Assembly (NCBI GenBank): GCA_963762565.1 | Contig: CAVXLD010000003.1 | Location: 864,001-928,000, forward strand | Length of the DNA stretch: 64,000 nt | Origin: an uncultured Verrucomicrobiae bacterium | GTDB lineage: Bacteria > Verrucomicrobiota > Verrucomicrobiia > Chthoniobacterales > JAFAMB01 | Reading direction: 5' to 3' | Shown here: positions 1-64,000 of the stretch, piece after piece | How positions within the stretch are numbered: position 1 is the stretch's first letter | Layout: each line of letters begins with the position of its first letter | Program-made: the position numbers and the translations under genes | Notes under the pieces: generated by a model | What the model was told of the DNA's origin: nothing | Database searches by the model: none | The model's input: only the letters and a program-made list of their open reading frames with translations

Positions 1-442
1 TGATTTCGCGCATCAGCTTGCCACCGTAGATTTCCCGAATCTGGGCCCGGTCGATCATGACTTGTTGGTCCTTTTTGTCCGCGTCGGCTCCCAAGAGCTT
101 CTGCTCAATCGCATCTACTTTCTCACGGAGTCCGTCGAAGGCGGCCATATTCTTGAATTCTATGAGGATAATGAGATCAAAATCCTCTGGATTAGCCGCT
201 TCTCCCAGCAGAATCTTGTAAGATAGAACGATGCCTGCGGCTTTCTCCTCCGCTATGAGAGGCTTCGAATTCGCTGCCAAGCCCTTCAGATATTGATCCG
301 TCATGCCAGGCTTGGTCTTGATGAAAGCGACACTATAAACGGAACCTTCCGTGTAAGGAGCTTCTCCCCTTGCCATGTAAATTCCTGTACAGCTAAGCAA
401 GAGGACGAGGGTAACAGTTAGTTTTCGAAGAGGTTTTAACAT
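1..442 (-). CDS. Secreted hypothetical protein, 3' end runs off the window
   Basis: Manual translation from ATG at 442: MLKPLRKLTVTLVLLLSCTGIYMARGEAPYTEGSVYSVAFIKTKPGMTDQYLK...; signal-peptide-like start, open to the window edge. Confidence 0.75.
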   Translation of the reverse strand, partial: MLKPLRKLTVTLVLLLSCTGIYMARGEAPYTEGSVYSVAFIKTKPGMTDQYLKGLAANSKPLIAEEKAAGIVLSYKILLGEAANPEDFDLIILIEFKNMAAFDGLREKVDAIEQKLLGADADKKDQQVMIDRAQIREIYGGKLMREI

Positions 443-692
443 TAGACGTTCTTTCGCTTTAATGGGTTTTAACCATTGGTTCTGAACGTTTTACGAAGAA
501 AACCAGCGCCGGTCGATACGTAATTTTACGCATTATGCTCCCCTTTCCTCAGTGAGTCGGTTCATTCCCGAAGGCGAATACGGCTCTAAAGTTCCTCTGC
601 TATTGCTCGGGTGGTTCGGGAGAACCGGAAAACAGCCGCAGGCCGTCGCCTGGAGCGCGTGGTTAGGCCGATGGGCGTTCGGGAGGGGACCC

Positions 693-1079
693 TTATTGGC
701 CGGCTGGTGGTTCCCAAAGCTCCACCTTGTTTCCTTCGGGATCGATCACCCAACCGAATTTGCCGAATTCGGACTCTTCGACCTTCTCGTCAACCTGCAC
801 GCCTTCCGCGCGCAACGCCGCAAGCAGGGCAGGCAAATCGTCCACGCGGTAGTTGATCATGAACGGCGCCGAACTGGGAGCAAAGTGCTCCGTATCTGCT
901 GCGAAGAGGCTCCAGGCGGTTGTTCCCTCACCATCCGGGTTATCTGGCCCTTTCCACTCGAACGCGGCGCCACCCCATTCTTGTACATCAATCCCGAGAT
1001 GCTCCTTGTACCACGCGCCGAGCGCCTTTGGGTCTATGGACTTAAAGAAGATTCCGCCGATACCGGTGACACGTTTCAT
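693..1079 (-). CDS. VOC/glyoxalase family protein
   Basis: MKRVTGIGGIFFK...MINYRVDDL...GKFGWVIDPEGNKVELWEP. Confidence 0.9.
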   Translation of the reverse strand: MKRVTGIGGIFFKSIDPKALGAWYKEHLGIDVQEWGGAAFEWKGPDNPDGEGTTAWSLFAADTEHFAPSSAPFMINYRVDDLPALLAALRAEGVQVDEKVEESEFGKFGWVIDPEGNKVELWEPPAGQ

Positions 1080-1344
1080 GGCTGTTTTTGTGCTGACGAG
1101 GTTGAATAATGAAGTTCTGTGTGGCCTGGCGAGCTCAAGCTCAGCCACTCCTGCCGAAAGCGAGCTGGGCCACGAGTTTAGTGTCGGAAGTCATCTGAAA
1201 GCAAGAAAACGAACAGGGTCACCTTTGTGGCCTTTGTGATCTTTCCGTACTGTGCAAATCCTCTTTTTTCATTTGGTCGCAAAACCGCGACAGGACGCGC
1301 AAAAGCCCGCGAGAGGATCCTTTGGATCATGTTAGATTAGCTTC

Positions 1345-2208
1345 ATGACAACAAAGGTGAGTACACCAGCAAAGACATTTAAGATTGGTGGGGACTTGGA
1401 AGTGAATCGTCTCGGCTTCGGGGCAATGCGAATCACCGGCAACGGGATCTGGGGTGAACCTCACAACCCAGAAGAAGCGAAACGCGTCCTAAAACGGGCG
1501 TTGGAACTGGGAGTCAATTTTATTGATACAGCCGACAGTTACGGTCCGGAAGTCAGCGAACGTCTGATCGGCGAAGCCCTTGCCCCTTTTCCGAAGGGTT
1601 TAGTCATAGCGACTAAAGCAGGTTTAACTCGTCAGGGTCCAGACCAATGGCTACCGGTCGGAAGGCCGGAATACCTTCAACAACAGGTTGAGCTGAGTCT
1701 TCGTCGTCTGAAGACAGACGTCATTGAGCTTTGGCAGCTTCACCGGATTGATCCCAAAGTCCCGGTGGAAGAATCGTTAGGCGTCATCGCCAAACTTCAG
1801 AAAGCAGGTAAAATCCGCCACGTTGGCCTGAGCGAAGTGAAGCCGGCCGAAATCGATCAAGCTCGCAAAGTGCTCGAAATCGTCAGCGTACAAAACCGGT
1901 ACAATGTTGGCGATCGGGAGCATGAAGATGTGCTGGAGTATTGCGAAAAGCATAACCTGGGATTCATACCCTGGTTTCCTGTGGCCGCCGGGAAACTTGC
2001 TCAGCCCAGTGGAACACTCGACACCATCGCAAAACGCCACGGCACGACCGTGGCTCAGTTGTCCATTGCCTGGCTCCTTTATCGCAGTCCCGTAATGCTT
2101 CCCATCCCTGGTACATCCTCCGTTGCTCATCTCGAAGAGAACATGAAATCCGCAGAGATCGTGCTTTCCGACGAGGAGTTGAAAGAAATCGAAGAAGCGG
2201 CTCGCTAA
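1345..2208 (+). CDS. Aldo/keto reductase
   Basis: LGFGAM, FIDTADSYG, ATKAG, QLHR, GLSE, PIPGTSSVAHLEEN motifs. Confidence 0.95.
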   Translation: MTTKVSTPAKTFKIGGDLEVNRLGFGAMRITGNGIWGEPHNPEEAKRVLKRALELGVNFIDTADSYGPEVSERLIGEALAPFPKGLVIATKAGLTRQGPDQWLPVGRPEYLQQQVELSLRRLKTDVIELWQLHRIDPKVPVEESLGVIAKLQKAGKIRHVGLSEVKPAEIDQARKVLEIVSVQNRYNVGDREHEDVLEYCEKHNLGFIPWFPVAAGKLAQPSGTLDTIAKRHGTTVAQLSIAWLLYRSPVMLPIPGTSSVAHLEENMKSAEIVLSDEELKEIEEAAR

Positions 2209-2280
2209 AACAACCGGATCCTCAGACTTGAACAGAGATCCGAGCCAGCGTCTGACAAGGCCCAAATTACAGACCTGTTC

Positions 2281-2307
2281 GCAGCGCGCGGGGACGCGCG
2301 CCCTCCC
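2281..2307. repeat. Solo arm of REPIN-like family J
   Basis: GCAGCGCGCGGGGACGCGCGCCCTCCC is the reverse complement of the left arm at 43772 and 52036. Confidence 0.7.
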
Positions 2308-2322
2308 CACGTCCAATCCCCA

Positions 2323-2685
2323 CTAGCCCCTAACCCCTGCCCTACTGCCTCGATTCGATATCTGCTTTGCCTGTCCGTAGATCGACCGGAACAGAAACGT
2401 GCGTTTGCGGTAGGCGTCAGCCCCTTTGCGCTCGAGAGGTGGCGTCACATCGAAAACGACAAGACTCTCGTCCGGTACACAGAGCTGCATGATCGTATTC
2501 ACGTCCTTCGCTCTAAACGCCGTAATAAACCGATCTTCTAACGCCTTAAGATCGGCGACGTCCTGCGCGCTGGTATGGATGCGTTTCATTTCGATGGGTT
2601 TGGTATCGGCGCGGGTCAGAGACGGATTGATTCCGACCAAGCCGATGGCGAGCAGAATTGGAGCAAGAACCTTCCGTGGGTTCAT
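2323..2685 (-). pseudogene. Truncated secreted SnoaL/NTF2-like protein
   Basis: Signal peptide, then DLKALEDRFITAFRAKDVNTIM...VVFDVTPPLERKGADAYRK; family-like sequence stops about halfway through the domain. Confidence 0.6.
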
Positions 2686-2758
2686 ACTGAGTCTAATAAT
2701 CAACCTTCGCCTCTTAATGCGAATGGTGGTTCCCAAAGGTACCCATTCACGAGCGACT

Positions 2759-2861
2759 GCGGAGCGTGCCACCCTTGCGAGCCTTGGGTGCAGTCGGAAC
2801 CCGTGGAGCGCTTCGCGGGCTCCGACCGCATCGGCCTCGCAAGCGAGGCAGCGCTCCACGG
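2759..2861. repeat. REPIN-like family A element with a degenerate left arm
   Basis: Right arm CGGCCTCGCAAGCGAGGCAGCGCTCCACGG at 2832-2861; partial left arms at about 2761 and 2801. Confidence 0.75.
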
Positions 2862-3043
2862 GCGGCGACCCCTTCGCAGATTCGCCTCTACGCTCGACTC
2901 AACAAGTAATCTGCGTAAATTCTCGCGCTAAAGGATTAAAGCCCAACGCAACGGGAACGTCGAGCTGGCGACCACCGAGCTCCGCCTTGCTTACAAGCTT
3001 GCTCAGGACTCGGGCAGCGAGGAAACTACAAGCGCTTCGAGAA

Positions 3044-3628
3044 ATGAACTGTCCCAACGGTCACCTTAGTACTAGCAACGATTATTGCTCGGTTTGCGGC
3101 GAGAAACTCGACGAACCTATCCCAGGAGTATCGCCCCAATTCGAAACCACGGCTCCAGTGACGCCGGTTGAGTTACCCCCAGACACTCCGCTCGCGACGG
3201 AACCAAATCCTCCAGATCCTTCCTTCGGTGAGTCGACTGGAGCCGCCTGGCGGGTCGAGTGCCGCATTTTCAAAGAAGCCGGTCCGGAAGCCAGTACCCC
3301 TGGCGCTCCTTACGAAAGTTCGACCGAGATAACCCTAAAAACCCAAGTGACCCAAATCGGTCGCTCCAGCCAGAAACGGAATCTTCATCCCGAGATCGCC
3401 TGCGATTGGGATGATGCGGTTTCCCATCGCCACGCCAAGATCGAACTGGATGCCGACGGTAACGCCTTTCTCATGGATGTCGGTTCTAGCAACGGCACAA
3501 TGCTAAACGGTCAACTCATCTCAGCTAATGCCCCAGTTCAACTCAAAGATGGCGACCGCATTTCCATCGGAGGCAGGACGGCGCTGATTGTGCGTGCGCC
3601 AGAAAAAGAAAATCCGCAGATTACATAG
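3044..3628 (+). CDS. Zinc-ribbon plus FHA domain protein
   Basis: MNCPNGH...DYCSVCG, Pro-rich linker, then FHA motifs IGR, VSHRHA, DVGSSNGT, LKDGDRISIG. Confidence 0.88.
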   Translation: MNCPNGHLSTSNDYCSVCGEKLDEPIPGVSPQFETTAPVTPVELPPDTPLATEPNPPDPSFGESTGAAWRVECRIFKEAGPEASTPGAPYESSTEITLKTQVTQIGRSSQKRNLHPEIACDWDDAVSHRHAKIELDADGNAFLMDVGSSNGTMLNGQLISANAPVQLKDGDRISIGGRTALIVRAPEKENPQIT

Positions 3629-3633
3629 ATTAC

Positions 3634-4005
3634 GTGATCCGCCGGGTACGAGCCGCGGCCGCTCAACATGAGCTCTCTTTGACGGAGTACGCTGTGCTAG
3701 CACGGCTAGCCAAAGATGGGCCTGCCACCACGGCGGAGCTGGCCCGCGCAGAAAGTGTGCGACCGCAATCCATGGGCGCCACCATCGTGGCATTGGAAGA
3801 ATTGGCTTTGGTACAACGGAGACCACACCCGACCGACGGCCGCCAGGTAAACATTGAACTGACGGCTAAGGGTGTTGCCGTGCGCAACAGCAGGAAAGTT
3901 GCGAAACAAACCTGGCTCGCTCAAGCCATCGCTCAGCTCGAAGTAGAAGACCAGGAGACCCTATTTAAAGCCGGAGAAATTATCAAACGCCTGGCGCACT
4001 CCTGA
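3634..4005 (+). CDS. MarR family regulator, probably missing its first helix
   Basis: AVLARLAKDGPATTAELARAE...LVQRRPHPTDGRQ; begins abruptly right after a repeat arm at 3612-3633. Confidence 0.8.
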   Translation: MIRRVRAAAAQHELSLTEYAVLARLAKDGPATTAELARAESVRPQSMGATIVALEELALVQRRPHPTDGRQVNIELTAKGVAVRNSRKVAKQTWLAQAIAQLEVEDQETLFKAGEIIKRLAHS

Positions 4006-4042
4006 ACCAGACAATGACACAGATCCACAGTTCAAAATCACT

Positions 4043-4307
4043 ATGAATTGGTTTAACTACATTGCCGCTTTCTTTGCCGGAATCTTTTTCACCAACTTTG
4101 TTCCCCATTTTGTGCGCGGCATATCGGGTGATCGCTTCCCGACCCCATTTGCGAATCCACCGGGAAAAGGCCTGTCATCTCCGATACGAAATGTGGTCTG
4201 GGCGCTGTCTAATTTACTCGTTGGCTATATTCTCTGTCGGCTAGGAAGAGTCGGATACGGCGGCGACTCAGCCCTCATTGCATTCTTTGCGGGTATCGCC
4301 TTGATCA
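4043..4307 (+). pseudogene. Small membrane protein, apparently 3'-truncated and joined to an MFS fragment
   Basis: MNWFNYIAAFFAG...GDRFPTPFANPPGKGLSS...; the frame turns non-protein-like after about codon 89. Confidence 0.55.
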
Positions 4308-4583
4308 GCAGTCGGTATAGTAATGGCGTTCCAGTTTGGACCGCAGATCCTTTTGATGCCGGTTACCGGGTTTGCGGCCGACCATCTGAACCGGCAACGC
4401 CTGTTGCTTGCGACTCAAGCTGCCATGCGTGCTTTGGCCCTCGGACTTGGTCTCCTGACGGTCACCGGCATGGTCCAATTGTGGGAGGTGTACGTTTTCG
4501 CCTTACTACACGGATGCGTTGCCGCGTTCGATGCACCGGCTCGCCAGACCTTTATAACGGCGTCGGTATCTATTACCTGGTAA
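4308..4583 (+). pseudogene. Internal fragment of an MFS transporter
   Basis: AVGIVMAFQFGPQILL...GFAADHLNRQRLL...GCVAAFDAPARQTF; only about 85 aa, in a different frame from the upstream ORF. Confidence 0.75.
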
Positions 4584-4675
4584 GGTATCAGTCCGGTAGC
4601 AGCAAAAACGAACTGTCTTGGCACTCTGGGCAGACAAATATTCAATGAAGCAGTCAGAACCACTCACCTGTTGAC

Positions 4676-4700
4676 TCAGATTATCAGTCTGATAATCTGA
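4676..4700. promoter_or_regulatory. Probable toxin-antitoxin autoregulatory operator
   Basis: Perfect palindrome TCAGATTATCAG-T-CTGATAATCTGA ending 8 bp before the antitoxin ATG. Confidence 0.7.
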
Positions 4701-4708
4701 TTAGAAAC

Positions 4709-4954
4709 ATGGAAACGACGCTCACCACATTTCAGCGGGAATTTGCCAAAGCCCGCAAAGCGGCCGATCGAGGAGAGACAGTGTCGATCAAGGCGGATGA
4801 TAATTCCGAATACATCTTCTTTAAACGCGCCAAGACTCCTGCACACCCATTCGAAGATCTGGAGAATCTCTTTGGTTTAGTATCCCTAAATTCAAAATTA
4901 AGATCGCCACGTGAGAAAATCCGTCGACGCCTCCGCAAGAACGTTGCTGTTTGA
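4709..4954 (+). CDS. Antitoxin, Phd/YefM-like
   Basis: 81 aa, TLTTFQREFAKARKAADRGETVSI; overlaps the PIN toxin gene. Confidence 0.75.
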   Translation: METTLTTFQREFAKARKAADRGETVSIKADDNSEYIFFKRAKTPAHPFEDLENLFGLVSLNSKLRSPREKIRRRLRKNVAV

Positions 4955-5339
4955 TGCGGGGCCGCTTGTCGCAGCTATCGATCGCTCTGACGAACATCAC
5001 GGCTGGGCAAAGCGCATTCTCCCGAAATTGACAGGTAGGGCAATTACTTGCGAGCCTTGTGTCACTGAGGCTTTGCACCTCTTAGAAAATGCTCCGCGCG
5101 CCATTGCAGCACTACGCGGATTTCTAGAGCGGATAGAAATCGTCCCGGTCTTGCCCACGGAATTCACAGACGTCTTCGACCAACTCGAGACTTTCGCGCC
5201 AGCCATGGATCTTGCCGACGGATGTTTGGTGAATCTCCAGCGACGTATTCCCACTTCGATCGTCGTGACAACAGATCATCGCGATTTCGCGACTTACCGG
5301 GTGCCATTCCTGTCTCCGATGGGACTATTCACGGATTAA
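4911..5339 (+). CDS. PIN-domain (VapC-like) toxin; start may be TTG at 4944
   Basis: LFDAGPL, CEPCVTEA, MDLADGCLV, TTDHRDF acidic PIN motifs. Confidence 0.88.
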   Translation: MRKSVDASARTLLFDAGPLVAAIDRSDEHHGWAKRILPKLTGRAITCEPCVTEALHLLENAPRAIAALRGFLERIEIVPVLPTEFTDVFDQLETFAPAMDLADGCLVNLQRRIPTSIVVTTDHRDFATYRVPFLSPMGLFTD

Positions 5340-5348
5340 CGAGCGCGC

Positions 5349-6132
5349 TCATTTAAAAGTCGAAGGCAAAACCGCCTGCGTGGTATTTAGCATAAACCGC
5401 GCTCCCCCGCCGTCTTCCGTGTATGTGGTGCTATTAGGAGGGTAGGTATAGAAGCCAGTCGCGCCGGTGACAAAGCTGCCGGACGTCACCGTTACAAATC
5501 CATACGGATCAGCCGTAATGGCAGACACATTGAGCGGCGGAGAGAAGCCCGGCGTCTGAGTGATTGCAAACCCCTTTTTCGCCACCAAAACTGCGTAAGC
5601 CGTCCTGTTCGTACCGACAAAAAGGTAGTCGCTGTTAGCCGCCATGAAAGTCAGCGCGTTGATTCCACCCTTCAACGGCAAAGTGATCGTGTCCTTCAGT
5701 AGGACGGTGACGTTATCGTTGGTCGAAGAGATCACATCGGTCTTCTTATAGACATAAAGATCAACGCCAGCTGAATTGTTACCACTAGCAACATCCACTA
5801 CATAAAATTGCGCGAGTGACAGTGCTGGTCGTATCGTCGTAGGGTGGACTTCCTTCCAGTAAGGCCCCCACTTTGCCAAAGGGTCCCATGGTGCCGTCGC
5901 CATAACAGCCATCGCTTTCCGTGGTCGACCCGCAAACCAACCAATAAACCGAGGTGTTATTAGAACCCAAGGTATAGGTCGTAAACAGTGTACTGTCGAT
6001 GGGACTACCTTGCGTAGATGTCGCAAAGCACGCTAATGCTAGCCCGGGAAGAAAATAACGCCGCCATTGCGAAAGCGACGAGCGATTTTTTTCTACCGAG
6101 GCAATTAGTTTGAGTGGGATTGGCCGATACAT
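5349..6132 (-). pseudogene. Secreted hypothetical protein split by one frameshift near 5806
   Basis: ORF 6132-5785 (signal peptide ...TVTRAI) continues as YVVDVASG... in ORF 6026-5349 if one T is removed from ATTTTAT. Confidence 0.7.
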
Positions 6133-6444
6133 TTCGCCTCTTTTTCTGACTTATGACCGACGCGAGACTTTCGAGAATTGTGGTTCTAGTCAATTCAAAA
6201 TTTGTTGAAGCCACTTAATATCCTACAAAAGAAGAACTTACAGATTAACTTAGGTCTAACGGCTGTCATCGAGAACGATTTTTTGAAATCGCCTATCAGC
6301 AGTACTGCGCCACCCCCACTGAAAAGCGACGCAAAAAGACTGAAGAGGCGATTGCAAACTGTGACCGTGCGATAAGTCTGGATCCGAGGGACGGCAACGG
6401 CCGACAGCAAACCGCTAACTGCGAACTGCTAACTGTTAACCCGA

Positions 6445-7503
6445 CTACCCTCCCGTGATCTTAACGATTGCCACGGTCCAGTTGTACATTTGGTTGATGT
6501 AAGCGAATTTTCCGTTAGGCGAGATAGCGATAGTCCCAGGCGTCTGGCCAAGCGTGATTGGGCTCCCCACGATCGTATCGGTCGCGGTACTGATCATCAC
6601 GACGGTTTGAGCGTTCTGATTCGGAACATAGAGATAGAGACCATCCGGAGTCATCGCGCTGCCGAACCAGTAATTGCCGTATTCGCTCGTGGTGATCGCT
6701 ATCGTCGTTGTCACCGTGTTGGTCGCAGTGTCGATCACTGATACCGATCCGCTAAACCCGGAAACATACGCTTTTGTACCATCGGGAGTGATGGCGATGT
6801 GGGTCGGATATTCCGCCACCGGGACCGGATTCCCTACGATTAGTTGTGTAGCGACATTGATCTCGTCGACCGTGTTATCGTAATAGTTCACCACGTAGGC
6901 GTTCTTTCCGTCCGCCGTAAACTTGATACAGACTGGACCGTCGCCTGTTTGGATTGGATACGGTGATACCGTGTTTTTCAGGAGATTGATGACGCTGCAG
7001 TCGCCTTCGAATTGGTTGCCCACCCATGCTTGCGTACCAGTAGGATTAATTCCTACACAGTTGGCGTATACCCCCATCCCGGCGATGACTTGTTTCAGGC
7101 TGGGAGTAGTGGATTGGGCGCCGGTAATCACAGAGACTGTTCCGGGCACTCCCCAAATTCCGCCGTTATACCCGTCCACCGGGTTAGCCACCAGAACCTC
7201 CCCTCCTTTCGGTGTGATCGCGAGGAATTGCGCGTTGCCACCGAGCGCGATCGTATTGCTTTCTACCGTTTGGGTGCTTATATCGATCCGGTAGAGCGCG
7301 TCGTAGTTGTTAGAGACGACGTAGACGTATTTATTGTCCGGGGTTACAACCACACCGCTGGGTAGCGGCACCTCTACCGTTTTAAGAATGGTATTGGTAG
7401 GTTGTGCGTGCACAGAATTTGTTACGGCTGCCAGGCATCCGGCGGCCGCCAGGGGCAAAACCCAGCGCAGCAGACTGCGCTGTCGACCATCTTGAGTCTT
7501 CAT
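6445..7503 (-). CDS. Secreted YVTN/YncE-type beta-propeller protein
   Basis: Signal peptide; repeated TPDG-x-x-AYV...VSVIDTATNTV blades. Confidence 0.9.
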   Translation of the reverse strand: MKTQDGRQRSLLRWVLPLAAAGCLAAVTNSVHAQPTNTILKTVEVPLPSGVVVTPDNKYVYVVSNNYDALYRIDISTQTVESNTIALGGNAQFLAITPKGGEVLVANPVDGYNGGIWGVPGTVSVITGAQSTTPSLKQVIAGMGVYANCVGINPTGTQAWVGNQFEGDCSVINLLKNTVSPYPIQTGDGPVCIKFTADGKNAYVVNYYDNTVDEINVATQLIVGNPVPVAEYPTHIAITPDGTKAYVSGFSGSVSVIDTATNTVTTTIAITTSEYGNYWFGSAMTPDGLYLYVPNQNAQTVVMISTATDTIVGSPITLGQTPGTIAISPNGKFAYINQMYNWTVAIVKITGG

Positions 7504-7712
7504 GGAAAGAATAATGGGACCACCACGGAATGATTAGATTCTTTGGCTATCTCTCAGAGATGTAGAAAACCGCCGGGTGTACTTGAATAAGTTCAACTTA
7601 GCGGTGGCGTTCCGGCCCGGCGTTGTGATTCCTGTCCGACAAATCGAACTCCGCACCACCTCTTGCAGCTCAGCCCAACGATCTTGAACGGACAGAGAGG
7701 AAACGAAACCAA

Positions 7713-7801
7713 CACTCCGCTACTCCATCACTCCGCTACTCCATTACTCCACCGCTCATCCCTACTCGAACTCCTGCAACTCCTTGAACTTCTTGAGCTC
7801 C
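7713..7801. repeat. Short tandem tracts of the CACTCC and AACTCC(TGC/TTG) types
   Basis: CACTCCGCTACTCCATCACTCCGCTACTCCATTACTCC and GAACTCCTGCAACTCCTTGAACT; the latter recurs at 23532, 25397, 38826, 43950 and 57497. Confidence 0.7.
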
Positions 7802-7807
7802 TTCCCG

Positions 7808-8131
7808 TCACATCCCGTAAAGTTTCGTCAGAATCGCTTGTAGCTGGACTACGCGAGGTGCGGATAACTTTTGGATGAACGCCCCGAACCTCGCAAGGCT
7901 GACAGCCCTAATCTGATCCGCCATTACTTCAGCTGGTTTGTCGGCACAGACCACCTGCAGGCGGTGAGCCCAGTGAGGGTGCAACTTGCTGGTTAACGGG
8001 CAGACCACGGCCATCGCGGTCTGGTGCATGGCATCCGGACTTACGACGACACAGGGTCGCGTCTTCTGCTGTTCTCGTCCCAAGGTTGGGTCTAATGAAA
8101 CCCAGTAAATTCCATACCGGATAATCCTCAC
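7808..8131 (-). CDS. PemK/MazF family toxin
   Basis: IYWVSLDPTLGREQQKTRPCVVVS...VCPLTS...DQIRAVS; GTG start at 8131 assumed. Confidence 0.9.
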   Translation of the reverse strand: MRIIRYGIYWVSLDPTLGREQQKTRPCVVVSPDAMHQTAMAVVCPLTSKLHPHWAHRLQVVCADKPAEVMADQIRAVSLARFGAFIQKLSAPRVVQLQAILTKLYGM

Positions 8132-8180
8132 GAGAATCCGCCTCCGCAAAGCCTACGGCGCAGCGCGTTCATCGGCCAGA

Positions 8181-8486
8181 TCACGGCCTCGCTGTTTTCC
8201 TCGAACGCCGCGAGACTCCCGCCGACAGGTCGTCATCTTCAAGCCCGTCTGCCAAAGTACCTTGGAGTGATTCGGCTTCGGCTATCGCGTCCGGGTCACT
8301 AGCCATCTCCCGAAAGCTTTCCTCCAGGCTCAGTTTCTCGGACCTGATCGGGCGCAACAAGAGTCCTTCGGCGGTTTCTACCAATTGAACTTCATCCTTG
8401 ATTCCGTAGCGCTTAATGATGCTGCTGGGGATGCGGATACCCCTGGAATTGCCAATCGCTACCATCTTGAGAATCTCGGACGCCAT
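8181..8486 (-). CDS. AbrB/MazE family antitoxin
   Basis: IGNSRGIRIP motif, upstream of the PemK toxin. Confidence 0.9.
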   Translation of the reverse strand: MASEILKMVAIGNSRGIRIPSSIIKRYGIKDEVQLVETAEGLLLRPIRSEKLSLEESFREMASDPDAIAEAESLQGTLADGLEDDDLSAGVSRRSRKTARP

Positions 8487-8664
8487 GTAGGTACCGTAAT
8501 TACGCTGGGTGGAATTGCAAGCCTCTCGATTATCACCACTCCCTCAATCCATCAAGAAAGCCGAACCGCAGGGCGACCTAAGGGCAAGAGGGCACAGTCT
8601 GCTCGTGTAATCCATTGTCCAGAACCGCCCCTCCCGTTCGTCGTGTTTGTAAATCAATTAAGCC

Positions 8665-9348
8665 ATGAAAACCACTGCTCTCCCACCAATCGTGTCCGCA
8701 GAAGAATGGGCTGTTGCCCGGGAAAGACTGCTCGTTAAAGAAAAAGCCGCGACCCGAGCCCACGACGCGCTGGCGGCCGAACGCCGGCGTTTACCGATGG
8801 TCCTGATCGATAAACAATATTTTTTCGAAGGTCCGAACGGGAGAACGAGCCTGGTTGATCTTTTTGACGGGAAACAGCAACTCCTCCTGTATCATTTCAT
8901 GTTTGCTCCCGGGGTCCATGGGTGGCCTGATGCCGGTTGCCCCGGTTGTTCAATGTTTGTCGATCAGGTCGGACACCAAGCGCATTTTCACGCCAGAAAT
9001 GTCAATTTTGTTCTGGTGTCGCACGCACCGCTCCCTCAGCTCCAAGCTTATCAGAAGCGAATGGGGTGGACCCTCCCTTGGTTCTCCTCTTACGGCAGCG
9101 ATTTTAATCGCGATTTCGCTGTCACCACCCCTGAAGGCGAAGGATTCGGCCTCAGTATCTTCCTCAGAGATGAGGAGAACGTCTATCGCACTTATTTTAT
9201 TGACGGGCGTGGCGTTGATGCGCTGGGGAGTGTTTGGAGTTTCCTCGATCTAACCCCCTACGGCCGGCAAGAAACCTGGGAAAATTCCCCAGCCGGCTGG
9301 CCGCAAACTCCGCCCTACACCTGGTGGCGCCGGCACGATGAATACTAA
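8665..9348 (+). CDS. DUF899 thioredoxin-like protein
   Basis: ALAAERRRLPMV, GCPGCS, LDLTPYGRQETWE, WWRRHDEY. Confidence 0.92.
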   Translation: MKTTALPPIVSAEEWAVARERLLVKEKAATRAHDALAAERRRLPMVLIDKQYFFEGPNGRTSLVDLFDGKQQLLLYHFMFAPGVHGWPDAGCPGCSMFVDQVGHQAHFHARNVNFVLVSHAPLPQLQAYQKRMGWTLPWFSSYGSDFNRDFAVTTPEGEGFGLSIFLRDEENVYRTYFIDGRGVDALGSVWSFLDLTPYGRQETWENSPAGWPQTPPYTWWRRHDEY

Positions 9349-9481
9349 CCGCGAATGGACGCGAATTGATTCGAAGAAAGACCTCAACCGCAGCCCCGGA
9401 GAATTTCGGGGCTGCGGTTGAGGTCTTTCTTCGAGTCTTTCGTGTCCATTCGCGGTTTTAGTTTCGCGTCCATTCGCGGTT
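9347..9481. repeat. Nested palindromic element filling the gap between convergent genes
   Basis: Outer AACCGCGAATGGACGCGAA / TTCGCGTCCATTCGCGGTT; inner perfect 28-bp stem 9371-9398 / 9407-9434. Confidence 0.9.
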
Positions 9482-9846
9482 CAGATCCAGACATCGTTCT
9501 GCGCGGTGCGATCGCCGCCGGTGTCGCCGGTGTTAAGGACGCCGCGTGGCTCGATTAGCATGAGCCTTACCTCTTTTGCTGCGTAGGGCTTATGCTCGAC
9601 TCCTTTCGGAACCACGAACAGTTCTCCGGCCCCGATCTGCACTGCGCCGTCCCGGAAATCGATCCGTAAATCGCCCTCCAGCACCAGGAATGTCTCGTCA
9701 GTTTCTTTATGTGAATGCCAGATGAACTCCCCTTCCAGCTTCACAACTTTGAACTGATAGTCGTTCATCTCGGCGATGACTCTGGGCGCCCATTGCTCCG
9801 TCAAAAGCCCAAGTTTTTGCCGAAGATTGATCGATTGATATTTCAT
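9481..9846 (-). CDS. Cupin domain protein
   Basis: FIWHSHKETDETFLVLEG...VVPKGVEHKP. Confidence 0.92.
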   Translation of the reverse strand: MKYQSINLRQKLGLLTEQWAPRVIAEMNDYQFKVVKLEGEFIWHSHKETDETFLVLEGDLRIDFRDGAVQIGAGELFVVPKGVEHKPYAAKEVRLMLIEPRGVLNTGDTGGDRTAQNDVWI

Positions 9847-10008
9847 CGGTTAAAGAAATTGCACCACAAAGTACGAGGCCGGCCAGCGAATGCATCCGCT
9901 TTCGCCAATCCAAAAGCAAACCACCCAACACGCCGAACAGCTTCCTCGGCCAAGCTGCGAATGAGACGTCGAAGCAACACAGATCGAGAGGAACAAAAAC
10001 GTAATCTG

Positions 10009-10198
10009 AACCGCAGATTAACGGAGAAAGACATTAATTATCCGCAGATTTCGCGTTGGGCTTCGGTCGCGCACCGGACCAAGAGTAGCACCCGGACCTG
10101 GAAACGATTTTTCTCTCCTGGTCAGCCTCAACCTGAAAACGAAATCTGCGTAATCTGCGTAATCTGCGGATAAATAAAATCTGTGTTCATCTGCGGTT
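10009..10198. repeat. CGCAGA-unit inverted-repeat element (family D)
   Basis: AACCGCAGAT...ATCCGCAGATT left; AATCTGCGTAATCTGCGTAATCTGCGGAT...ATCTGCGGTT right. Confidence 0.85.
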
Positions 10199-10245
10199 GA
10201 GGGTCCCTATCCGCGGGTAACAGTCTTTCTTCGTGTCCATTCGTA

Positions 10246-10276
10246 GCCCGTCGCGCCGTAGGCTCGGCGAAGGCGG
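10246..10276 (-). mobile_element. 31-bp micro-element inside a CGAATGGA-type arm
   Basis: Reverse complement CCGCCTTCGCCGAGCCTACGGCGCGACGGGC, flanked by A/A. Confidence 0.7.
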
Positions 10277-10353
10277 ATCCACTCGTGGCCAGGATTGATT
10301 GATCCGTATTCCATCGGATAGGATCGCCCGCCTTAAACACAGATCGATCCTTT

Positions 10354-11031
10354 ATGATCCGCGGATTCAAAATCTTCGTTCTTATCTTATTACTCTGCGT
10401 ATTAAGCCTGCTGCCGGGAGAGGCGAGCGCAGAGGAAAATGGTCGACAGCACACCGCTGTCCTTCTCCTATCACCCGCCCCGCAGTTAAAATGGGAGACT
10501 TGGAACGAGATGTTACGAGAAACCGGTAAACCGGGCTCAGAGATCGACTGCCGGGTAGGGATGACCGTGAGCCAAGGCCAGGTCCAATCTGCGGCCATGG
10601 TTCAAAGCACTGGGTTCAAATCTGCCGACGGCGAAATCTGCGAGTGGGTACAAAAAACCTGGCATTTCAAACCGGAAGCAAAAGGAACCTTTACGCTGCC
10701 GATAATGTTGCATCTGCCAAAGGCTATACCCGGACCCGATCCGGTCAAATCGGTCGCTTTCTACACTTCGTACCCGCCATTTGCGCCGCAGGTTAGGCAG
10801 CAACTGCAAAAGGAAGCAGACCGTCAAAAACACGAGGTCACTCTGAAAATAGTGGTTACGGTCCAAGTGGATCGCGGCCAAATTCTAGCCTGCACGGCGA
10901 GTACGAAGACCGGCACCTATCTCGACTATGACGTGCCCTTCTGGGTCAAGGAGAAATGGGTATTCAAGAAAGACGCCTCCGGCACCTGGCAAATACCGCT
11001 TACCTTCAAAGTCGAACCCACGGGATCATAA
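10354..11031 (+). CDS. Secreted protein with two TonB-C-terminal-like modules
   Basis: Signal peptide; VQSTGFKSADGEICEWVQKTWHFKP and TKTGTYLDYDVPFWVKEKWVFKK...IPLTF. Confidence 0.6.
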   Translation: MIRGFKIFVLILLLCVLSLLPGEASAEENGRQHTAVLLLSPAPQLKWETWNEMLRETGKPGSEIDCRVGMTVSQGQVQSAAMVQSTGFKSADGEICEWVQKTWHFKPEAKGTFTLPIMLHLPKAIPGPDPVKSVAFYTSYPPFAPQVRQQLQKEADRQKHEVTLKIVVTVQVDRGQILACTASTKTGTYLDYDVPFWVKEKWVFKKDASGTWQIPLTFKVEPTGS

Positions 11032-11064
11032 TTTAGGAGCTAGGAGCTAGTAGCTAGGAGAAAG

Positions 11065-11247
11065 CGTATGGACGTGTGGGCGTATCGGCGTGTCGGCGTT
11101 CAAGGGAATTAAGTCGCATCATATTGGTCGCATCGGTCCCATAAGTCCCATCCATTCGCAGCGAGTATACGCCGCATCCTACTTTGCCGCGTGGATATAC
11201 CGATACGTATTCGCGCCGATACGCCCATACGCCGACACGCCGATACG
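11065..11247. repeat. Inverted-repeat element with (CGTATCGG/CGTGTCGG)n arms
   Basis: GGGCGTATCGGCGTGTCGGCGT versus CGCCGATACGCCCATACGCCGACACGCCGATACG. Confidence 0.8.
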
Positions 11248-11277
11248 TTCGCCCCTGGTCAGCCTCAACCTTAAACC

Positions 11278-11377
11278 GAAATCTGCGTAATCTGCTAATC
11301 TGCGGATAATTAAAGTCTGCGCTCATCGTCCTCCATCCGCCGCTGAGGTCTGCTTCACGATCCCGAATCTGCGGTTC
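11278..11377. repeat. Solo right arm of family D
   Basis: GAAATCTGCGTAATCTGCTAATCTGCGGAT...AATCTGCGGTT. Confidence 0.75.
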
Positions 11378-11421
11378 GGCTTTGTGTTCTCTCAGTCTAT
11401 GTGGTGTAATATCTGTTTGAC

Positions 11422-12111
11422 GTGACTGAAAGCTCAGAGCAGACGGCGGCGCAAGTGCTCGTGATTGATGTTGGCGGGCACAACATAAAGGTTCTTGCTA
11501 CGGGGAAAACTGAATCCCGGAAGCTGGCGTCCGGTCCCAAATTCACGGCCGCACAGATGGTGCACGGAGTGAAGGAGATCACCCGGGACTGGAAGTACGA
11601 CGTGGTCACGATCGGGTTCCCCGCACCGGTGCGTCAGAATCAACCGGTGGAAGAGCCGTTCAATCTCGGGCGTGGCTGGGTTGGATTTGATTACAAAGGT
11701 GCATTCGGACACCCGGTCAAAATGATCAATGACGCCGCCATGCAGGCCTTAGGCTGCTATCAAGGCGGCAAGATGTTGTTCCTTGGACTCGGCACTGGGC
11801 TCGGGTCGAGCATGGTCGTAGAAGGAATTGTGGTGCCAACCGAGCTTTGCCGGCTCCCTTATAAGAGAATGACATTTGAAGACTACGTCGGCACCCGTGG
11901 CTTGGAACGCCTGGGTAAAAAGAAATGGCGCCGTTGTGTAGAAGATGTGGTCGCCCGATTGGTCGCGGCACTCGAACCGGAAGATGTCGCCCTGGGAGGA
12001 GGCAACGTGAAATACCTGAAGGACGTTCCTCCCGGCTGCAGGATCATTGATAACGATAACGCCTTTGCCGGCGGCTTCCGCCTCTGGGATACGCCTGGCA
12101 GGTTCGGGTGA
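11422..12111 (+). CDS. ROK family kinase (polyphosphate glucokinase-like)
   Basis: VIDVGG, INDAAMQALG, FLGLGTGLGS, LGGGN. Confidence 0.88.
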   Translation: MTESSEQTAAQVLVIDVGGHNIKVLATGKTESRKLASGPKFTAAQMVHGVKEITRDWKYDVVTIGFPAPVRQNQPVEEPFNLGRGWVGFDYKGAFGHPVKMINDAAMQALGCYQGGKMLFLGLGTGLGSSMVVEGIVVPTELCRLPYKRMTFEDYVGTRGLERLGKKKWRRCVEDVVARLVAALEPEDVALGGGNVKYLKDVPPGCRIIDNDNAFAGGFRLWDTPGRFG

Positions 12112-12177
12112 GCAGTCCGCACTCAGCAGTGGGTCAGTGATCAATAATCAGGTAGAGGAGCCAGGAGGGTCATTATC

Positions 12178-12318
12178 ATTCTCGTCGTCGTCGTCCTCGA
12201 GAACGCGGCTTTCTTCGAGGGTCGGCGAATTACTTCGGCGAATTACTTGCGTTAATCACTGTAGGTGGTTTGCGTGCTACAGGCCCTCTCGAGGACGAGG
12301 ACGAGAACGAGAACGATA
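12178..12318. repeat. Inverted-repeat element family K
   Basis: TTCTCGTCGTCGTCGTCCTCGA ... TCGAGGACGAGGACGAGAACGAGAACGA. Confidence 0.8.
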
Positions 12319-12398
12319 TAGGAACGCGCCAGTGCCCAGCGACCGCTTGATGGGTGTGCCGTCTTCTGGAATCGGGATCGTTCTGCTACAATCCCCTC

Positions 12399-13223
12399 AT
12401 GTCCGAATCCGAATGGCATGAAGCCAACCGTGCTAATTGGGACGAGAGAGTCGATCTCCATCTCGATGCGGAGTCATATGATTTGGCTGCGCTGCGGCAT
12501 GGCAGCGGGAAACTGACCTCGTTGGAAGAAGCGGAGATCGGCCCGGTGGACGGGCTTCATATTCTCCATCTGCAATGCCATTTCGGCCGGGATACCCTTA
12601 CTTTGGCACAGCGCGGAGCAACGGTCGTCGGACTCGATTTTTCTCCGAGAGCGATCGCCGTGGCTCGAAATCTGGCTGCGGAGTTGTCACTGGCAGATCG
12701 AGCCCGTTTCATTGAGGCGGACCTTTATGATGCTCCCAAGGTTCTCGACCAGAGATTCGATTTAGTCTTTGTGAACTGGGGCGCAATCTGCTGGTTGCCG
12801 GATATTCGGCGCTGGGCAGAGATCGTGGCTCATTTTATCAAACCGGGTGGCTCCCTGTACCAGGTGGAAGGTCATCCCATCACCGGCGTGTTCGATAATC
12901 AGAAAGGGACGCAGAATGCCTTGCCCGACTATTTTATCCCCTATTTTGTCAGCAAAGCTCTAAGATTTGATGATCGCGAAGACTATGCGTCGACGAAGCT
13001 TTTACAGAATGCAACCCGGTATGAATGGGCTCATCCGCTTGGCGAAATCATTACCGGGTTAATTGAGGCTGGATTGACTATTAAATGGCTCCACGAGCAT
13101 GATTGCCTGCCTTACAAGCGATTCGATGTGCTCGTTAAAGGCGCGAACCGTATGTATCACTGGCCAGGGGAGCAGTGGTTGCCTCTCAGTTTTTCTCTCC
13201 GTGCTGAAAGACCAGCGTGTTAG
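12399..13223 (+). CDS. Class I SAM-dependent methyltransferase
   Basis: ANRANWDER, ILHLQCHFGRDTL, VVGLDFS, GAICWLPD. Confidence 0.92.
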   Translation: MSESEWHEANRANWDERVDLHLDAESYDLAALRHGSGKLTSLEEAEIGPVDGLHILHLQCHFGRDTLTLAQRGATVVGLDFSPRAIAVARNLAAELSLADRARFIEADLYDAPKVLDQRFDLVFVNWGAICWLPDIRRWAEIVAHFIKPGGSLYQVEGHPITGVFDNQKGTQNALPDYFIPYFVSKALRFDDREDYASTKLLQNATRYEWAHPLGEIITGLIEAGLTIKWLHEHDCLPYKRFDVLVKGANRMYHWPGEQWLPLSFSLRAERPAC

Positions 13224-13326
13224 CGGCCTCGCCGTGTTGGTCACTCGCCGCACTTACCACGTCGCAAAAACTGTCGTTCTCGTCCTCGTCGTCCCGTCGG
13301 GAGCGGTGGAACGTTGTTGAAGCATG

Positions 13327-13632
13327 TGATTACCCAACGTCTGGAGGGGAGCCGCTTTGGCGCGTGTCTGACGACCTTACGATATTTGTTACACCGTCTG
13401 ATTCGACCAAGAAATGCGAGCAGCAGGCGGCTCCCGGGAATAACCCAGCGTGATGCATTAACCTTGTGGCTTCGGTTGATTACAGACCTCGGCCGGGCAG
13501 AACTGCAAACCCCTGGGTTGTTCTCGGGAGCCGCTTGTTTTCACACGTTCCGATTAGGCTAAGGTTGAGGCGAATATCGCGACGCCGTCAGATACGCGCC
13601 AAAGCGGCTCCCCTCCAGACGTTGGGTAATCA
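13327..13632. mobile_element. Family C four-box palindromic element, copy 1
   Basis: About 47-bp near-perfect terminal IR containing GGAGGGGAGCCGCTTTG / CAAAGCGGCTCCCCTCC; inner GGCGGCTCCCGGGAA / TTCTCGGGAGCCGC. Confidence 0.85.
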
Positions 13633-13906
13633 TACGCTCAACAACTTTCCGCCCCTTCGACGGGGCGACGCGCATAGCCTGCCCGACGAAGCTTTACCTC
13701 GTCGGTTGGCAGTTCTATCAGTGAGCGAAGTCGGCAGGACGATTAAGACCAACTCTGGTGCCGCGATTGGAGGATTCCGGGGCACGTGACGTTGCGTGTC
13801 GAGCATTCCGGGCGCCGCCTCCTTGATCAACCCATAGATCTGCTAAACTATCCCGCAGGCGCGGGACGGCTACCCTCCAAAGAACCCACAAACCGCGCCC
13901 AATGCT

Positions 13907-14797
13907 ATGAAACGCAAAAAAGCGTCAGATTTCCCTCAAGAACTCCTAAACATCTTTGATCGTTACGTGCACGGCGAGATGAGCCGGCGTGACTTTCTTG
14001 AGGCTGCTAAAAAGTATGCCATCGGAGGATTAACCGCGACGGCGATTTGGGAAGCTCTTCGGCCGAACTACGCCTTCGCCGACCAAGTCGCTAAGGACGA
14101 TAAGCGTCTCGTAACGGAATACGAAACGGTTCCCTCGCCTAAGGGCAACACCGATATTCGCGGTTATTACGTTCGGCCCGCGGCGCCGGGAAAGAAATTG
14201 CCCGGGGTATTGGTCATCCATGAAAATCGCGGGCTGAATCCGTACATCGAAGATGTGGCTCGCCGTCTAGGGACGGAGAACTTTATCGCTTTTGCGCCCG
14301 ATGGCCTCACCTCGGTTGGCGGATATCCTGGCGACGAAGAGAAAGCAACCGCTCTCTTCAAAACCGTAGATCCAACCAAGATGTTTGAAGATTTCGTAGC
14401 CGCGGCCGCCTGGTTGAAAGCCCGACCCGAGTGTAGCGGAAAGATCGGCGCTGTCGGGTTCTGTTTCGGCGGCGGTACGGTTAATAGTCTGGCGGTGAGA
14501 TTACCCGACCTTGGAGCAGCAGTCGCCTTTTATGGACGCCAACCGAGCGCGGAAGATACCGCCAAGATCAAAGCCCCTCTCCTCCTTCACTATGCGTCCC
14601 TGGATACGCGCATCACCGATGGATGGCCAGCATACGAGGCTGCGCTGAAAGCCAATCACGTGACCTATACCGCCTACACTTACGACGGTGTAAACCATGG
14701 GTTCCATAATGATACCACTCCGCGTTACGACGAAACAGCGGCGAAGCTAGCCTGGCAACGGACCGTCGACTTTCTAAACCGCTATCTGCGGGGTTAG
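13907..14797 (+). CDS. Dienelactone hydrolase family protein (YghX-like)
   Basis: HENRGLNP, GFCFGG nucleophile motif, HGFHNDTTPRYD; SRRDFL Tat-like motif. Confidence 0.92.
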   Translation: MKRKKASDFPQELLNIFDRYVHGEMSRRDFLEAAKKYAIGGLTATAIWEALRPNYAFADQVAKDDKRLVTEYETVPSPKGNTDIRGYYVRPAAPGKKLPGVLVIHENRGLNPYIEDVARRLGTENFIAFAPDGLTSVGGYPGDEEKATALFKTVDPTKMFEDFVAAAAWLKARPECSGKIGAVGFCFGGGTVNSLAVRLPDLGAAVAFYGRQPSAEDTAKIKAPLLLHYASLDTRITDGWPAYEAALKANHVTYTAYTYDGVNHGFHNDTTPRYDETAAKLAWQRTVDFLNRYLRG

Positions 14798-15343
14798 CTG
14801 AAGGAGTTCAGGAGGCCGCTACCGATGCTATCCGGTTGCTTCGAGATTCTCGCAAAAAAGGAGTTTTGTCCTTGCAACTTGGTCGTTCGCGCCACCCTGA
14901 AATCCTGAACTAACAACACGGATTCGTGTGATACAGAATGTCAAAGGGATCGGCAAGCGTCCGCGTTCTGGCCACGAACTGTTCAACTCCCGGAGTGATC
15001 AAGTGCTGTCGTAACCGGGTACCTAAATAATAGACCTGATCCTGTTTCTGACGGCGGATTAGAACTCGTCTCAAGGGACTCGAAACGCACAAACGACTCG
15101 GCGCCCAGCCCGCAAGTCGGGCCGCCGGCAAGATTTTCTTTGAACTCGTTGCAATTATCATAACCAACCCGATTCGATCACCCATTGCGCAATAGTCCGT
15201 GTTTGGCGGAGTTTAGAAGCGTATTCGGTTTGCCTCGCGGCTGGCTATCCGTTTTCCGCAAGATTTCGGAAAAGTTTTTCGCCGCGCGGCTTTCGCTGAT
15301 AGGCGCGTCGTCACGACCATCCGCCCCCGCCCCCAAAAATCAA

Positions 15344-15610
15344 TGGCCGCAAAAAAACGCAAAAAAAGACGAACCGCAGATTAACGCAGATGTACGCAGA
15401 TTGGTTTGTGGGCTTCGATCAAGTCTCTGAACGATTGAAAACCATATTCGTCGCTAACTTTGTCTCTTGCTCTTTCGTGGAATTCTTCCCTCGAAAATCA
15501 TCTGCGTAAATCTGCGTCCATTTCACCCCGGAGAATTTCGGGGCTGCGGTTCGTCTTTTTTTTTGTGCCTTTTTGCGGCTATCGGCTATCGGCTATCGGC
15601 TATCGGTTAT
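15344..15610. repeat. Nested element: CGCAAA arms enclosing family D arms, followed by (GGCTATC)n
   Basis: TGGCCGCAAAAAAACGCAAAAAAAGACGAACCGCAGAT... / ...TGCGGTTCGTCTTTTTTTTTGTGCCTTTTTGCGGCTA; 21-bp insert at 15524-15544. Confidence 0.85.
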
Positions 15611-15620
15611 GCGCGAAGCG

Positions 15621-16454
15621 CTAGGCGTACACCGCCTCGATCGTGCCCTTGACCCTTACCGCATCGCCCAACGAAATCCTCCCCGTTCGCCGGACCGTGA
15701 GGTTCTGACCGAAATAAACTCCTTCGCCAAACCGCCGGTAACTCGACAACGTTCGAATCGGCTCCGGACCGGTTCGTTCACCAGTAAGCTGATCGATTGT
15801 CGGGACCGAACAACGGGCGCTCGCTTTCGTACCGCACAACAGCGCCGAGCCAACCTCAAACTCGCCCCATTGATCTTCGGCGAACGGTTCTTGCCCGGAC
15901 ACCACAATGTTTGGCCGAAAACGATCAATCGGCACGGGTTGGCTTAGCCGGGCATTCAGGTCCGCTATCGTGGCTTCGCCGATCAATAAGACTGGGTATC
16001 CATCAGCGAACCCAACAATGTCCCCTGATCGAGCGAACCTCGGATTCACCGGGCGCCCCGTCGTCTCGGGCATAAAAACGAGATTACATTCAAAGTTAAG
16101 GATCTGTGATAACCAAGGCCCCGGGTCCGCCAGTAACGCTGCTTCCACTTGATCATTCCAGACGGTCACCTGGATTTTCGGTGCGGTCTCGGGAGGCTTA
16201 ACCGGAACGGTAATCCGGGTGTTCCCATGAATCAGCAAAAGCTCCGCGCCTGTAATTGCCGCTTTGATGGTTGCCATCTTTGGCAATTGCCGCTGAGATA
16301 GAAACAGTTGGTCTTCCCCCACCAACATCCAGCGACGGTCCCAGGCGAGCCCACGTTCTTGAACTTCTGCCGTCTCGAGCAACTGACCACCAAGACCTTT
16401 AACGGGGTAGACCGCCAATCGAATGACTCTCCCGGCAAATTCGCTATCCGACAT
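15621..16454 (-). CDS. MOSC domain protein (YcbX/mARC-like)
   Basis: YPVKG, DRRWML, FADGYP, RFRPNIVV, RCSVPTIDQ, FGQNL. Confidence 0.93.
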   Translation of the reverse strand: MSDSEFAGRVIRLAVYPVKGLGGQLLETAEVQERGLAWDRRWMLVGEDQLFLSQRQLPKMATIKAAITGAELLLIHGNTRITVPVKPPETAPKIQVTVWNDQVEAALLADPGPWLSQILNFECNLVFMPETTGRPVNPRFARSGDIVGFADGYPVLLIGEATIADLNARLSQPVPIDRFRPNIVVSGQEPFAEDQWGEFEVGSALLCGTKASARCSVPTIDQLTGERTGPEPIRTLSSYRRFGEGVYFGQNLTVRRTGRISLGDAVRVKGTIEAVYA

Positions 16455-16502
16455 CGCCCATTGTTAGGCTGAGACCCCTCAAGATTCAAACCGCGAATGG
16501 AT

Positions 16503-16533
16503 CCGCCTTCGCCGAGCCTACGGCGCGACAGGC
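16503..16533 (+). mobile_element. 31-bp micro-element inside a CGCGAATGGA arm
   Basis: CCGCCTTCGCCGAGCCTACGGCGCGACAGGC flanked by T/T. Confidence 0.7.
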
Positions 16534-16559
16534 TAAAATGAACACGAATAAAAGACTCC

Positions 16560-16774
16560 AACCGCAGATGGACGCAGATAGACGCAGATTTCGGTCTGGA
16601 GCGGGATCTTGTCGCGGGGTACTAGGACCCGCGGCGCTTGGAAACGATGTGTTTATTCTTCCGCGGTGTGCCACACCTTAAAACGAAATCTGCGTAATCT
16701 GCGCAATCTGCGGATCGTTCCTCTTGATTCCGTTCTCTCGCGACGCCACTCAAAATCTGCATCTATCTGCGGTT
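16560..16774. repeat. Family D inverted-repeat element
   Basis: AACCGCAGATGGACGCAGATAGACGCAGATTTCG ... CGAAATCTGCGTAATCTGCGCAATCTGCGGAT...ATCTGCGGTT. Confidence 0.85.
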
Positions 16775-16825
16775 GAGTGGCCTCTATTCTCGGTCGCCTG
16801 GGTGCCGAGAAGCGCCTAGCAAAGG

Positions 16826-17290
16826 TTATAGCGGCTTACGGAAGTGCACGCAGCGATCCACTACTTGATAGCCTAACGCCCGATGAGCAGTTTGAGAAAT
16901 TTCGTTGTCGATCTGGGTATCCGAACCCATCTCTTTGCAGCCCTGGTTAGATGCCCAATCTTCAGCCGCGGCCAACAGCCTCCGCCCAATTCCCTTTCGC
17001 CGGCAGTCCGGAACAACGTACCAACCTTCAATGAAGCCAACTGGACGAGACGTGTCACACCCGTCGGCGTGTGAGCGAAGACCGACCTGAACGAATCCCG
17101 CGACTCGCCCATCAATCGTTTCAGCCACGAGGTTAGTGGCTGGCATACCAGTGTTTCCGCTCATTATTCCGGTAACTTCGCAACAACGTTCCGCGGCAGA
17201 GGCGTCCGGCCAGAGCGCGTAATATAAGGATGCCAACACTTCGAGATCTGAGTCCCGAGCCGCTCGAATACTGACAGGTGACAAACACAT
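16826..17290 (-). CDS. GNAT acetyltransferase, aminoglycoside 6'-N-acetyltransferase-like
   Basis: LRSHADGCDTSRPVGFIEGWYV...RRKGIGRRL...GCKEMGSDTQIDNEISQTAHRALGY...FRKPL. Confidence 0.85.
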   Translation of the reverse strand: MCLSPVSIRAARDSDLEVLASLYYALWPDASAAERCCEVTGIMSGNTGMPATNLVAETIDGRVAGFVQVGLRSHADGCDTSRPVGFIEGWYVVPDCRRKGIGRRLLAAAEDWASNQGCKEMGSDTQIDNEISQTAHRALGYQVVDRCVHFRKPL

Positions 17291-17342
17291 TTTTCCTGGC
17301 CCAGCGATTAGTGATGCCCCGCGACAATATCCGGCTCGAGAC

Positions 17343-17442
17343 CGAAATCTGCGTAATCTGCGGATATTTTTTCTTCATTCCGTTCTCTAGTGACGCCACC
17401 CCAAATCTGTGGTTCGGTGGGCCCGAGCTGACATCTGCGGTT
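17343..17442. repeat. Solo family D right arm; direct repeat of 16684-16774
   Basis: Shares CGAAATCTGCG...ATTCCGTTCTCT...GACGCCAC...AAATCTG...ATCTGCGGTT. Confidence 0.8.
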
Positions 17443-17447
17443 TAGTC

Positions 17448-17669
17448 ATGGACAATCAGGCTTACGACTTAGTGGTGATTGGTGGCGGTCCTGCGGGAGC
17501 GGCTGCCGCGTGGCGTGCAACCCTGTTTGGGAAACACGTTGCTTTGGTTGAAAAAAAGGAAAACTTGGGTGGCGCCGGCATCAATACTGGCACGATCCCA
17601 AGCAAAACCCTGCGAGAAACCGCCCTTGCCTTAACCGGTTGGCGGTCCCGGGAGCTGTTCGGTGATTAG
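17448..17669 (+). pseudogene. N-terminal fragment of a soluble pyridine nucleotide transhydrogenase (SthA-like)
   Basis: YDLVVIGGGPAG...GGAGINTGTIPSKTLRETAL; stops after 73 aa. Confidence 0.8.
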
Positions 17670-17720
17670 TGGAAGCGGCGCGGCACCTTGTCCCTGAGGG
17701 TACGGTGTCATCCCTGCCTT

Positions 17721-18761
17721 CTAGTTCGGCCGGATATCAACGACGTATACACGACCCTCGAAACTCTCATTACCGGTCAGAGAAGTAGCCATTATATAAG
17801 CGCGGCGCCCATCCGGCGCTGCCGCGACCGCTTGGGGAGCCTGAACGTTGATCTGATTACCGGCAATTTCATTGGAAACAGTGTTAACCATCAAGACATC
17901 GTCTGCACCGGTAAACGGCTCATAAAGAAACTTACCATCGAGGGTAATGCCAGGTTGGCCCTGGTAACCCCCGCTGTAGGGCATGGCAATCCTTCCAATC
18001 ATTTGATTGGTGTTAGTATCAACCACCCAGATCGACCGCCGGGTGTTAATAAAGAGTTTGTTTCCCTTTGGGCTCATGGTTAGGAAGCCAGGGATCGCAC
18101 GGCGTGCTTTCAGCGGTAGTTGGATGGTTGTGGTTACCTGTTCGTTGGCTAAGTTGATTACAAAAATATCATGCTCTGAGATTAAGTAACCAAAGTTACC
18201 GTTAGGCGTTATCACGATCTCATCACCGCCGGCTTTGATTGCGTTCGGTATTAATTGATTGTTGGCCGTATCAATAATGGAGACGGAATTTTGGAAGGGA
18301 GTACAGACGTAGATCTTCTTTCCATCCGGGCTCGCTGTCAGCCCCATCGGGAGTGAGACCGACAGAGTCGTCGTGACCGTGCCCGAGACGGTCGACACGA
18401 CATAAACGGTGGAATCGTTCGCCGCATAAAGAGCTTTTCCATCGGATGTTATTGTCAAAGCATGCGGCTCACTGCCGATCGTTATCCTGGATTTCACCGT
18501 ATTCGTCGCGGTGTTTATCACCGTGACCATACCGTTGGTGTTTGTGAAATCAGTTACGTAGACCGATTCGCCATCGGGACTTACTACCATACCGGTTGGA
18601 TAAACGTTGGATCCCAAAGGAATGGTCGCGACGATACGGTTTACCGGAACTCCGGCTTCTGCGGCCAGAGACCGGCTGGTTAGTTCTTGAGCGAATCCAG
18701 GGTCCAGAGTCGACCAAACAACCAGGCCGGCAAAAAGGACAACTCTACAGCGGAGGATCAT
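17721..18761 (-). CDS. Secreted YVTN/YncE-type beta-propeller protein
   Basis: ATG overlaps the coxG stop (ATGA); signal peptide; SPDG..YV..VTVINTATNTV blades. Confidence 0.88.
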   Translation of the reverse strand: MILRCRVVLFAGLVVWSTLDPGFAQELTSRSLAAEAGVPVNRIVATIPLGSNVYPTGMVVSPDGESVYVTDFTNTNGMVTVINTATNTVKSRITIGSEPHALTITSDGKALYAANDSTVYVVSTVSGTVTTTLSVSLPMGLTASPDGKKIYVCTPFQNSVSIIDTANNQLIPNAIKAGGDEIVITPNGNFGYLISEHDIFVINLANEQVTTTIQLPLKARRAIPGFLTMSPKGNKLFINTRRSIWVVDTNTNQMIGRIAMPYSGGYQGQPGITLDGKFLYEPFTGADDVLMVNTVSNEIAGNQINVQAPQAVAAAPDGRRAYIMATSLTGNESFEGRVYVVDIRPN

Positions 18762-19201
18762 TTTGATTCTTCCATCTGGTAGCCGATCTTCCGCAAAAAA
18801 TCTTGCAGCATCTTTTTGCCCGCGGCTTCCACCAGCCGTGACCCCACGGCAGCGATCAAGCCGCCGACTTGGCCATCGGCGTCGCATTGGAGTTCGCTTC
18901 CTTCGCCCTTTGGGGTGATTTGAATTTTCGCGGTTCCTTTCACCCACCCCGGGGCGCCGTTACCTTCCGCTTGAAGCGTGAATGATTCCGGCGGTCTTTT
19001 CTCGGAGATACGGACTTTGCCGGTGTAATTTCCTTTTATACCGGCAACACCGATTCTCAGTTTAGCATCGTAGCTATCTTCTCCGGTCTTCTCCATTTGC
19101 TCGCATCCCTCGATGCATTTCTGGAGAACAGCGGGATCGACGAGCGCTGTGAATAGTTTCTCGGGTGGGGCCTTATATTCGTATGTCGCCTGAATCTTCA
19201 T
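18758..19201 (-). CDS. coxG: CoxG/SRPBCC accessory protein
   Basis: DPAVLQKCIEGCE...VGGLIAAVGSRLV; last gene of the cox cluster. Confidence 0.88.
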   Translation of the reverse strand: MKIQATYEYKAPPEKLFTALVDPAVLQKCIEGCEQMEKTGEDSYDAKLRIGVAGIKGNYTGKVRISEKRPPESFTLQAEGNGAPGWVKGTAKIQITPKGEGSELQCDADGQVGGLIAAVGSRLVEAAGKKMLQDFLRKIGYQMEESK

Positions 19202-19220
19202 CCCATTCCGAAGCCGAAAA

Positions 19221-19500
19221 GATCCACAGATTACTCCGATTACACAGATTTCGTTTAGGATCGAGAAACAAAAGCTTTTAACCGCAGATGGACACAGATT
19301 GACGCAGATTAGGTTTAAGTGTCTGATCGCCCCTGTGAGCGGAGGCGCACGAAAGAGAGCGGCTGTTCAACAAACAGGTGAAGTCGAAACTCGAAGCGTA
19401 ATCTGCGTAATCTGCGGATATTTTATCTTCACCTGCGTCCATTTGCGGTTGTTCGACTTGCCTTAACTCTGTGTCTCTGTGGTGAAATTCTCTGCGGATC
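19221..19500. repeat. Composite family D element between coxM and coxG
   Basis: GATCCACAGATTAC..., AACCGCAGATGGACACAGAT / AATCTGCGTAATCTGCGGAT, CATTTGCGGTT, CTGCGGATC. Confidence 0.8.
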
Positions 19501-19523
19501 GTAAATTTCGGTTTTGATTTTAG

Positions 19524-20369
19524 TTATCCCCGGCTCACGGCAGCCCACAGCGCTCGTTTGGCTTGTACGCGCGCAAGATGCGCCCGGAAATCTGCCGATG
19601 CGTGAATGTCCGAGAGCGGATCGATCCCGTCTGCCGCTTTCTCAGCCGCGGCTGCAATCGAGTCGGCAGTTGGCTCCTGCCCCCGAAGCAACGACTCGGT
19701 CCCTTTTGCCCGATAAGCCTTGGCCGCAACTCCAGTGACTGCCACTGCAACCTCCTTCTTGTTCCTGTCCAAAATGGCGGCTACCCCGGCAATGGCAAAC
19801 CCGCTCGCCTTCTGGGCAAACTTCACGTATGCGGCCGTGCTGGCTGTAGCCGGCACATGGATGAATTTTAGAATCTCATTCGGTCCGACCGCCGAGGTCA
19901 AAATATCCACGAAGAAATCCTTCGCCGCGACCGTCCGGGTCCCGTTGGGGCCTGCGATCTCGAACTCCGCGTCGAGCGCCAGCATCGCGGCGGGCCAATC
20001 ACCCGCCGGATCCGCATGAACACAACTCCCACCGATGGTCCCTTTGTTGCGGACCTGCACATCGCCGATCTTCCCGGCTACTTCGGGGAGTAACGGACAG
20101 GATCCCTTGAGCAAGTCGGATGACTCGATTTCGTAATGGGTCGTTAATGCGCCGATCGCAATCGTCCCATTTTGTCGGCTGACCGAACGCAGGTCAGCGA
20201 TCCGGCCAATATCGATGAGGACCTTCGGTTGTGACAACCGGAGCTTCATCGCCGGAATCAAGCTATGGCCTCCTGCGAGTATTTTCGCGTCATCGCCATG
20301 TTTAGCCAGCAGATCGAGCGCTTCGTCCAGGCTGGAAGCCCTCACATAATCAAATGCGGCCGGGATCAT
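19524..20369 (-). CDS. coxM: FAD-binding medium subunit, CO dehydrogenase/xanthine dehydrogenase family
   Basis: MIPAAFDY, LAGGHSLIP, VRNKGTIGGS, HADPAGD. Confidence 0.9.
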   Translation of the reverse strand: MIPAAFDYVRASSLDEALDLLAKHGDDAKILAGGHSLIPAMKLRLSQPKVLIDIGRIADLRSVSRQNGTIAIGALTTHYEIESSDLLKGSCPLLPEVAGKIGDVQVRNKGTIGGSCVHADPAGDWPAAMLALDAEFEIAGPNGTRTVAAKDFFVDILTSAVGPNEILKFIHVPATASTAAYVKFAQKASGFAIAGVAAILDRNKKEVAVAVTGVAAKAYRAKGTESLLRGQEPTADSIAAAAEKAADGIDPLSDIHASADFRAHLARVQAKRALWAAVSRG

Positions 20370-22732
20370 AAGGCACCCCCTTTCTCTTGGATTGCCCGCC
20401 ACACCCGTTCAGGTGTGAATGGCAAATCCAGGTGAAGAATCCCTAGTGGCGAAAGCGCATCGATCACCCCGTTCCCAATACAAGGTGTCGCACCGATCGT
20501 TCCGGCTTCGCCCACCCCTTTCACGCCAAGCAGATTTGAAGGTGACGGTGTCTCCGTGCTGCCCAGCGCGTACTCCGGTATATCCAAAGCGCGCGGTATC
20601 GCGTAATCCATGAATTCACCGGTTAATAATTGGCCGTTCTCGTCGTACACCGTTCGTTCCATCAGCACTGCGCCGAGGGATTGAGCGATGCCGCCTTGTA
20701 CCTGGCCCTCAATGAGCAGCGGGTTCACCTGTTTACCGCAATCATCGACCGCAGTGTATTTCAGGATCTTGACCTGACCGGTCTCGCGATCCACTTCCAC
20801 CGCACAGATATGGGTCCCGAACGGGAACGTACAGTTAGGCGGTTCGAAGAAACTGGATGCCTCAAGTCCCGGCTCAAACCCAGGAGGCAGATTCTTCGCG
20901 ACGTAGGCCTCGCTGGCCAGCTGACCCCAACCGATATTCTTCGCTTCGCTGCCGCGCACGAAGAACTTACCGTCGGCGAACTCGATGTCAGCCGGCGCCG
21001 CCTCCAAAAGCGCAGCCGCTAATGTCTTGGTTTTCTCGATAATCTTATCGATCGACATCGCGATCGCCGTCCCGCCGAGCGCGGTCGCCCGGCTGCCATA
21101 AGTGTCCCGGCCGAAATGCGCGGTAGCAGTGTCTCCACGCAGAACGACGACATCCTCAATCGGAATCCCTAGTCGATCGGCTGCGATTTGAGCGAAACTC
21201 GTCTCTTGGCCTTGTCCATGCGGCGTTGCCCCGGTAATCACCGTTACTTTTCCGGAGATCTCGATCCTCACACAGCCCCATTCCCAGCCTCCTGCGGCCA
21301 TGATCTTCGAAGGACCGAGGGCGCAGATCTCAACGTATGTCGAGATACCGATCCCGAACAGCCGACCCTCCGCGCGGGCATTTTCACGCTCTTTCAACAA
21401 TCGCGGCCATTGGGCTAGTCCCTTCGCCTTCTCCAGCGCCGCCTGATAGTTGCCGCTATCGTACTGTAGTCCGGTAATGGTCGTGAACGGGAACTCTTCC
21501 GGACCGGGCATGTTCTTTAGCCGGATCTCTATCGGATCTAGACCGAGCTCGTCGGCCACATAGTCCATGACTCGCTCGATGATATAGGTTGCCTCTGGCC
21601 GGCCGGCGCCACGATAAGCATCGGCTGACATCTTATTGGTGTGAACCCCGGTGATGTCGACCTTGACCGCTTTGAGCTTGTAACAACCGCCAATCATCAA
21701 GCCGGTAAGCGTGGGGATCGCCGGAGTGAGCAACTGCAGATAAGAACCGATATCGGCGATGATCTTCGATCGGATCGCTAAAACCGAACCGTCGTTCTTA
21801 ACCGCAACCTCGTGATCTCCGATCTGGTCCCGTCCGTGGATCGTAACCGCAGCGTTTTCCCGCCGGCCCTCGATCCATTTGATCGGCCGCTGTAGGCGCA
21901 TCGCCAGATGGCTGACCACGGCTTCTTCTGAGTAAAGATTGAGCTTGGACCCGAATCCGCCGCCAACCTCGGGGGCGACCACGCGCAGCTTATTCTCCGG
22001 AATACCGATCATTCCGGGTAACAGTGTCCGGATCAGATGCGGGATCTGGGTTGATGTCCACAAGGTGAGCGTTTGCTCACCCGAATGCCAGGAGGCCGCG
22101 CAGCCGCGCGGCTCAAGCGCCATCGGCGTCAGGCGCTGATGAAGAATCCGGAGCTTAAGGACCCGATCCGCCTCTTTGAAAGCAGCGTCGAGGTCGCCAC
22201 CCGCCAGACCCCAGGTAAAGGCCACGTTAGTCCCGAGGTCGGGATGGGTCAGCGGCGCATCTGTTTCTAACGCCTTCTCCGGATCAACCACCGCCGGCAA
22301 CGGCTCGTAATCGACTTCGACCAGTTCCAGAGCATCTCGCGCAATCGTTCGCGTCTTGGCCACAATCACGGCAACCGGATGGCCCACAAAATAAACTCGG
22401 GAGCTGGCTAACACCGTATGCACCGGCGATTTCCCACCGGGTAATGGGGTGGCACACGGAATCGTTCCTGCTTTCTCGTTTATATCGGCTCCGGTAAACA
22501 CGCCGATAACGCCGGGGAGATTCTTAGCAGCCTCGGTATTTATGGACTTGATGTTCGCATTGGCGTGCGGGCTCCGGACGAACTCGGCATGGACTACTCC
22601 TGCAAGCTGTAAATCATCAACATAGGTCGCCTCGCCTTTGAGCAGCCGCGGGTCTTCTACCCGCTTCATTGCCCGCCCAAAATATTTCGGGGAAGACTTT
22701 GTTAGAGGGGGTTTCTCGGTGGTAGTGGACAT
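20366..22732 (-). CDS. coxL: Molybdopterin large subunit, form II CoxL-like
   Basis: VGGGFGSK, AYRGAGRPEA active-site loop, HGQGQET, KGVGEAG. Confidence 0.9.
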   Translation of the reverse strand: MSTTTEKPPLTKSSPKYFGRAMKRVEDPRLLKGEATYVDDLQLAGVVHAEFVRSPHANANIKSINTEAAKNLPGVIGVFTGADINEKAGTIPCATPLPGGKSPVHTVLASSRVYFVGHPVAVIVAKTRTIARDALELVEVDYEPLPAVVDPEKALETDAPLTHPDLGTNVAFTWGLAGGDLDAAFKEADRVLKLRILHQRLTPMALEPRGCAASWHSGEQTLTLWTSTQIPHLIRTLLPGMIGIPENKLRVVAPEVGGGFGSKLNLYSEEAVVSHLAMRLQRPIKWIEGRRENAAVTIHGRDQIGDHEVAVKNDGSVLAIRSKIIADIGSYLQLLTPAIPTLTGLMIGGCYKLKAVKVDITGVHTNKMSADAYRGAGRPEATYIIERVMDYVADELGLDPIEIRLKNMPGPEEFPFTTITGLQYDSGNYQAALEKAKGLAQWPRLLKERENARAEGRLFGIGISTYVEICALGPSKIMAAGGWEWGCVRIEISGKVTVITGATPHGQGQETSFAQIAADRLGIPIEDVVVLRGDTATAHFGRDTYGSRATALGGTAIAMSIDKIIEKTKTLAAALLEAAPADIEFADGKFFVRGSEAKNIGWGQLASEAYVAKNLPPGFEPGLEASSFFEPPNCTFPFGTHICAVEVDRETGQVKILKYTAVDDCGKQVNPLLIEGQVQGGIAQSLGAVLMERTVYDENGQLLTGEFMDYAIPRALDIPEYALGSTETPSPSNLLGVKGVGEAGTIGATPCIGNGVIDALSPLGILHLDLPFTPERVWRAIQEKGGAL

Positions 22733-22734
22733 CT

Positions 22735-23205
22735 TTAGACTCGTCCTTTCTTTGCCGCATATTCAACGGCTTCGATAATATGGGTGTAACCTGTGCATCG
22801 GCAGAGGTTGCCATCGAGCGCATGCCGGATCTCGTCGCGCGACGGCGAATCGTTGCGTTCGAGGAGTTGCACTGCGGTCATCATCATACCCGGTGTGCAA
22901 TACCCGCACTGCAGGCCGTGGCACTCCCAGAATCCTTCCTGGACAGGGTGCATGTCGCCATTGCTAGCGAGACCCTCGACCGTGGTCACTTCTGCGCCGT
23001 CCGCCTGGACGGCAAACATGGTACAGGATTTAACGGCTTGCCCGTCAACGAGGACGGTGCACGCGCCGCAAACGCTGGTCTCGCATCCCACGTGCGTACC
23101 GGTCAGGCCACACGTTTCCCTTAAAAATTGAGCCAGCAACAAACGAGGCTCTACCTCGGCTTCGTGCAGGACTCCGTTGACGCGAATCTTAACGGACATG
23201 TTCAT
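22735..23205 (-). CDS. coxS: 2Fe-2S small subunit
   Basis: GCETSVCGACTV, QCGYCTPG, NLCRCTGY. Confidence 0.92.
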   Translation of the reverse strand: MNMSVKIRVNGVLHEAEVEPRLLLAQFLRETCGLTGTHVGCETSVCGACTVLVDGQAVKSCTMFAVQADGAEVTTVEGLASNGDMHPVQEGFWECHGLQCGYCTPGMMMTAVQLLERNDSPSRDEIRHALDGNLCRCTGYTHIIEAVEYAAKKGRV

Positions 23206-23296
23206 GGGTGCTCTCCTTCGGAATCGGAAAGGCGTTTCCCCAAAGCCCTTTTTTTAAGTAAATCGTTCTGGAAGAACCAAGCAAGACAAATTCGTA

Positions 23297-23562
23297 GGAG
23301 TTCAGGAGTTGCAGGAGTTCGAGGCGGAGGCCGTGGAGCGCTGCCTCGCTTGCGAGGCCGTCGGGACCAAGGGAGAACTCTTATGGCGCGACCGCATCAT
23401 TGTCTGCGCTCTAGATCGGTCTGTCTGCCTTTTCACCCCCGCAGCAGTCCCGCCGGACAATGCGTCAGGCCTCGCCCTCACCTTCGGTCACAACGGCCTC
23501 GCAAGCGAGGCAACGCTCCACGCGTTCGCGCCTCCTTGAACTCCTGCAACTCCTTGAACTCC
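23297..23562. repeat. Family A REPIN-like element (23331-23522) nested in GGAGTTCA/TGAACTCC arms
   Basis: GTGGAGCGCTGCCTCGCTTGCGAGGCCG ... CGGCCTCGCAAGCGAGGCAACGCTCCAC. Confidence 0.88.
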
Positions 23563-23735
23563 TTCATTGCCATTTGCATGCCACCCCGCTACTCTCGGCC
23601 CCTTTCATGTTCGAGGTCTCCAAGGGAAACAACGGAAACAAAATGGTGGAACAAAACTACCCGAGTATTTCTCCCGCCAGTTCACATCCCACGTAATCGA
23701 TTGATTCGCGACGAATTCCATCCCCATCGCCGAAC

Positions 23736-25004
23736 ATGCTCATCCCAACTGCCCCTCGTACAGGAACCCAGTCGTGGGCCCATGAACGTACCCGTAAATC
23801 GGTCCTTTCGTTTCCTGCCGGCTTTATTCCGATAGCCACCATTTTCGCGTTTATGTGTTTCCGCGGGGTGCTTGACGCCCCGGACGCGTCTGCGGAAAAG
23901 CAGGTTCGCTTTTCTTCCTTGGATGAACTCTCACGCTCGATCCATTCCGAAGGAGCCAACGCGCAATTCGAAGGCTGCTTTATCAACGTTTCCGGTGAAT
24001 TGCCCTGTAACCATGGCGGATCGCTAGCTGAGCTCCCGGACGGATCGCTAGTTTGCACCTGGTACGCGGCATCCAGCGAAGCTGCGCCTGACGCGCGGAT
24101 CTGCTGTTCCCAACTAGTAAAGGGCAGCCATCGTTGGACTGAACCCGAAGTGATCGTCCGGCCGCAAACGCCAATACAGGGTCATTGGTTCGCCAACAAA
24201 TCTGTCGGGGACACCGTCCTTTTCCTGGATCGCGAGCAATGCCTGTGGCTTTTCTTTGCCGGCGTTACGATCGGGGGCTGGTCAGGAGCACACGTCGATT
24301 TTGTCGTATCGCACGATTCCGGCCGGCATTGGTCCCCGGTACAAACGCTGATTGACGGCTTTGGCCAGTCACCCCGGAGCAAGTTGGTGAAGCTAGCCGA
24401 TGGTCAGGTCATGATCCCGCTCTCCTCCTGGTTATTCCATTGGGAAGGCTACACCGTTTGTTTGAACCTAGCCGACGGTCAGGTCATCAAGAAAGGTGTC
24501 GCTGCAAAAATCCCCGGCCCGGAAAATAGCCAACCTAGCCTGGTCACGCTGAATAATCGCGATGTCGTCGCTTATCTCCGAAACCCGCGCGGCGGCCATG
24601 TTCTATTTTCAAAATGGGATCCTTCACTGAACCAGTGGTCGCCGGCAAAGCCCATCAATTTGCCGAGCCCGGACTCAGCGGTTGACGCTATCGCTTGCGA
24701 AGACGGCGTGTTAGCCGTCTACACCTCCGACGCAAATCACCGATTCGGCATGAGCGTCGCCTGGTCGGCAGATGGTGAGCATTTTTCTCCCCTCACCAGT
24801 TTCGGCGACCGTAGAGATGTCAGTGTCTCTTATCCCACCCTGATCCGATCCAGCGACGGCGACTATCATCTGGTCTACACCTATGGCGGACGTTCGATGA
24901 TCAAGTACCTTCATTTGCCGCAGAAATGGATCCACGACGAGGTAGCGAAAGTGCGCGCGGCTGGCAGCCCGTGGAGCGCTGCCTCGCTTGCGAGGCCGTG
25001 GTGA
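23736..25004 (+). CDS. BNR/Asp-box sialidase-family protein
   Basis: HGGSLAELPDG, Asp-boxes SHDSGRHW and SADGEHF, SYPTLIRSSDG.YHLVYT; start uncertain. Confidence 0.8.
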   Translation: MLIPTAPRTGTQSWAHERTRKSVLSFPAGFIPIATIFAFMCFRGVLDAPDASAEKQVRFSSLDELSRSIHSEGANAQFEGCFINVSGELPCNHGGSLAELPDGSLVCTWYAASSEAAPDARICCSQLVKGSHRWTEPEVIVRPQTPIQGHWFANKSVGDTVLFLDREQCLWLFFAGVTIGGWSGAHVDFVVSHDSGRHWSPVQTLIDGFGQSPRSKLVKLADGQVMIPLSSWLFHWEGYTVCLNLADGQVIKKGVAAKIPGPENSQPSLVTLNNRDVVAYLRNPRGGHVLFSKWDPSLNQWSPAKPINLPSPDSAVDAIACEDGVLAVYTSDANHRFGMSVAWSADGEHFSPLTSFGDRRDVSVSYPTLIRSSDGDYHLVYTYGGRSMIKYLHLPQKWIHDEVAKVRAAGSPWSAASLARPW

Positions 25005-25342
25005 TTTGGTGGGGCGAGGCTCCCGAACGGCCCGGGGCTGCCCTCAACGAGGGCGATCGATTTCTGCCGCTGGAAGCCCGCGCCGACAGACGTGCCGAGC
25101 CGCCGACCCCTGATGTGCCACCGACAAAACGCGAGGCCGTAGGATAGATCGAGTAGCGCATCTTGGCATAGCACGTGGCAACGAAATTAGCCCTGGGCCT
25201 TTCGCGGCTCGGCACGTCTCTCGGCGTTGCCCACGATTCATTACGACCAGTCAGAACCGTGGCGAAAGATAACCGGTCGTTCGGGAGCCTCGCCCCACCT
25301 AAGACCCCTTTCGGCCTCGCAAGCGAGGCAACGCTCCACGGG
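24969..25342. repeat. Family A element enclosing a family B element (25008-25299)
   Basis: A arms 24971-24998 / 25312-25339; B arms GGTGGGGCGAGGCTCCCGAACG / CGTTCGGGAGCCTCGCCCCACC. Confidence 0.9.
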
Positions 25343-25419
25343 CGTCCCTCTGTCACGGAACGTTCTCCCATCCGGTCTTCGGTCCGGAAACCATTCACTC
25401 CTTGAACTCCTGCAACTCC

Positions 25420-25450
25420 CCGACTCCGCGAAGCCTACGTCGCGGCTGGC
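25420..25450 (+). mobile_element. 31-bp micro-element inside an AACTCC tract
   Basis: CCGACTCCGCGAAGCCTACGTCGCGGCTGGC flanked by C/C; removal restores CAACTCCTTGAACTCC. Confidence 0.7.
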
Positions 25451-25510
25451 CTTGAACTCCGTCCTTTGCTATTCGCTATTTTCGAAGCGCTGACCGCTTC
25501 GCACCGCCCC

Positions 25511-26446
25511 ATGAACCACACCCACTCGAACCATAGCGAGAAGCCACAGGCCGCCACCCCGGATGATGCGATCCGCTTAGCCACTTTCGACCAATACCGT
25601 GGCCTACTTTTCTCCATCGCTTATCGCATGCTTGGAACGATCGCAGATGCCGAGGACATGCTGCAGGAGACCTTTATGCGCTGGCATCAATCCGCGGATC
25701 AGAATATTCGCTCACCGCGAGCATTCCTAGTGACCATCATCAGCCGCCTCTGCCTGAACCATCTTCAATCTGCCCGGGTTCAACGCGAGGAATACGTGGG
25801 CGAATGGCTACCCGAACCACTCGTAACGGATCCAAACAGCGATCCGCTCAGGACGCTGAAAATCGACGAATCACTTTCGATGGCGTTCCTAGTGTTACTA
25901 GAACGACTGACCCCAATTGAACGTGCGGTATTCCTTCTCCACGAGGTATTTAACTATAAACATCCGGAAATTGCGGAAATTCTGGATCAAAGCGAAGCCA
26001 ACTGCCGGCAAGTGTTGCGCCGGGCTCGCCAACATGTGGGAGCGGTTGGTCGCCGATTCAAAGCCAACATTCAAGAGAGCACCGATCTGCTTGACCGATT
26101 TCTGCAGGCGACGCGCACCGGTGACATGGAGGGTCTAGTCGCATTATTAGCTCGTGACGTTGTCCTCCACTCCGATGGCGGAGGCAAAGCAATTGCTCTT
26201 CCGAAACAAATCAAGGGCGCTGAAAAAGTCGCTCGCGGGATCCTGCGAAGCATGGAGAAGACCGCACCCAAAGACCTAGTCGGCCACGCTGCCCATATCA
26301 ACGGCAAACGCGCCATAATCGGTTACGTGCAAGGAAAACCGTTCTCGGTTGTTTCCGTAAACATCAGCAAGGGCCGAATCAAAGACGTTTTCGTGGTTAC
26401 TAATCCGGACAAGCTGGCACGTATTCCGGATATGCGGGAGGGCTGA
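25511..26446 (+). CDS. ECF sigma-70 factor with C-terminal SnoaL-like extension (ECF41/SigJ type)
   Basis: AYRMLG..ADAED, REEYVGEWLPEP, LHSDGGGK, NPDKL. Confidence 0.93.
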   Translation: MNHTHSNHSEKPQAATPDDAIRLATFDQYRGLLFSIAYRMLGTIADAEDMLQETFMRWHQSADQNIRSPRAFLVTIISRLCLNHLQSARVQREEYVGEWLPEPLVTDPNSDPLRTLKIDESLSMAFLVLLERLTPIERAVFLLHEVFNYKHPEIAEILDQSEANCRQVLRRARQHVGAVGRRFKANIQESTDLLDRFLQATRTGDMEGLVALLARDVVLHSDGGGKAIALPKQIKGAEKVARGILRSMEKTAPKDLVGHAAHINGKRAIIGYVQGKPFSVVSVNISKGRIKDVFVVTNPDKLARIPDMREG

Positions 26447-26475
26447 TCCTAGGCAAGCGTGGACTAGCACCCAGG

Positions 26476-26736
26476 GCCTGGAGGGGAGCCGCTTTGTAGG
26501 TTAGCAGCTCTGTAAGTCGGCAGCCACCGAAAGCCTGCGGGGTAGACAGGCACCCGCGCACGGTCCAGCGCTAGCCAGTTGTGTGGTTGGCTTCCAAAAC
26601 GGCGGATTCTGCCACAACGTCCTTTTTGTATGTCTAACGCTGGGTAATTCCCGGGAGCCGCCTGTCTAACCCCGAAGGCTTTCGGTGGCTGCCGCCGGGT
26701 AGAACTGCCACCTTACAAAGCGGCTCCCCTCCAGGC
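26476..26736. mobile_element. Family C element, copy 2
   Basis: GCCTGGAGGGGAGCCGCTTTGTA / TACAAAGCGGCTCCCCTCCAGGC; inner stem CGGCAGCCACCGAAAGCCT / AGGCTTTCGGTGGCTGCCG. Confidence 0.85.
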
Positions 26737-26845
26737 GTTGGGCGGGCGACGACGCGTGTTCCTTGAGGAGCACGAGCACGATTATTTGATCGACGACGAT
26801 CAAATCGATGTCACAAACGGTTCCCCTGCCCGGTCTACTCTCTCG

Positions 26846-27472
26846 ATGAAACTACTGATACTTGGCGCGACCGGCGCTACTGGGCTTCACGTCATTACCC
26901 AGGCAGTCGAACGCGGTCACACCGTCACAGCTTTTGTTCGGAACCCGGATCCACTCAAGAAGTTCGAAAACCGCATCGCCGTGGTTCGTGGAAATCTACT
27001 GGAGAGCGCCGAACTCGAACAAGTGCTGACCGGCCAGGAGGCAGTCCTATCCGCGTTCGGTCCCCGTCTGCCGATCGCCAAAGCAGACGCCGACTTACTC
27101 CAACGTTTTGCCGCCGCATTGACCAACGGAATGCAAAAGGCCGGTGTCCGGCGGGTTGTAATCGAATCAACCGCTTTCCTTTTCAAAGATGCGATGATCC
27201 CGCCCGCCCATTTTTTCGGTCGCCTGTTTTTCCCGGGAGTCGTGCGCGATGCCGGCGAAATGGAAAACATCGTGGCGAAGAGCGGACTCGATTGGACCTT
27301 GGTTCGTCCACCGCAATTGACCAATAAAGCGTCCACCGGCAAGTACCGGACAAAAATCGGTCACCTGCCATCGTTCGGTTTCAACATCTCGCGCGCCGAC
27401 GTCGCCGATTTCATGATCAAAGCCGGCGAAAACCACGCCTCAATCCAAAAAATCATCGGACTAGCGAATTGA
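26846..27472 (+). CDS. NAD(P)-binding oxidoreductase (flavin reductase/BVR-B-like)
   Basis: GATGATG, DWTLVRPPQL, ISRADVA. Confidence 0.9.
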   Translation: MKLLILGATGATGLHVITQAVERGHTVTAFVRNPDPLKKFENRIAVVRGNLLESAELEQVLTGQEAVLSAFGPRLPIAKADADLLQRFAAALTNGMQKAGVRRVVIESTAFLFKDAMIPPAHFFGRLFFPGVVRDAGEMENIVAKSGLDWTLVRPPQLTNKASTGKYRTKIGHLPSFGFNISRADVADFMIKAGENHASIQKIIGLAN

Positions 27473-27653
27473 GTTCACAGTTCACGGTTATCAGTTTGCG
27501 GTTTGCCGTTAGCGCTCGGCCGCTGGTAAGCCTAGCGTTTAGGGACCAGCGCTCAGTCCGGCTGAGTCCCATAGGTCATATAGGTCCTATAAGTCTCATC
27601 TGCGCGACCCCTAACAACCGTCTCGATCACGAAACCATCCACCCCTCAACGCT

Positions 27654-27986
27654 ATGTCAGTCAGAAACGCCAAAAAACGAATCACCGAAGCGGTGAGCTC
27701 TTGGGGAGGAATTACCCTGGCTCCCTACCGGTTTGGAGGAACTGCATTTATGCTAGGGAAACGAGAACTCGGGCACATTCATGGTGACCGCCTGATCGAT
27801 ATCCCATTCCCAAAACCGGTCCGAGACGAGCTTGTGAGTACTGGTCAAGCCGAGCCGCATCATATCTTGCCGGACAGCGGCTGGATTAGTTTCTTTCTCC
27901 GGACCGAGGTCGATATCGACCAAGCGATCAAGTTAATGCGCAGGTCGTTTGAGGCTGCGGTCGCGCGGGGGAAAAAGGAAGCGTGA
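27654..27986 (+). CDS. Luciferase-like/DUF5519 domain protein
   Basis: RFGG.AF.LGKRELGHIHG...AEPHHILPDSGWISF. Confidence 0.8.
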   Translation: MSVRNAKKRITEAVSSWGGITLAPYRFGGTAFMLGKRELGHIHGDRLIDIPFPKPVRDELVSTGQAEPHHILPDSGWISFFLRTEVDIDQAIKLMRRSFEAAVARGKKEA

Positions 27987-28011
27987 TTGGTGATTGGTGA
28001 TTGGTAGAATT

Positions 28012-28320
28012 CGTCCCGAAGGGACTGAACGAGCGTAGCCTGGCAATTTGTTGCCAGGAACCCGTCCTATAGCGGACCCGTCGCGTAATGGGGCTTCGGT
28101 CCCGAAGGGACAATAGGACTCAGCCTGGGGTTTTAACCCCAGGAAAACGTCCACACATGAGGCCGCCCTGAAGGGGCGGAAGACGATTGTGATCGACGAG
28201 CCGGATTGACCGACGTCTGCAAATGTGGGCAGCGAATTTACCGTCTCTTCGGGGCGGGCATTTTTCAACTCGGTACCTCGGATTAAAACCCCGGGCTTAG
28301 TGCTGTTGACCCTTCGGGAC
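28012..28320. repeat. Cluster of short REP-like hairpins (GTCCCGAAGGGAC type)
   Basis: GTCCCGAAGGGAC twice, CCTGGCAA-TT-TGTTGCCAGG, CCTGGGGTTTTAACCCCAGG, GCCCTGAAGGGGC, CCCTTCGGGAC. Confidence 0.75.
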
Positions 28321-28468
28321 AAGTGCCCACCGTCCCTTACGTGCCGCGGACCGCGGACCGCTCCATCTCGAATCCGCGCCTCTTCAAGCCCACCCTCCCC
28401 GCAAAGAAGATGGGGACTGGCTTTACCAGTCCCCATCGTTTCGGTACCCCCAAAAAAGGTCGCGTTCC

Positions 28469-29374
28469 TTAGACTGATAATGAGACCGCGGACTGCGCAG
28501 GCAAATCTGCGGTGGTTTCCTCGAATTCACGCAACAACGGCTTTGCCCGATCCGATGCGCCCATGATCGAAAGCTTCGCCCGAGCGACTTCAGTCACTTT
28601 CGCCTCGGCATGCCGCATCGTCACTAGATGCGGGGGTTCATGCCCACTCTCCAAGAGTGCGCCTTCTTTCAACCCGTTCATCCAGGCTCGGACAATGTCC
28701 GCTCCAATGTTAATCTTTACGACGTTCATCGAGGTCGCCTTACGAACGTCGTCCGGATGAATACCGCTGCCTCCGTGTAATACCAATGGCGCCGGAGTAA
28801 CCTCAGCAATCTCTTCCAGCAGCGGCAGATCTAGCCGGCTGCTTTGTCCATGCACGGATCCCACCGAGACCGCCAGCGTATCGATCCCGCTCTCCGCCAC
28901 CATTCGCTTGGCTTCTTCCGGCGACGCTTTCTCGATTCTGCCGCCCTGACCCTCGCCACCAAATTGGCCAATCTCCGCTTCCACGGCCGCTCCCATCGGG
29001 TGAGCGATTTCGGCGATAGTCGCGGCCCCTTCGATATTCTCTTCTAAAGGCAAATGGCCGCCGTCATACATCACCGAGTAATAGCCGCGCCGTAGTGTCC
29101 GCAGAATCATTTCGTCCGCATCCGGATGATCTTGGTGAACCAATACCGGAACCCGGGCTTGCTCGGCTAAGAGCCTCAACAACTGAGGCAGCACGTCGAA
29201 GCCGCCATAATAAAGATCGCCAAAGTAGGTCTGCAGAATCACCGGCGCATCTTCAGCCTCGGCAGCCGCGATCACAGCCCGAGCGATTTCCAGGTTGCAC
29301 ACGTTGAATGATGGGACAGCGAATCGGTTACGAAATGCGTAATCGAAGAACAAACGCGGTTTAGTGACGTACAT
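28469..29374 (-). CDS. Class II fructose/tagatose-bisphosphate aldolase family
   Basis: HQDH, SVMYDG, VEAEIG, VGSVHG, LVLHGGSG, KINIG. Confidence 0.9.
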   Translation of the reverse strand: MYVTKPRLFFDYAFRNRFAVPSFNVCNLEIARAVIAAAEAEDAPVILQTYFGDLYYGGFDVLPQLLRLLAEQARVPVLVHQDHPDADEMILRTLRRGYYSVMYDGGHLPLEENIEGAATIAEIAHPMGAAVEAEIGQFGGEGQGGRIEKASPEEAKRMVAESGIDTLAVSVGSVHGQSSRLDLPLLEEIAEVTPAPLVLHGGSGIHPDDVRKATSMNVVKINIGADIVRAWMNGLKEGALLESGHEPPHLVTMRHAEAKVTEVARAKLSIMGASDRAKPLLREFEETTADLPAQSAVSLSV

Positions 29375-29583
29375 GGTTTTGAGATTCTGAATTAGACCTA
29401 ATCAAGCAGGAAACACGCAAATACCCCTAGCATTAGTGCGTGATTAACGCAAATAGTTCTGGCTATTCCTGCGTTTTACACGCATGATTGTTCACGTTTA
29501 CCGGGTTGAGTGTCGCTAAATAGACCTGGCCCGCGAAGCTTCACCTAGCCCTTGAGCAGGCGGCACAGCAGACATGAAGGCCG

Positions 29584-29744
29584 AACCACAGAACCTGTCG
29601 CGCCGCAGGCTTTGCGGAGGCGGATGTATGCAGATAGAGATCTCCGATCGAGATTTTGCTACGCCATATCTGCGTGAATCTGCGGCCGTTTTGCGGTTGG
29701 ACTTTTTCTCTTTCCTTTGTGTCCTTCGTGTCTTTGTGGTGAAA
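29584..29744. repeat. Family D element carrying a 31-bp micro-element (29593-29623), plus a CACAAAG-type arm
   Basis: AACCACAGA[insert]ATGTATGCAGAT ... ATCTGCGTGAATCTGCGG...GCGGTT. Confidence 0.8.
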
Positions 29745-29760
29745 TTTGTCCTCCATCCTG

Positions 29761-30573
29761 ATGAGTAAAGACCAGAACGCGACGCTTACCCGGCGCCACC
29801 AGGAGCTTCAATTGGTCGAGGCCAGAGGCCAGGTCAGTGTCGAAGAGTTAGCCCGACATTTTGATGTCTCGGACGACACCATCCGGCGCGATCTTCAGGA
29901 GCTTGAGCGGCGCAAATTACTGTTGCGTACACATGGCGGCGCCGTATCTGCCGCATTGTTGGTTCATCGGGAAACACCGTTCCTCACCCGAGCCAACGCT
30001 AATGCAGATGCCAAAGCCCAGATTGGCCGGGCAGCAGCCCGGCTCATCTCCGATGGCGAGACCCTGATCATCAATGGCGGCTCAACCACCTTTGCCTTTG
30101 CCGCCGGGCTTAGCCTTCGCCGGAACCTCACGATCGTCACGAATAACGTGACCATGCTTTCCGTTTTACCCGCTGAAGCTGTGGAAAGCGTTTACATTCT
30201 AGGCGGCGTATTTAACCGGAATCTAGGGTCGACGATAGGAGCGGTTGGATTTGCATCGGGTAACATCAGCGTTGACACGACGGTTCTTGGGGTCACGGGA
30301 TTGACCGCTGCGGGAGGGCTTTCTACGACTCTTTTGGAAGAAGCCCCCATGATGGCCAGCATGATCGCGTTCGCCCGCCGCACCATAGTCGTCGCGGACT
30401 CTTCCAAATTCGGTTTCAACGCTTTTGCCCAGGTGGCCCCCTTGAATGCAGTCGATATCTTGGTCACCGATGCCGAACCCCCGGCCGACCTCCGCCAAGC
30501 CCTAACTCAGGCAAACGTCGAAATCATCTTGGCAGATCAACCGCGAATGGACGCCAATGACCGCGAAAACTGA
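29761..30573 (+). CDS. DeoR/GlpR family regulator
   Basis: VSDDTIRRDL...RTHGGA, GGSTT, TIVTNN, ADSSKF. Confidence 0.93.
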   Translation: MSKDQNATLTRRHQELQLVEARGQVSVEELARHFDVSDDTIRRDLQELERRKLLLRTHGGAVSAALLVHRETPFLTRANANADAKAQIGRAAARLISDGETLIINGGSTTFAFAAGLSLRRNLTIVTNNVTMLSVLPAEAVESVYILGGVFNRNLGSTIGAVGFASGNISVDTTVLGVTGLTAAGGLSTTLLEEAPMMASMIAFARRTIVVADSSKFGFNAFAQVAPLNAVDILVTDAEPPADLRQALTQANVEIILADQPRMDANDREN

Positions 30574-30970
30574 ACCGCAGATGAAAGGAGATGGAAATAT
30601 CCGCAGAGCGGACACTAAAGACAGTTAAATATCCGCAGATTACACAGATTACACAGATTACACAGATTACGTTTTGGGGCTCCGATGGTGCTGGGGCTCA
30701 TGCGAAGATCGGCACCCAACGGTGACTTCTGTCAAAAAAAATGCTTTTCTGCTTTATAGCCTTTTGCTTTTCGAGGACAGGGAAAAGCCGAGCCCCTAGT
30801 AGCGACTTATTTAACTGCGGCGCATGCCCGACTGCCGAACGTAATCTGCGTAATCTGTGTAATCTGCGGATATTAACTTCTCTCTGTAATCTGCGGATAA
30901 ACCGTTCTTCCTCGCGCTACGGATCGTCTAATGGTCAGGTCTTTGTGAACTCTGTATCTTTGTGGTGAAA
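30539..30970. repeat. Composite family D element between deoR and pfkB
   Basis: ATCCGCAGATTACACAGATTACACAGATTACACAGATTACG / CGTAATCTGCGTAATCTGTGTAATCTGCGGAT. Confidence 0.85.
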
Positions 30971-31891
30971 GCCTTTGATATTCTAGGGATTGGTTGTGTG
31001 TCGGTGGATGATCTCTTGTATGTGCCGGGGTCGTATCCGGCAGCCGATACTAAGACGCGAGTCTTAAGCTGGGATCGCCAATGTGGCGGGCTCACGGGAA
31101 CAGCTTTGGTGGCCGCTGCCCGGTTGGGTGCGCGTTGCGCTTTTGCCGGGTTATTGGGCTTCGATGACCTCTCCCGGATCGTGGAAGAAAATTTTCTGCG
31201 AGAAGGTGTCGATATTTCTCACGCGCCACGAGCCAAAGACGCACCGGTGCCGCATGCCGTGATCGTCGTTGCGACGGAACCTCGTACTCGAAATATCTTT
31301 TATCGAATCGAGGGCCGTATCGGGGCCGATGAGCATCTGCCAGACGAGCCGGTGATCCGGTCTGCGCGCATTCTTTTTCTTGATCAATACGGGATGACCG
31401 GATGTATCCGGGCAGCCACGATTGCCCGGGCCGCTGGGATTCCCATCGTCGCTGATTTCGAAGACTCTGGTCACCCACAATTTCCCGAGCTGCTTCGGTT
31501 AATCGATCACATTGTTCTTCCCCAGGATTTCGCAGAAAAAATCACCGGCGAAACAGTTCCCGAAGCCGCTGCCAAAGCGGTGTGGCACCGGGATTGTCAG
31601 GCGGTGGTTGTCACCTGTGGCACTGCCGGAAGCTGGTTCCTTGGGCGAGACGGTGTTGTACGGCATCAACCTGCTTTTAAAGTACAAGCGGTCGACACCA
31701 CCGGCTGCGGCGATGTTTTCCACGGCGCCTACGCGGCAGCTCTGGTCCAAGGCGCACCGCTGAACGAGTGCGTCCGTTTTGCCACCGCCGCCGCCGGCCT
31801 GAAAGCAACTCAACCCGGCGGCCAACGTGGTATCCCAACCCGGCAGCAAGTTGACGAATTCCTGCGGTCGCCACTCAGTTATAAGTTATAG
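30962..31891 (+). CDS. PfkB family carbohydrate kinase
   Basis: GGLTGTALVAAARLG, VVTCGTAGS, DTTGCGDVFHGA. Confidence 0.93.
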   Translation: MVKAFDILGIGCVSVDDLLYVPGSYPAADTKTRVLSWDRQCGGLTGTALVAAARLGARCAFAGLLGFDDLSRIVEENFLREGVDISHAPRAKDAPVPHAVIVVATEPRTRNIFYRIEGRIGADEHLPDEPVIRSARILFLDQYGMTGCIRAATIARAAGIPIVADFEDSGHPQFPELLRLIDHIVLPQDFAEKITGETVPEAAAKAVWHRDCQAVVVTCGTAGSWFLGRDGVVRHQPAFKVQAVDTTGCGDVFHGAYAAALVQGAPLNECVRFATAAAGLKATQPGGQRGIPTRQQVDEFLRSPLSYKL

Positions 31892-31937
31892 GTTGTACGT
31901 TTTAGGTTATAGGTTCTCGCAAGGAACGCAGAGAAAA

Positions 31938-32157
31938 CGAACCCCAGATGGACGCAGATTATTCTCTAGCGGGGAATACCGCGAAGGCATAAAATACGGA
32001 GTAACCGGAGAAAATGGTCTCAATCGATCAGCACCGCGACCCAAGCCCAGAACCACATCTGCGTAAATCTGTGTTCATCTGCGGTTGAGGTTTTTTGTTC
32101 GGGTTTATTTCGTGTCCTTTCGCGGTTTTTCTTTTTTTTTGCGCTCTTTGCGTTCTT
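31938..32157. repeat. Composite CRCRRA-arm element
   Basis: CCAGATGGACGCAGAT ... ATCTGCGTAAATCTGTGTTCATCTGCGGTT, TTCGTGTCCTTTCGCGGTT, TTTGCGCTCTTTGCG. Confidence 0.75.
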
Positions 32158-32170
32158 TACCGCCACCTCC

Positions 32171-32309
32171 GGTTACCTGGAGACGGATCGTCCTGAAAAA
32201 TGTTGCTTTCTATCAACGGTTTGGTTTCGAACTGACGCATGAGATTCCGATACTCGGAACCCCGAACTTTTTGATGCGAAAGCCCGCTCGCACAGTAGCT
32301 GCAATGTAG
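32171..32309 (+). pseudogene. C-terminal fragment of a GNAT acetyltransferase
   Basis: GYLETDRPE, frameshift, then NVAFYQRFGFELTHEI...LMRKP. Confidence 0.65.
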
Positions 32310-32418
32310 AATCTACAAAAAATTTGGATCCGGTGTCCAAATCCGCGGGTCCCGTTCGTCATCTCATCGAAACCGCAACCTGGTTATCAACCCAACAACC
32401 CAATACCAAAAGAAAACC

Positions 32419-32892
32419 ATGACGACGAAAGTAAACCCGATCCCGGAAGGCTCCCACACGATCACGCCCCACCTTTGTGTGAAAGACGCGGCGCAGGCCA
32501 TCGAATTCTATAAGAAGGCCTTTAGCGCGGAAGAGCTTTGCCGGGTTCCTTCACCGGATGGCAGCACTCTTATACATGCTGCAATCAAAATCGGTGATTC
32601 AATTCTCTTCCTATACGATGAGGTCCCGCAGATGGGTGCTCTCGGCCCGAAGAGCATTGGTGGAAGCCCCGTCCGGATCCATCTCTATGTCGCAGACGTA
32701 GATAGCCTGTACGATCAGGCAGTGAAAGCCGGCGCCGAAGTGGGGATGCCCCTAGAAAATCAACCGTGGGGCGACCGCTACGGAACGCTCACCGATCCGT
32801 TCGGACATAGCTGGGGATTAGCGTCTCACGTCGAGGATGTATCCTTCGAGGAGATGCGCCAGCGCTTCGAAGCGGCCTGCGCGGCGCGCTAA
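32419..32892 (+). CDS. VOC family protein (PhnB-like)
   Basis: AIEFYKKAF, IHAAIKIGDS, WGDRYG.LTDPFGHSW. Confidence 0.92.
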   Translation: MTTKVNPIPEGSHTITPHLCVKDAAQAIEFYKKAFSAEELCRVPSPDGSTLIHAAIKIGDSILFLYDEVPQMGALGPKSIGGSPVRIHLYVADVDSLYDQAVKAGAEVGMPLENQPWGDRYGTLTDPFGHSWGLASHVEDVSFEEMRQRFEAACAAR

Positions 32893-32904
32893 TACGGCGC
32901 GCCA

Positions 32905-33313
32905 GGAGCTAGGAGCTAGATCTAGGAGCTAGGAGGGACGCAGCGGCGGGTATCGTCCTCGTTCTCGTCGTCGTCCTCGAAATCGGCTCTATCGCTTGTT
33001 TGGAACTGAGACCGCGCCATGCCCAATGGCGCGGTAGAGCTATTTCAAGGCAGTCCCGTTTATGCATCTCTGCGGGCTACGGCTTTCGCGACCCGCAACG
33101 GGGTAGCCGGCCCAGGGGACTCCATACCTTCAAAATCGAGGACAGCCTGTCCGACGAAGCCCACGCTCTATTTTGCCAACCGCTCGAAGTCGGCCTCGCA
33201 AGCGAGGCGCGCTCCACAACCAGGAACTTAGCGAAGTCGGAAGGACGACGACGAGAACGATTACGAAGTGCTAGCACGCGCTTACTAGCTCCTAGATTCT
33301 AAATTCTAGCTCC
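32905..33313. repeat. Three-layer nested element: (GGAGCTA)n arms, family K arms, solo family A arm
   Basis: GGAGCTAGGAGCTAG / CTAGCTCC; TCGTCGTCGTCCTCGA / GGACGACGACGAGAACGA; A arm at 33191-33217. Confidence 0.8.
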
Positions 33314-33317
33314 CCTC

Positions 33318-33500
33318 TCAGCGACAAACGGTCGATCTTCCACCACACCCAGCCGCACGGACTCGAAAAACTGTCGCTGAAACTCACTCAGCGTCCTGTT
33401 CTTCCAACGTTTCCGGAGCACCAGATAAATGCAGATCTCGCGCAGCTTGGCGAACAATGGGATATGCCGGATGGCGTCGCCAAGATTGGATTCCTGTTGG
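33318..33500 (-). pseudogene. Possible C-terminal fragment of a phosphotransferase-family gene
   Basis: Manual translation IRHIPLFAKLREICIYLVLRKRW...VEDRPFV looks protein-like; no start codon; family guess is weak. Confidence 0.3.
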
Positions 33501-33503
33501 TAG

Positions 33504-33560
33504 GCCGTTCGGGAGCCCGCCTACGCCAAGCCTACGGCGCGGCAGGCCCTCGCCCCACCA
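33504..33560. repeat. Solo family B arm interrupted by the 31-bp micro-element (33517-33547)
   Basis: CGTTCGGGAGC[insert]CCTCGCCCCACC versus intact CGTTCGGGAGCCTCGCCCCACC at 25278. Confidence 0.8.
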
Positions 33561-33604
33561 AAGAGGCAGCGACGCTCGGGAGATTTGCTGTTTGCTATTT
33601 ATCT

Positions 33605-33632
33605 ACTAATACGTATCACTAATACGTATTAG
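33605..33632. promoter_or_regulatory. Probable LacI-family operator pair
   Basis: Perfect palindrome CTAATACGTATTAG (33619-33632) with a tandem near-copy; central CG; about 60 bp upstream of the LacI gene. Confidence 0.7.
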
Positions 33633-33689
33633 CGCCGTTTTGGACTGATTACTGACCCACTGCTTACTGCTTACTGATCACTTCCCCCC

Positions 33690-34691
33690 GTGCGTCCTAC
33701 CCAGAAAGACATCGCTAAACTCGCTCAGGTCTCTCAAGCGACCGTTTCCCTCGTTCTCAACCGGGTCAGCGATGCGTCCGTACCACCCGTTACCCAACAA
33801 AAAGTCCTTCGCGCCGCGAAGAGGCTCGGCTATGTCCCCAACCGCGTCGCTCAAAGTTTGCGTACCCAGCGGACAAAGACCGTTGCTTGTATCGTCCCCG
33901 ATATCACCAACCCATTCTACCCGGCTCTCGAGCGCGGCGCCCAAAAGAGCGCTGAAACCAACGGGTATGACGTACTCATCTACAACACCGATGGGCTCCC
34001 GGCTAAGGAACACAAATGCCTCGACCGCCTGTTAGAAGGACGGGTTGACGGTGTGATTGGGGTTTTCTTTCATCTTACCGCCCGCGATCTGCGTCCGCTG
34101 CTCGACCGTAGAATCGCCCTGGTCAGGATCGAAGCGAACCCGAAAAAGATTGGGCCTTGGCCTCTGGATAATCTTTTTGTCGATAATGCAGCCGGCGCCA
34201 AAGCGGGCACCCAATACCTCATCAAAGGCGGCCATCGCCGGATCGCTATGATCGCGGGTAGCGGCGGACCGGAACGGAACCGGGTCAGCGGTTATCTACA
34301 AGCGCTGGATGAAGCCGGTCTAAAACCGCAGCTGGTCAGCCGTGGCGATTTCAATGAAGAGAGCGGCTACCGCTCCACCAAACAAATTCTTTCGGCCGCC
34401 ACCCGTCCGACGGCCATCTTTGCCGGGAACGATCTGATGGCTTTCGGCGCAATGGCCGCCATCCGGGAAGCGAAACTGACCATCCCAAAAGACATCGCCC
34501 TTCTGGGGTTCGACGATATTTTCACCGCTCGCTTTGTTACGCCTACTCTTTCGACCATTAGCCAGTTCCAATACGAACTGGGCCGGGTCGCCGCCGAAAT
34601 GGTGCTCGAACGAATCGATCAATTACCGCCCGGCACTCCCGGCCGCCAACGCGAGATGCCATTCGAAGTCGTAAAACGCCAATCCGCTTAA
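33690..34691 (+). CDS. LacI family regulator
   Basis: TQKDIAKLAQVSQATVSLVLN, LGYVPN, PTAIFAGNDLMA, GFDD. Confidence 0.95.
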   Translation: MRPTQKDIAKLAQVSQATVSLVLNRVSDASVPPVTQQKVLRAAKRLGYVPNRVAQSLRTQRTKTVACIVPDITNPFYPALERGAQKSAETNGYDVLIYNTDGLPAKEHKCLDRLLEGRVDGVIGVFFHLTARDLRPLLDRRIALVRIEANPKKIGPWPLDNLFVDNAAGAKAGTQYLIKGGHRRIAMIAGSGGPERNRVSGYLQALDEAGLKPQLVSRGDFNEESGYRSTKQILSAATRPTAIFAGNDLMAFGAMAAIREAKLTIPKDIALLGFDDIFTARFVTPTLSTISQFQYELGRVAAEMVLERIDQLPPGTPGRQREMPFEVVKRQSA

Positions 34692-34728
34692 CCAATTTCT
34701 CCCCAAGCCCCCAACCCAGAAAGCCCCG

Positions 34729-36246
34729 ATGAACAAAACGTCCTCTAACCAAGGCGCCCTAGAACCCGGAAATAATATCCGCAGATTACACAGATTACGC
34801 AGATTACGTTCAATGGCCGAACACTGCGCCCGAGAAAGCAATATCGTTCCCTCGGTTACCGGCTTCTTTACCCGTACACTTAGCCTCACCAAGAACCGAA
34901 ATCTGCGTAATCTGCGTAATCTGCGGATAATACCTAATCTGTGGTTCGTGGGCGGAGCGGTTGCCGCGATTACGCTGTCCACTGTCGCCAACGCCGATGG
35001 ACCCATCAGTCTGTGGTATCAACGCGGCGGAAACCCGGACCAACAACGGATCATGCAAAAGGATTTGGTTGCGCCGTTTAACGCGGCCCATCCAACGACT
35101 CCGCTTACCCTCGATGTTCTAGCCGGCGGAACTGGCGACAAAAAGATCAGGATGGCGGTGATCTCAGGTAAAGGGCCCGACATCATAATGACTCCCGGCC
35201 CGAGCACCACTCTAGCACTGGTACAGTCAGGGCATCTTTTACCGCTCGATGACTACATCAAGAAATACAATCTCGATAAACGGATACTGACTCCGGTGCT
35301 TCGGACGGGGGAATATCAAGGCCATAACTACGCCTTACCGCGCACGTTCGAGACCATGGTCCTCTACTATAATAAGACCTTGTTCGATAAGAACGGTTGG
35401 GCGCCGCCGAAAACCATAGCTGAGCTCAACACCATCGGAGAAGCGTTACTCGCAAAAGGGATTACGCCGTTCTCAGTCGGAAACGGCGATTGGCGGGCTG
35501 CTAACGAATGGCATGTGACGGTTGTGCTCAATCACTACGCTGGACCCGAGAACATCTATAAAGCGTTGAAGGGCGAGATTCCCTGGACAGATCCAGTGTT
35601 TGCCGGGGCGATCGATGTGCTCAAGGACTGGTACCAGAAAGGTTGGTTCGGCAAAAACTATTTCTCTCTTACGGGCGACCAACAAGCGTTGCTGCTGGCC
35701 AAGGGCGAAGCGGGTATGGCGCCGAACGGTACGTTCTCGTTCGATAATATGGTAGCCGCATTCAAGCAGACCGGCCAAGAACTTGGAGTTGCTCCCTTCC
35801 CCAGCCTGCGGGATGGGGTGCCCTATCCGCTGTACGCCATCGGTACCGGTAGTACCATGTCGATCAACAAAGACTCAGCTAACCCCGACGCCGCCGCTGC
35901 TTTTCTCGATTATCTTTATTCCGACGCTTTCTATGATCGGATCAGCAAAGATTGGCCGGGTGACTGGAATCTGCCTCTGACCTCGATCGACGAAGCCAAA
36001 CTGACAAAGAATGTTTCCCCGATTTTCGCCAAAACGTTCACGGCATTTTCCAAAGCCGTCGCCGAGGGCAACTACGGCTATACCACCTGGACTTTCTGGC
36101 CGCCGGCTACCGAGGATTACTTGATCCACGGAATCGAACAGGTCTGGCTAAACCAAGTCACAACCGCCGATTACTTGAAGAAGATGGAAGAGATATTCGC
36201 CAAGGAGTTAGCCGAGGGCAAGGTCCCGCCTCCTGCGCCAAGATGA
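34729..36246 (+). CDS. Sugar ABC transporter substrate-binding protein with a repeat-derived N-terminal insertion
   Basis: GPDII, LLPLDDY, YALP, LYYNKTLF, AAAAFLDYL; signal h-region ...AVAAITLSTVANA begins near residue 72. Confidence 0.9.
   Translation: MNKTSSNQGALEPGNNIRRLHRLRRLRSMAEHCARESNIVPSVTGFFTRTLSLTKNRNLRNLRNLRIIPNLWFVGGAVAAITLSTVANADGPISLWYQRGGNPDQQRIMQKDLVAPFNAAHPTTPLTLDVLAGGTGDKKIRMAVISGKGPDIIMTPGPSTTLALVQSGHLLPLDDYIKKYNLDKRILTPVLRTGEYQGHNYALPRTFETMVLYYNKTLFDKNGWAPPKTIAELNTIGEALLAKGITPFSVGNGDWRAANEWHVTVVLNHYAGPENIYKALKGEIPWTDPVFAGAIDVLKDWYQKGWFGKNYFSLTGDQQALLLAKGEAGMAPNGTFSFDNMVAAFKQTGQELGVAPFPSLRDGVPYPLYAIGTGSTMSINKDSANPDAAAAFLDYLYSDAFYDRISKDWPGDWNLPLTSIDEAKLTKNVSPIFAKTFTAFSKAVAEGNYGYTTWTFWPPATEDYLIHGIEQVWLNQVTTADYLKKMEEIFAKELAEGKVPPPAPR
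34773..34932. repeat. Family D element in frame inside the SBP 5' region
   Basis: ATCCGCAGATTACACAGATTACGCAGATT / AATCTGCGTAATCTGCGTAATCTGCGGAT. Confidence 0.9.
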
Positions 36247-36527
36247 ACCGCAGATTACGCAGATGAAGGTGTGATCCGCAGATTACAGAAGGTTTAATAT
36301 CCGCAGATTACGCAGATTACGCAGATTACGGTTTAGGTACTGATGTCGTCAGCTAGATAAACAAATCAGGTGTCCGGGCGCGATCTTGCTGGTCCTTTGA
36401 GGACAGACACCGACTCGGAAAAACCCACGATTCATTTCGCTCATCGGTGTGGCCCGGCTACGACGCGTAAATCTGCGTAATCTGCGTAATCTGCGGATAT
36501 TAACTTCTCTGTATAATCTGTGGATCC
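36246..36527. repeat. Composite family D element between SBP and permease
   Basis: AATATCCGCAGATTACGCAGATTACGCAGATT / AATCTGCGTAATCTGCGTAATCTGCGGATATT. Confidence 0.88.
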
Positions 36528-36550
36528 ATTTAGAATGTTAACCTGATCGT

Positions 36551-37468
36551 ATGGCCGTTGCTGTCTCCCGCGCTCAACCTATTCGTGTCAATTCGCGTCC
36601 ATTCGCGGTTCGGTTCTGCAATTCTGCGGTACCGTTCTTGTTACCGGCGCTCATTATTAACGCGGCGATCATTTTGATCCCGGGACTGCTGACGATCGCC
36701 ATGGCGTTTTGCGAATGGGACGGCGCAACCGCGCCGTCATTTGTGGGCCTGGATAATTTCCGCGCGATTTTCGCCGATCCGGTTTTCTTTTCCGCCCTGT
36801 CTAACAACATCAAATGGACGCTCATCTTTCTCACGATCCCGATCGTTATGGGGCTGGGCGCAGGCTCACTGTTATTAGTTGTAAAACGTGGGCGCAACTT
36901 TTTTCAGGTCGTTTATTTCCTACCGGTGATTATCGCCACGGTGGTGGTAGCGCGGGTCTGGCAAGGGATGATCTATAACCCGGAATCAGGGATAGTCGGG
37001 TGGTTAAAGGTTTACGGACTTAACCTAGCCGATCCGCTGACCCAACCGCCCACCGCTCTGTATGCCGTAGCCTCCGTCGATCTTTGGCATTGGTGGGGAT
37101 TCCTGGCCGTGATTTTCTTGGCCGCATTTCGTCAGGTCGATGCTGCCCAGATTGAAGCAGCAGTGATCGATGGAGCCGGCTTCTTTCAACTGCTTCGATT
37201 TGTCTTAATCCCCGCTATCCGGCCTACTATCACTTTAATGATGATCATGACCATCATCTGGTCATTCCTGGCATTCGACTTCGTCTATGTCTTAACTCAG
37301 GGTGGCCCGGCCTATGCCAGTGAAGTGCTTTCCACGCTCTCCTATCGATACGCATTTTATAATTACACCATGGGACCGGCCGCTGCGGTGGCGCTGGTCA
37401 TCAGTTTCTTCGGCTTGGTCGCCACGTTCTTCTACGTCCGCATCCAACAGAAGGAAGGACTGCAATGA
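36551..37468 (+). CDS. Sugar ABC transporter permease
   Basis: [16 protein letters not shown] (EAA motif), LTQGGP. Confidence 0.93.
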   Translation: MAVAVSRAQPIRVNSRPFAVRFCNSAVPFLLPALIINAAIILIPGLLTIAMAFCEWDGATAPSFVGLDNFRAIFADPVFFSALSNNIKWTLIFLTIPIVMGLGAGSLLLVVKRGRNFFQVVYFLPVIIATVVVARVWQGMIYNPESGIVGWLKVYGLNLADPLTQPPTALYAVASVDLWHWWGFLAVIFLAAFRQVDAAQIEAAVIDGAGFFQLLRFVLIPAIRPTITLMMIMTIIWSFLAFDFVYVLTQGGPAYASEVLSTLSYRYAFYNYTMGPAAAVALVISFFGLVATFFYVRIQQKEGLQ

Positions 37469-37485
37469 ACGAAAAGGCAAAGTTT

Positions 37486-37759
37486 ACCACAGAGACACAG
37501 AGTACACGGATCTTAGAAGGCAAAGGGTCCCTTAAATCATGGCCTCCAAGTTTTACGTCTCTTTGTAGTGCGCCAATACGAACGTTCTTACAGAAGATCA
37601 CAAAGGCCACAAAGAGAGGAACAGATCAGACTAGCCAACACCTTATCTGTCTTCGTGATCTTTGTGCGCTTCTGTTGGATATCCGTAAATCTCTGTTTTT
37701 TACTCTCTGTGTCTCTGTGGTGAATATTTTTTCAGTAAACTCTGTGTCTCTGTGGTGAA
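37486..37759. repeat. Nested CACAGAG/CACAAAG-arm element between the permeases
   Basis: CCACAGAGACACAGAG / CTCTGTGTCTCTGTGG (twice); CAGAAGATCACAAAG / CTTTGTGCGCTTCTG. Confidence 0.85.
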
Positions 37760-38593
37760 ATGAATCAGCATCTTGGACGCGGCACATTGTTAGCCTCTTA
37801 TTTCATCTTAGCGGTTGCGGCCGTGATCGCCCTTTTCCCGCTCTCGCTAATGCTGATCAGTTCGCTAAAGAAGAGCACCGAAATTGTGGCAAATCCGCTC
37901 GCACTTCCTAACACGTTGCAATGGATAAACTTCACTCGTGCCTGGACCGATGCCCAACTGGGGCGATCCCTCTTAAATAGCGCAGAAACTACCGGCTTTG
38001 CTGTCCTTCTGATCTGTTCCACTTGCTCACTCGCCGCGTACGCGCTGGCCCGCCGCGTCGGACCCGGATTACGTTGGGTGAGCGCCTATTTTCTCGGAAC
38101 GACTACCCTACCCATCCAGCTCTATTTATTCCCCCTTTATTTCGGGTTCGCCCACCTCGGCCTTATCGACAACGTGTTCGCTCTTTCTTTTGTTTATACC
38201 GCTGTCTTTAGCCCCTTCGCTATCTTTCTCCTACGTACGTACTTTCTCGCCATCCCCAAGGAACTCGAAGAAGCCGCGGTTATCGACGGCGCTAACCGTT
38301 GGCAGGTGTTTACCCGGGTGTTGCTCCCCTTAGTTTCACCCGGCATCCTGACGGTCGCATTAATTTCCGGATTGAACATCTGGAACGAATTCCTGATTTC
38401 TTCAACCTTCCTGCAAAGCCATGATCAACAGACCGCTGTAGTCCGGTTCTATACTCTCGGTGGCCAATACAGCAGCGATTGGGGAGAGATTATGGCCGCT
38501 GCGATCATCATCGTTGCTCCAGCCGTCGCCTTCTTCCTTCTCTTGCAACGCCGCTTCATCCAAGGCATGGCCGCCGGCTCGGTCAAAGGCTAA
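37760..38593 (+). CDS. Sugar ABC transporter permease
   Basis: [34 protein letters not shown]. Confidence 0.94.
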
Positions 38594-38840
38594 CCGCGAA
38601 TGAATCCGACTTCGCCAAACCCTGACCTAACCACACTGTCGAGCGCATGCTTCGTCGGACAGGCTACGAATAGACGCGAAACCAAAAAAATCTAAACCGC
38701 AGATGTACGCAGATTTCTATGAAGACAAAATCCGCCACAGAAGATCACAAAGGTCATAAAGAAGGAATTAGGTTTAATCAGGCTCTGAAATCCTATCTTT
38801 GTGATCTTCTGTTGGTTCCACTCCCGAACTCCTGAACTCC
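38592..38840. repeat. Composite CRCRRA-arm element with an expanded micro-element (38606-38664)
   Basis: AACCGCGAATGAAT[CCGACTTCGCCAA...GTCGGACAGGC]TACGAATAGACGCGAA; CAGAAGATCACAAAG / CTTTGTGATCTTCTG. Confidence 0.8.
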
Positions 38841-38852
38841 TACCTTCTTCCG

Positions 38853-41201
38853 ATGTCTCCTTCTGATTATCTCGAACGCGTTTACGCCGGTGTACTCGGC
38901 AAGATCATTGGCGTTTATCTCGGACGGCCGTTTGAAGGGTGGAAGCACCAACGGATTTTGTCGGAGCTTGGGGAGATCTGGGATTACCAACATGAACGGT
39001 TGGGTGTGCCATTGGTAGTCGCTGATGACGATATTTCTGGCACATTTACTTTTTTGCGTGCGTTACCGGACCACGGTGGCAGCGCTGAGCTGACCGCCGC
39101 ACAGATCGGTCAAGCCTGGCTCAACTATATTGTCGAGAACCGGAGTATCCTCTGGTGGGGCGGTATGGGTAACTCGACGGAGCACACCGCTTTTCTGAGA
39201 TTAAAGGGCGGAATTTCGGCGCCGAAAAGCGGTGCGATTGCCACCAACGGTAAGACCGTGGCTGAACAGATTGGCGCCCAGATCTTTATTGATGGTTGGG
39301 CTTTAGTCGCTCCCGGCAACCCGCGCTTGGCCGCAGAGCTCGCTGGGAAAGCAGGTTCAGTGAGCCATGACGGTGAAGCGGTTTATGCAGCTCAGTTAGT
39401 GGCAGCGATGGAAGCACAAGCCTTCGTAGAACCCAGCATCGATCAGCTGATCGAGACCGGCCTAAAATATCTTCCGTCCAACTGTTTGATTGCCCAATTA
39501 GTAAACGATGTCCGTAATTGGCATCGGGAGGATGGTGATTGGAGAGTAACCCGGGGACGGATCGAACAAAAATACGGGTACGATAAGTTTCCCGGTAACT
39601 GTCACGTAGTTCCCAACCATGCGATCATCATCCTGAGTTTGCTTTATTCTGAGGATAATTTTGGTCGGGCCCTCATGATCGCGAACACATCTGGTTGGGA
39701 CACCGACTGTAACTCGGGTAACGTCGGCTGTCTGATCGGTATAAAGAACGGGTTAGCCGGGATCGACCCAAAACTGCGTGAAGCCGTTGCCGACCGTCTC
39801 TATCTGTCTACCGCCGATGGCGGCCGCTGTATTACGGATGCGGTTCGTGAGACGTATGAGATCTGCCGTATGGCAGATCGACTCGGCCAAGCGCCCTCCA
39901 TCCCGAGTCCCAAGAACGGCGCTCGTTTTCATTTCTCGCTCCCCGGTTCTGTTCAGGGCTTCCAATGTGGAGCGCGCCTCGCTTGCGAGGCCGACTCGGT
40001 CGGAACCGATTCCGTCGGGGCGGCAACCGCCCGCCTTGAGAACGTCGCGCTGACAGATACTGGTGTCTCTTCTATCGGCCTCGCAAGCGAGGCGCGCTCC
40101 ACGGGTGTCTCTTCTATCGGCCTCGCAAGCGAGGCGCGCTCCACGGGTGTCTCTTCTATCGGCCGCGCAAGCGAGGCACGCTCCACGGGTGTCTCTTCTA
40201 TCGGCCTCGCAAGCGAGGCACGCTCCACGGGTGTCTCTTCTATCGGCCTCGCAAGCGAGGCGCGCTCCACGGAGGCCGCTGCACGGGTGCTCGCCCTCGA
40301 TTTTAATCTTTCGCCGGGCGGTCCTCCAGCCACCATCGCGACTCCAACCTTCATCCCGCCTGATTCAAAAGATGCCAGTCACTATTGTTTGATGGCGTGC
40401 CCGACGCTTCACCCAGGAAACATTGTCACGGGTCGCGTGATCGCTGACCTTGCAAATTCGCGCCCGATCCGTGTCACTCCGTTCGTGACCTACTATGGAA
40501 ACAACGACGAGTTGAACGATCACCATGGTCCGTCGTTCACTCTCGACTTTGGCCGCACCCAAGATTTCCAATGGCAGATCGAAGACCTGGACGGTGCACC
40601 TATAGCCCAGTTCGGACTTGAGGTTAGCGCCGACGGCGCCGCTAAAGGCCGCTTATTCATCGATTACATCGACTGGTCAGGAACACCCACAACCACGTTT
40701 CGACGTCCAACGAGCAACAGCAAAATGTGGCTCCGTGCCTGGGTCAATGCCGTCGATCATGCCGGCACCCGCTGGGCATCAGCATTTCATCTCTCTCAAA
40801 ACAGCGGGACCGGCCTGCTCATTCAAGGCTCACGCGATTGGCAAAACTATGCCGTTCAATCCGCGATTATTTCGGACCCGGCCCAATCCTTTGGACTAGC
40901 CGCCCGGGTCCAAGGGTTATCTAGATACTACGCCCTCTTACTTGGCCCGAACCAGATATTGCGCCTAGTCCGGAATTACGATGGGATCGAGGTGTTAGCA
41001 GAGGTTCCGTATAGCTGGCGCTGGTCAGAGCGATATCAGTTCAATCTTGCGGTGAACGGAACTGAGATCGTAGGTTCCCTGAGTGGAACTCCATTAATTC
41101 GCTACAACGACACCGGTTCAGCCCTCCTCGATGGCGGAGTCGCCTTGGTGTGCGAAGAGGGCTTGATCATGACCGACGAAGTCACCGTTACCGGAGCTTA
41201 A
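38853..41201 (+). CDS. ADP-ribosylglycohydrolase family protein with a long C-terminal region and a repeat-derived insert
   Basis: GVLGKIIGVYLGRPFEG, DDDIS, SHDGE, GWDTDCN. Confidence 0.9.
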   Translation: MSPSDYLERVYAGVLGKIIGVYLGRPFEGWKHQRILSELGEIWDYQHERLGVPLVVADDDISGTFTFLRALPDHGGSAELTAAQIGQAWLNYIVENRSILWWGGMGNSTEHTAFLRLKGGISAPKSGAIATNGKTVAEQIGAQIFIDGWALVAPGNPRLAAELAGKAGSVSHDGEAVYAAQLVAAMEAQAFVEPSIDQLIETGLKYLPSNCLIAQLVNDVRNWHREDGDWRVTRGRIEQKYGYDKFPGNCHVVPNHAIIILSLLYSEDNFGRALMIANTSGWDTDCNSGNVGCLIGIKNGLAGIDPKLREAVADRLYLSTADGGRCITDAVRETYEICRMADRLGQAPSIPSPKNGARFHFSLPGSVQGFQCGARLACEADSVGTDSVGAATARLENVALTDTGVSSIGLASEARSTGVSSIGLASEARSTGVSSIGRASEARSTGVSSIGLASEARSTGVSSIGLASEARSTEAAARVLALDFNLSPGGPPATIATPTFIPPDSKDASHYCLMACPTLHPGNIVTGRVIADLANSRPIRVTPFVTYYGNNDELNDHHGPSFTLDFGRTQDFQWQIEDLDGAPIAQFGLEVSADGAAKGRLFIDYIDWSGTPTTTFRRPTSNSKMWLRAWVNAVDHAGTRWASAFHLSQNSGTGLLIQGSRDWQNYAVQSAIISDPAQSFGLAARVQGLSRYYALLLGPNQILRLVRNYDGIEVLAEVPYSWRWSERYQFNLAVNGTEIVGSLSGTPLIRYNDTGSALLDGGVALVCEEGLIMTDEVTVTGA
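39967..40271. repeat. In-frame family A element; right arm amplified as 5 x 42-bp tandem repeats (40062-40271)
   Basis: Left GTGGAGCGCGCCTCGCTTGCGAGGCCG; unit GGTGTCTCTTCTATCGGCCTCGCAAGCGAGGCGCGCTCCACG encodes GVSSIGLASEARST. Confidence 0.95.
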
Positions 41202-41230
41202 GGATGTAGCTAATCAGGCGCTTCGGGCAC

Positions 41231-42271
41231 TTATTTCGGAGTGATATCTATGACCGAAACCGTTCCGCCTAGATAGTTTGCGACGTAAGCATACTTGCCA
41301 TCCGGAGCGATCGCCACAGACGTCGGGTCGATTCCCACAACGACCTGACCAGCTAGCTTGTTAGTCGCTGTTCTGATCATGGCAACCGTGTCGTCCCTCG
41401 GATAGTTTCTGCCGTTACCCAATGGCACATAGAGGAACTTCCCGTTTGGAGTGATCGCTGGTTGGCCAGGAAGAAGGCGAGTGCTCTTCCGCAGCACGAT
41501 GGTATCAGTGAATGTATTGGTAGCGGTATCGATGATCACGACTACCGGTTGTCCGGTCGAACTAATTCCGGTAAAATAAAGCTTCGTGCCATTCGGCGAA
41601 AACGCCAAACCGCCAAATGGATACGGCACATTCGAGTTAATAGTTCCGGACACCGTGTTAGTCGCGGTATCGATGATACTAATGTAGTAAGGTGGGAAGG
41701 TTTGATTCGCAACATACGCCTTGCTTCCATCCGGCGAAAAAATCACCGCAGTTGGGTTCCCACCGACTGATATGGGCGATAACAGGGTTCCGTTGGAAAT
41801 GACGGTGAGCGTACCATCGTTGTAATTTGAGATATAGACAAGGCTGCCGCCCGGGCTTATCGCCTGGGGGCCTGGGCTCGACCCGGTCGCGTAACTCTGT
41901 ACCAAATGGTGGGTGACCGTTGAGAACTCTAAATCAGCGTTAGAGCTAAGTAGCGTGCAGTAGATACCCTTACCGTCAGGCGTCAGCGCTAAATAGAAGG
42001 GCTGGCCGCTGACACTGATGGTGAAACCAACTTCATTTGTGGCGGTATCGATACCGGAAATCGAATTCGATACTTCGTTGCCGACATAGACCGTGCTACT
42101 ATCAGGGCCGACCGCCAAACTGAAAGGCAATGTCCCGACAGTAATGGTCGCAACCACGGTATTTTTCGGGGTATAAGCGAACCCGGAAATCGGACTTGAG
42201 CTTAGCAAGCCCAGCACAAAAAGGATCAGGCTCGGCTTAGGACAAAACCGCGGACTTATCATCGTTTTCAT
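41231..42271 (-). CDS. Secreted YVTN/YncE-type beta-propeller protein
   Basis: Signal peptide; SPDGSKAYVAN, IDTATNTV blades. Confidence 0.9.
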   Translation of the reverse strand: MKTMISPRFCPKPSLILFVLGLLSSSPISGFAYTPKNTVVATITVGTLPFSLAVGPDSSTVYVGNEVSNSISGIDTATNEVGFTISVSGQPFYLALTPDGKGIYCTLLSSNADLEFSTVTHHLVQSYATGSSPGPQAISPGGSLVYISNYNDGTLTVISNGTLLSPISVGGNPTAVIFSPDGSKAYVANQTFPPYYISIIDTATNTVSGTINSNVPYPFGGLAFSPNGTKLYFTGISSTGQPVVVIIDTATNTFTDTIVLRKSTRLLPGQPAITPNGKFLYVPLGNGRNYPRDDTVAMIRTATNKLAGQVVVGIDPTSVAIAPDGKYAYVANYLGGTVSVIDITPK

Positions 42272-42423
42272 AGGCAGCGCCTAGTTAACTGGCTCCCCGC
42301 TGCTAGAAGCAAGCCTGCTTTTGTTACGGAATGGGTGGAATCTGATGAGTTCCGACCCGCGAAGACGACAACGCTGCGGCACCAAAGCCGGCACGCCTCT
42401 AAAACTCCTCAGGCCAGAATCAT

Positions 42424-42695
42424 GACCCAACCTTCAGCCCGCCTGACTCAAAGAACGCCAGTCACTATTCGTTGCTTACCTGGTCCAAAACACTCGGCGA
42501 TCGTGGCTGACCCTGCTAAATCCTTTGGATTGGCCGCCAGAGTCCAAGGTTTTATCTCGCTAGCATGCTCTGATGCTCGGACCGAACCAAGTGTTACGCC
42601 TGGTCCGTAACTACGACGAAATCCAAGTGTTAGCCTAGGTTCCCTACACCTGGAGCTGGTCAAAACGCTACGAATTCAAACTCGAAGTAACCGGC
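42424..42695 (+). pseudogene. Decayed second copy of the ADP-ribosylglycohydrolase 3' region
   Basis: 42426-42476 matches 40344-40394; 42491-42694 (SAIVADPAKSFGLAARVQG...GPNQVLRLVRNYD...) matches 40857-41060 with frameshift and stop. Confidence 0.85.
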
Positions 42696-42762
42696 GCTAC
42701 GCGCGACTCCCCCGCCGGTACCACCCAACGAAACCGTCGGTCTCCAAAAGAATGGGTCCGTC

Positions 42763-43134
42763 GTGTTACCTGATTCACAGGTTATCGAGCCTGCCGGCCG
42801 TCAAATTACGGTCATCGGACGCCCCAGCGTGATTGCTATCCGGCCCGACCACAAAACCGCGGTCGTCATTAATGGCGATGGCAACACCGGCTTCTCTAGT
42901 GGACCGATTGTGATCTTCGATCTGACCAAAGGAACCGTGCTCCAACAATTGTTGCCTTACACCGGCGCCAAGCCTTCGTTAACGGGAGCGGTTTATTCCC
43001 CAAACGGCCAATATTTGTACGCATCTGATTACGGCAATAACGGCGTAATCGATGTTTACCAAGTGGCTACTGACGGTACGGTCGCCTACTCGACGTCGAT
43101 CGCCTTACCGAACCCCAACGGTAACGACGATTAG
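42763..43134 (+). pseudogene. N-terminal fragment of a YncE/phosphoesterase-type protein
   Basis: LPDSQVIEPAG...IFDLTKG.VLQ...TGAVYSPNG resembles the N-terminal part of 52541-55312; no signal peptide, early stop. Confidence 0.65.
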
Positions 43135-43181
43135 TAACGATTCGTATGCTCCGGATCGGGTCCGTTGGTGGACCCGATCCA

Positions 43182-43373
43182 CCGTGGAGCGCTGCCTCGC
43201 TTGCGAGGCCGTGGTAAGCACGGGTTAAATCGTGAAGTAAACCGATAGTTGCCTGCGCTCTATACCGTAGGGCTCCGCCTCCTCACGCTTGATAGAGCGC
43301 AGTCAGGCAAGGCGACGAGACCCGCCTCATCACTTTGCTCACCACGGCCTCGCAAGCGAGGCACGCTCCACGG
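43182..43373. repeat. Family A REPIN-like element
   Basis: CCGTGGAGCGCTGCCTCGCTTGCGAGGCCGTGGT / ACCACGGCCTCGCAAGCGAGGCACGCTCCACGG. Confidence 0.9.
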
Positions 43374-43475
43374 CCGTGCGCTCTTTCGGCGCGATCCGTC
43401 TCGATATCAGCTCAATTGATATCCAATCACAATAAACGATTGTGCTCAGCCCGGCGGCTCGCACCATTGTCCGGT

Positions 43476-43745
43476 ATGAAAACCGAGATTCAACCCTTCA
43501 GTAATGAGAACGCGAGCCAGTACTATCTGACGAAAACCGACCTGGTCGCCGACAAACGGGTCTTAGCAGAATTCGGTTTTGGTACCCTCGCCGGGGTCAT
43601 TTCATTCGTGGCCGCGGTCTTCACTACAGTGGTCGAAATACCCGGTTTTTGGCGATCCTTCTGGCTAATGATCTGTATCAGCAGCTTTGTCTGCGCCGTC
43701 GCATTAGTCACTGAAGGAACCAGGCATTTCGAGGGACGGTCGTGA
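43476..43745 (+). CDS. Small two-TM membrane protein
   Basis: ATG at 43476; two hydrophobic segments. Confidence 0.5.
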   Translation: MKTEIQPFSNENASQYYLTKTDLVADKRVLAEFGFGTLAGVISFVAAVFTTVVEIPGFWRSFWLMICISSFVCAVALVTEGTRHFEGRS

Positions 43746-43764
43746 CAAAAAGGAGTTCAAGGAG

Positions 43765-43900
43765 AGGCCCAGGGAGGGCGCGCGTCCCCGCGCGCCGCGA
43801 GGACATGCCACAACTCAAAGGGCGCATTTTGTTCCGCGGTTATCACATGTGCTCGGCTCCGTTAACAAAGGATCGCGGGGACGCGATCCCTCCCGGGCCT
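43765..43900. repeat. Family J REPIN-like element, within GGAGTTCA/TGAACTCC arms
   Basis: GGGAGGGCGCGCGTCCCCGCGCGCCG / GGATCGCGGGGACGCGATCCCTCCC. Confidence 0.85.
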
Positions 43901-44033
43901 TGGGCCCCGCATCTCCTGACTCCTGGATTCTGGCTCCTGGCTCCTCTCCCTGAACTCCTTGAACTCCCGAACTCCTGAACTCCTCTTTTCAAGCTTCCCC
44001 GAAGTACCGGTTTAGGCCACCATCCAGGAGGCA

Positions 44034-45653
44034 ATGAGCACAACCTCTATTTGGACCGCGCTCCGCAACCCCGCGTTCCGTATTTTGTGGGTGGCCAGCG
44101 TTGTCTCAGGTTGCTGCGTTTCGGCTCACGATATGGCGGCCACGTGGGTCATGAACACGCTGTCGCCTTCGCCACTGATGATCTCTCTGATGTCCACAGC
44201 GGCGGCGCTGCCTTTTTTTGTTATGACTCTGCCGGCCGGTGCACTGGCGGACATGGTTGACCGAAAAAAGATTCTCATGGTGATGCATGTCTGGCTTGCT
44301 TTATCAGCTGCCGGACTTGCGGTACTAGGGTCGCTGAGATTGTTGAATCCTTATTTAATATTGATTGGAGTATTTTTGCTTGGGGTCGGCTTCGCGGCCA
44401 ACGGTCCCGCCTGGACGTCAGTAATTCCCGATGTGGTAACCAAGGACGAGCTTCCTTCAGCAGTGACCTTGAGCGGCGTGCAGATGAATATTTCGGGAGT
44501 TATCGGGCCCGCTCTTGGAGGACTCCTTCTTCCCTTGATCGGAGCGAACTCCGTTTTTGCTCTCAATGGGGCCGCTTTTCTCCTTGTGTTGCTGGCAGTC
44601 CTGCAATGGCGCAACCCGCACAAACGGTTTAGAGACTCGGCCGAGAGTATGCTCGAGTCGTTCATTGGCACGGTTCGTTACGTTCGATACACGCGCGGCG
44701 TACGAGTTGTTCTCATTCGCGCTTTCCTATTCTCGCTGCTGATCTCGGTAATCCCAGCCCTCCTTCCGGCCATTGGCCTCAAAGCGCTTAACCTAACCTC
44801 CTCGCATCTTGGGATCCTGTTTACGAGCATGGCCGTCGGAGGGTTGTTAGGTGCAGTCTATGTCGTACCGAGAGCCCGAGCCCGTTACAGCTCCAATCAG
44901 GTTACAATCGTAGCCAGTCTGCTGCTGATTGCGGTGTATGTTCTGATGGCCGCTGTTCGTGACCTTGGGATCTTCATGGTGGTTGCGGCTCTCGCCGGCG
45001 CTTGCTGGACTCTGGCAGGCTCGGAGATTTGGGTGGTCGCACAGCAAGCGATGCCAGGCTGGACCCGTGGTCGTTTGAACGCGGCTCAAATCATGGTTTC
45101 TCAAGGCGGCATCGCAGTCGGAGGCGTAGTCTGGGGCGTCCTGGCAGAATTCACCGGCTTTCAATATACGCTCCTGCTCGCCGCTTTGTTGGTCTGTTAC
45201 AACCTGAGTGTAACCGGTCCGTTGTCGCTCGATTTCGTTAGTTCGCTCGACATAGAGCCGGGTCTCCCGCCGCGGACCCCAGACTTTTCTGATCCTCCCG
45301 GACCCGACGACGGACCCATCGCGGTGGTTGCTGAGGTTACGGTCGACCAGGAAAAACGGAGTCAGTTCCTCGAGTTAGTACGGGAGCTTCGCCTGATTTA
45401 TCTACGAAACGGTGCGTCCAGTGTTCGACTTTACGAGAGTCTCGCCGATCGGTCGGTGTTTCGGCTAGAGGCAGTGGTTACAACTTGGCGCGAACACCTG
45501 CTCCTTAATCGCCGGTTGACCAAGACAGAGCGCGAACTTTTAGTTCGAGTCCTGCAATTTCATAACGGCGAAAAAGCTGCCGTTTATCATTACACTTTAG
45601 TAACCAGAGAAATTCTTGCTCGCCGGCCAGCAGAGGATCACGGCGGGGCGTAG
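44034..45653 (+). CDS. MFS transporter with a C-terminal soluble domain (MFS_3/DUF894-like)
   Basis: ALRNPAFR, AGALADMVDRKK, GPALGGLL; about 12 TM plus hydrophilic tail. Confidence 0.9.
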   Translation: MSTTSIWTALRNPAFRILWVASVVSGCCVSAHDMAATWVMNTLSPSPLMISLMSTAAALPFFVMTLPAGALADMVDRKKILMVMHVWLALSAAGLAVLGSLRLLNPYLILIGVFLLGVGFAANGPAWTSVIPDVVTKDELPSAVTLSGVQMNISGVIGPALGGLLLPLIGANSVFALNGAAFLLVLLAVLQWRNPHKRFRDSAESMLESFIGTVRYVRYTRGVRVVLIRAFLFSLLISVIPALLPAIGLKALNLTSSHLGILFTSMAVGGLLGAVYVVPRARARYSSNQVTIVASLLLIAVYVLMAAVRDLGIFMVVAALAGACWTLAGSEIWVVAQQAMPGWTRGRLNAAQIMVSQGGIAVGGVVWGVLAEFTGFQYTLLLAALLVCYNLSVTGPLSLDFVSSLDIEPGLPPRTPDFSDPPGPDDGPIAVVAEVTVDQEKRSQFLELVRELRLIYLRNGASSVRLYESLADRSVFRLEAVVTTWREHLLLNRRLTKTERELLVRVLQFHNGEKAAVYHYTLVTREILARRPAEDHGGA

Positions 45654-45678
45654 TTGAAGGAGTTCAATGTCCTATGTG

Positions 45679-45964
45679 CCTGGAGGGGAGCCGCTTTGGA
45701 GTGTAACCAAGCGACCCCACGATATTCGTATCGGCGCGTGCATGATCACAAATCCTTTTAAACAGGCGGCTCCCGGGAACGTTCCAATGCGTGTTAGGTT
45801 TGTCGCTCCGTTGAGCAGTGAAGAATCTCCAAGCACAACGATGGACAAAACGCCGCGTGCGGTAATTCCCGGGAGCCGCCTGTTTAACACCCTATTTAGT
45901 CTGCCTCGCACTGGAAAGAATTTCGCGAGATCTTTGGGTCCGACCCAAAGCGGCTCCCCTCCGG
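45679..45964. mobile_element. Family C element, copy 3
   Basis: CCTGGAGGGGAGCCGCTTTGG / CCAAAGCGGCTCCCCTCCGG; inner AAACAGGCGGCTCCCGGGAA / TTCCCGGGAGCCGCCTGTTT. Confidence 0.88.
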
Positions 45965-46014
45965 TTGGACGCTGCGCCTTTGTCAGATAAGCGGCAACGT
46001 GTAAGACTCTGCCG

Positions 46015-47919
46015 ATGGCGGATCCAATCTCGGTAATAAGCGCAAAGGAATTGACGGTGCGATACGGGCCGCAAACCGTGCTGGACGAAGCCAGCCTGAA
46101 TATCGATGAAGGAGAACGTCTCGGTTTGGTCGGACGCAACGGAACGGGCAAATCGACCTTTCTCCAGATCCTGGCCGGTCATGAGCTGCCCGATTCCGGA
46201 GAAGTCGTGCGCAGGCGCGAATTGATTGTTGGATACATGCCTCAGCAATTTCGGCTGGAGGACGCCGCCACGGTGCATGCTAATATTATGGCTGGCGCCC
46301 AAACCGTACTCGATTTGATCCAGCAATACGAGCAGGCTCCGGCCGCCTCTGACGGGAGCGCCCGTTTGCTGGATCGAATTGAACATCTTGGCGGCTGGAC
46401 GATCGAACATCGCATCAAGTCGTTAGTCGAACATCTGCATGCTCCGTCCCTCGACCGTACGGTACGAGATTTGTCAGGGGGCGAAAAACGGCGCGTTGCC
46501 CTCTGCCGTGCACTGGTTTCGCAGCCCGACCTCTTGCTTCTCGATGAGCCAACCAACCACCTCGATACCACCGCCATCGAATGGTTAGAGGATTTTCTTG
46601 CCCACTATCCTGGCACCTGCCTTTTCGTCACTCACGATCGTTATTTTTTGGATAAAATCGCCACCGGGATCGTTGAATTAGACCAAGGTAAATTCCTCCG
46701 ATACACCGGTAATTACACCGACTTCTTGCTGACTCGCGCCGCCCGAAAAGCAGCCTTGGAACAACAAGAACGTAAACGCCAAAAATTTCTGAAACGAGAA
46801 CTGGAATGGGTTCGGCGTAGTCCCAGTGCCCGCCGGACGAAGTCGATCGACCGGGTAGAAAAATTTTTCGAGATGGCCGCCCAGGAAGAGCCGGCTCCTG
46901 AAACCGAAGCGGAACTGATCATTCCGCCACCGCCGAAATTGGGTGAACGGGTAATCGAATTGAAAGAAATCACGCTAGACCGGAACGGAAGAAAACTGAT
47001 CGACGATCTAAACCTGGATCTTAGACCCGGTGAAAAGCTTGGCGTGATCGGCGCAAACGGTCTGGGCAAGACCAGCCTGATCAAAGTGATTCTAGGTCAG
47101 TTGCCGCCGACTAAAGGTGAGGTAGTGCTCGGCCCGCGCGTACAAATTAACTACGTCGATCAAGATCGAACATTACTTGATGATCAGAAAACGGTTTGGC
47201 AGGAGATCGGCGGAGGCAACGAGTCTATCAGGCTCGGCGAAGAAACGATTTCCTTACGCTCGTATCTCCGTCGATTTCTGTTCACTGAAGATCGCATTAA
47301 CACCAAGATAGAACTGCTCAGCGGTGGCGAAAGAAATCGGGTGGTACTGGCGAAAACGCTAAAACAAGGCGGCAACGTGTTGATTCTCGATGAACCCACC
47401 AACGATCTCGATCTGGGTACATTGCGTTTATTGGAGGAAGCCCTGATCGATTTTTTGGGAACAGTGATCGTGATCAGCCACGACCGCTATTTTCTCAACC
47501 GGGTGGCAACCGCAATTCTGGCGTTCGAAGGTGACGCCATCGTTCGATACGCAGTCGGTAACTACGATTACTATTTACAAAAAAAAGCCGAAGAGCAAAG
47601 CTTGCTCCCGCCAAAGCCGGCCGCACCAACGCCTGTTGCTAAAACCGTCGCTCCGGTAACTAACCGGCCCCGCAAACTCAAATGGAAAGAGGAACGTGAA
47701 CTGGAGACGATCGAAGCCACCATCCTGGAGGCCGAGGACAAGGTGATCGACCTGGAAAAAGTGTTTGCCGATCCCGACTTTTATAAAAAACACGGTAAAG
47801 ACTATGCGACGTTGGAAGCGGACCTAAAAACGGCCAGAGAACGAGTGACCGAGCTATATCGTCGCTGGGAAGAGCTGGAACAGATCAAGCAAGCGAGCAC
47901 TGTCTTCAAGGCGCCGTGA
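46015..47919 (+). CDS. ABC-F family ATPase (Uup-like)
   Basis: Two ABC cassettes (GRNGTGKS, GANGLGKT, LSGGE, DEPTN), no TM segments, C-terminal coiled coil ending RWEEL. Confidence 0.93.
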   Translation: MADPISVISAKELTVRYGPQTVLDEASLNIDEGERLGLVGRNGTGKSTFLQILAGHELPDSGEVVRRRELIVGYMPQQFRLEDAATVHANIMAGAQTVLDLIQQYEQAPAASDGSARLLDRIEHLGGWTIEHRIKSLVEHLHAPSLDRTVRDLSGGEKRRVALCRALVSQPDLLLLDEPTNHLDTTAIEWLEDFLAHYPGTCLFVTHDRYFLDKIATGIVELDQGKFLRYTGNYTDFLLTRAARKAALEQQERKRQKFLKRELEWVRRSPSARRTKSIDRVEKFFEMAAQEEPAPETEAELIIPPPPKLGERVIELKEITLDRNGRKLIDDLNLDLRPGEKLGVIGANGLGKTSLIKVILGQLPPTKGEVVLGPRVQINYVDQDRTLLDDQKTVWQEIGGGNESIRLGEETISLRSYLRRFLFTEDRINTKIELLSGGERNRVVLAKTLKQGGNVLILDEPTNDLDLGTLRLLEEALIDFLGTVIVISHDRYFLNRVATAILAFEGDAIVRYAVGNYDYYLQKKAEEQSLLPPKPAAPTPVAKTVAPVTNRPRKLKWKEERELETIEATILEAEDKVIDLEKVFADPDFYKKHGKDYATLEADLKTARERVTELYRRWEELEQIKQASTVFKAP

Positions 47920-47954
47920 TCCGCCGAACCATGGGGTCCCGGCGGAAGAATTAA

Positions 47955-48170
47955 CTCACGCAAAGACGCAAAGGCGCAAAAGGTTAAGACCATGCGGGCT
48001 GAGCGTTTTCAACTTCGACGCGATGGATCGGATTGGCGGGCGAAGATAATCTAAGGCCGAGCCACGAAGAAACGGCCCCTTATGAATTAGTATCTCCCGA
48101 CGATGCCCTCGTACGTCTGCGTAGGGTTTGCAACTTTCTTAACCTTTGCGCCTTTGCGTCTTTGCGTGAG
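47955..48170. mobile_element. Family H element (CGCAAAG arms), copy 1
   Basis: CTCACGCAAAGACGCAAAGGCGCAAAAGGTTAAG / CTTAACCTTTGCGCCTTTGCGTCTTTGCGTGAG. Confidence 0.88.
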
Positions 48171-48206
48171 ATTTTCTGCGCTCGGGTTGCGGCGATTTGT
48201 CTTTAT

Positions 48207-49185
48207 TTAGAACGATTCGCCGACCATCTCCTCGCTCTTCTTCCAGAGCGCGGCGGCGGTCTTGGAATCGAGCGCATACCCGCGCATACCTTCGCTGCCC
48301 GGGCCGAGGTCGACATCATCGGGTACGAGGTGGGCAACGTGGCAGTTCTCGCAATACTTGCCCCCGATCTCCTCAGCGCTGGCCACTACCCCAGCCCACA
48401 CGGAGGTTGCCGCTCCCTGCTGGACTGTCTTCCATTGCAAAGGTTCCTTACCTTCGGCGGCAAGCTGTTTCTCCATTTGCTCTAGCAAACCTTTCATATA
48501 TTCGGGATCCATGTAACGGGTCAATTCGGTGTGTATTATCCCTGGATGGACAGCTGCCGCCCGGACGCCATCGCTCCCGGTGCCGCTCGTCGAAGGCGAC
48601 CGCAAATTGAATATTTGCGGTTTTCGACCGCCCATAAGCCACAAACGGTTCGTAAGTGGCCCGTTCAAAGTTCGGATCGTCCAGGTCAACATTAGAGTAA
48701 CGGTGGCCCGCTGAAGACAAGTTGATCAGGCGAGATCCGGTTCTCATCAATGGCGCAACCCGATTAACCAGGACAAAGTGGCCAAGGTGATTAGTACCGA
48801 ACTGGGTTTCAAATCCGTCCGCGGTATGTCCGAAAGGTGTGGCCATCACCCCGGCATTCGCGATGACCAGGTCGAAGGGTTCACCCTTGGCTTTGAGCTC
48901 GTCCGCGCAGGCACGCACACTTTTGAGATTAGCGAGGTCGAGCTGGACCAATTCAAACTGTCCGCCATTCGCCGCAGCATCCTTTCGGATTTGAGCGGTG
49001 CTTGTTTCCGCTTTCTTCAAATCCCGGGCTGTACCCACAACCTGGGCGCCGCGCGCTGCTAAAGATCGCGCCGTTTCCACCCCGATCCCAGCCGAAACAC
49101 CGGTAACCAGGATGCGTTTGCCGTGAAGATCGACACCGGATAAGACCTCATCGGTGGTTGAAGCCGGGCCAAATAGATTTGCCAT
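48207..49185 (-). pseudogene. SDR oxidoreductase (retinol dehydrogenase-like) with a frameshift near 48570
   Basis: TGVSAGIG, NAGVM, YGRSK in one frame; GVRAAAVHPG...QGAATSVWA...LWKKSEE in another. Confidence 0.85.
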
Positions 49186-49216
49186 TTCTTACTCCTATTG
49201 ATAAATGTTTAATAAA

Positions 49217-49257
49217 CGGAGAGAGTCTCCGCAATACATAAGTGGAGACTTTCTCCG
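49217..49257. promoter_or_regulatory. Probable TetR operator pair between divergent genes
   Basis: CGGAGAGAGTCTCCG and TGGAGACTTTCTCCG imperfect palindromes. Confidence 0.65.
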
Positions 49258-49274
49258 CTTGCAAGTGATTTTCT

Positions 49275-49940
49275 ATGCCGGCAAAGACCCGCACAAAAAC
49301 CCGCATCAAGTCTCCTACTCGCAAACCGCGTGCTGATGCACTGCGTAACCGCACGCGCATCTTGGAGATCGCCAAAGTGGCGTTCACCCGGTTCGGAGGG
49401 AACGTCAGTCTGGATGATGTGGCCCGCCGGGCGCGAATCGGCGCGGGGACACTGTACCGCCACTTCCCCACCCGGGACGCTCTATTAGAGGCCGTTTATC
49501 GCACGGAAGTAGAGAAACTGGCTGCAGCCGAACTCGAATTTGCCAAGTCCATGCCTCCGGCCCAAGCCTTGCGAGCATGGATGTTACTCTTCGTAGACTA
49601 CATCGCAACGAAACAACTGATCGCACCTGCGCTGAACAACATTGTGGGCGGACCGTCCAAGCTATTTGAATGGACTGGTAGTCAGATCAAGGGCGCGATC
49701 GACAATTTGGTGAACCGAGCGATCGAAAGCGGTGACATTCGGTCCGACCTCGACCCAGTTGACTTGCTGCGGGCTCTCATCGGCGTGTCGAACGTGGCGT
49801 CCAGCCCGGACTGGGCTCAAAGCGCGCGCAGGCTAGTGGACATTCTCCTTCTCGGCTCGCGTCCCGTGCCCGAAAGAGCTTCACCACCAAGAAACAGAAA
49901 ACGTGCACAGAAGATCACAAAGGACACAAAGACAGAATAA
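49275..49940 (+). CDS. TetR/AcrR family regulator
   Basis: RADALRNRTRIL...GAGTLYRHFPTRDALL. Confidence 0.93.
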   Translation: MPAKTRTKTRIKSPTRKPRADALRNRTRILEIAKVAFTRFGGNVSLDDVARRARIGAGTLYRHFPTRDALLEAVYRTEVEKLAAAELEFAKSMPPAQALRAWMLLFVDYIATKQLIAPALNNIVGGPSKLFEWTGSQIKGAIDNLVNRAIESGDIRSDLDPVDLLRALIGVSNVASSPDWAQSARRLVDILLLGSRPVPERASPPRNRKRAQKITKDTKTE

Positions 49941-49941
49941 A

Positions 49942-50142
49942 CTCACGCAAAGGCGCAAAGGTTAAGGCACAGGCACGTGCCGGGCAAAGCACGAGGAGAT
50001 CAGGGGACACAATAATTCTAAACCAACGCTTCTCTTGGGAGCTCGGCCTCTTTTCGCTAGCCGACCCGATCCATCGCTTCGAAATCGAAAACGCTCAGCC
50101 CTGCATGGTCTTAACCTTTGCGCCTTTGCTTCTTTGCGTGAG
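49942..50142. mobile_element. Family H element, copy 2 (interior inverted relative to copy 1)
   Basis: CTCACGCAAAGGCGCAAAGGTTAAG / CTTAACCTTTGCGCCTTTGCTTCTTTGCGTGAG. Confidence 0.88.
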
Positions 50143-50184
50143 ATTTTCTATGCTTGGGTTGTGGCTATTTCGGCTCTGGCCTTA

Positions 50185-50940
50185 TCACTGCGCGGTATAG
50201 CCGCCGTCGACTCTTAGCACCTGGCCGGTGATGTAGGAAGATTGATCCGAGGCCAGGAACAGCGCTGCCTGGGCTGTTTCGATCGGTTGCGCGGCCCGTC
50301 CCAGCGGGATGATATTGGTCGCCAAGTTCTGGATTGACTGGTCATCGCCTAGCCCCCGTCTAGCCATATCAGTGAGAGTAACCCCCGGACTGAGAACGTT
50401 GACTCGGATCCCGGCCTTAGCCAATTCCAGGGCTGCGCTGAAGGCTAGCGCATTCACGCCACCTTTACTGGCGGCATAAACAGCAGCTCCGGCAAAACCG
50501 ACTTCAGCGACAATACTTGAATTGAAGATGATGGAGCTACCCGGAGGCATCACTGCGGCTTCATATTTCAAGCTCAGAAAAGCTCCTTTGAGATTGATGC
50601 CGATGACTTCATCAAAGACAGCTCCTGTTTGTTCGGCCAGCGGCACACCAAACTTGCCTTCTATTCCTGCGTTGTTAAATGCGACATTGAGCGTGCCGAA
50701 CGTCGAAACGGTTTCGTTAATGAGTTGCTCAACCTGATCCGCTTTAGAGACGTCGGCCTGAATGAACTTAGCGGTTCCGCCCGCCTTACGAATCAAAGCG
50801 GCAACTTCTTCTCCTTCTTCTTTTCGCCGGCCGGCCACCACCACTTTTGCGCCTTCGCCAGCGAATAAAATGGCTGTTTCCCGACCGATTCCAGACGTTG
50901 CCCCGGTCACCAATGCTACTTTGTCTTTCAAAATATTCAT
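50185..50940 (-). CDS. Classical SDR oxidoreductase
   Basis: TGATSGIG, NNAGIEG, YAASK, YITGQVLRVDGG. Confidence 0.95.
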   Translation of the reverse strand: MNILKDKVALVTGATSGIGRETAILFAGEGAKVVVAGRRKEEGEEVAALIRKAGGTAKFIQADVSKADQVEQLINETVSTFGTLNVAFNNAGIEGKFGVPLAEQTGAVFDEVIGINLKGAFLSLKYEAAVMPPGSSIIFNSSIVAEVGFAGAAVYAASKGGVNALAFSAALELAKAGIRVNVLSPGVTLTDMARRGLGDDQSIQNLATNIIPLGRAAQPIETAQAALFLASDQSSYITGQVLRVDGGYTAQ

Positions 50941-51029
50941 TTAAGCAATCTAGTTGTATTTTTCAGTTCCATTTCTTTACCGGCTAGTATAGAATGCAGA
51001 AGAGTGGTTTCGTCAACTAATCTTTACTA

Positions 51030-51638
51030 ATGAGTACAGAAATCCATTCGTCCCCGGCTCGCGGCCGTCCCCGCTGTTTTGATCTGGAGGAGGCGCTGGA
51101 CCGGTCGCTGCTGCTTTTCTGGGAAAAGGGGTTCAAAAACACCTCCCTGGACGAAATCGCTGAAGCCGTTGGCGTTAAAAAACCTAGTCTCTACGCGGCC
51201 TTCGGAGACAAAGAGATGCTCTTCCGCAAAGTCCTCCGGAGATATTCCAGCAAACTCAGTGAACCGGTCCAGGCTTTGGATCGTTATGCTGATATTCGTG
51301 AAGCCGTCAATGCATTTATCGAGCTCGGAATTGCCGGCGGTTGCGGCAAGGGACATCCGCGTGGCTGTTTATTAGTGAGTGCTTTTGCCGATAGCGCCCT
51401 ACTCCCACCGAACCTGGCTAAGGAAATCAAAGGGCTCGTCAACCAAGCCGACCAAGCGGTTGCACAACGCTTAAAGAAAGCCGTTCGTGACAGGCAACTC
51501 CCCCCTGATTTCGATGCGAAAGGCACCGCCAGATTCCTCATTACTTTGATGCATGGCGTCGCCCTGCGCGTCCGAGCCGGTGAAAGCCGCGCCGATTTAC
51601 AAAGAATGAAAAAAGCCGCTCTCCGTTGCCTTGGCTAA
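51030..51638 (+). CDS. TetR/AcrR family regulator
   Basis: RGRPRCFD, FWEKGF, SLYAAFGDKE, PRGCLL. Confidence 0.93.
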   Translation: MSTEIHSSPARGRPRCFDLEEALDRSLLLFWEKGFKNTSLDEIAEAVGVKKPSLYAAFGDKEMLFRKVLRRYSSKLSEPVQALDRYADIREAVNAFIELGIAGGCGKGHPRGCLLVSAFADSALLPPNLAKEIKGLVNQADQAVAQRLKKAVRDRQLPPDFDAKGTARFLITLMHGVALRVRAGESRADLQRMKKAALRCLG

Positions 51639-51649
51639 TAAGAGAAAGA

Positions 51650-51945
51650 AAATCTCACGCAAAGACGCAAAGGCGCAAAGTTTAAGAGGAGATGTGAAAG
51701 GTGATCGCTGAAAGATCTACCGAGAACGTTGCATTCCGAACGACGTTCGGCTGAGCTCACGTCGAAGCCTTCGTTATCTTCTATAGAAATATCTCTCTTT
51801 GTGTCCTTCTGTTGAAATGCTGCAACGCGACAAGGCCAATAGCCGGAATGCCATGCTCCCGCTGTGACCTTTCACCTCTCACTTTTCACCTTTCACGTTT
51901 GTCTCCGCTCTTCCCTTTGCGCCTTTGCGTCTTTGCGTGAGATTT
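51650..51945. mobile_element. Family H element, copy 3 (unrelated interior)
   Basis: AAATCTCACGCAAAGACGCAAAGGCGCAAAG / CTTTGCGCCTTTGCGTCTTTGCGTGAGATTT. Confidence 0.88.
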
Positions 51946-52033
51946 AACTTTCTTTGGCCTTCAGCCCTGGGTCAGGCGTACGACCATCCACGCCCTGAAA
52001 GCACCTCCAACCCCGCTTTGGCGGGGTGCAATT

Positions 52034-52159
52034 CCGGGAGGGCGCGCGTCCCCGCGCGCCGCGACGACGTGCTACCACCCAGCGGCGTATTTTCTTCCGG
52101 GATCAAAACACGTCCCCGGTTTCGGTCACGACGGATCGCGAGGACGCGATCCCTCCCGG
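52034..52159. repeat. Family J REPIN-like element
   Basis: CCGGGAGGGCGCGCGTCCCCGCGCGCCG / CGGATCGCGAGGACGCGATCCCTCCCGG. Confidence 0.85.
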
Positions 52160-52540
52160 CGATGGGCCCCCCACATTCTAAGAGCGAAGCGCCTCACGAG
52201 TGGCGCCCGACGCACCTTTCCGCACCAAAACCCAGGTTTGAAACCCTGGGATATGATCTATAGCCGCTTGGCGGCAAGTCCGATACCTAGGGTACACCTA
52301 TACAAAAATGACAATCCTGACAGGCTTTTCGCTTCTACTGTTTTCTAGTCTTGGCCTGTTGATAGCAATTCGTGACGATCAGCGACTACGCACAACGCGT
52401 TGGATACCGACTAATTACAACCTATTTAGAACGCTTTACCAATTTGTTATTAAGAGACGTTTCGCTGCGGTCGCCCGTGACGAATTTGTTACAGGGCTCC
52501 GCTTGTAGCGTTGTTACGCCAATGCAAGTAAGCGGCCTCT

Positions 52541-55312
52541 ATGTATCGTCCTTCTTTAACGAAAGGAATCGTTACTGCCCTCCTCCAGGGCGTCGTCGGC
52601 CCAGCGGCTTTCGTAGTCGCTGGACCGGCGTTAGCAACCCCTTCACTCCCGTACCCTACGTACACCGTGGGTCCGCAAGCGGACGGCTCATACGTGATGT
52701 CGGTCAATCAGACCATCACGCCTGCCGGCACGTTGGTGAAGTTGGGTACACCGACACGCGGTAAGGCGCTCGCGCTGAACCCGAACACCTCCACCAATAC
52801 GGCCGCCGTGCTGCAGATGGGCGCCTCCTCCTCTGTCCAGATCTTTGATCTCGTCAGCGGCCAGCTGCTGCAAGCCTTTTCGCCGACCGGCGATAGCAGC
52901 GGCTCATTTACCGGCATTGCCTATTCGGCCGACGGCACCAAGCTGTTGTTCAGCCAAGATAGCAGCAACGTCACCATCGCCAACGTTGATCCGACCACCG
53001 GATTGCTGAGCGGCGGAACGCAAGTCGCCCTGCCGAAGCCGACTTATCCCAATATGTACAGCCCAAACACGGCCTATCCAGCGGGTGTGGCGTTCTCGAC
53101 CGACGGCACCACCGCCTACGTTTTGCTGAATCAGAACAACACACTTGCCGTGATCGACTTGACCAAGGCGCAGCCAAAGTTAGTCAGACAAATCCGGGTT
53201 GGTAACGTTCCTAACAGCATTGTGGTGTCCGGCAATCGCGCTTATGTCAGCAACGAAGGCGGACGTGTCGCCAAGTCCGGTGATTTCACCGATCTTTCAT
53301 CTGGCGTGCCGATCGTTACAGATCCGACAACCGACAGTGCCAGCACCGGCACCGTCTCGGTGGTGAATCTCGAGACGCTAACGGTCGAGAATAACATCAG
53401 GGTCGGCTTGCATCCGGCCGGTCTGGCGTTGGCCAATGGTTTGCTCTATGTCGCCAATGCTTACAGTGATACTGTTTCCGTGGTCGACACCACCACCAAT
53501 AAGGTAGTGCACACTATCAATGTAGGCGTACCGCTGCCCAGCATTTCCGGGTTTACGCCCAACACGTTGGGGACCACCCCCAACGGCATCGCGGTCAACG
53601 GAAACACTCTGTATGTGACCCTGTTCACCGTCAACGCCGTTGCGGTGGTTGACCTGACTGATCCGAAAAACAATGCCGTGCTAGGCTACATTCCGACGGC
53701 GTCGACGCCGAGCACCGTCGCTTTCGACCAGGCCCATAATCAACTCGTGGTTTCCAACCACAAGGGCATCGGCACCGACAGTATCACGGTCACGAACGAG
53801 TATTCCGATACCGGTTACAATTCGCATCCGGATACCGGCACAGTCAATCTCATCCCGATCCCGACCGTTACTCAACTGGCGGACTATACCACGCAGGTTT
53901 GGCAGAATAATCACTGGGACCTGACGCAGAACGTTCAAGTGGGCAAGAAATACGTTAACCCGAATGCGACCCCGGTGGCTATCCCGGAACACATTGGCGA
54001 GCCTTCGCTGATCAAACACGTGTTCTTGATCATTAAAGAGAACCGCACCTACGATCAGGTGTTCGGCGATGTCGCGACCGCTAACGGTAATGCTTCGCTC
54101 GCGGTATTCGCGCCTTATACGCCCAACCAGCACGCGTTCCTGCAGCGTTTCGCGACGCTCGACAACGTCTACGCTCCTTCCCGGCAGTCAGCGGATGGAC
54201 ATCCCTGGATTGTAAGCGCGCTTGCGGCCTACGCCGACGAAAGCCAGTCCCCAGACTGGATTCGCAGTTATCCGGGCGGCAATGGGTATGACTCCATGGT
54301 TTACACCCCGCGCGGTTTCCTCTGGGACGCAGCGACGGCACAAGGTTTAACCGTCAAACTGTACGGCGAGTGGAGCGGCAGTCAGAGCATCAACGGCAAT
54401 TACAGCTGGTCCGATTGGTACGCCTATTCGCAGTACTTGGAAGGCAAGATCCCGACCAACCCGACCACCATCACACCGACCACTGACACCGAGAGCAGCA
54501 CGGTCCCGTCAGTAATCGCCGCTTTGGATCCGCACTACCCGAGCTTCAACACCGGCATTCCGGATCAATACCGGGTGGATTACTGGTTGCCGATCTTCAA
54601 CAATCAGGAAAGTACCGGCACGCTGCCTGCCCTCACTATTATCTGGTTGCCGGATGACCATACCTCTGGCTACTCGACGGGCTATCCGATCCCGACTGCC
54701 GCGCAGGCCGACAACGACCTGGGGCTGGGACGCATCGTTCAAGCCATCACCAACAGTAAAGACTGGGCTACTTCGGCAATCTTCGTTGAAGAAGATGACG
54801 CCCAGGATGGAGTTGACCACGTGGATGGCCACCGTCAACCGGTCCAGATCATCAGCCCGTACGCCATTCAGAGCAACGGCGTTGGTGATCATACTACCTA
54901 CACGTCGGCCAGCATTGACCGTACGATCGAACAAATCCTCGGCTTGACGCCGATGACGGAGTTCGATCTGGTCGCCTCGCCGATGCGCACCGCGTTTACC
55001 AACACGCCGGCTAACATTGCGCCGTTCACCGCATTGCCACCGACGATTTCGCTGAACACATTCCCGAGCCCGAGCGCAAAGAACGCGGCCAACACAAGCG
55101 CGGTCAGCAACCTCAAGGTCGCCTGGAACCGTGCTTCAAACGAAATGTTCAAAGGCAAATTCAACAAGTCCGATTCGGTCGACGAAACCTTCTTGAACCA
55201 TGCGATCTGGTATTCCGCCACGGACTTCACCCGCCCCTACCCGGGTGAGACCAAAGTGTTGATGCCTAGCGATCTGAAACTTGCTAACCGCAGCGTAGAG
55301 ATCGAGGACTAA
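52541..55312 (+). CDS. Secreted YncE beta-propeller plus phosphoesterase (alkaline phosphatase superfamily) protein
   Basis: YVAN blades, then IKHVFLIIKENRTYDQVFGD, SADGH, LPDDHT, EDDAQDGVDHVDGHR. Confidence 0.92.
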   Translation: MYRPSLTKGIVTALLQGVVGPAAFVVAGPALATPSLPYPTYTVGPQADGSYVMSVNQTITPAGTLVKLGTPTRGKALALNPNTSTNTAAVLQMGASSSVQIFDLVSGQLLQAFSPTGDSSGSFTGIAYSADGTKLLFSQDSSNVTIANVDPTTGLLSGGTQVALPKPTYPNMYSPNTAYPAGVAFSTDGTTAYVLLNQNNTLAVIDLTKAQPKLVRQIRVGNVPNSIVVSGNRAYVSNEGGRVAKSGDFTDLSSGVPIVTDPTTDSASTGTVSVVNLETLTVENNIRVGLHPAGLALANGLLYVANAYSDTVSVVDTTTNKVVHTINVGVPLPSISGFTPNTLGTTPNGIAVNGNTLYVTLFTVNAVAVVDLTDPKNNAVLGYIPTASTPSTVAFDQAHNQLVVSNHKGIGTDSITVTNEYSDTGYNSHPDTGTVNLIPIPTVTQLADYTTQVWQNNHWDLTQNVQVGKKYVNPNATPVAIPEHIGEPSLIKHVFLIIKENRTYDQVFGDVATANGNASLAVFAPYTPNQHAFLQRFATLDNVYAPSRQSADGHPWIVSALAAYADESQSPDWIRSYPGGNGYDSMVYTPRGFLWDAATAQGLTVKLYGEWSGSQSINGNYSWSDWYAYSQYLEGKIPTNPTTITPTTDTESSTVPSVIAALDPHYPSFNTGIPDQYRVDYWLPIFNNQESTGTLPALTIIWLPDDHTSGYSTGYPIPTAAQADNDLGLGRIVQAITNSKDWATSAIFVEEDDAQDGVDHVDGHRQPVQIISPYAIQSNGVGDHTTYTSASIDRTIEQILGLTPMTEFDLVASPMRTAFTNTPANIAPFTALPPTISLNTFPSPSAKNAANTSAVSNLKVAWNRASNEMFKGKFNKSDSVDETFLNHAIWYSATDFTRPYPGETKVLMPSDLKLANRSVEIED

Positions 55313-55330
55313 AATCGATCGATTAGATTA

Positions 55331-55379
55331 TCCTCCCCCGGTTAGGGCATCAGCGGGCAACCGGGGGAGGAGTCTTTTT
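55331..55379 (+). terminator. Probable intrinsic terminator
   Basis: TCCTCCCCCGGTT / AACCGGGGGAGGA stem followed by GTCTTTTT; long loop. Confidence 0.65.
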
Positions 55380-55493
55380 AGGCTGGTACGTCGTACACCT
55401 TTTTCAGTTTTTCTTGAGTCCAAGTATTCGGAATCTGGGCCTGTACACCAGTCGTTAGTCCGGCCAAGACTAAAAGACAGAGAAAGGAAGTTC

Positions 55494-56588
55494 TCATCGG
55501 TGTGACTGAGGTGAAGGTGAAGGTAACACGACAGTTTCTATCCCGCCTTTCGCATCGGCGACAACATCGGTTACCTTACTATCTGGAGCCGTGACGTCGA
55601 CAACCCACGTGACAACTGGCCCGCCTTGTCCGCCAGCATTCAATTTTGTCAAGATCAACCCGGTAACCTGGGAATTCGGTATGGCGACTTTGGCTAGCGC
55701 GTCCGACTCCAGCTTTGCGATGATGGTCCAATCGACATCGGCAATGTTGAAGGAGGGCTTCTCCGGAGTTTGCGTCGTTAGGGTTCGGCCGAGACGCTGG
55801 TCCGCGGCGTAGCGAATGCGTTGCACCAACCCATCCAGGCCCCATTCGAAACCAAAAGTTGCTTCGGCGCCTAACTGTTTTTTAAGCTCCGCCGTCGAGA
55901 TATTGGTTTCAAAGCCGACACTGCGCGCTTCGACCCAGACCTGGGTCAGGACGGGACCGGTGCCAACCATGTCACGGAAGGCGGCTGCGGCCTCTGCAAT
56001 CAGGTCAGGTTCTTTGAACAGGTTAAAAGTCTTGGCATGCTCAGTTTCACTGAACTCGCCGCCCAGAATCACGCATTGAGCGTTCGCGTTTACATCGGCA
56101 CGTTCCCGAGCGCCCTCGATATGCAACGACACAAAGATGTCGCCCGCTACTGCCTTCGATAACACCGGTATCGCGCGTACGATCGCGATCAGCGTGACCG
56201 CCCCATCCGCGATCGCGGCACGTTTGATCGCCGATTTCTCCAATTTCGACATCTCTGAAAATGCGACCGCGTCGAGATCGAAGAGCTTCGCCCCTAAATC
56301 AGGATCGCGCTGATAATCAGCGTGCTCAGGTCCGAACACCCAAGGGAGAATCCCTGCGATACGAACGAAACGCCATCGATTCAAATGCCCAAGATTGTCT
56401 GGATCCTGTACTTCGACGTTGACTTCGCCAGGTTGGATCCACATCTCGCGCACACGTGCCTGTTTACCCATCGCAGAACGCAGCTGTGAGACGGCCAAAT
56501 TCAAATCGCTCTGATCATCTACATAGCTCGCCTCCGCGCGGCCGGACGCCACCATGATCAAAGCGATTACAGTCCGGAGAGCCTTCAT
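55494..56588 (-). CDS. Secreted hypothetical protein with two related halves
   Basis: Signal peptide; FDLDAVAFSEMSKLEKSA resembles FNIADVDWTIIAKLESDA. Confidence 0.7.
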   Translation of the reverse strand: MKALRTVIALIMVASGRAEASYVDDQSDLNLAVSQLRSAMGKQARVREMWIQPGEVNVEVQDPDNLGHLNRWRFVRIAGILPWVFGPEHADYQRDPDLGAKLFDLDAVAFSEMSKLEKSAIKRAAIADGAVTLIAIVRAIPVLSKAVAGDIFVSLHIEGARERADVNANAQCVILGGEFSETEHAKTFNLFKEPDLIAEAAAAFRDMVGTGPVLTQVWVEARSVGFETNISTAELKKQLGAEATFGFEWGLDGLVQRIRYAADQRLGRTLTTQTPEKPSFNIADVDWTIIAKLESDALAKVAIPNSQVTGLILTKLNAGGQGGPVVTWVVDVTAPDSKVTDVVADAKGGIETVVLPSPSPQSHR

Positions 56589-56677
56589 ATGTAAATGATT
56601 GCGGTCGAAAAACTTATCAGAGAAAGCCGGGAATGGGCCAGCAAAGAATTAACAGAAGAAAACGAAGAACAGAAAAT

Positions 56678-56922
56678 CCCACACAAGGGCACAAAGACAC
56701 TAAGAAACGGAAACTTTAACAAGAGGGCCGCAAAGGTAGCAAAGACCGAGTTTTAGCAGACTCTGATGTGAGGTTAGCCATTCAAAAGCTAGTCCACCCG
56801 TCGCGCCTATTGTGGAAGCCTAACGTGCGAATCCCAAATCACCAATCGTTCATTTCTTTGCGGCCTTTGTGGCCTTCCTGTTAAATTTTCTGTCTCTTAG
56901 TGTCTTTGTGCTTTTGTGTGAG
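56678..56922. repeat. Family I element (CACAAAG arms)
   Basis: CACACAAGGGCACAAAGACACTAAGA...GGCCGCAAAG / CTTTGCGGCC...TCTTAGTGTCTTTGTGCTTTTGTGTG. Confidence 0.85.
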
Positions 56923-56936
56923 ATACGGCAGTTAAA

Positions 56937-57278
56937 ATGAAAACCATCCCAATTTTCCTCGCTTTTATGTCTTTGTTCGTTGCAGGCGCCAAGGCTGGCG
57001 CCCAGGAACGTCTGGCAGCGTGCCGTCAGCAAATTGATTCGATTGATCAGCGCTTAGTGGACCTAATCCAGGAACGCGCTCGCGTAGTCCAGGAGGTTGG
57101 CGCCATTAAACAAGAAGCACACCTTCAGGTAACCGATACCAGCCGGGAACAAGCCGTGATCCAGAACGCGGAAGCCCTAGCAAAAGATGGCCCGCTACCA
57201 GCCGAAGCCGTTGGCCGTATCTATCAAAAACTCGTTGAAGAGATGCGCAATTGGGAAGCGGGCCTGACTAAGAAGTAA
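56937..57278 (+). CDS. Chorismate mutase (AroQ class) with a predicted signal peptide
   Basis: LAACRQQIDSIDQRLVDLIQERA...VGAIK...DTSREQAV. Confidence 0.85.
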   Translation: MKTIPIFLAFMSLFVAGAKAGAQERLAACRQQIDSIDQRLVDLIQERARVVQEVGAIKQEAHLQVTDTSREQAVIQNAEALAKDGPLPAEAVGRIYQKLVEEMRNWEAGLTKK

Positions 57279-57287
57279 TGGAGTAGT

Positions 57288-57497
57288 TGGTAGGGCGAGG
57301 CTCCGGAAAGAGCCACGACGGTCGCAGGGTCGAGTGACGCCTCGTCGGTATATTAGGTTCAACTTCTACGCGCGGCCGAGCCGTGGGTTACGCGGGCCCC
57401 CGGCTCGGCAGCGTTCAGGTGTTGCATCCCATATTTTGGCGAAACGCTATCTCGCTCTGCGACTTCTTTCCGACCATTCTGGAGCCTCGCCCTACCA
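57288..57497. repeat. Family B REPIN-like element with GTAG ends
   Basis: TGGTAGGGCGAGGCTCCGGAA / TTCTGGAGCCTCGCCCTACCA. Confidence 0.85.
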
Positions 57498-57526
57498 CTC
57501 CTTGAACTCCTTGATTATATTTCCAC

Positions 57527-58000
57527 ATGAGCACTACCTCCGTTTCACCTCGCATGGAGCAACCGAAAGTGAACCAGCTGCTGGGCCCGGCATTGAAGAG
57601 CCTCTACGATATCGAAGGGCATCTGCGAAAATCGACGCTCGAGCCTGAGCTGCGGGAATTGATAAAATTGCGAGTCTCCCAGATCAATGGATGTGCTTAC
57701 TGCATCATTTATCATCGCCGCGACGCGCTGAAGCTGGGGGTCGCTGAACGAAGAATCCATCTGCTTAATGCCTGGAGGGAAGCATCCGATTCCGAATATT
57801 CGGAGCGAGAACGCGCCGCCTTAGCCTGGGCGGAAGCGGTGACGTTAATCTCTCTGCATCATTTGCCCGATGAAGTCTACGCTGAAGCCGCCCGCGTTTT
57901 CTCCGAACAGGAACTGGTTGATCTTAACCTGGCCGTGATGAGTATCAATGCGTGGAACCGTCTTTCCATCGCGTTCCGATACGAGCCCGACCGCGACTAG
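57527..58000 (+). CDS. Carboxymuconolactone decarboxylase/AhpD family protein
   Basis: LRVSQINGCAYC...YSERERAALAWAEAVT...INAWNRL. Confidence 0.93.
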   Translation: MSTTSVSPRMEQPKVNQLLGPALKSLYDIEGHLRKSTLEPELRELIKLRVSQINGCAYCIIYHRRDALKLGVAERRIHLLNAWREASDSEYSERERAALAWAEAVTLISLHHLPDEVYAEAARVFSEQELVDLNLAVMSINAWNRLSIAFRYEPDRD

Positions 58001-58004
58001 GATC

Positions 58005-58270
58005 CACCACAGAGACACAGAGGGATATTCACCACAAAGGCACAAAGGACACAAAGACAGAAAATTTGACAGGAAGGCCGCAAAGGCCACCAAGACGGAT
58101 CCTTATTCAGAAGCAAAGGGAGACAACCAAGGGGAAAAGTGTCAGCGGAGCGTCAAGATTGCTTTTCTTAAACCTTAGTTGCCTTCTCCTCAAAGAAATC
58201 TGGCTTTGCGGCCTTTGTGCCCTTCCTGTGACATTTTCTGTCTTCGCGTGCTTTGTGTCTTTGTGGTGAA
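58005..58270. repeat. Family I element
   Basis: CACCACAAAGGCACAAAGGACACAAAGACAGAAAAT...CAGGAAGG / CCTTCCTG...ATTTTCTGTCTT...CTTTGTGTCTTTGTGGTG. Confidence 0.85.
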
Positions 58271-58389
58271 ATTTGCCTTTTGCGCCGAGGGACAAACTCG
58301 GCGAAATTCGGGAGTATCCCCCAGTCCGTTTCCCCTGCTTTGCTCGACCTAAATGGGCTGAAGGAAAGTAACGTTCACCTGGAGGTAAT

Positions 58390-59223
58390 ATGAGCCAGAA
58401 TCTCACCCTGCTCCGGCAGAATTACTGCCGGTCCGTCGTGGTGGATGGTCCACCCGATTTCTTTCCGCTGGAAAGAGAATCCGAACAAGGAAAAGCAGTC
58501 TTGGCGAAAAAGCCGACTAAAGTTCAGCAATGGCAAAGGTTTAATCCACACGGGCTTTTGCAAATTTATCGAGACCAGCAAAGCGGCGCTGAACTTCCTG
58601 TGTTTGCGGTATTCAACCTGGGAGGCACTAACCGTCTGACCGCCGAAGTCACCATGACTTCCGTCTCTGCAGACAGTGAGCCTGGGGACCTAACCAGTTT
58701 TCTTCCATTCGGCAGAAGCCAGGAATTTGTGAAGAGAATCAATGCGGCCAGAATGCGGGCTGAACGGATTGCGTTTAAGGTATCCGCGCTGATTGGAATC
58801 GCCGGCTTGCTAGCCTTTTTTTTGTCGCATAATCCAGGCGTTAAACCAGCCGCGCTACCGTTCCTAGTGATAGGAGTATGGAGCCTGGGCACATTTCTCT
58901 CTTATCTAATCGCCGAGTTTCTGCTTAACCGATTTTATCCTTGGAAGAAATTGATCTTAACTGCCGAGTTCGATGGCATTCTACCGAGCTCGACCCGCGA
59001 GATTGCGCTGGCCGCAAAACACCGGTTCAATAACCTCTACCTGATTGTAGATCAGCAGAAGCGTTGGCAGAGCACACTTCTACGGGATCCCGTACCACGC
59101 GCCCTCGATCCTCTGCTAATTGGAGAACTTAAGCATGGCAGCCGACGCCGCTTTTTCTTGTTAGATCAATTTGATCTGACCGCAGCCGAACAGTATCTGG
59201 CGGACGAATTTGCGACCAAATAG
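58390..59223 (+). CDS. Membrane hypothetical protein (two TM)
   Basis: GGAGG ribosome site before ATG; 277-aa ORF with two hydrophobic segments. Confidence 0.7.
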   Translation: MSQNLTLLRQNYCRSVVVDGPPDFFPLERESEQGKAVLAKKPTKVQQWQRFNPHGLLQIYRDQQSGAELPVFAVFNLGGTNRLTAEVTMTSVSADSEPGDLTSFLPFGRSQEFVKRINAARMRAERIAFKVSALIGIAGLLAFFLSHNPGVKPAALPFLVIGVWSLGTFLSYLIAEFLLNRFYPWKKLILTAEFDGILPSSTREIALAAKHRFNNLYLIVDQQKRWQSTLLRDPVPRALDPLLIGELKHGSRRRFFLLDQFDLTAAEQYLADEFATK

Positions 59224-59231
59224 CCGCGAAA

Positions 59232-59260
59232 ACTTGTCGCGCCGTAGCTTGCGAAGGCGG
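59232..59260 (-). mobile_element. 29-bp variant of the micro-element
   Basis: Reverse complement CCGCCTTCGCAAGCTACGGCGCGACAAGT, flanked by A/A inside a CGCGAA/CACAAA arm. Confidence 0.65.
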
Positions 59261-59298
59261 ACGGCACAAAAAGCGCAAAAAAAGGAAGTCGGAATAGC

Positions 59299-59749
59299 CT
59301 AGCAGACTGTTGAAAAACGCATGTCTTCTGGCCTGGAGGGGAGCCGCTTTGGCACGTAACAGAAGATCCCGCGATGTTTGCCTGGACGCGTGCATGACCG
59401 GAAATCTCCTTAAACAGGCGGCTCCCGGGAACGTTTCAACGCGTGTTAGGTTTGTTGGCACGACGCCCGGATGAACAATCTCCGAACGGAACTATGGACG
59501 AAACATTGCGTGCGGTAATTCCCGGGAGCCGCCTGTTTAACACCCTATTTGGCTTTCCTCGCAATGGATAGAATATCACGAGATCTTTAGGCTCGTTCCA
59601 AAGCGGCTCCCCTCCAGGCCAGGCTGCTATTACCTTGTCCCTCCGGGACAGCCAACCGGCGTCTTTTAACAGTTTGCTAGGCTATCATGAGCCGCCGCTT
59701 CGCGGCTAATCTGCGGCTCATTGAAATCGGTTTTTCAACAGTCTGCTAG
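59299..59749. mobile_element. MITE with perfect 20-bp CTAG-bounded terminal inverted repeats
   Basis: CTAGCAGACTGTTGAAAAAC / GTTTTTCAACAGTCTGCTAG; second degenerate right end at 59661-59680. Confidence 0.8.
59328..59622. mobile_element. Family C element, copy 4 (alignable with copy 3 over its full length)
   Basis: CTGGCCTGGAGGGGAGCCGCTTTGG / CCAAAGCGGCTCCCCTCCAGGCCAG. Confidence 0.88.
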
Positions 59750-60041
59750 TGTCCTGTCCCATAAGTAACGTGGCTTTCGTTGCGATCAAAATGGGCCGTC
59801 GGCAAGGCGGTCCGAGCCGGACTGGCGGTAGAGGGCGCATATCTAGATCGATACGTAACCGACGAGCAACGCAGCCGCCGGCCCATTTTCATCGCAACCC
59901 TCCGGGCCGTGGCCAGTTGGCTGTTTTTCTGCGTTGCTCGCTCGACCCGTATGAACCAGATATGGGCGCTTCGCTCGCGCCTTGAAAAACAGCCAACTGA
60001 CCGACGGCGAAAGCCACGTTATTTATGGGACAGGACACTAG
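59746..60041. mobile_element. MITE with 34-bp terminal inverted repeats, ends reminiscent of IS630-family elements
   Basis: CTAGTGTCCTGTCCCATAAGTAACGTGGCTTTCG / CGAAAGCCACGTTATTTATGGGACAGGACACTAG, one mismatch; no transposase ORF. Confidence 0.85.
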
Positions 60042-60054
60042 TTGTCGACGACCC

Positions 60055-60159
60055 TCTGTTTCCTCTGTTACCTCCTGTTTAAAAATCTGTCTTTGTGTCC
60101 TTCGCGACCTTCCTGTTAAATTTTCCATTTTCTTAGTGTCTTTGTGCCTTTGTGTGAGA
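60055..60159. repeat. Solo right arm of family I
   Basis: CTTTGTGTCCTTCGCGACCTTCCTGTTAAATTTT...TCTTAGTGTCTTTGTGCCTTTGTGTGAG matches 56857-56922. Confidence 0.75.
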
Positions 60160-60178
60160 ATCGCTTTCCTTGTTACCC

Positions 60179-61318
60179 CTACCCTTTATCTACCGTGGTG
60201 GTGAGTGCTTGGGTTTGGCCAGTTGAACTGGCGCGGTATGCGGCTTCGATAATGTCGATCACATGTGTCGCGTGTTCAGGGGTGACTAAAGACGGTTTTC
60301 CTTCTGTGACCCAGTCGATTAGCTGCATCACATCTTCGAACACATGCTGCTCGGGAAGGTCACGATGGAATTCGTTGATGTGCGGCAGCAGCCATTGATT
60401 TCCAAGGCTCTGGTCTCCAGACGCGCCGGCAGCTTGGCGAGCGATGTCGGCGCCGGGGTACTGCAGCGGTTCCCCATTGAGTGTCAGTCCAACGATCGAT
60501 CCGCGGGTCCCGAAATAATTTCCGCTAAACCCCTGAGTCACCCTTCCACTGGCGGTACCGTATACAAAAGCAAAAAGGTTCTCCCCAAAGTCTAAGAGCA
60601 TCACCGTGTTATCGTCCGCGTCGCAGGCAACCATCTTGCCGCGGAACTCGCGCTCCTTGATCCGGGTACCGGATAGGGCCGTGACCCGTAACACCGAACC
60701 TAGGATTCCGGTTAAAGCGGTCAGCGAATACACCGTCATATCGTAGAGCGGACCGCCTCCGGGTTTACGAAAATACCAAGACGGATCGATATTCGAGAGA
60801 ACATCGGTACCCTGCCTTTCATGTTCGTCCTCGTGATAAGTCCCAAAGGCTGCGCCACACACTGCCCAGCAAAGCGAGCCGATATCCCCGCGGCCGATCA
60901 TTTCTTTGATCTGCTGATTATGGGGTCGAAGCATCTCTCCCGGTGAAGGCAAAAGGCGGAGATTCCGCTCCCGAGCCAGTCGCGTAAGTTCTTTGGCCTC
61001 AGCTGCGGTAATGGCCATGGTCTTGTTGCAATGAACGTGTTTGGAAGCCGATAGCGCCTGACGAACCTGGTCGAAATGGAAATGGATTGGCGAAGCAATC
61101 GTGACCGCGTCCACCTCGTCACAGGCCAGTAGCTCCTGGTAATCACTGAACCAACGAGCAATCCCAAATTTCTCGGCTGCTGCTCGGGCCCGGTCAGCAA
61201 CCGGATCACAAATCGCCGCTAACGACACCCGCTCAGCCACATCCGGTTGTACCAAGTGGCGCAGCACCCGCAGTGCAATGGTCCCGCCCCCAACGATTCC
61301 TAATCCAATTTTACTCAT
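60179..61318 (-). CDS. Gfo/Idh/MocA family oxidoreductase
   Basis: GIVGGGTIA, VDAVTIASP, HVHCNKTMA, GGGPLYDM. Confidence 0.9.
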   Translation of the reverse strand: MSKIGLGIVGGGTIALRVLRHLVQPDVAERVSLAAICDPVADRARAAAEKFGIARWFSDYQELLACDEVDAVTIASPIHFHFDQVRQALSASKHVHCNKTMAITAAEAKELTRLARERNLRLLPSPGEMLRPHNQQIKEMIGRGDIGSLCWAVCGAAFGTYHEDEHERQGTDVLSNIDPSWYFRKPGGGPLYDMTVYSLTALTGILGSVLRVTALSGTRIKEREFRGKMVACDADDNTVMLLDFGENLFAFVYGTASGRVTQGFSGNYFGTRGSIVGLTLNGEPLQYPGADIARQAAGASGDQSLGNQWLLPHINEFHRDLPEQHVFEDVMQLIDWVTEGKPSLVTPEHATHVIDIIEAAYRASSTGQTQALTTTVDKG

Positions 61319-62584
61319 GTTGTCGGATTACTTAGACGGATTTTTGAGCACAAACGAACGAAGGAAACGAAGAGCGGATCTGGTTTAGTTCTTCGAAAGA
61401 AGCAGAATCATCTTACAGTTCCCGCGATAGCAATGAAAACCTTTGGCACGCCCAACCAGTTAACCGGCTAGGGAACGTCGGCAACAACACCCCTGAACTC
61501 GATCAGCTCGCAGTTCTGGCGCAACCACCCCCGGATTGTTCCAGGAATGATAGGCCAGCAATCAGACTGACCACTTTCTTTATTCAGCCAGTCTTTTTTC
61601 GCGCCGTCATCCGAATGCCACTCTTCCGGTGAGAACTCCGATGGCTGAACCGTCCCGGTGAATCCATCTAAAGGCAAAAAACATAGGACTGCGCTTGTTT
61701 CAAAGCCTGCTCTTGAACAGGATTCGGGCCCAAACTAACGCCTTAGCTCAGGAGTTAGATGCCGCCCCTTGATGTCAATGAACGCCCCCCAAACCTCCTA
61801 TAACCCCGGGAAAAAGCATACAAACGTGGAATCAGCTTGTATTCTTATAGCTTTGAGAGCTATGACATTTCTAGAGAGTCCGGAAACTCGCGTCGTTTTG
61901 GCGGTTAAATCTCGACGATGGCCCAGATAATCACACCCCAAGAGTTTGAAAGACGGCTCGCCACTGGCGAGAGCTTCTTCGATAGCGTTAGCGCCAAATA
62001 TATTCTCAGGATGCCGGGGAGCAGAGTACATCACCCAGGGAAGATGAGAAGCCGCCTCAAGACGAGAGCGATTCGGCGCCGGTCGAAGAAGCAGCTCTAG
62101 AATGCTTTTAGCATTGCTAAGCATTTGCCTTCAAATTCGGGGCCTGACTGCTAACGCCTTTGATCTCAACGGCGAGCACTCACAATCATTGCGGCTTCAT
62201 CGGGCATCGCGTCCGCCGGAGTAGACCGTACGGTCGGGCCCGCTGCGGATATGTATCCTGCGGCGGCGATCACCAAGTTATATTCCAATGGTTTGAATCA
62301 ATCCGATCCGAATCTTCATAGTTTCTAAGGGAGCGCAGCAGCAACTAGAGCACCAAGAACTTTGATTTCGCCGTCACTGCAGATCGGCCTTGAAAGAGGC
62401 TTCGGTTGGCCGTTAAGGGATGCCGCTAGCGGCGCGTAGTCTCAGCGCGAAGATCGACTCGGTGATCTCGGAGTGTAGTGGTTTTGCCCGACCACAACCA
62501 GGCAAAAGTTAAACAATGCAAGTTCTTAAGAACAAAACTCCAAAAGTTTTAGCCTCACCGGTCTTTAGTAGATTGAACGGGGCC

Positions 62585-63334
62585 ATGAAACCATCCCAGG
62601 CACCGTCTTCGGACTCCTACCCCGTCGAAGAAGATTCCTTCGAAAAACATTGGGCTCAGAACCGCGGTTCCCCTGGTTGGTATTGCCTGCGTTCAGCACG
62701 AAAACAGGAGTTCATAGCAGCGGCCCATTTGAAGGCTTTACCAAATGTACAAGTCTTCTGCCCGAGAATTCAATTCCGGCGGCGCTCGAACGTCTCTGGG
62801 AAAAGTATGCTGTTCGCCGAGGCGTTATTCCCTGGACATTTTTTTGCACGCTTTCCTACAACCGAAATATTGGCGGCAGTTGAGCAGCTATCTGGTGTTC
62901 GGGGTGTCGTGTGCTTCACTGGAAAGCATGCAGTGATGGAGGAAAAGGTGATCGCGGCGCTGCGTGTAGAAACGAAGGCAATCATGAACGGGCTTGCCGC
63001 AGGGGACCGCTTGCGTTTAACCAACTGCGGAGTCTCCAGGCTCGAGGCCGTCATAACACACATATTATCGGCTGACGAACGGGTGCAGACCCTTTTGGAT
63101 TTCCTCCAGTCCGAAACGAGTACGCAAGAGTCCTTAAAAAATGCGTCGATGAGCCGGCCGGGACTGACCATCCTTCGCTTTTCGACTCGATTCAGGTTGA
63201 TTAGCTCAAATGGTGCTTTCAATCCGTCCGCGTCTAAACTAGCGGAACTCGCAGAACCCAATTTGCCGGCAAACGACCGCGATCTATCAAAAGGCTTGCC
63301 ATTCTCGACCTCGTATCGGCAGGCAATCGCCTAG
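62585..63334 (+). CDS. NusG-paralog transcription antiterminator (RfaH/UpxY-like); start uncertain
   Basis: WYCLRS.RKQEFIAAAHL...VFCPRI...EALFPGHFFARF...GVRGVV NGN domain; degenerate KOW (AGDRLRL...ERVQTLLDFL). Confidence 0.75.
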   Translation: MKPSQAPSSDSYPVEEDSFEKHWAQNRGSPGWYCLRSARKQEFIAAAHLKALPNVQVFCPRIQFRRRSNVSGKSMLFAEALFPGHFFARFPTTEILAAVEQLSGVRGVVCFTGKHAVMEEKVIAALRVETKAIMNGLAAGDRLRLTNCGVSRLEAVITHILSADERVQTLLDFLQSETSTQESLKNASMSRPGLTILRFSTRFRLISSNGAFNPSASKLAELAEPNLPANDRDLSKGLPFSTSYRQAIA

Positions 63335-63489
63335 CCATCCCCAACGCGTGTCCGTGCTTCCGTGGGGGTTAGCAAGCCGGTAGGTTCCGCAACGATTCCT
63401 AGTCCGATTTTACTCATGTTACGCCCAAAGGCAGAATTATTTCACCACAAAGACACAAAGGACACGAAGACAGATTTCGTGTTTTTCTG

Positions 63490-64000
63490 TTAAATTTCCG
63501 GTTCCCGTTGTGAGCTTGTGCAAACCATCTCGAGCCTCTCGGTAATCATCCTTGAGATCCGGCCTGCCGCCGGAGGATCGAGGTTTGCTAGTACGACGAC
63601 CAGATAGCCGATATCCGGAAACATCTCGAAGATACCATTCATCCCAATCGCGCCACCGCTGTGACCGACACCCCGCAGACCGTTCACCGTTCGAGTTTCA
63701 AAGCCGTATCCATAGTGACTACCATGGTCCGTCTCGACCCTTCCAGCCGTGACCAATTCGGTGTAGTGAGCATTCAGCAGTCTCTTGGCCTGTAAAGCGA
63801 TGGCGAAACTCAAAAGGTCATGAACCGTTGAATAACCGCAGCCTGCTGAACTGCCGCGAAAGGGCAAGCTAGTGGTATTCGGACGCGGGTACGGCAAGGG
63901 AACTATATTAGAGCTCACCATCGTCCCAGCTGCACAGGTGTAACCGACGCTGCGATCAGGCACGAACTGATCTTCCGGCTCGGAACCGCTAGACCGCATC
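63490..64000 (-). CDS. Serine hydrolase/beta-lactamase family, C-terminal part; 5' end off the window
   Basis: GSSAGCGYSTVHDL, YGYGF, GHSGG, VVVLAN. Confidence 0.88.
   Translation of the reverse strand, partial: MRSSGSEPEDQFVPDRSVGYTCAAGTMVSSNIVPLPYPRPNTTSLPFRGSSAGCGYSTVHDLLSFAIALQAKRLLNAHYTELVTAGRVETDHGSHYGYGFETRTVNGLRGVGHSGGAIGMNGIFEMFPDIGYLVVVLANLDPPAAGRISRMITERLEMVCTSSQREPEI

What the first reader, a model, noticed from the sequence alone, without database searches (positions are those of the whole stretch)
2281..63493. A dense, nested set of about 10 palindromic element families with conserved arms and mostly unrelated interiors
Seen: more than 35 elements or solo arms in 64 kb. Nesting is common: A encloses B (24969-25342), GGAGTT arms enclose A (23297-23562) and J (43752-43983), heptamer arms enclose K and an A arm (32905-33313), CGCAAA arms enclose D (15344-15580), and a MITE encloses C (59299-59749). 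Within families A, B, D and I the arms are conserved while the 80-250 bp interiors do not align by eye. Established: REP sequences mobilised by RAYT tyrosine transposases begin with GTAG/GGAG-like tetranucleotides before a hairpin, which families A (GTGG), B (GTAG/GTGG), C and J (GGAG) resemble. Inference: either arms are added in pairs around local DNA, or these are emptied cassettes whose cargo gene decayed. The symmetric nesting is hard to explain by independent random insertion.
Basis: partly seen in the sequence, partly recalled or inferred. Interest (0 to 1): 0.78.

Follow-up and report, generated by a model that had tools for sequence, protein, structure and literature searches.

The report
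Nested hairpin repeats crowding gene gaps
Two thirds of the gaps between ordinary genes in this soil bacterium hold small gene-less hairpin repeats, which are stripped-down copies of mobile cassettes whose full versions carry a transposase or a tiny gene of unknown role, and they sit inside one another in a fixed order that chance insertion does not explain.

Summary
All six nestings are at the stated coordinates. 32 of 47 gaps of 60 nt or more carry repeats with at least 5 copies (37% of gap DNA).

There are two kinds of element.

1. REPIN-type doublets (families A, B, C and a fourth, R5). The same arms flank single Y1/RAYT transposase genes. B, C and R5 masters are in this genome. The A master was found only in two congeners, and this assembly has no orthologue.
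2. Hairpins with arms made of short repeated words (D, CGCAAAG, I, heptamer, K, GGAGTT types). In this genome 17 of 17 GxxExxY-nuclease and four-helix-bundle genes examined sit between such word arms.

So "emptied cassettes" is right. "Arms added around local DNA" fails for A: its core never occurs without an A arm. It stays open for the word-arm families, whose cores are no more alike than shuffled sequence.

A and B interiors are homologous and fixed in length but far more diverged than the arms (58% against 93% for A).

Nesting is non-random. Of 515 arm pairs, 12 are nested and none staggered, always A outside B outside C.

This is a new variant of a known kind (REP/REPIN/RAYT plus IVS-like cassettes). 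The scan has met the same architecture before, in other windows of this genome and in other genomes. How the elements nest, and why the arms stay conserved, remain inferred.

The parts
2279..2307 (-). J-type GC-rich hairpin, solo
   Evidence: nhmmer census; 246 J hits genome-wide, not arranged as inverted arms
2795..2885 (.). Single A arm (2829-2862, minus) that pairs with a short inverted copy of its own head
   Evidence: DNA fold -31.6 kcal/mol
7709..7803 (.). AACTCC-type word arrays
9347..9457 (.). 112-nt palindrome between convergent genes, 87.5% complementary
   Evidence: (I16); up to 41 copies
10111..10198 (.). Solo D-type word arm (CGCAGATTA words)
11258..11321 (.). Solo D-type word arm
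13274..13639 (.). C-family REPIN (arms 13336-13360 / 13599-13623)
   Evidence: (I3)
15344..15580 (.). CGCAAA arms enclosing a D-type word-arm hairpin (15375-15520)
   Evidence: At the same gap congener G003 has only one such arm and G004 none
19216..19487 (.). D-type word arrays in inverted orientation
23296..23564 (.). GGAGTT word arms (23296-23320 / 23532-23564) enclosing an A element (23331-23525)
   Evidence: (I7). Congener G004 also has an A element at this gap, with an interior I could not align by eye
24968..25342 (.). A arms (24968-25001 / 25310-25342) directly enclosing a B element (25005-25299). The left A arm supplies the last codons and the stop of the BNR gene
   Evidence: (I13, I25)
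26457..26781 (.). C-family REPIN (arms 26473-26497 / 26715-26739)
   Evidence: (I1)
28011..28045 (.). Fragment of the REP module that flanks the IS200-like genes of loci L001-L003
28099..28320 (.). R5 REPIN. Its arms are the module that flanks the IS200-like Y1 gene of locus L005
   Evidence: (I9). The left arm also matches Rfam RF01687
30598..30899 (.). D-type word-arm hairpin between the DeoR and PfkB genes
   Evidence: (I8, I15, I17)
32904..33313 (.). AGGAGCT heptamer arms, then GTCCTCG (K) arms, then a core holding one A-like arm (33190-33217)
34763..34948 (.). D-type word-arm hairpin between the LacI gene and the transporter binding-protein gene
   Evidence: (I11)
36270..36526 (.). D-type word-arm hairpin inside the ABC-transporter operon
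   Evidence: (I6)
39967..40273 (.). One forward A arm facing five tandem reverse A arms (period 42), lying inside a 782-aa open frame
   Evidence: (I18-I24)
43180..43373 (.). Canonical A element
   Evidence: (I22)
43752..43986 (.). GGAGTT word arms enclosing a J-type hairpin element
45675..45965 (.). C-family REPIN, 80% identical to 59321-59615
47946..48196 (.). Hairpin with CGCAAAG-word arms
49907..50168 (.). Hairpin with CGCAAAG-type word arms, related to 47955-48159
51642..51957 (.). Hairpin with CGCAAAG-word arms (31-nt arms, 100% complementary)
   Evidence: (I14)
51991..52205 (.). J-type element, 79% identical to 43772-43911
56676..56924 (.). Family I hairpin (70-nt arms built of CACAAAG-type words)
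   Evidence: (I4)
57283..57514 (.). B-family REPIN (arms 57287-57311 / 57472-57497)
58028..58270 (.). Family I hairpin
   Evidence: (I2)
59294..59685 (.). Outer inverted repeat enclosing a C-family REPIN (59330-59620)
   Evidence: (I5, I10). The same outer motif precedes a C element in congener G002
59746..60041 (.). M element, a young MITE-like family
   Evidence: I12; nearest-copy interior identity 0.98
60053..60159 (.). Solo family I arm
63439..63474 (.). Solo I-type word arm

Best explanation
The intergenic DNA here is colonised by gene-less derivatives of two kinds of hairpin cassette.

(1) Families A, B, C and R5 are REPIN-type doublets. Two REP modules face outward: a GTGG/GGAG-type head, a conserved stem block, filler of fixed length and an inner block. 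Each family has, or had, one master copy in which a Y1 (HUH) transposase gene, a RAYT or an IS200-like gene, sits at the tip of the same hairpin. That enzyme is inferred to mobilise the gene-less copies through single-stranded DNA, without target duplication.

(2) The word-armed hairpins (D, CGCAAAG, I, AGGAGCT heptamer, K, GGAGTT) are gene-less versions of cassettes whose full forms carry a GxxExxY nuclease-like gene or a four-helix-bundle (23S-IVS type) gene at the hairpin tip.

Nesting. I infer that the hairpin tip is the cargo slot and the preferred landing place for later elements, so younger elements end up centred inside older ones. This gives concentric shells in one order: word arms outside A, A outside B, B outside C.

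Arms. They stay conserved because they are the recognition modules, and some extra in-place constraint or arm-to-arm exchange is needed. Interiors drift freely at fixed length.

Shown: the anatomy, the copy statistics, the master copies and the nesting order. Inferred: mobilisation by the Y1 enzymes, insertion at the tip, and the cause of arm conservation.
For: Master copies:
- C arms flank a RAYT (89-89.4 bits, cut-off 80) and B arms flank another (84.1 bits).
- The B master reads arm, 62-nt filler, GCCGAGCCG, gene, CGGCTCGGC, 62-nt filler, arm. That is the B repeat with a gene at its centre.
- R5 arms flank an IS200-like gene.
- A arms flank a 146-aa RAYT in G004 (86.4 bits). Its 87%-identical copy in G003 has an A arm upstream. 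The best hit in this genome is only 55% identical and is the C-family RAYT.

Unit behaviour:
- Discrete spacings: A 120-130 nt; B about 160 and 240; C about 173 and 240; M 211 and 228.
- The A core never occurs without an A arm.
- No flanking direct repeat of 5 nt or more above control in A, B, C or M.

Word arms: 17 of 17 GxxExxY and four-helix-bundle genes examined are bracketed by inverted word arms of 24-160 nt. One 47-aa GxxExxY remnant lies inside word arms.

Nesting:
- 12 nested, 0 staggered among 515 pairs, with the order never reversed.
- 8 of 12 are centred within 6 nt against 4.83 expected, P = 0.0067.
- About 20 longer A elements carry 50-90 extra nt at model positions 98-124 of 223.
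- The innermost family, C, has the younger-looking interiors: nearest-copy identity 0.72-0.78 against 0.67-0.68 for A and B.
- An M element, the youngest family, lies inside CGCAAAG arms at C3:125735-126188.

Turnover: one orthologous gap holds A enclosing B here, A alone in L030, K words plus B in L033-L036, and other word arms in L025, L029, L031 and L037.
Against: - No RAYT for A is in this assembly (93.7% complete), yet its 573 arms average 92.6% pairwise identity while interiors are at 48-58%. Only one pair of copies is alike (0.89). A simple copy-and-decay model predicts that arms decay like interiors after the last copying.
- In A enclosing B the A core is missing altogether. Tip insertion then needs a nearly empty A doublet, and only 3 such doublets exist (spacing 2-12 nt). 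The A-B junction is one-sided at three of six sites, which fits arm addition as well.
- Word-arm cores are no more alike than shuffled sequence, yet several families keep a narrow core length. A deletion origin does not predict this.
- M flanks show no outer palindrome (0 of 37), so the youngest family does not seek hairpin centres.
- No transposition event was observed.
Confidence: 0.62

Rival explanations
1. Outward growth. Single arms are the mobile units and insert next to existing heads. Because every hairpin element has mirrored ends, arms pile up on both sides and shells grow from the inside out, with the outermost the youngest. The interior is then partly local DNA.
For: - 178 of 573 A arms lie in head-to-tail arrays of period about 42.
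- All 9 abutting A-B junctions have A outside in the same polarity, with 6-12 nt spacers of differing sequence. The B interiors of the 4 composites are unrelated (0.42-0.54), so these are independent events. Three sites are one-sided.
- Word-arm cores equal the shuffled baseline.
- At the gap 14797-15620 congener G003 has one CGCAAA-type arm, G004 none, and this genome has arm, D, inverted arm.
- A, B and C show extra outer complementarity in 8-11% of elements against 0-2% in controls.
Against: - The A core is never found without an A arm.
- B and C repeats equal their masters minus the gene.
- For word arms, left and right arms of one element are no more alike than arms of different elements, and array lengths on the two sides are uncorrelated. 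There is thus no sign of mirror copying.
- The outer A family shows no younger interiors than the inner C family.
Confidence: 0.2
2. Host-useful structures. The hairpins are kept because the host uses them, for example as terminators, mRNA stabilisers or protein-binding sites. Selection in place explains conserved arms and free interiors. Mobility only supplies them.
For: - Arms are far more conserved than interiors.
- Gaps that contain a gene's 3' end are occupied in 28 of 37 cases against 4 of 10 divergent gaps.
- The gap after the BNR gene holds a hairpin or word-array element of some family in 12 of the 14 relatives read. The other two, G003 and L026, hold what look like small toxin-antitoxin genes there.
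- REPs are credited with such roles in the background text of PMC3733652 (passages seen).
Against: - There are hundreds of copies per family, with dedicated transposase masters.
- Some insertions alter coding ends (24968-25004; 39967-40273).
- No expression data were obtained.
- This reading does not explain the fixed nesting order.
Confidence: 0.13
3. Ordinary MITEs of cut-and-paste (DDE) transposons that pile up at random in scarce intergenic space.
For: M behaves like a young MITE, with 34 copies whose nearest relatives are 0.98 identical. Intergenic space is limited.
Against: - No long target duplication in any family.
- The masters carry Y1 genes, not DDE genes.
- 0 staggered against 12 nested pairs, with a fixed order.
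- Centring exceeds what the available room allows.
Confidence: 0.05

Closest known systems
REP / REPIN elements with RAYT transposases (Pseudomonas fluorescens SBW25, E. coli; PMC3116915, PMC3733652)
   Same: - Short hairpin modules with a GTAG/GTGG-type head.
- Head-outward doublets at fixed spacing, with hundreds of extragenic copies.
- One RAYT gene flanked by the same modules.
- Tandem REP arrays.
[quoted passage not shown]
   Different: - The units are much larger (about 190-290 bp) and built in layers.
- At least four REPIN families are tied to Y1 genes: B, C and R5 to genes in this genome, A only in congeners. Further RAYT-like and IS200-like Y1 genes here carry REP modules of their own.
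- The largest family has no RAYT in this assembly.
- Interiors are close to saturation while arms stay 93% alike.
- Concentric nesting is regular and follows a fixed order.
- The host is a Verrucomicrobiota genome. That name comes from earlier scan notes and was not checked here.
ORF-bearing intervening sequences (IVS) of 23S rRNA genes, e.g. the Coxiella burnetii IVS with S23p (PMC4990558)
   Same: A terminal inverted-repeat stem encloses a small four-helix-bundle (PF05635) gene, and tandem heptamers lie next to the ORF (passages seen). Here 7 of 7 PF05635 genes sit between inverted 6-7-nt word arrays.
   Different: - The elements lie between protein genes, not in rRNA.
- A second cargo type, the GxxExxY nuclease-like gene, has arms of 8-10-nt words.
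- Most copies are gene-less.
- RNase III excision was not tested.
BIMEs (mosaics of REPs) and classical MITEs
   Same: Composite arrangements of short palindromic modules, and non-autonomous derivatives of a gene-bearing master.
   Different: The shells are concentric rather than alternating linear mosaics. No target duplication of 5 nt or more was seen, and no DDE transposase is linked to them.
Integron attC sites (recalled, not searched)
   Same: Conserved outer inverted arms around a centre that varies in sequence and length, acted on as folded single strands.
   Different: No integrase or cassette array is present here. The centres are only weakly self-complementary (0.50-0.56 against 0.48-0.52 shuffled). 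This is a resemblance only.

Membership tests
REP/REPIN-RAYT system | Short hairpin module with a conserved 5' tetranucleotide head (GTAG/GTGG type) | tested here: met
   A reads CGTGGAGCG followed by a 7-bp-stem hairpin, nearly invariant over 257 arms. The B head is TGGTGGGGCGAGG and the C head CTGGAGGGGAGCC.
REP/REPIN-RAYT system | Inverted, head-outward doublets at a preferred spacing | tested here: met
   A 124 against 4; B 181 against 12; C 166 against 11. Spacings are discrete.
REP/REPIN-RAYT system | A cognate RAYT gene flanked by the same modules | tested here: met
   Met for B (C10:17251-18012) and C (C1:579662-580374) in this genome. Met for A only in congeners G004 and G003; in this assembly the best hit is 55% identical. 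R5 flanks an IS200-like Y1 gene rather than a RAYT.
REP/REPIN-RAYT system | The transposase belongs to the RAYT family (HUH motif and catalytic tyrosine) | tested here: met
   NCBIfam REP_Tyr_transpos scores are 89.4 (89 in the genome search), 84.1 and 86.4 bits against a cut-off of 80. H-x-H strings (PDHIHAF, PDHLHLF, PDHVHLF) are visible in the translations. The catalytic role was not tested.
REP/REPIN-RAYT system | Demonstrated excision or copying of the doublet | not testable with these tools
   Only short public contigs that break at the repeats were available.
23S-IVS-like four-helix-bundle / GxxExxY hairpin cassette | Inverted terminal arms enclosing a PF05635 or PF13366 gene | tested here: met
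   17 of 17 genes examined in the genome. None lies in the window, where only gene-less arms occur. tblastn gave no real gene remnant in the window; its single hit there is the M-repeat artefact.
23S-IVS-like four-helix-bundle / GxxExxY hairpin cassette | Location in a 23S rRNA helix and excision by RNase III | not tested
   The window holds no rRNA gene (Rfam scan). No RNA data.
Classical MITE | Target-site duplication and a related DDE transposon | tested here: not met
   Flanking direct repeats of 5 nt or more: A 7 of 96, B 5 of 163, C 6 of 163, M 2 of 34, against 4.9-5.9% in controls. Duplications of 2-4 nt could not be resolved. No DDE partner was sought.

The most novel reading that the evidence does not exclude
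The hairpin tip is a general cargo slot, and the conserved arms act as recombination sites rather than mere transposon ends. Y1 enzymes, and an unknown activity for the word arms, would cut at the arm heads and exchange whatever lies between two heads. Interiors would then be swapped between loci like cassettes and arms would be homogenised. This would explain four things at once: arms about 93% alike around near-random interiors of fixed length; A arms directly around unrelated B elements at independent sites; the strict concentric order; and three unrelated gene classes (RAYT, GxxExxY nuclease, four-helix-bundle) sharing one packaging plan.
Probability: 0.15. Interest if true: 0.85.

Novelty: new variant of a known kind. 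Interest (0 to 1): 0.6.

Why it matters
REPINs are usually studied as one to three small families in proteobacteria. Here several large, layered families share one genome, and 37% of the DNA in the gaps of 60 nt or more is repeats (10.7% of the window). They nest in a fixed order. One family has no transposase in the assembly, yet its arms remain almost uniform. That makes the genus a natural test bed for three questions:
- How do REPIN populations persist or die once their RAYT is gone?
- Are hairpin tips insertion hot spots for single-strand transposases?
- What are the very widespread GxxExxY and four-helix-bundle mini-genes with their repeated-word arms? My three searches on these points found no paper describing this packaging.

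The elements also remodel gene ends and operon junctions, so they bear on annotation and on gene regulation in uncultured soil Verrucomicrobiota.

Tried and rejected
- Cyanobacterial origin. The heptamers suggested it, but the HIP1-type octamer occurs only 463 times in the genome. Dropped.
- Fuzzy regex census of A arms. It behaved erratically (158 hits) and was replaced by nhmmer.
- Each A interior as its own palindrome. Left half against reversed right half gave self 0.572, cross 0.582, shuffled 0.532. Rejected.
- The 348-aa Y1 plus DnaA-C-like protein as the enzyme for A. One of four paralogues is followed by 6-7 A arms, but its relatives in other genomes have no A arm nearby. Treated as coincidence.
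- A-arm pairs enclosing a gene in this genome: none convincing. No A arm flanks any of 30 Y1 loci of relatives found through Pfam. The right gene turned up only with the NCBIfam RAYT model.
- Mirror copying by template switching as the source of symmetric shells. Word arms show self equal to cross, and array lengths are uncorrelated. Not supported. The papers on quasipalindromes were seen only as a search listing.
- Near-identical strains. The metagenome search gave relatives at 85% protein identity or less.
- Public runs listed no RNA holder. The contigs of four runs laid on 22700-37000 were short, ended at the repeats and bridged almost no element. Nothing about gain, loss or expression could be read from them.
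- Synteny comparison of window 1-16000 with four congeners. Gene order is only partly kept, so one more gap was compared and no full survey was made.
- Strict same-word nesting count. It found only 12 cases and was too strict to use.
- Search for small dispersed repeats of Nostoc. Nothing beyond the REPIN paper.

Full report
SETTING

The window is G000:C3:864001-928000 of a 6.12-Mb, 15-contig assembly with 54% G+C. Earlier scan notes call it an uncultured soil Verrucomicrobiota (Chthoniobacterales); I did not check that name. The genes are ordinary: CO-dehydrogenase subunits, sugar kinases, ABC transporters, regulators. There is no transposase in the window.

Yes.
- An inverted-repeat scan gave 76 pairs within 500 nt.
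- BLAST of the window against the genome gave 64 segments with at least 5 further copies.
- With my gene model, 32 of 47 gaps of 60 nt or more hold at least 25 nt of such repeat. 6,701 of 18,044 gap nt are repeated, and the whole window holds 6,876 repeated nt.
- Profile censuses found in the window 14 A arms, 2 B pairs, 4 C pairs, 3 J hairpins, 1 M pair, 1 R5 pair, 2 I pairs plus a solo arm, and 69 short-period arrays.

THE ARM FAMILIES ARE REPIN-LIKE UNITS

Genome-wide numbers:
- A has 573 arms. Neighbouring arms within 1 kb are 124 head-outward against 4 head-inward, and 139 are head-to-tail, mostly spaced for a unit of about 42 nt.
- B has 478 arms (181 against 12), C 381 (166 against 11), M 120 (43 against 1), R5 29.
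- Spacings are discrete: A 120-130 nt with a second class near 170-190; B about 160 and 240; C about 173 and 240; M 211 and 228.

Alignments show a layered plan. After the outer arm come further conserved blocks, each mirrored on the other side, separated by filler of fixed length.

Interiors are homologous but very diverged. In global alignment the mean pairwise identities, each against its shuffled baseline, are:
- A 0.579 against 0.497
- B 0.572 against 0.507
- C 0.62-0.64 against 0.508
- M 0.736, with nearest copies 0.98 identical

An interior-only model of A finds 120 hits with arms on both sides, 12 with one arm and none without. Both strands of a palindromic model are counted. So for A the arms and the core belong together.

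THE MASTERS

The genome has 12 Pfam Y1_Tnp matches and 12 matches to the NCBIfam RAYT model.
- C arms flank a 153-aa RAYT at C1 (89.4 bits, cut-off 80).
- B arms flank a RAYT at C10:17251-18012 (84.1 bits). Read across, this element is arm, 62-nt filler, GCCGAGCCG, gene, CGGCTCGGC, 62-nt filler, arm. That is the B repeat with a gene at its centre.
- R5 arms flank an IS200-like Y1 gene (locus L005). Related IS200-like genes (L001-L004) have their own flanking hairpin modules of 6-52 copies.
- A further RAYT-like gene at C7 has other GTAG-type flanks.
- A arms flank no Y1 gene in this genome. In congener G004, however, a 146-aa RAYT (86.4 bits) lies between two outward-facing A arms, 684 nt apart. 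G003 has an 87%-identical copy with an A arm upstream, and its contig ends before the other side.
- This genome's best match to that protein is the C-family RAYT at 55% identity. G002 and G005 also lack a close copy.
- The 26-nt A arm, with up to 1 mismatch, occurs 221 times here, 167 times in G004 and in none of the 119 other genomes sampled from the order. The reversed control gave 0.

THE WORD-ARMED FAMILIES

Tandem Repeats Finder gives 4,111 non-overlapping arrays of period 6-12 in the genome, with period 7 the commonest. Same-word neighbours within 1.5 kb are inverted 350 times and direct 37 times. Each word keeps one polarity.

The arms are not mere slippage products. Different copies share the same 26-33-nt string with the same order of word variants.

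Their cores are no more alike than shuffled sequence, for example AGGAGCT arms 0.424 against 0.414 and GGTGATT arms 0.378 against 0.373. Yet several families keep a narrow core length: 86-94 nt in 13 of 18 CGCAGATTA pairs, and 31-43 or 31-38 nt in two heptamer families.

The link to genes is as follows.
- The genome has 10 intact GxxExxY (PF13366) genes plus one broken copy, and 7 four-helix-bundle (PF05635) genes.
- All 17 that I examined lie between inverted word arms of 24-160 nt, 77-100% complementary, 439-802 nt apart.
- GxxExxY genes have arms of 8-10-nt words. These include the window's D, CGCAAAG and CACAAAG types.
- Four-helix-bundle genes have arms of 6-7-nt words. These include the window's GTCCTCG and GGTGATT types.
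- A 47-aa GxxExxY remnant sits in a 160-nt core between word arms at C10:371469-371676.
- No remnant was detectable in the window.

NESTING

Among 515 arm pairs of A, B, C, M and R5 there are 12 nested pairs, none staggered and only 2 lying side by side within 100 nt. The order is always A outside B or C, and B outside C (5, 3 and 4 cases).

Eight of the 12 are centred within 6 nt. Allowing for the room between the outer arms, 4.83 are expected, P = 0.0067. The three cases of A around B are trivially centred because B fills the space.

In those cases the A core is missing. All 9 abutting A-B junctions have A outside in the same polarity, with 6-12-nt spacers of differing sequence. A tenth A-B adjacency in another arrangement was set aside. 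The B interiors of the four composites are unrelated to one another (0.42-0.54), so these are separate events. Three of six sites are one-sided.

About 20 longer A elements carry 50-90 extra, unrelated nucleotides at model positions 98-124 of 223.

The 30 nt just outside the arms are at least 70% self-complementary in 12 of 109 A, 14 of 172 B and 14 of 164 C elements, against 0-2% in cross-element controls. For M the count is 0 of 37.

Word arrays lie on both sides of 12 of 119 A, 20 of 175 B and 13 of 165 C pairs, and inside only 4, 8 and 2. Word shells recur in one order: GGTGATT, then AATCAGT or AAGCAGT, then AGGAGCT, then GTCCTCG, then the core or a REPIN.

COMPARISON WITH RELATIVES

Relatives share about 80% gene identity with this genome.
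- The gap after the BNR gene holds A enclosing B here. It holds a plain A element with the same arm flanks in L030, K words plus a B element in L033-L036, and other word arms in L025, L029, L031 and L037. G005 and G002 have GTCCTCG-type word arrays there, and G004 has stacked word arrays. L026 and G003 have what look like small toxin-antitoxin genes. A downstream anchor, TGTCACGAAACG, is kept in the relatives I read, with small variations.
- The gap before that gene holds an A element in this genome and in G004, with interiors I could not align by eye. In G002, G003 and G005 it holds an msrB-like gene plus B or C elements, bracketed by other inverted word arrays in G003.
- At 14797-15620, G003 has one CGCAAA-type arm, G004 none, and this genome has arm, D, inverted arm.

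So the same sites are refilled again and again.

HOW IT MOST LIKELY WORKS

Shown: the repeats are gene-less forms of hairpin cassettes whose cargo (a RAYT or IS200-like transposase, a GxxExxY gene, or a four-helix-bundle gene) sits at the hairpin tip.

Inferred: the Y1 enzymes move A, B, C and R5 through single-stranded DNA. This fits the absence of flanking direct repeats of 5 nt or more.

I take the hairpin tip to be the preferred landing place, so later elements end up centred inside earlier ones. In favour:
- there are no staggered pairs;
- the innermost family, C, has the younger-looking interiors, and an M copy lies inside word arms;
- the masters carry their genes exactly there.

Against:
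- the A core is missing in A around B, and nearly empty A doublets are scarce (3);
- some junctions are one-sided;
- M shows no preference for hairpin centres.

The main rival, arms added outside existing heads, therefore keeps about a fifth of my odds.

One thing neither model explains is the conservation of the arms. A arms are 92.6% alike while interiors are 48% (multiple alignment) to 58% (pairwise), and the nearest copies have a median of 0.64-0.68. If an element simply decays after copying, its arms should decay too. Some constraint in place, or exchange between arms, must act. This is the more striking because this assembly has no RAYT for A.

WHAT IS KNOWN

- Di Nocera et al. [quoted passage not shown]
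- Bertels and Rainey (PMC3116915, passages seen) define REPINs, link them to RAYTs, and mention REPINs inserted into or next to REPINs in five regions.
- Warrier et al. (PMC4990558, passages seen) describe the Coxiella 23S IVS: a 28-bp terminal stem, an S23p four-helix-bundle ORF, and three tandem heptamers beside it.
- I found no paper on GxxExxY genes in word-armed hairpins. The term occurs in three papers of the library, none on this.
- No paper treats repeats of this kind in Verrucomicrobia beyond PMC3733652.
- These searches cover open-access text only.

The scan itself has met the same architecture before, in other windows of this genome and in other genomes. Those notes agree with what I tested here.

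VERDICT

This is a new variant of a known kind: unusually large, layered, multi-family REPINs, plus IVS-like word-armed cassettes, nested concentrically in a fixed order.

Noticed in passing
window 38853-41201: A 782-aa open frame reads straight through the A-arm region. The five tandem arms have period 42, which is 14 codons. The ADP-ribosylglycohydrolase domain covers only residues 13-306, so the repeat array may have fused two frames or extended the protein.
   Followed up: partly
window 24968-25004: The left A arm supplies the last dozen codons and the stop of the BNR-repeat gene. Relatives end this gene with a different, conserved tail.
   Followed up: partly
window 28098-28143; L004 1368-1412; L005 1984-2029: The Rfam family Acido-Lenti-1 (RF01687, listed as an sRNA) matches the hairpin modules that flank two IS200-like Y1 transposase genes, and a gene-less doublet in the window (41.2, 41.8 and 38.3 bits, threshold 37). 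The 'sRNA' may be a transposon-end or REP module.
   Followed up: partly
G000:C3:44245-44911: A four-helix-bundle gene appears split by an M element. Pfam matches only positions 2-78, the rest of the protein matches about 215 nt further on, and the read-through frame hits dozens of M copies.
   Followed up: partly
G000:C10:371469-371676: A 47-aa remnant of a GxxExxY gene lies in a 160-nt core between inverted word arrays. This is a cassette caught while losing its gene.
   Followed up: partly
L006 (G000:C1:531665-532711 and downstream): There are four paralogues of a roughly 350-aa protein with a Y1 domain and a DnaA-C-like tail. One is followed directly by 6-7 tandem A arms, but relatives in other genomes have none.
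   Followed up: yes
window 23206-23735 and loci L014, L016, L017: Congeners G002, G003 and G005 have a gene I read by eye as msrB-like in this gap. This genome and G004 have an A element there instead.
   Followed up: no
window 25350-25465 and relatives: A short anchor (TGTCACGAAACG) upstream of the sigma-factor gene is kept, with small variations, in the relatives I read, while everything between it and the preceding gene is replaced. It may be a regulatory site.
   Followed up: no
window 14940-15200: An unannotated stretch conserved in G003 and G004 lies in this gap. It may be a small gene on the minus strand.
   Followed up: no
window 7808-8486: A MazF/MazE toxin-antitoxin pair lies next to AACTCC word arrays.
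   Followed up: no

Follow-up and report, generated by a model that had tools for sequence, protein, structure and literature searches.

The intergenic repeats of this locus contain a shorter hairpin unit, here called E, and they raise the question of whether E is a mobile element in its own right and what the single base found on both of its sides represents. An earlier note on the 64-kb stretch of DNA analyzed here (the window) had read E as a 31-nt element that inserts with a 1-bp target duplication. We find that E constitutes a genuine family of tiny hairpin repeats extending across the PVC group, and that its junctions can be explained without invoking a true 1-bp target duplication.

The E family and its conserved helix

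The typed 31-mer was found at 3 window sites with ≤3 mismatches, compared with 0 expected from 100 shuffles, and an nhmmer profile recovered 7 sites with E-values ≤1e-5, the next match having an E-value of 0.12. A covariance model of the kind proposed in the earlier note, run with filters off, returned the same 7 short copies at 33.9-52.7 bits and separated them clearly from background, with a gap of ~21 bits between the seventh copy and the next match at 12.5 bits. In the numbering of the 31-mer these copies lie at 8138(+), 10246(-), 16503(+), 25420(+), 29593(-), 33517(+), and 59232(-), as had been listed before (Table 1). The copy at 8138, previously described as partial, is instead full length with a diverged 3' end and no truncation. 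The internally expanded copy at 38606-38664 is also real, and 2 more of this type that had been missed, at 33145-33240(-) and 13677-13734(-), bring the family to 10 members in the window, 7 short and 3 loop-expanded.

All 10 copies lie between ORFs, 5 on the plus strand and 5 on the minus strand; 15 of the 16 window bins show negative GC skew. The copy at 8138 occupies the spacer between mazE (8181-8486, minus strand) and mazF/pemK (7808 to ~8131, minus strand), genes with Pfam matches to MazE_antitoxin and PemK_toxin, and the copy at 59232 lies 8 nt past the stop of the ORF at 58390-59223.

Table 1. Positions of E copies and of matching empty host sites in the window.
Feature	Position	Strand	Evidence
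E copy, full length, 3' end diverged	8137..8168	+	covariance model 34.5 bits; nhmmer E-value 4e-7
E copy, T-type (T0:A26), flanks T/T, in 10-mer array between GAGTGGAT and TACGAATGGAC	10246..10277	-	covariance model 49.7 bits
E copy, T-type, flanks T/T, in array between AACCGCGAATGGAT and TAAAATGAAC	16502..16533	+	covariance model 52.0 bits
E copy, CCGAC/GTCG subfamily, C-type (C0:G26), flanks C/C, in CTTGAACTC 9-mer array	25419..25450	+	covariance model 49.9 bits
E copy, T-type, flanks T/T, in AACCRCAGATGNAYRCAGAT arm	29593..29624	-	covariance model 49.6 bits
E copy, C-type, flanks C/C, at center of hairpin module A, between GGTAGGCCGTTCGGGAGC and CTCGCCCCACC	33516..33547	+	covariance model 52.7 bits
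E short variant, 29 nt plus T0, flanks T/T	59232..59261	-	covariance model 33.9 bits; nhmmer
Loop-expanded E, ends CCGACTTCGCC...GCTTCGTCGGACAGGC around ~30 nt of other sequence, flanks T/T	38605..38664	+	
Loop-expanded E, 96 nt, loop contains a copy of hairpin module B (GCCTCGCTTGCGAGGC), flanks T/T, in TCGTCC array	33145..33241	-	
Loop-expanded E, 58 nt, flanks G/T, exception to flank rule	13677..13735	-	
Empty site, host of 33517 copy (module A without E)	25281..25296	+	exact 16-mer match
Second empty module A copy	25011-25026	-	exact 16-mer match
Empty site, host of 25420 copy (CTTGAACTC array without E)	23546..23561	+	exact 16-mer match
Empty arm, one of 8 in the family hosting the 29593 copy	38695..38714	+	

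In the source genome the unit is 32 nt long and consists of Y0-CCGNC, a conserved 14-nt loop (TTCGCNRAGCCTAC), GNCG-C-G-R26, and a 5-nt tail, CAGGY. Y0 and C1 form base pairs with R26 and G25, leaving C24 bulged, and positions 2-5 pair with 20-23, which gives a helix of 6 bp with one bulge. E had been described as being without terminal inverted repeats, but this helix amounts to a short inverted repeat in subterminal position. The folding energy of the hairpin was no better than that of shuffled sequences (z-scores -0.0 to -1.5). Among 43 distinct sequences, 98.4% of the cells in the helix are paired versus 14.7-62.2% after sliding of the partner columns, with pair 0:26 occurring as C:G (26), T:A (14), T:G (1), or other (2), and pair 4:21 as C:G (24), A:U (16), G:C (2), or other (1). 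Position 0 is a pyrimidine in 44 of 44 copies, and positions from -1 outward are variable. The pattern used to search a genome collection left columns 0, 25, and 26 unfixed and had N at columns 4 and 21. Among the 107 matches listed, 35 bear the Y-CC...G signature, and 34 of these pair at 4:21; as an internal control, the 72 listed matches that lack the signature have a Watson-Crick pair there in only 16 cases. The change of stem from CCGCC/GGCG to CCGAC/GTCG pointed out in the earlier note is seen at 25420 and 38606, and also in both of the newly found expanded copies. Against this, the covariation may represent few events: a single lineage of subfamily I accounts for T:A at 0:26, and A:T at 4:21 is the mark of subfamily II.

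Among the matches listed, 32 of the 33 signature loci come from PVC bacteria, specifically Verrucomicrobiota (including Akkermansiaceae, Chthoniobacterales, and Terrimicrobiaceae), Kiritimatiellae, and Victivallis, while the lone non-PVC locus, in an Acidobacteriota genome (L058), looks like a chance match. Subfamily II copies in relatives have a related inverted partner 26-31 nt away in 14 of 16 cases, and these doublets typically have GGTAGGG or GGTAGG at their outer ends. No such partner was found for any of the 16 subfamily I copies in relatives, nor near any window copy.

Filled and empty sites in unrelated host repeats

Comparison of paralogous sites indicates that other intergenic repeats, namely short tandem arrays and the loops of hairpin modules (including those of the E family itself), have received E as a discrete block. 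Taking the unit plus one base out of the 33517 site leaves TCGGGAGCCTCGCCCC, which has two exact matches in the window, and doing the same at 25420 leaves GCAACTCCTTGAACTC, which has one (Table 1); junctions retaining both flank bases of these hosts occur nowhere in the window. Removal at 29593 gives AACCACAGATGTATGCAGAT, an arm whose family has 8 empty copies at ≤1 mismatch and 0 copies with an extra base in the window. All 3 empty sites proposed earlier were recovered, and each filled site is exactly 32 nt longer than its empty counterpart. For the remaining 4 copies, the window contains no exact match to a 12-mer empty junction, and a search for orthologous filled/empty pairs in relatives found none.

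The independence of E from any single host repeat, also proposed in the earlier note, is borne out by the variety of these hosts. At least 3 clearly unrelated kinds are found in the window, namely 10-mer arrays of the GAATGGAT or AACCRCAGAT type, the CTTGAACTC 9-mer array, and the GGTRGGGCGAGGCTCCCGA hairpin module, and the surroundings of the 59232 copy are a further context in a total of at least 5. Relatives add TCGTCC arrays, a ACGGATTAA array, and short hairpin loops. At one relative's locus, L090, a subfamily I copy lies reversed within the loop of a subfamily II copy, and without the nested copy and one T the sequence again reads CCCGACTTCGCCAAGCCTACGTCGCGGCC. Certain composites are shared by two species without being at orthologous positions (module A with E, at 33517 and in L039; GCGAATGGAT with E), so part of the copy number comes from spread of the host repeat and not from movement of E.

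The flanking base and the mode of movement

What, then, is the base shared by the two sides of E? The earlier reading, a one-base staggered cut that truly duplicates a target pyrimidine next to a 31-nt element, draws on flanks that are identical in all 6 complete short window copies (T/T in 4, C/C in 2) and in 2 of the 3 loop-expanded copies, the exception being G/T at 13677. The 32-nt rather than 31-nt difference between filled and empty sites is in keeping with it, as are the 4 of 5 identical flanks at the loci of the nearest relative (L039, L045, and L092) and the arrangement T-E-T-E-T of 2 copies in L039, which would be expected from a second insertion at a duplicated T. The rule of the same base on both sides thus holds for 8 of 9 window copies. 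Among relatives it holds for only 12 of 39 copies, comprising 7 of 20 from subfamily I and 5 of 19 others, which is about chance for pyrimidine-rich flanks. Array periodicity in two relatives' loci, L014 and L092, fits a 31-nt insert without an extra base better than a 32-nt one. The 5' base also covaries with internal position 26, with 40 Watson-Crick pairs and 1 wobble in 43 sequences, and this counts against a target-derived base unless pairing chooses the target. Most simply, it is the element's own first base, part of the bulged 6-bp helix, in a unit of 32 nt. The apparent duplication is therefore most likely this base plus a host pyrimidine, and we consider a real duplication unlikely.

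It is similarly improbable, in our estimation, that no dedicated enzyme is involved and that E is transferred between intergenic regions rich in repeats when a polymerase switches templates, or by short-patch conversion, with the donor-flanking pyrimidine supplying 1-2 nt of microhomology. Such a process would suit the junction ambiguity of 1-2 nt (CC at 33517 and 25420, T elsewhere), the apparent insert length of 31 to 32 nt, and the near restriction of insertions to sites of fork stalling, namely other repeats and hairpin loops. Several unrelated micro-modules of the source genome behave alike, for example module B, which occurs within an expanded E and also as a 6-unit tandem array. Nor was an enzyme found: none of the 53 window ORFs (≥120 aa) matches transposase, Y1/RAYT, or reverse-transcriptase families, even at permissive thresholds, as the earlier note had said of the window, and no transposase, RAYT, or reverse transcriptase was seen in 116 of the 240 listed stop-to-stop frames (≥110 aa) from the 2-kb flanks of 16 of 26 relatives' loci. 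However, E resembles its own host flanks no more than those of other hosts (mean local score 5.79 versus 5.63, permutation p = 0.16, in 33 of 44 aligned copies), its boundaries are sharp and the same in unrelated hosts, and helix and loop are conserved over phylum-level distances, which points to a conserved protein that recognizes them. That conservation, strong for core and helix in Verrucomicrobiota, Kiritimatiellae, and Victivallis, would also be expected if E were a cis-acting module under selection (a site for protein binding, for example, or a structural signal in RNA or DNA) that recombination had assembled into mosaics, with "empty" sites arising from precise loss or independent assembly. 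The intergenic position of every window copy agrees with this, as does the use of operon spacers (mazE-mazF at 8138, ABC-transporter genes in L045) and a GGAGG on the reverse complement of some copies, 8 nt ahead of the mazF GTG. We regard it as very doubtful all the same: orientation and distance to genes are not fixed, with divergent, convergent, and co-directional spacers all used; the absence of a T-run 3' of the hairpin means that E is not a terminator; an Rfam search found no family at an E-value ≤1; and insertion is simpler than assembly for 32 nt lying within otherwise complete copies of 3 unrelated repeats and of another E.

Our best reading, which taken as a whole we hold to be somewhat probable, is that E is a non-autonomous micro-element moved in trans that belongs with REPs/REPINs and the small dispersed repeats (SDRs) of cyanobacteria. 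An enzyme encoded elsewhere in the genome would recognize E in folded single-stranded form, the leading candidate being a RAYT/IS200-like HUH tyrosine transposase. This enzyme would copy or move E beside a pyrimidine, and some copies may later have spread along with their host repeat. Counting against this reading are the absence of a candidate enzyme gene among the window ORFs and the examined frames of relatives' flanks, the unremarkable folding energy, the even split of orientations in the window, the lack of orthologous filled/empty pairs in the search made, and the fit of L014 and L092 to a 31-nt insert.

Comparison with known small repeats

IS200/IS605 elements resemble E in having no long terminal inverted repeats, a hairpin near the ends, and no need for target duplication. 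In IS608 a guide sequence pairs with the cleavage site, and the flank base of E can pair with an internal base in like manner. E differs in having one hairpin rather than one per end, and in specifying at most one base (position 0) instead of a fixed 4-5-nt target. IS200/IS605-type elements usually show replication-strand bias, whereas E has none in the window (5:5), and no TnpA gene was seen. MITEs are described in PMC3733652 as 70-300 bp long, with terminal inverted repeats of 15-30 bp and multi-base target duplications. Like them, E is non-coding and apparently non-autonomous, and its expanded copies keep their ends around variable cargo, but it is just 32 nt long, its helix has 6 bp, and no more than one base is duplicated. 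BIMEs (bacterial interspersed mosaic elements) are mosaics between genes in which a small number of short modules, palindromic or not, follow one another in varying order. Their modules are juxtaposed, whereas E sits inside intact copies of other modules for which matching empty sites exist. PMC3733652 mentions BIMEs as well.

The likeness to REPs is closer. E is an imperfect palindrome of 20-40 nt with a stem-loop and an unpaired tail, extragenic and multicopy (10 copies in 64 kb), and it occurs singly or, in 14 of 16 subfamily II copies, paired in inverted orientation across a fixed spacer; the GGTAGGG ends of these doublets include GTAG, the tag by which the main REP superfamily is known. 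The window copies, in contrast, are singlets rather than the inverted pairs that form the mobile unit of REPINs, and they lack an unpaired terminal GTAG or CGTC (TGTC/CCTC) tag; on their reverse strand GTAG is found only inside the loop, the tail reads YCTGYC, and CGTC is present solely in the 10246 copy. The helix of E has just 6 bp with a bulge, the 14-nt loop is its most conserved part, the insertion signatures belong to singlets and not doublets, and no E-flanked RAYT gene was seen in the window or the examined flanks of relatives. The REPIN concept is set out in PMC3116915, and PMC3733652 includes a report of abundant GTAG REPs, some of them within ORFs, in the Verrucomicrobium Opitutus terrae.

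With the SDRs E shares a mobile appearance, a size far below that of MITEs, several families per genome, and precise insertion into other short repeats, as seen for a unit well below 100 nt in 3 paralogous pairs and the L090 nesting. SDR4-6, of 21-27 nt and nested, were reportedly described in cyanobacteria by Elhai et al. in 2008, and to our knowledge no transposase is known for such repeats. One of them, SDR5, is noted in PMC4390886 to insert between bases 3 and 4 of HIP1, and a passage of PMC5861425 reports SDR-like repeats as absent from HIP1-rich cyanobacteria outside Nostocaceae. E differs from these in phylum, probably in sequence, in its conservation over several PVC classes, and in a helix that covaries, its first base included.

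E copies in the window and their intergenic setting

The window has a G+C content of ~54% and genes for ordinary metabolism, transport, and regulation. Between the genes it is a mosaic assembled from a small set of short modules, including tandem arrays of 9-10-mers and the modules A and B (see table). E, a 32-nt hairpin described in the earlier note as a 31-mer with an apparent 1-bp target duplication, is a genuine repeat, since the 31-mer matches 3 sites at ≤3 mismatches versus 0 in 100 shuffles. A profile search of the window found 7 E copies with E-values of ≤1e-5, the next match having 0.12. A covariance model, also proposed in the earlier note, recovered the same 7 at 33.9-52.7 bits, with the next match at 12.5 (filters off, window). 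No Rfam family was matched at any E copy at an E-value of ≤1. The loop of E tolerates further insertions: the loop-expanded copy at 38606 was confirmed, 2 additional ones were found, and in all 3 the ends CCGACTTCGC...GCTTCGTCGGRCAGGC surround an unrelated stretch of 30-70 nt, which in one case includes a copy of module B. All 10 E members in the window are intergenic, occurring in divergent, convergent, and co-directional spacers, with 5 on the plus versus 5 on the minus strand; the GC skew is below zero in 15 of the 16 bins.

The copy at 8138, previously taken as partial, is instead full length with a diverged 3' end, and is found in the spacer between the mazE and mazF/pemK genes. With mazF intact, a reading in which the copy abuts a truncated toxin gene was rejected. 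The reverse complement of this copy carries GGAGG 8 nt upstream of the probable GTG start codon of mazF. Judging from its position, E in operon spacers such as this one could change expression.

Repeats and related features in the window and in two relatives (contig named where not the window).
Feature	Position	Strand	Remark
Loop-expanded E	33145-33240	-	additional copy
Loop-expanded E	13677-13734	-	additional copy
mazE/mazF(pemK) pair	7808-8486	-	apparently intact; spacer of ~47 nt holds the diverged E copy
Tandem arrays of 9-10-mers: CGCAGATTA, CTTGAACTC, ACAAAGGAC, GAATGGAYAC, TCGTCC			often as inverted arms
Inverted 9-10-mer arms	30624-30671 with 30843-30898
Inverted 9-10-mer arms	16547-16590 with 16687-16742
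Module A: GGTRGGGCGAGGCTCCCGAACGG			found as inverted pairs
Module A (GGTRGGGCGAGGCTCCMGA), inverted pair	25008-25299		encloses ~290 bp
Module A (GGTRGGGCGAGGCTCCMGA), inverted pair	57289-57496		encloses ~208 bp
Module B, hairpin: CGGCCTCGCAAGCGAGGCRCGCTCCACGG
Repeat array	40017-40314		6 tandem 42-nt units, each with a module B hairpin (GCCTCGCAAGCGAGGC), in frame within ORF 38853-41201
Dispersed repeat of ~250 bp	45713-45962 and 59365-59615		2 copies, 82-84% alike; internal inverted motif CCCGGGAGCCGCCTGTTTAA
Acido-Lenti-1 RNA (Rfam)	28098-28143	-	41.2 bits (gathering score 37)
Acido-Lenti-1, sub-threshold	28012-28058	-
Acido-Lenti-1, sub-threshold	59665-59707	+
Tandem units with E	JAFAHI010000277.1, 250-548		3 units of ~134 nt, one E copy each
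Inverted expanded E pair	JAFAIO010000452.1, 2105-2290		two copies of ~63 nt around a short hairpin spacer

Several other repeats share these spacers. Arrays of CGCAGATTA and its relatives, ACAAAGGAC, and CTTGAACTC occur at many gene boundaries throughout the window, frequently as inverted arms 100-200 nt apart. The inverted pairs of module A resemble the ends of MITE-type elements, and no partner was detected in the window for the E-hosting module A copy at 33517. The ORF containing the module B array has ADP-ribosylglycohydrolase as its sole Pfam domain (residues 13-306), and the array looks like an expansion within, or a fusion onto, the coding frame. The Acido-Lenti-1 match, here in a verrucomicrobial-type genome, lies with the sub-threshold copy next to it within ~1 kb without a recognised gene. 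At L090, an E-bearing locus in another genome, a 58-nt stretch 84% similar to the Acido-Lenti-1 region ends ~40 nt from nested E copies.

Helix, subfamilies, and distribution

An alignment of 44 rows, made up of the window copies and family members from other genomes, supports a helix in which positions 0-5 pair with 20-23 and 25-26, leaving C24 bulged; position 0 (Y0) immediately precedes the 31-mer on its 5' side. In this arrangement 98.4% of cells are paired; sliding the partner columns lowers the figure to 14.7-62.2%. Over the 43 distinct sequences, pair 4:21 is C:G in 24, A:U or U:A in 16, G:C in 2, and otherwise in 1, while pair 0:26 is C:G in 26, A:U or U:A in 14, U:G in 1, and otherwise in 2. 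The pattern used to search the genome collection left columns 4 and 21 unspecified (N) and excluded columns 0, 25, and 26, so these covariation counts were not built in. Among the 107 matches listed, 35 carry the Y-CC...G signature and 34 of these pair at 4:21; the other listed matches, from other phyla, are Watson-Crick at this pair in 16 of 72. An alternative minimum-free-energy fold (3-10 with 23-31, 14-16 with 20-22) showed no compensatory change and left half of the cells unpaired at four pairs, and the pairing of 0-5 with 20-26 is therefore preferred. Hairpin stability, alone or within hosts, is not unusual (z-scores of -1.7 to +1.0 versus shuffles) and uninformative. E has a helix that is under selection and extends to its first base, with few independent compensatory events, since T:A at 0:26 belongs to one lineage of subfamily I, the singlets, and subfamily II, the CCGAC...GTCG copies, is distinguished by A:T at 4:21.

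The 72 listed matches without the signature (out of 107, at ≥105 loci) were set aside as chance matches in other phyla. Among the matches listed, PVC bacteria account for 32 of the 33 signature loci, and the PVC carriers include several Verrucomicrobiota MAGs, Akkermansiaceae, Chthoniobacterales, Terrimicrobiaceae, Kiritimatiellae, and Victivallis. Three gene stretches of the window have 78-85% identity to JAFAIO010000452.1 ("Verrucomicrobiota bacterium isolate CP_BE_BS_R1_1"), a genome with at least 11 E copies on at least 8 contigs. The E-bearing locus on this contig, L039, is syntenic with window positions 17434-20646, the genes again being 78-85% identical, and its E-bearing intergenic regions are not alignable with those of the window; the comparison yielded no orthologous empty site. 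Subfamily-II copies have an unconserved tail and usually GGTAGGGCGAAAAC or a variant on the 5' side, and 14 of 16 are followed, 26-31 nt further on, by an inverted related partner (CCGCC.TCGC...GGCGCGCCC), producing a doublet of ~100 nt with an outer GGTAGGG. No inverted partner was found near subfamily-I copies (0 of 16). The window's nearest relative also has a doublet form, the inverted expanded pair at L039.

Filled and empty host sites

E is a discrete unit placed within other repeats. As the earlier note had claimed, removing the 31-mer plus one base restores empty sites seen elsewhere in the window: at 33517 this leaves a 16-mer present exactly at 25281(+) and 25011(-), at 25420 a 16-mer present exactly at 23546(+), and at 29593 an arm that fits AACCRCAGATGNAYRCAGAT, for which there are 8 empty copies at ≤1 mismatch and 0 with an extra base. 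Junctions retaining both flank bases (33517, 25420) are absent throughout the window. These three comparisons show that, in three unrelated hosts, the presence of E lengthens the site by 32 nt. For the copies at 10246, 16503, 38606, and 59232, no exact 12-mer empty junction occurs in the window and matches with ≤5 substitutions are unconvincing; in the 10-mer arrays around 10246 and 38606, the repeat spacing suggests one extra T. In relatives, array periodicity fits a 31-nt insert without an extra base at two loci (L014, L092) and 32 nt at two others (L051, L045). At L090, the loop of a subfamily-II copy holds a subfamily-I copy in reverse orientation, and excising the inner copy plus one T restores the normal subfamily-II sequence; the outer copy, though interrupted, is also picked up by the model. 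L039 has two E copies head to tail, as T-E-T-E-T.

The same base had been reported on both sides of each complete copy. This holds in the window, for all 6 complete short copies and for 2 of the 3 expanded copies (6 of 7 with host contexts counted once; p ~0.01, a binomial estimate with a chance rate of ~0.35), but not in relatives, where 12 of 39 agree, approximately the chance level (subfamily I 7 of 20, with 4 of the 7 from the nearest relative; the rest 5 of 19). A one-base staggered insertion with true target duplication would produce the agreement seen in the window but not the chance level in relatives, and we regard it as unlikely. Position 0 is a pyrimidine in all 44 copies. Given the tie between positions 0 and 26 and the 32-nt gain in length at filled sites, E would most simply be a 32-nt unit starting at Y0 and adjoining a host pyrimidine.

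The earlier note's statement that no enzyme for E is in the window stands: the 53 window ORFs, including 14 without any family that were re-scanned permissively, gave no transposase, Y1/RAYT, or reverse-transcriptase family match. The search of relatives covered 116 of 240 frames (16 of 26 loci) and returned none of the three either. We infer that E is non-autonomous and that a trans-acting enzyme would recognise it as a folded single strand, the leading candidate being a RAYT/IS200-like HUH transposase, to which the REPIN-like relatives and the GTAG tag point. Spread by polymerase template switching at 1-2 nt of microhomology is, in our estimate, comparably improbable to a staggered insertion, as its one tested prediction, an extra likeness of E to its own host, failed. 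Homology-guided targeting was rejected on the same comparison (33 of the 44 aligned copies; score 5.79 with own flanks versus 5.63 with those of other hosts, p = 0.16). The occurrence of E within tandem units on JAFAHI010000277.1 means that passive amplification inside a longer tandem repeat is also possible. The selected helix might belong to a cis-element under selection and assembled by recombination; set beside the filled and empty sites in unrelated hosts, we give this account even less weight. Equally doubtful is a further proposal, that E is a minimal guide-directed micro-transposon, a 32-nt single hairpin whose single-pyrimidine site would be picked by pairing with purine 26, kept PVC-wide by a conserved single-strand DNA enzyme, with the REPIN-like Chthoniobacterales doublets as a second mobile form of this system. 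If that were true, E would be the smallest known element with its own target-recognition base.

Comparison with REPs, REPINs, and small dispersed repeats

To our knowledge, the spread of repeats the size of REPs or small dispersed repeats (SDRs) is still unsolved. The link between REPINs and RAYTs is strong and insertion is rarely caught; for SDRs and CGTC-type REPs we know of no enzyme. E is unusually clean material for this question, with sharp 32-nt filled/empty pairs inside other repeats, helix covariation reaching the first base, occurrence as singlets and as doublets in related lineages, and conservation across several PVC classes. These features make a comparative search for a co-inherited enzyme feasible. 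Nested micro-repeats of this kind also fragment intergenic alignments and can give spurious ORFs.

Precise insertion into another short repeat is described for SDR5, which enters HIP1 (PMC4390886). GTAG REPs are present in Opitutus terrae according to sections of Di Nocera et al. 2013 (PMC3733652), sections that do not describe E or such nesting; our literature search on such repeats in Verrucomicrobia found nothing relevant beyond that paper. The subfamily-II doublets have the same architecture as REPINs and the same outer tag as GTAG-type REPs, whereas the window copies differ from REPs and REPINs in having neither a terminal GTAG or CGTC tag nor an inverted partner. E is neither a canonical REP/REPIN nor, with SDRs compared by description alone, a canonical SDR, but it works like both REPs/REPINs and cyanobacterial small dispersed repeats.
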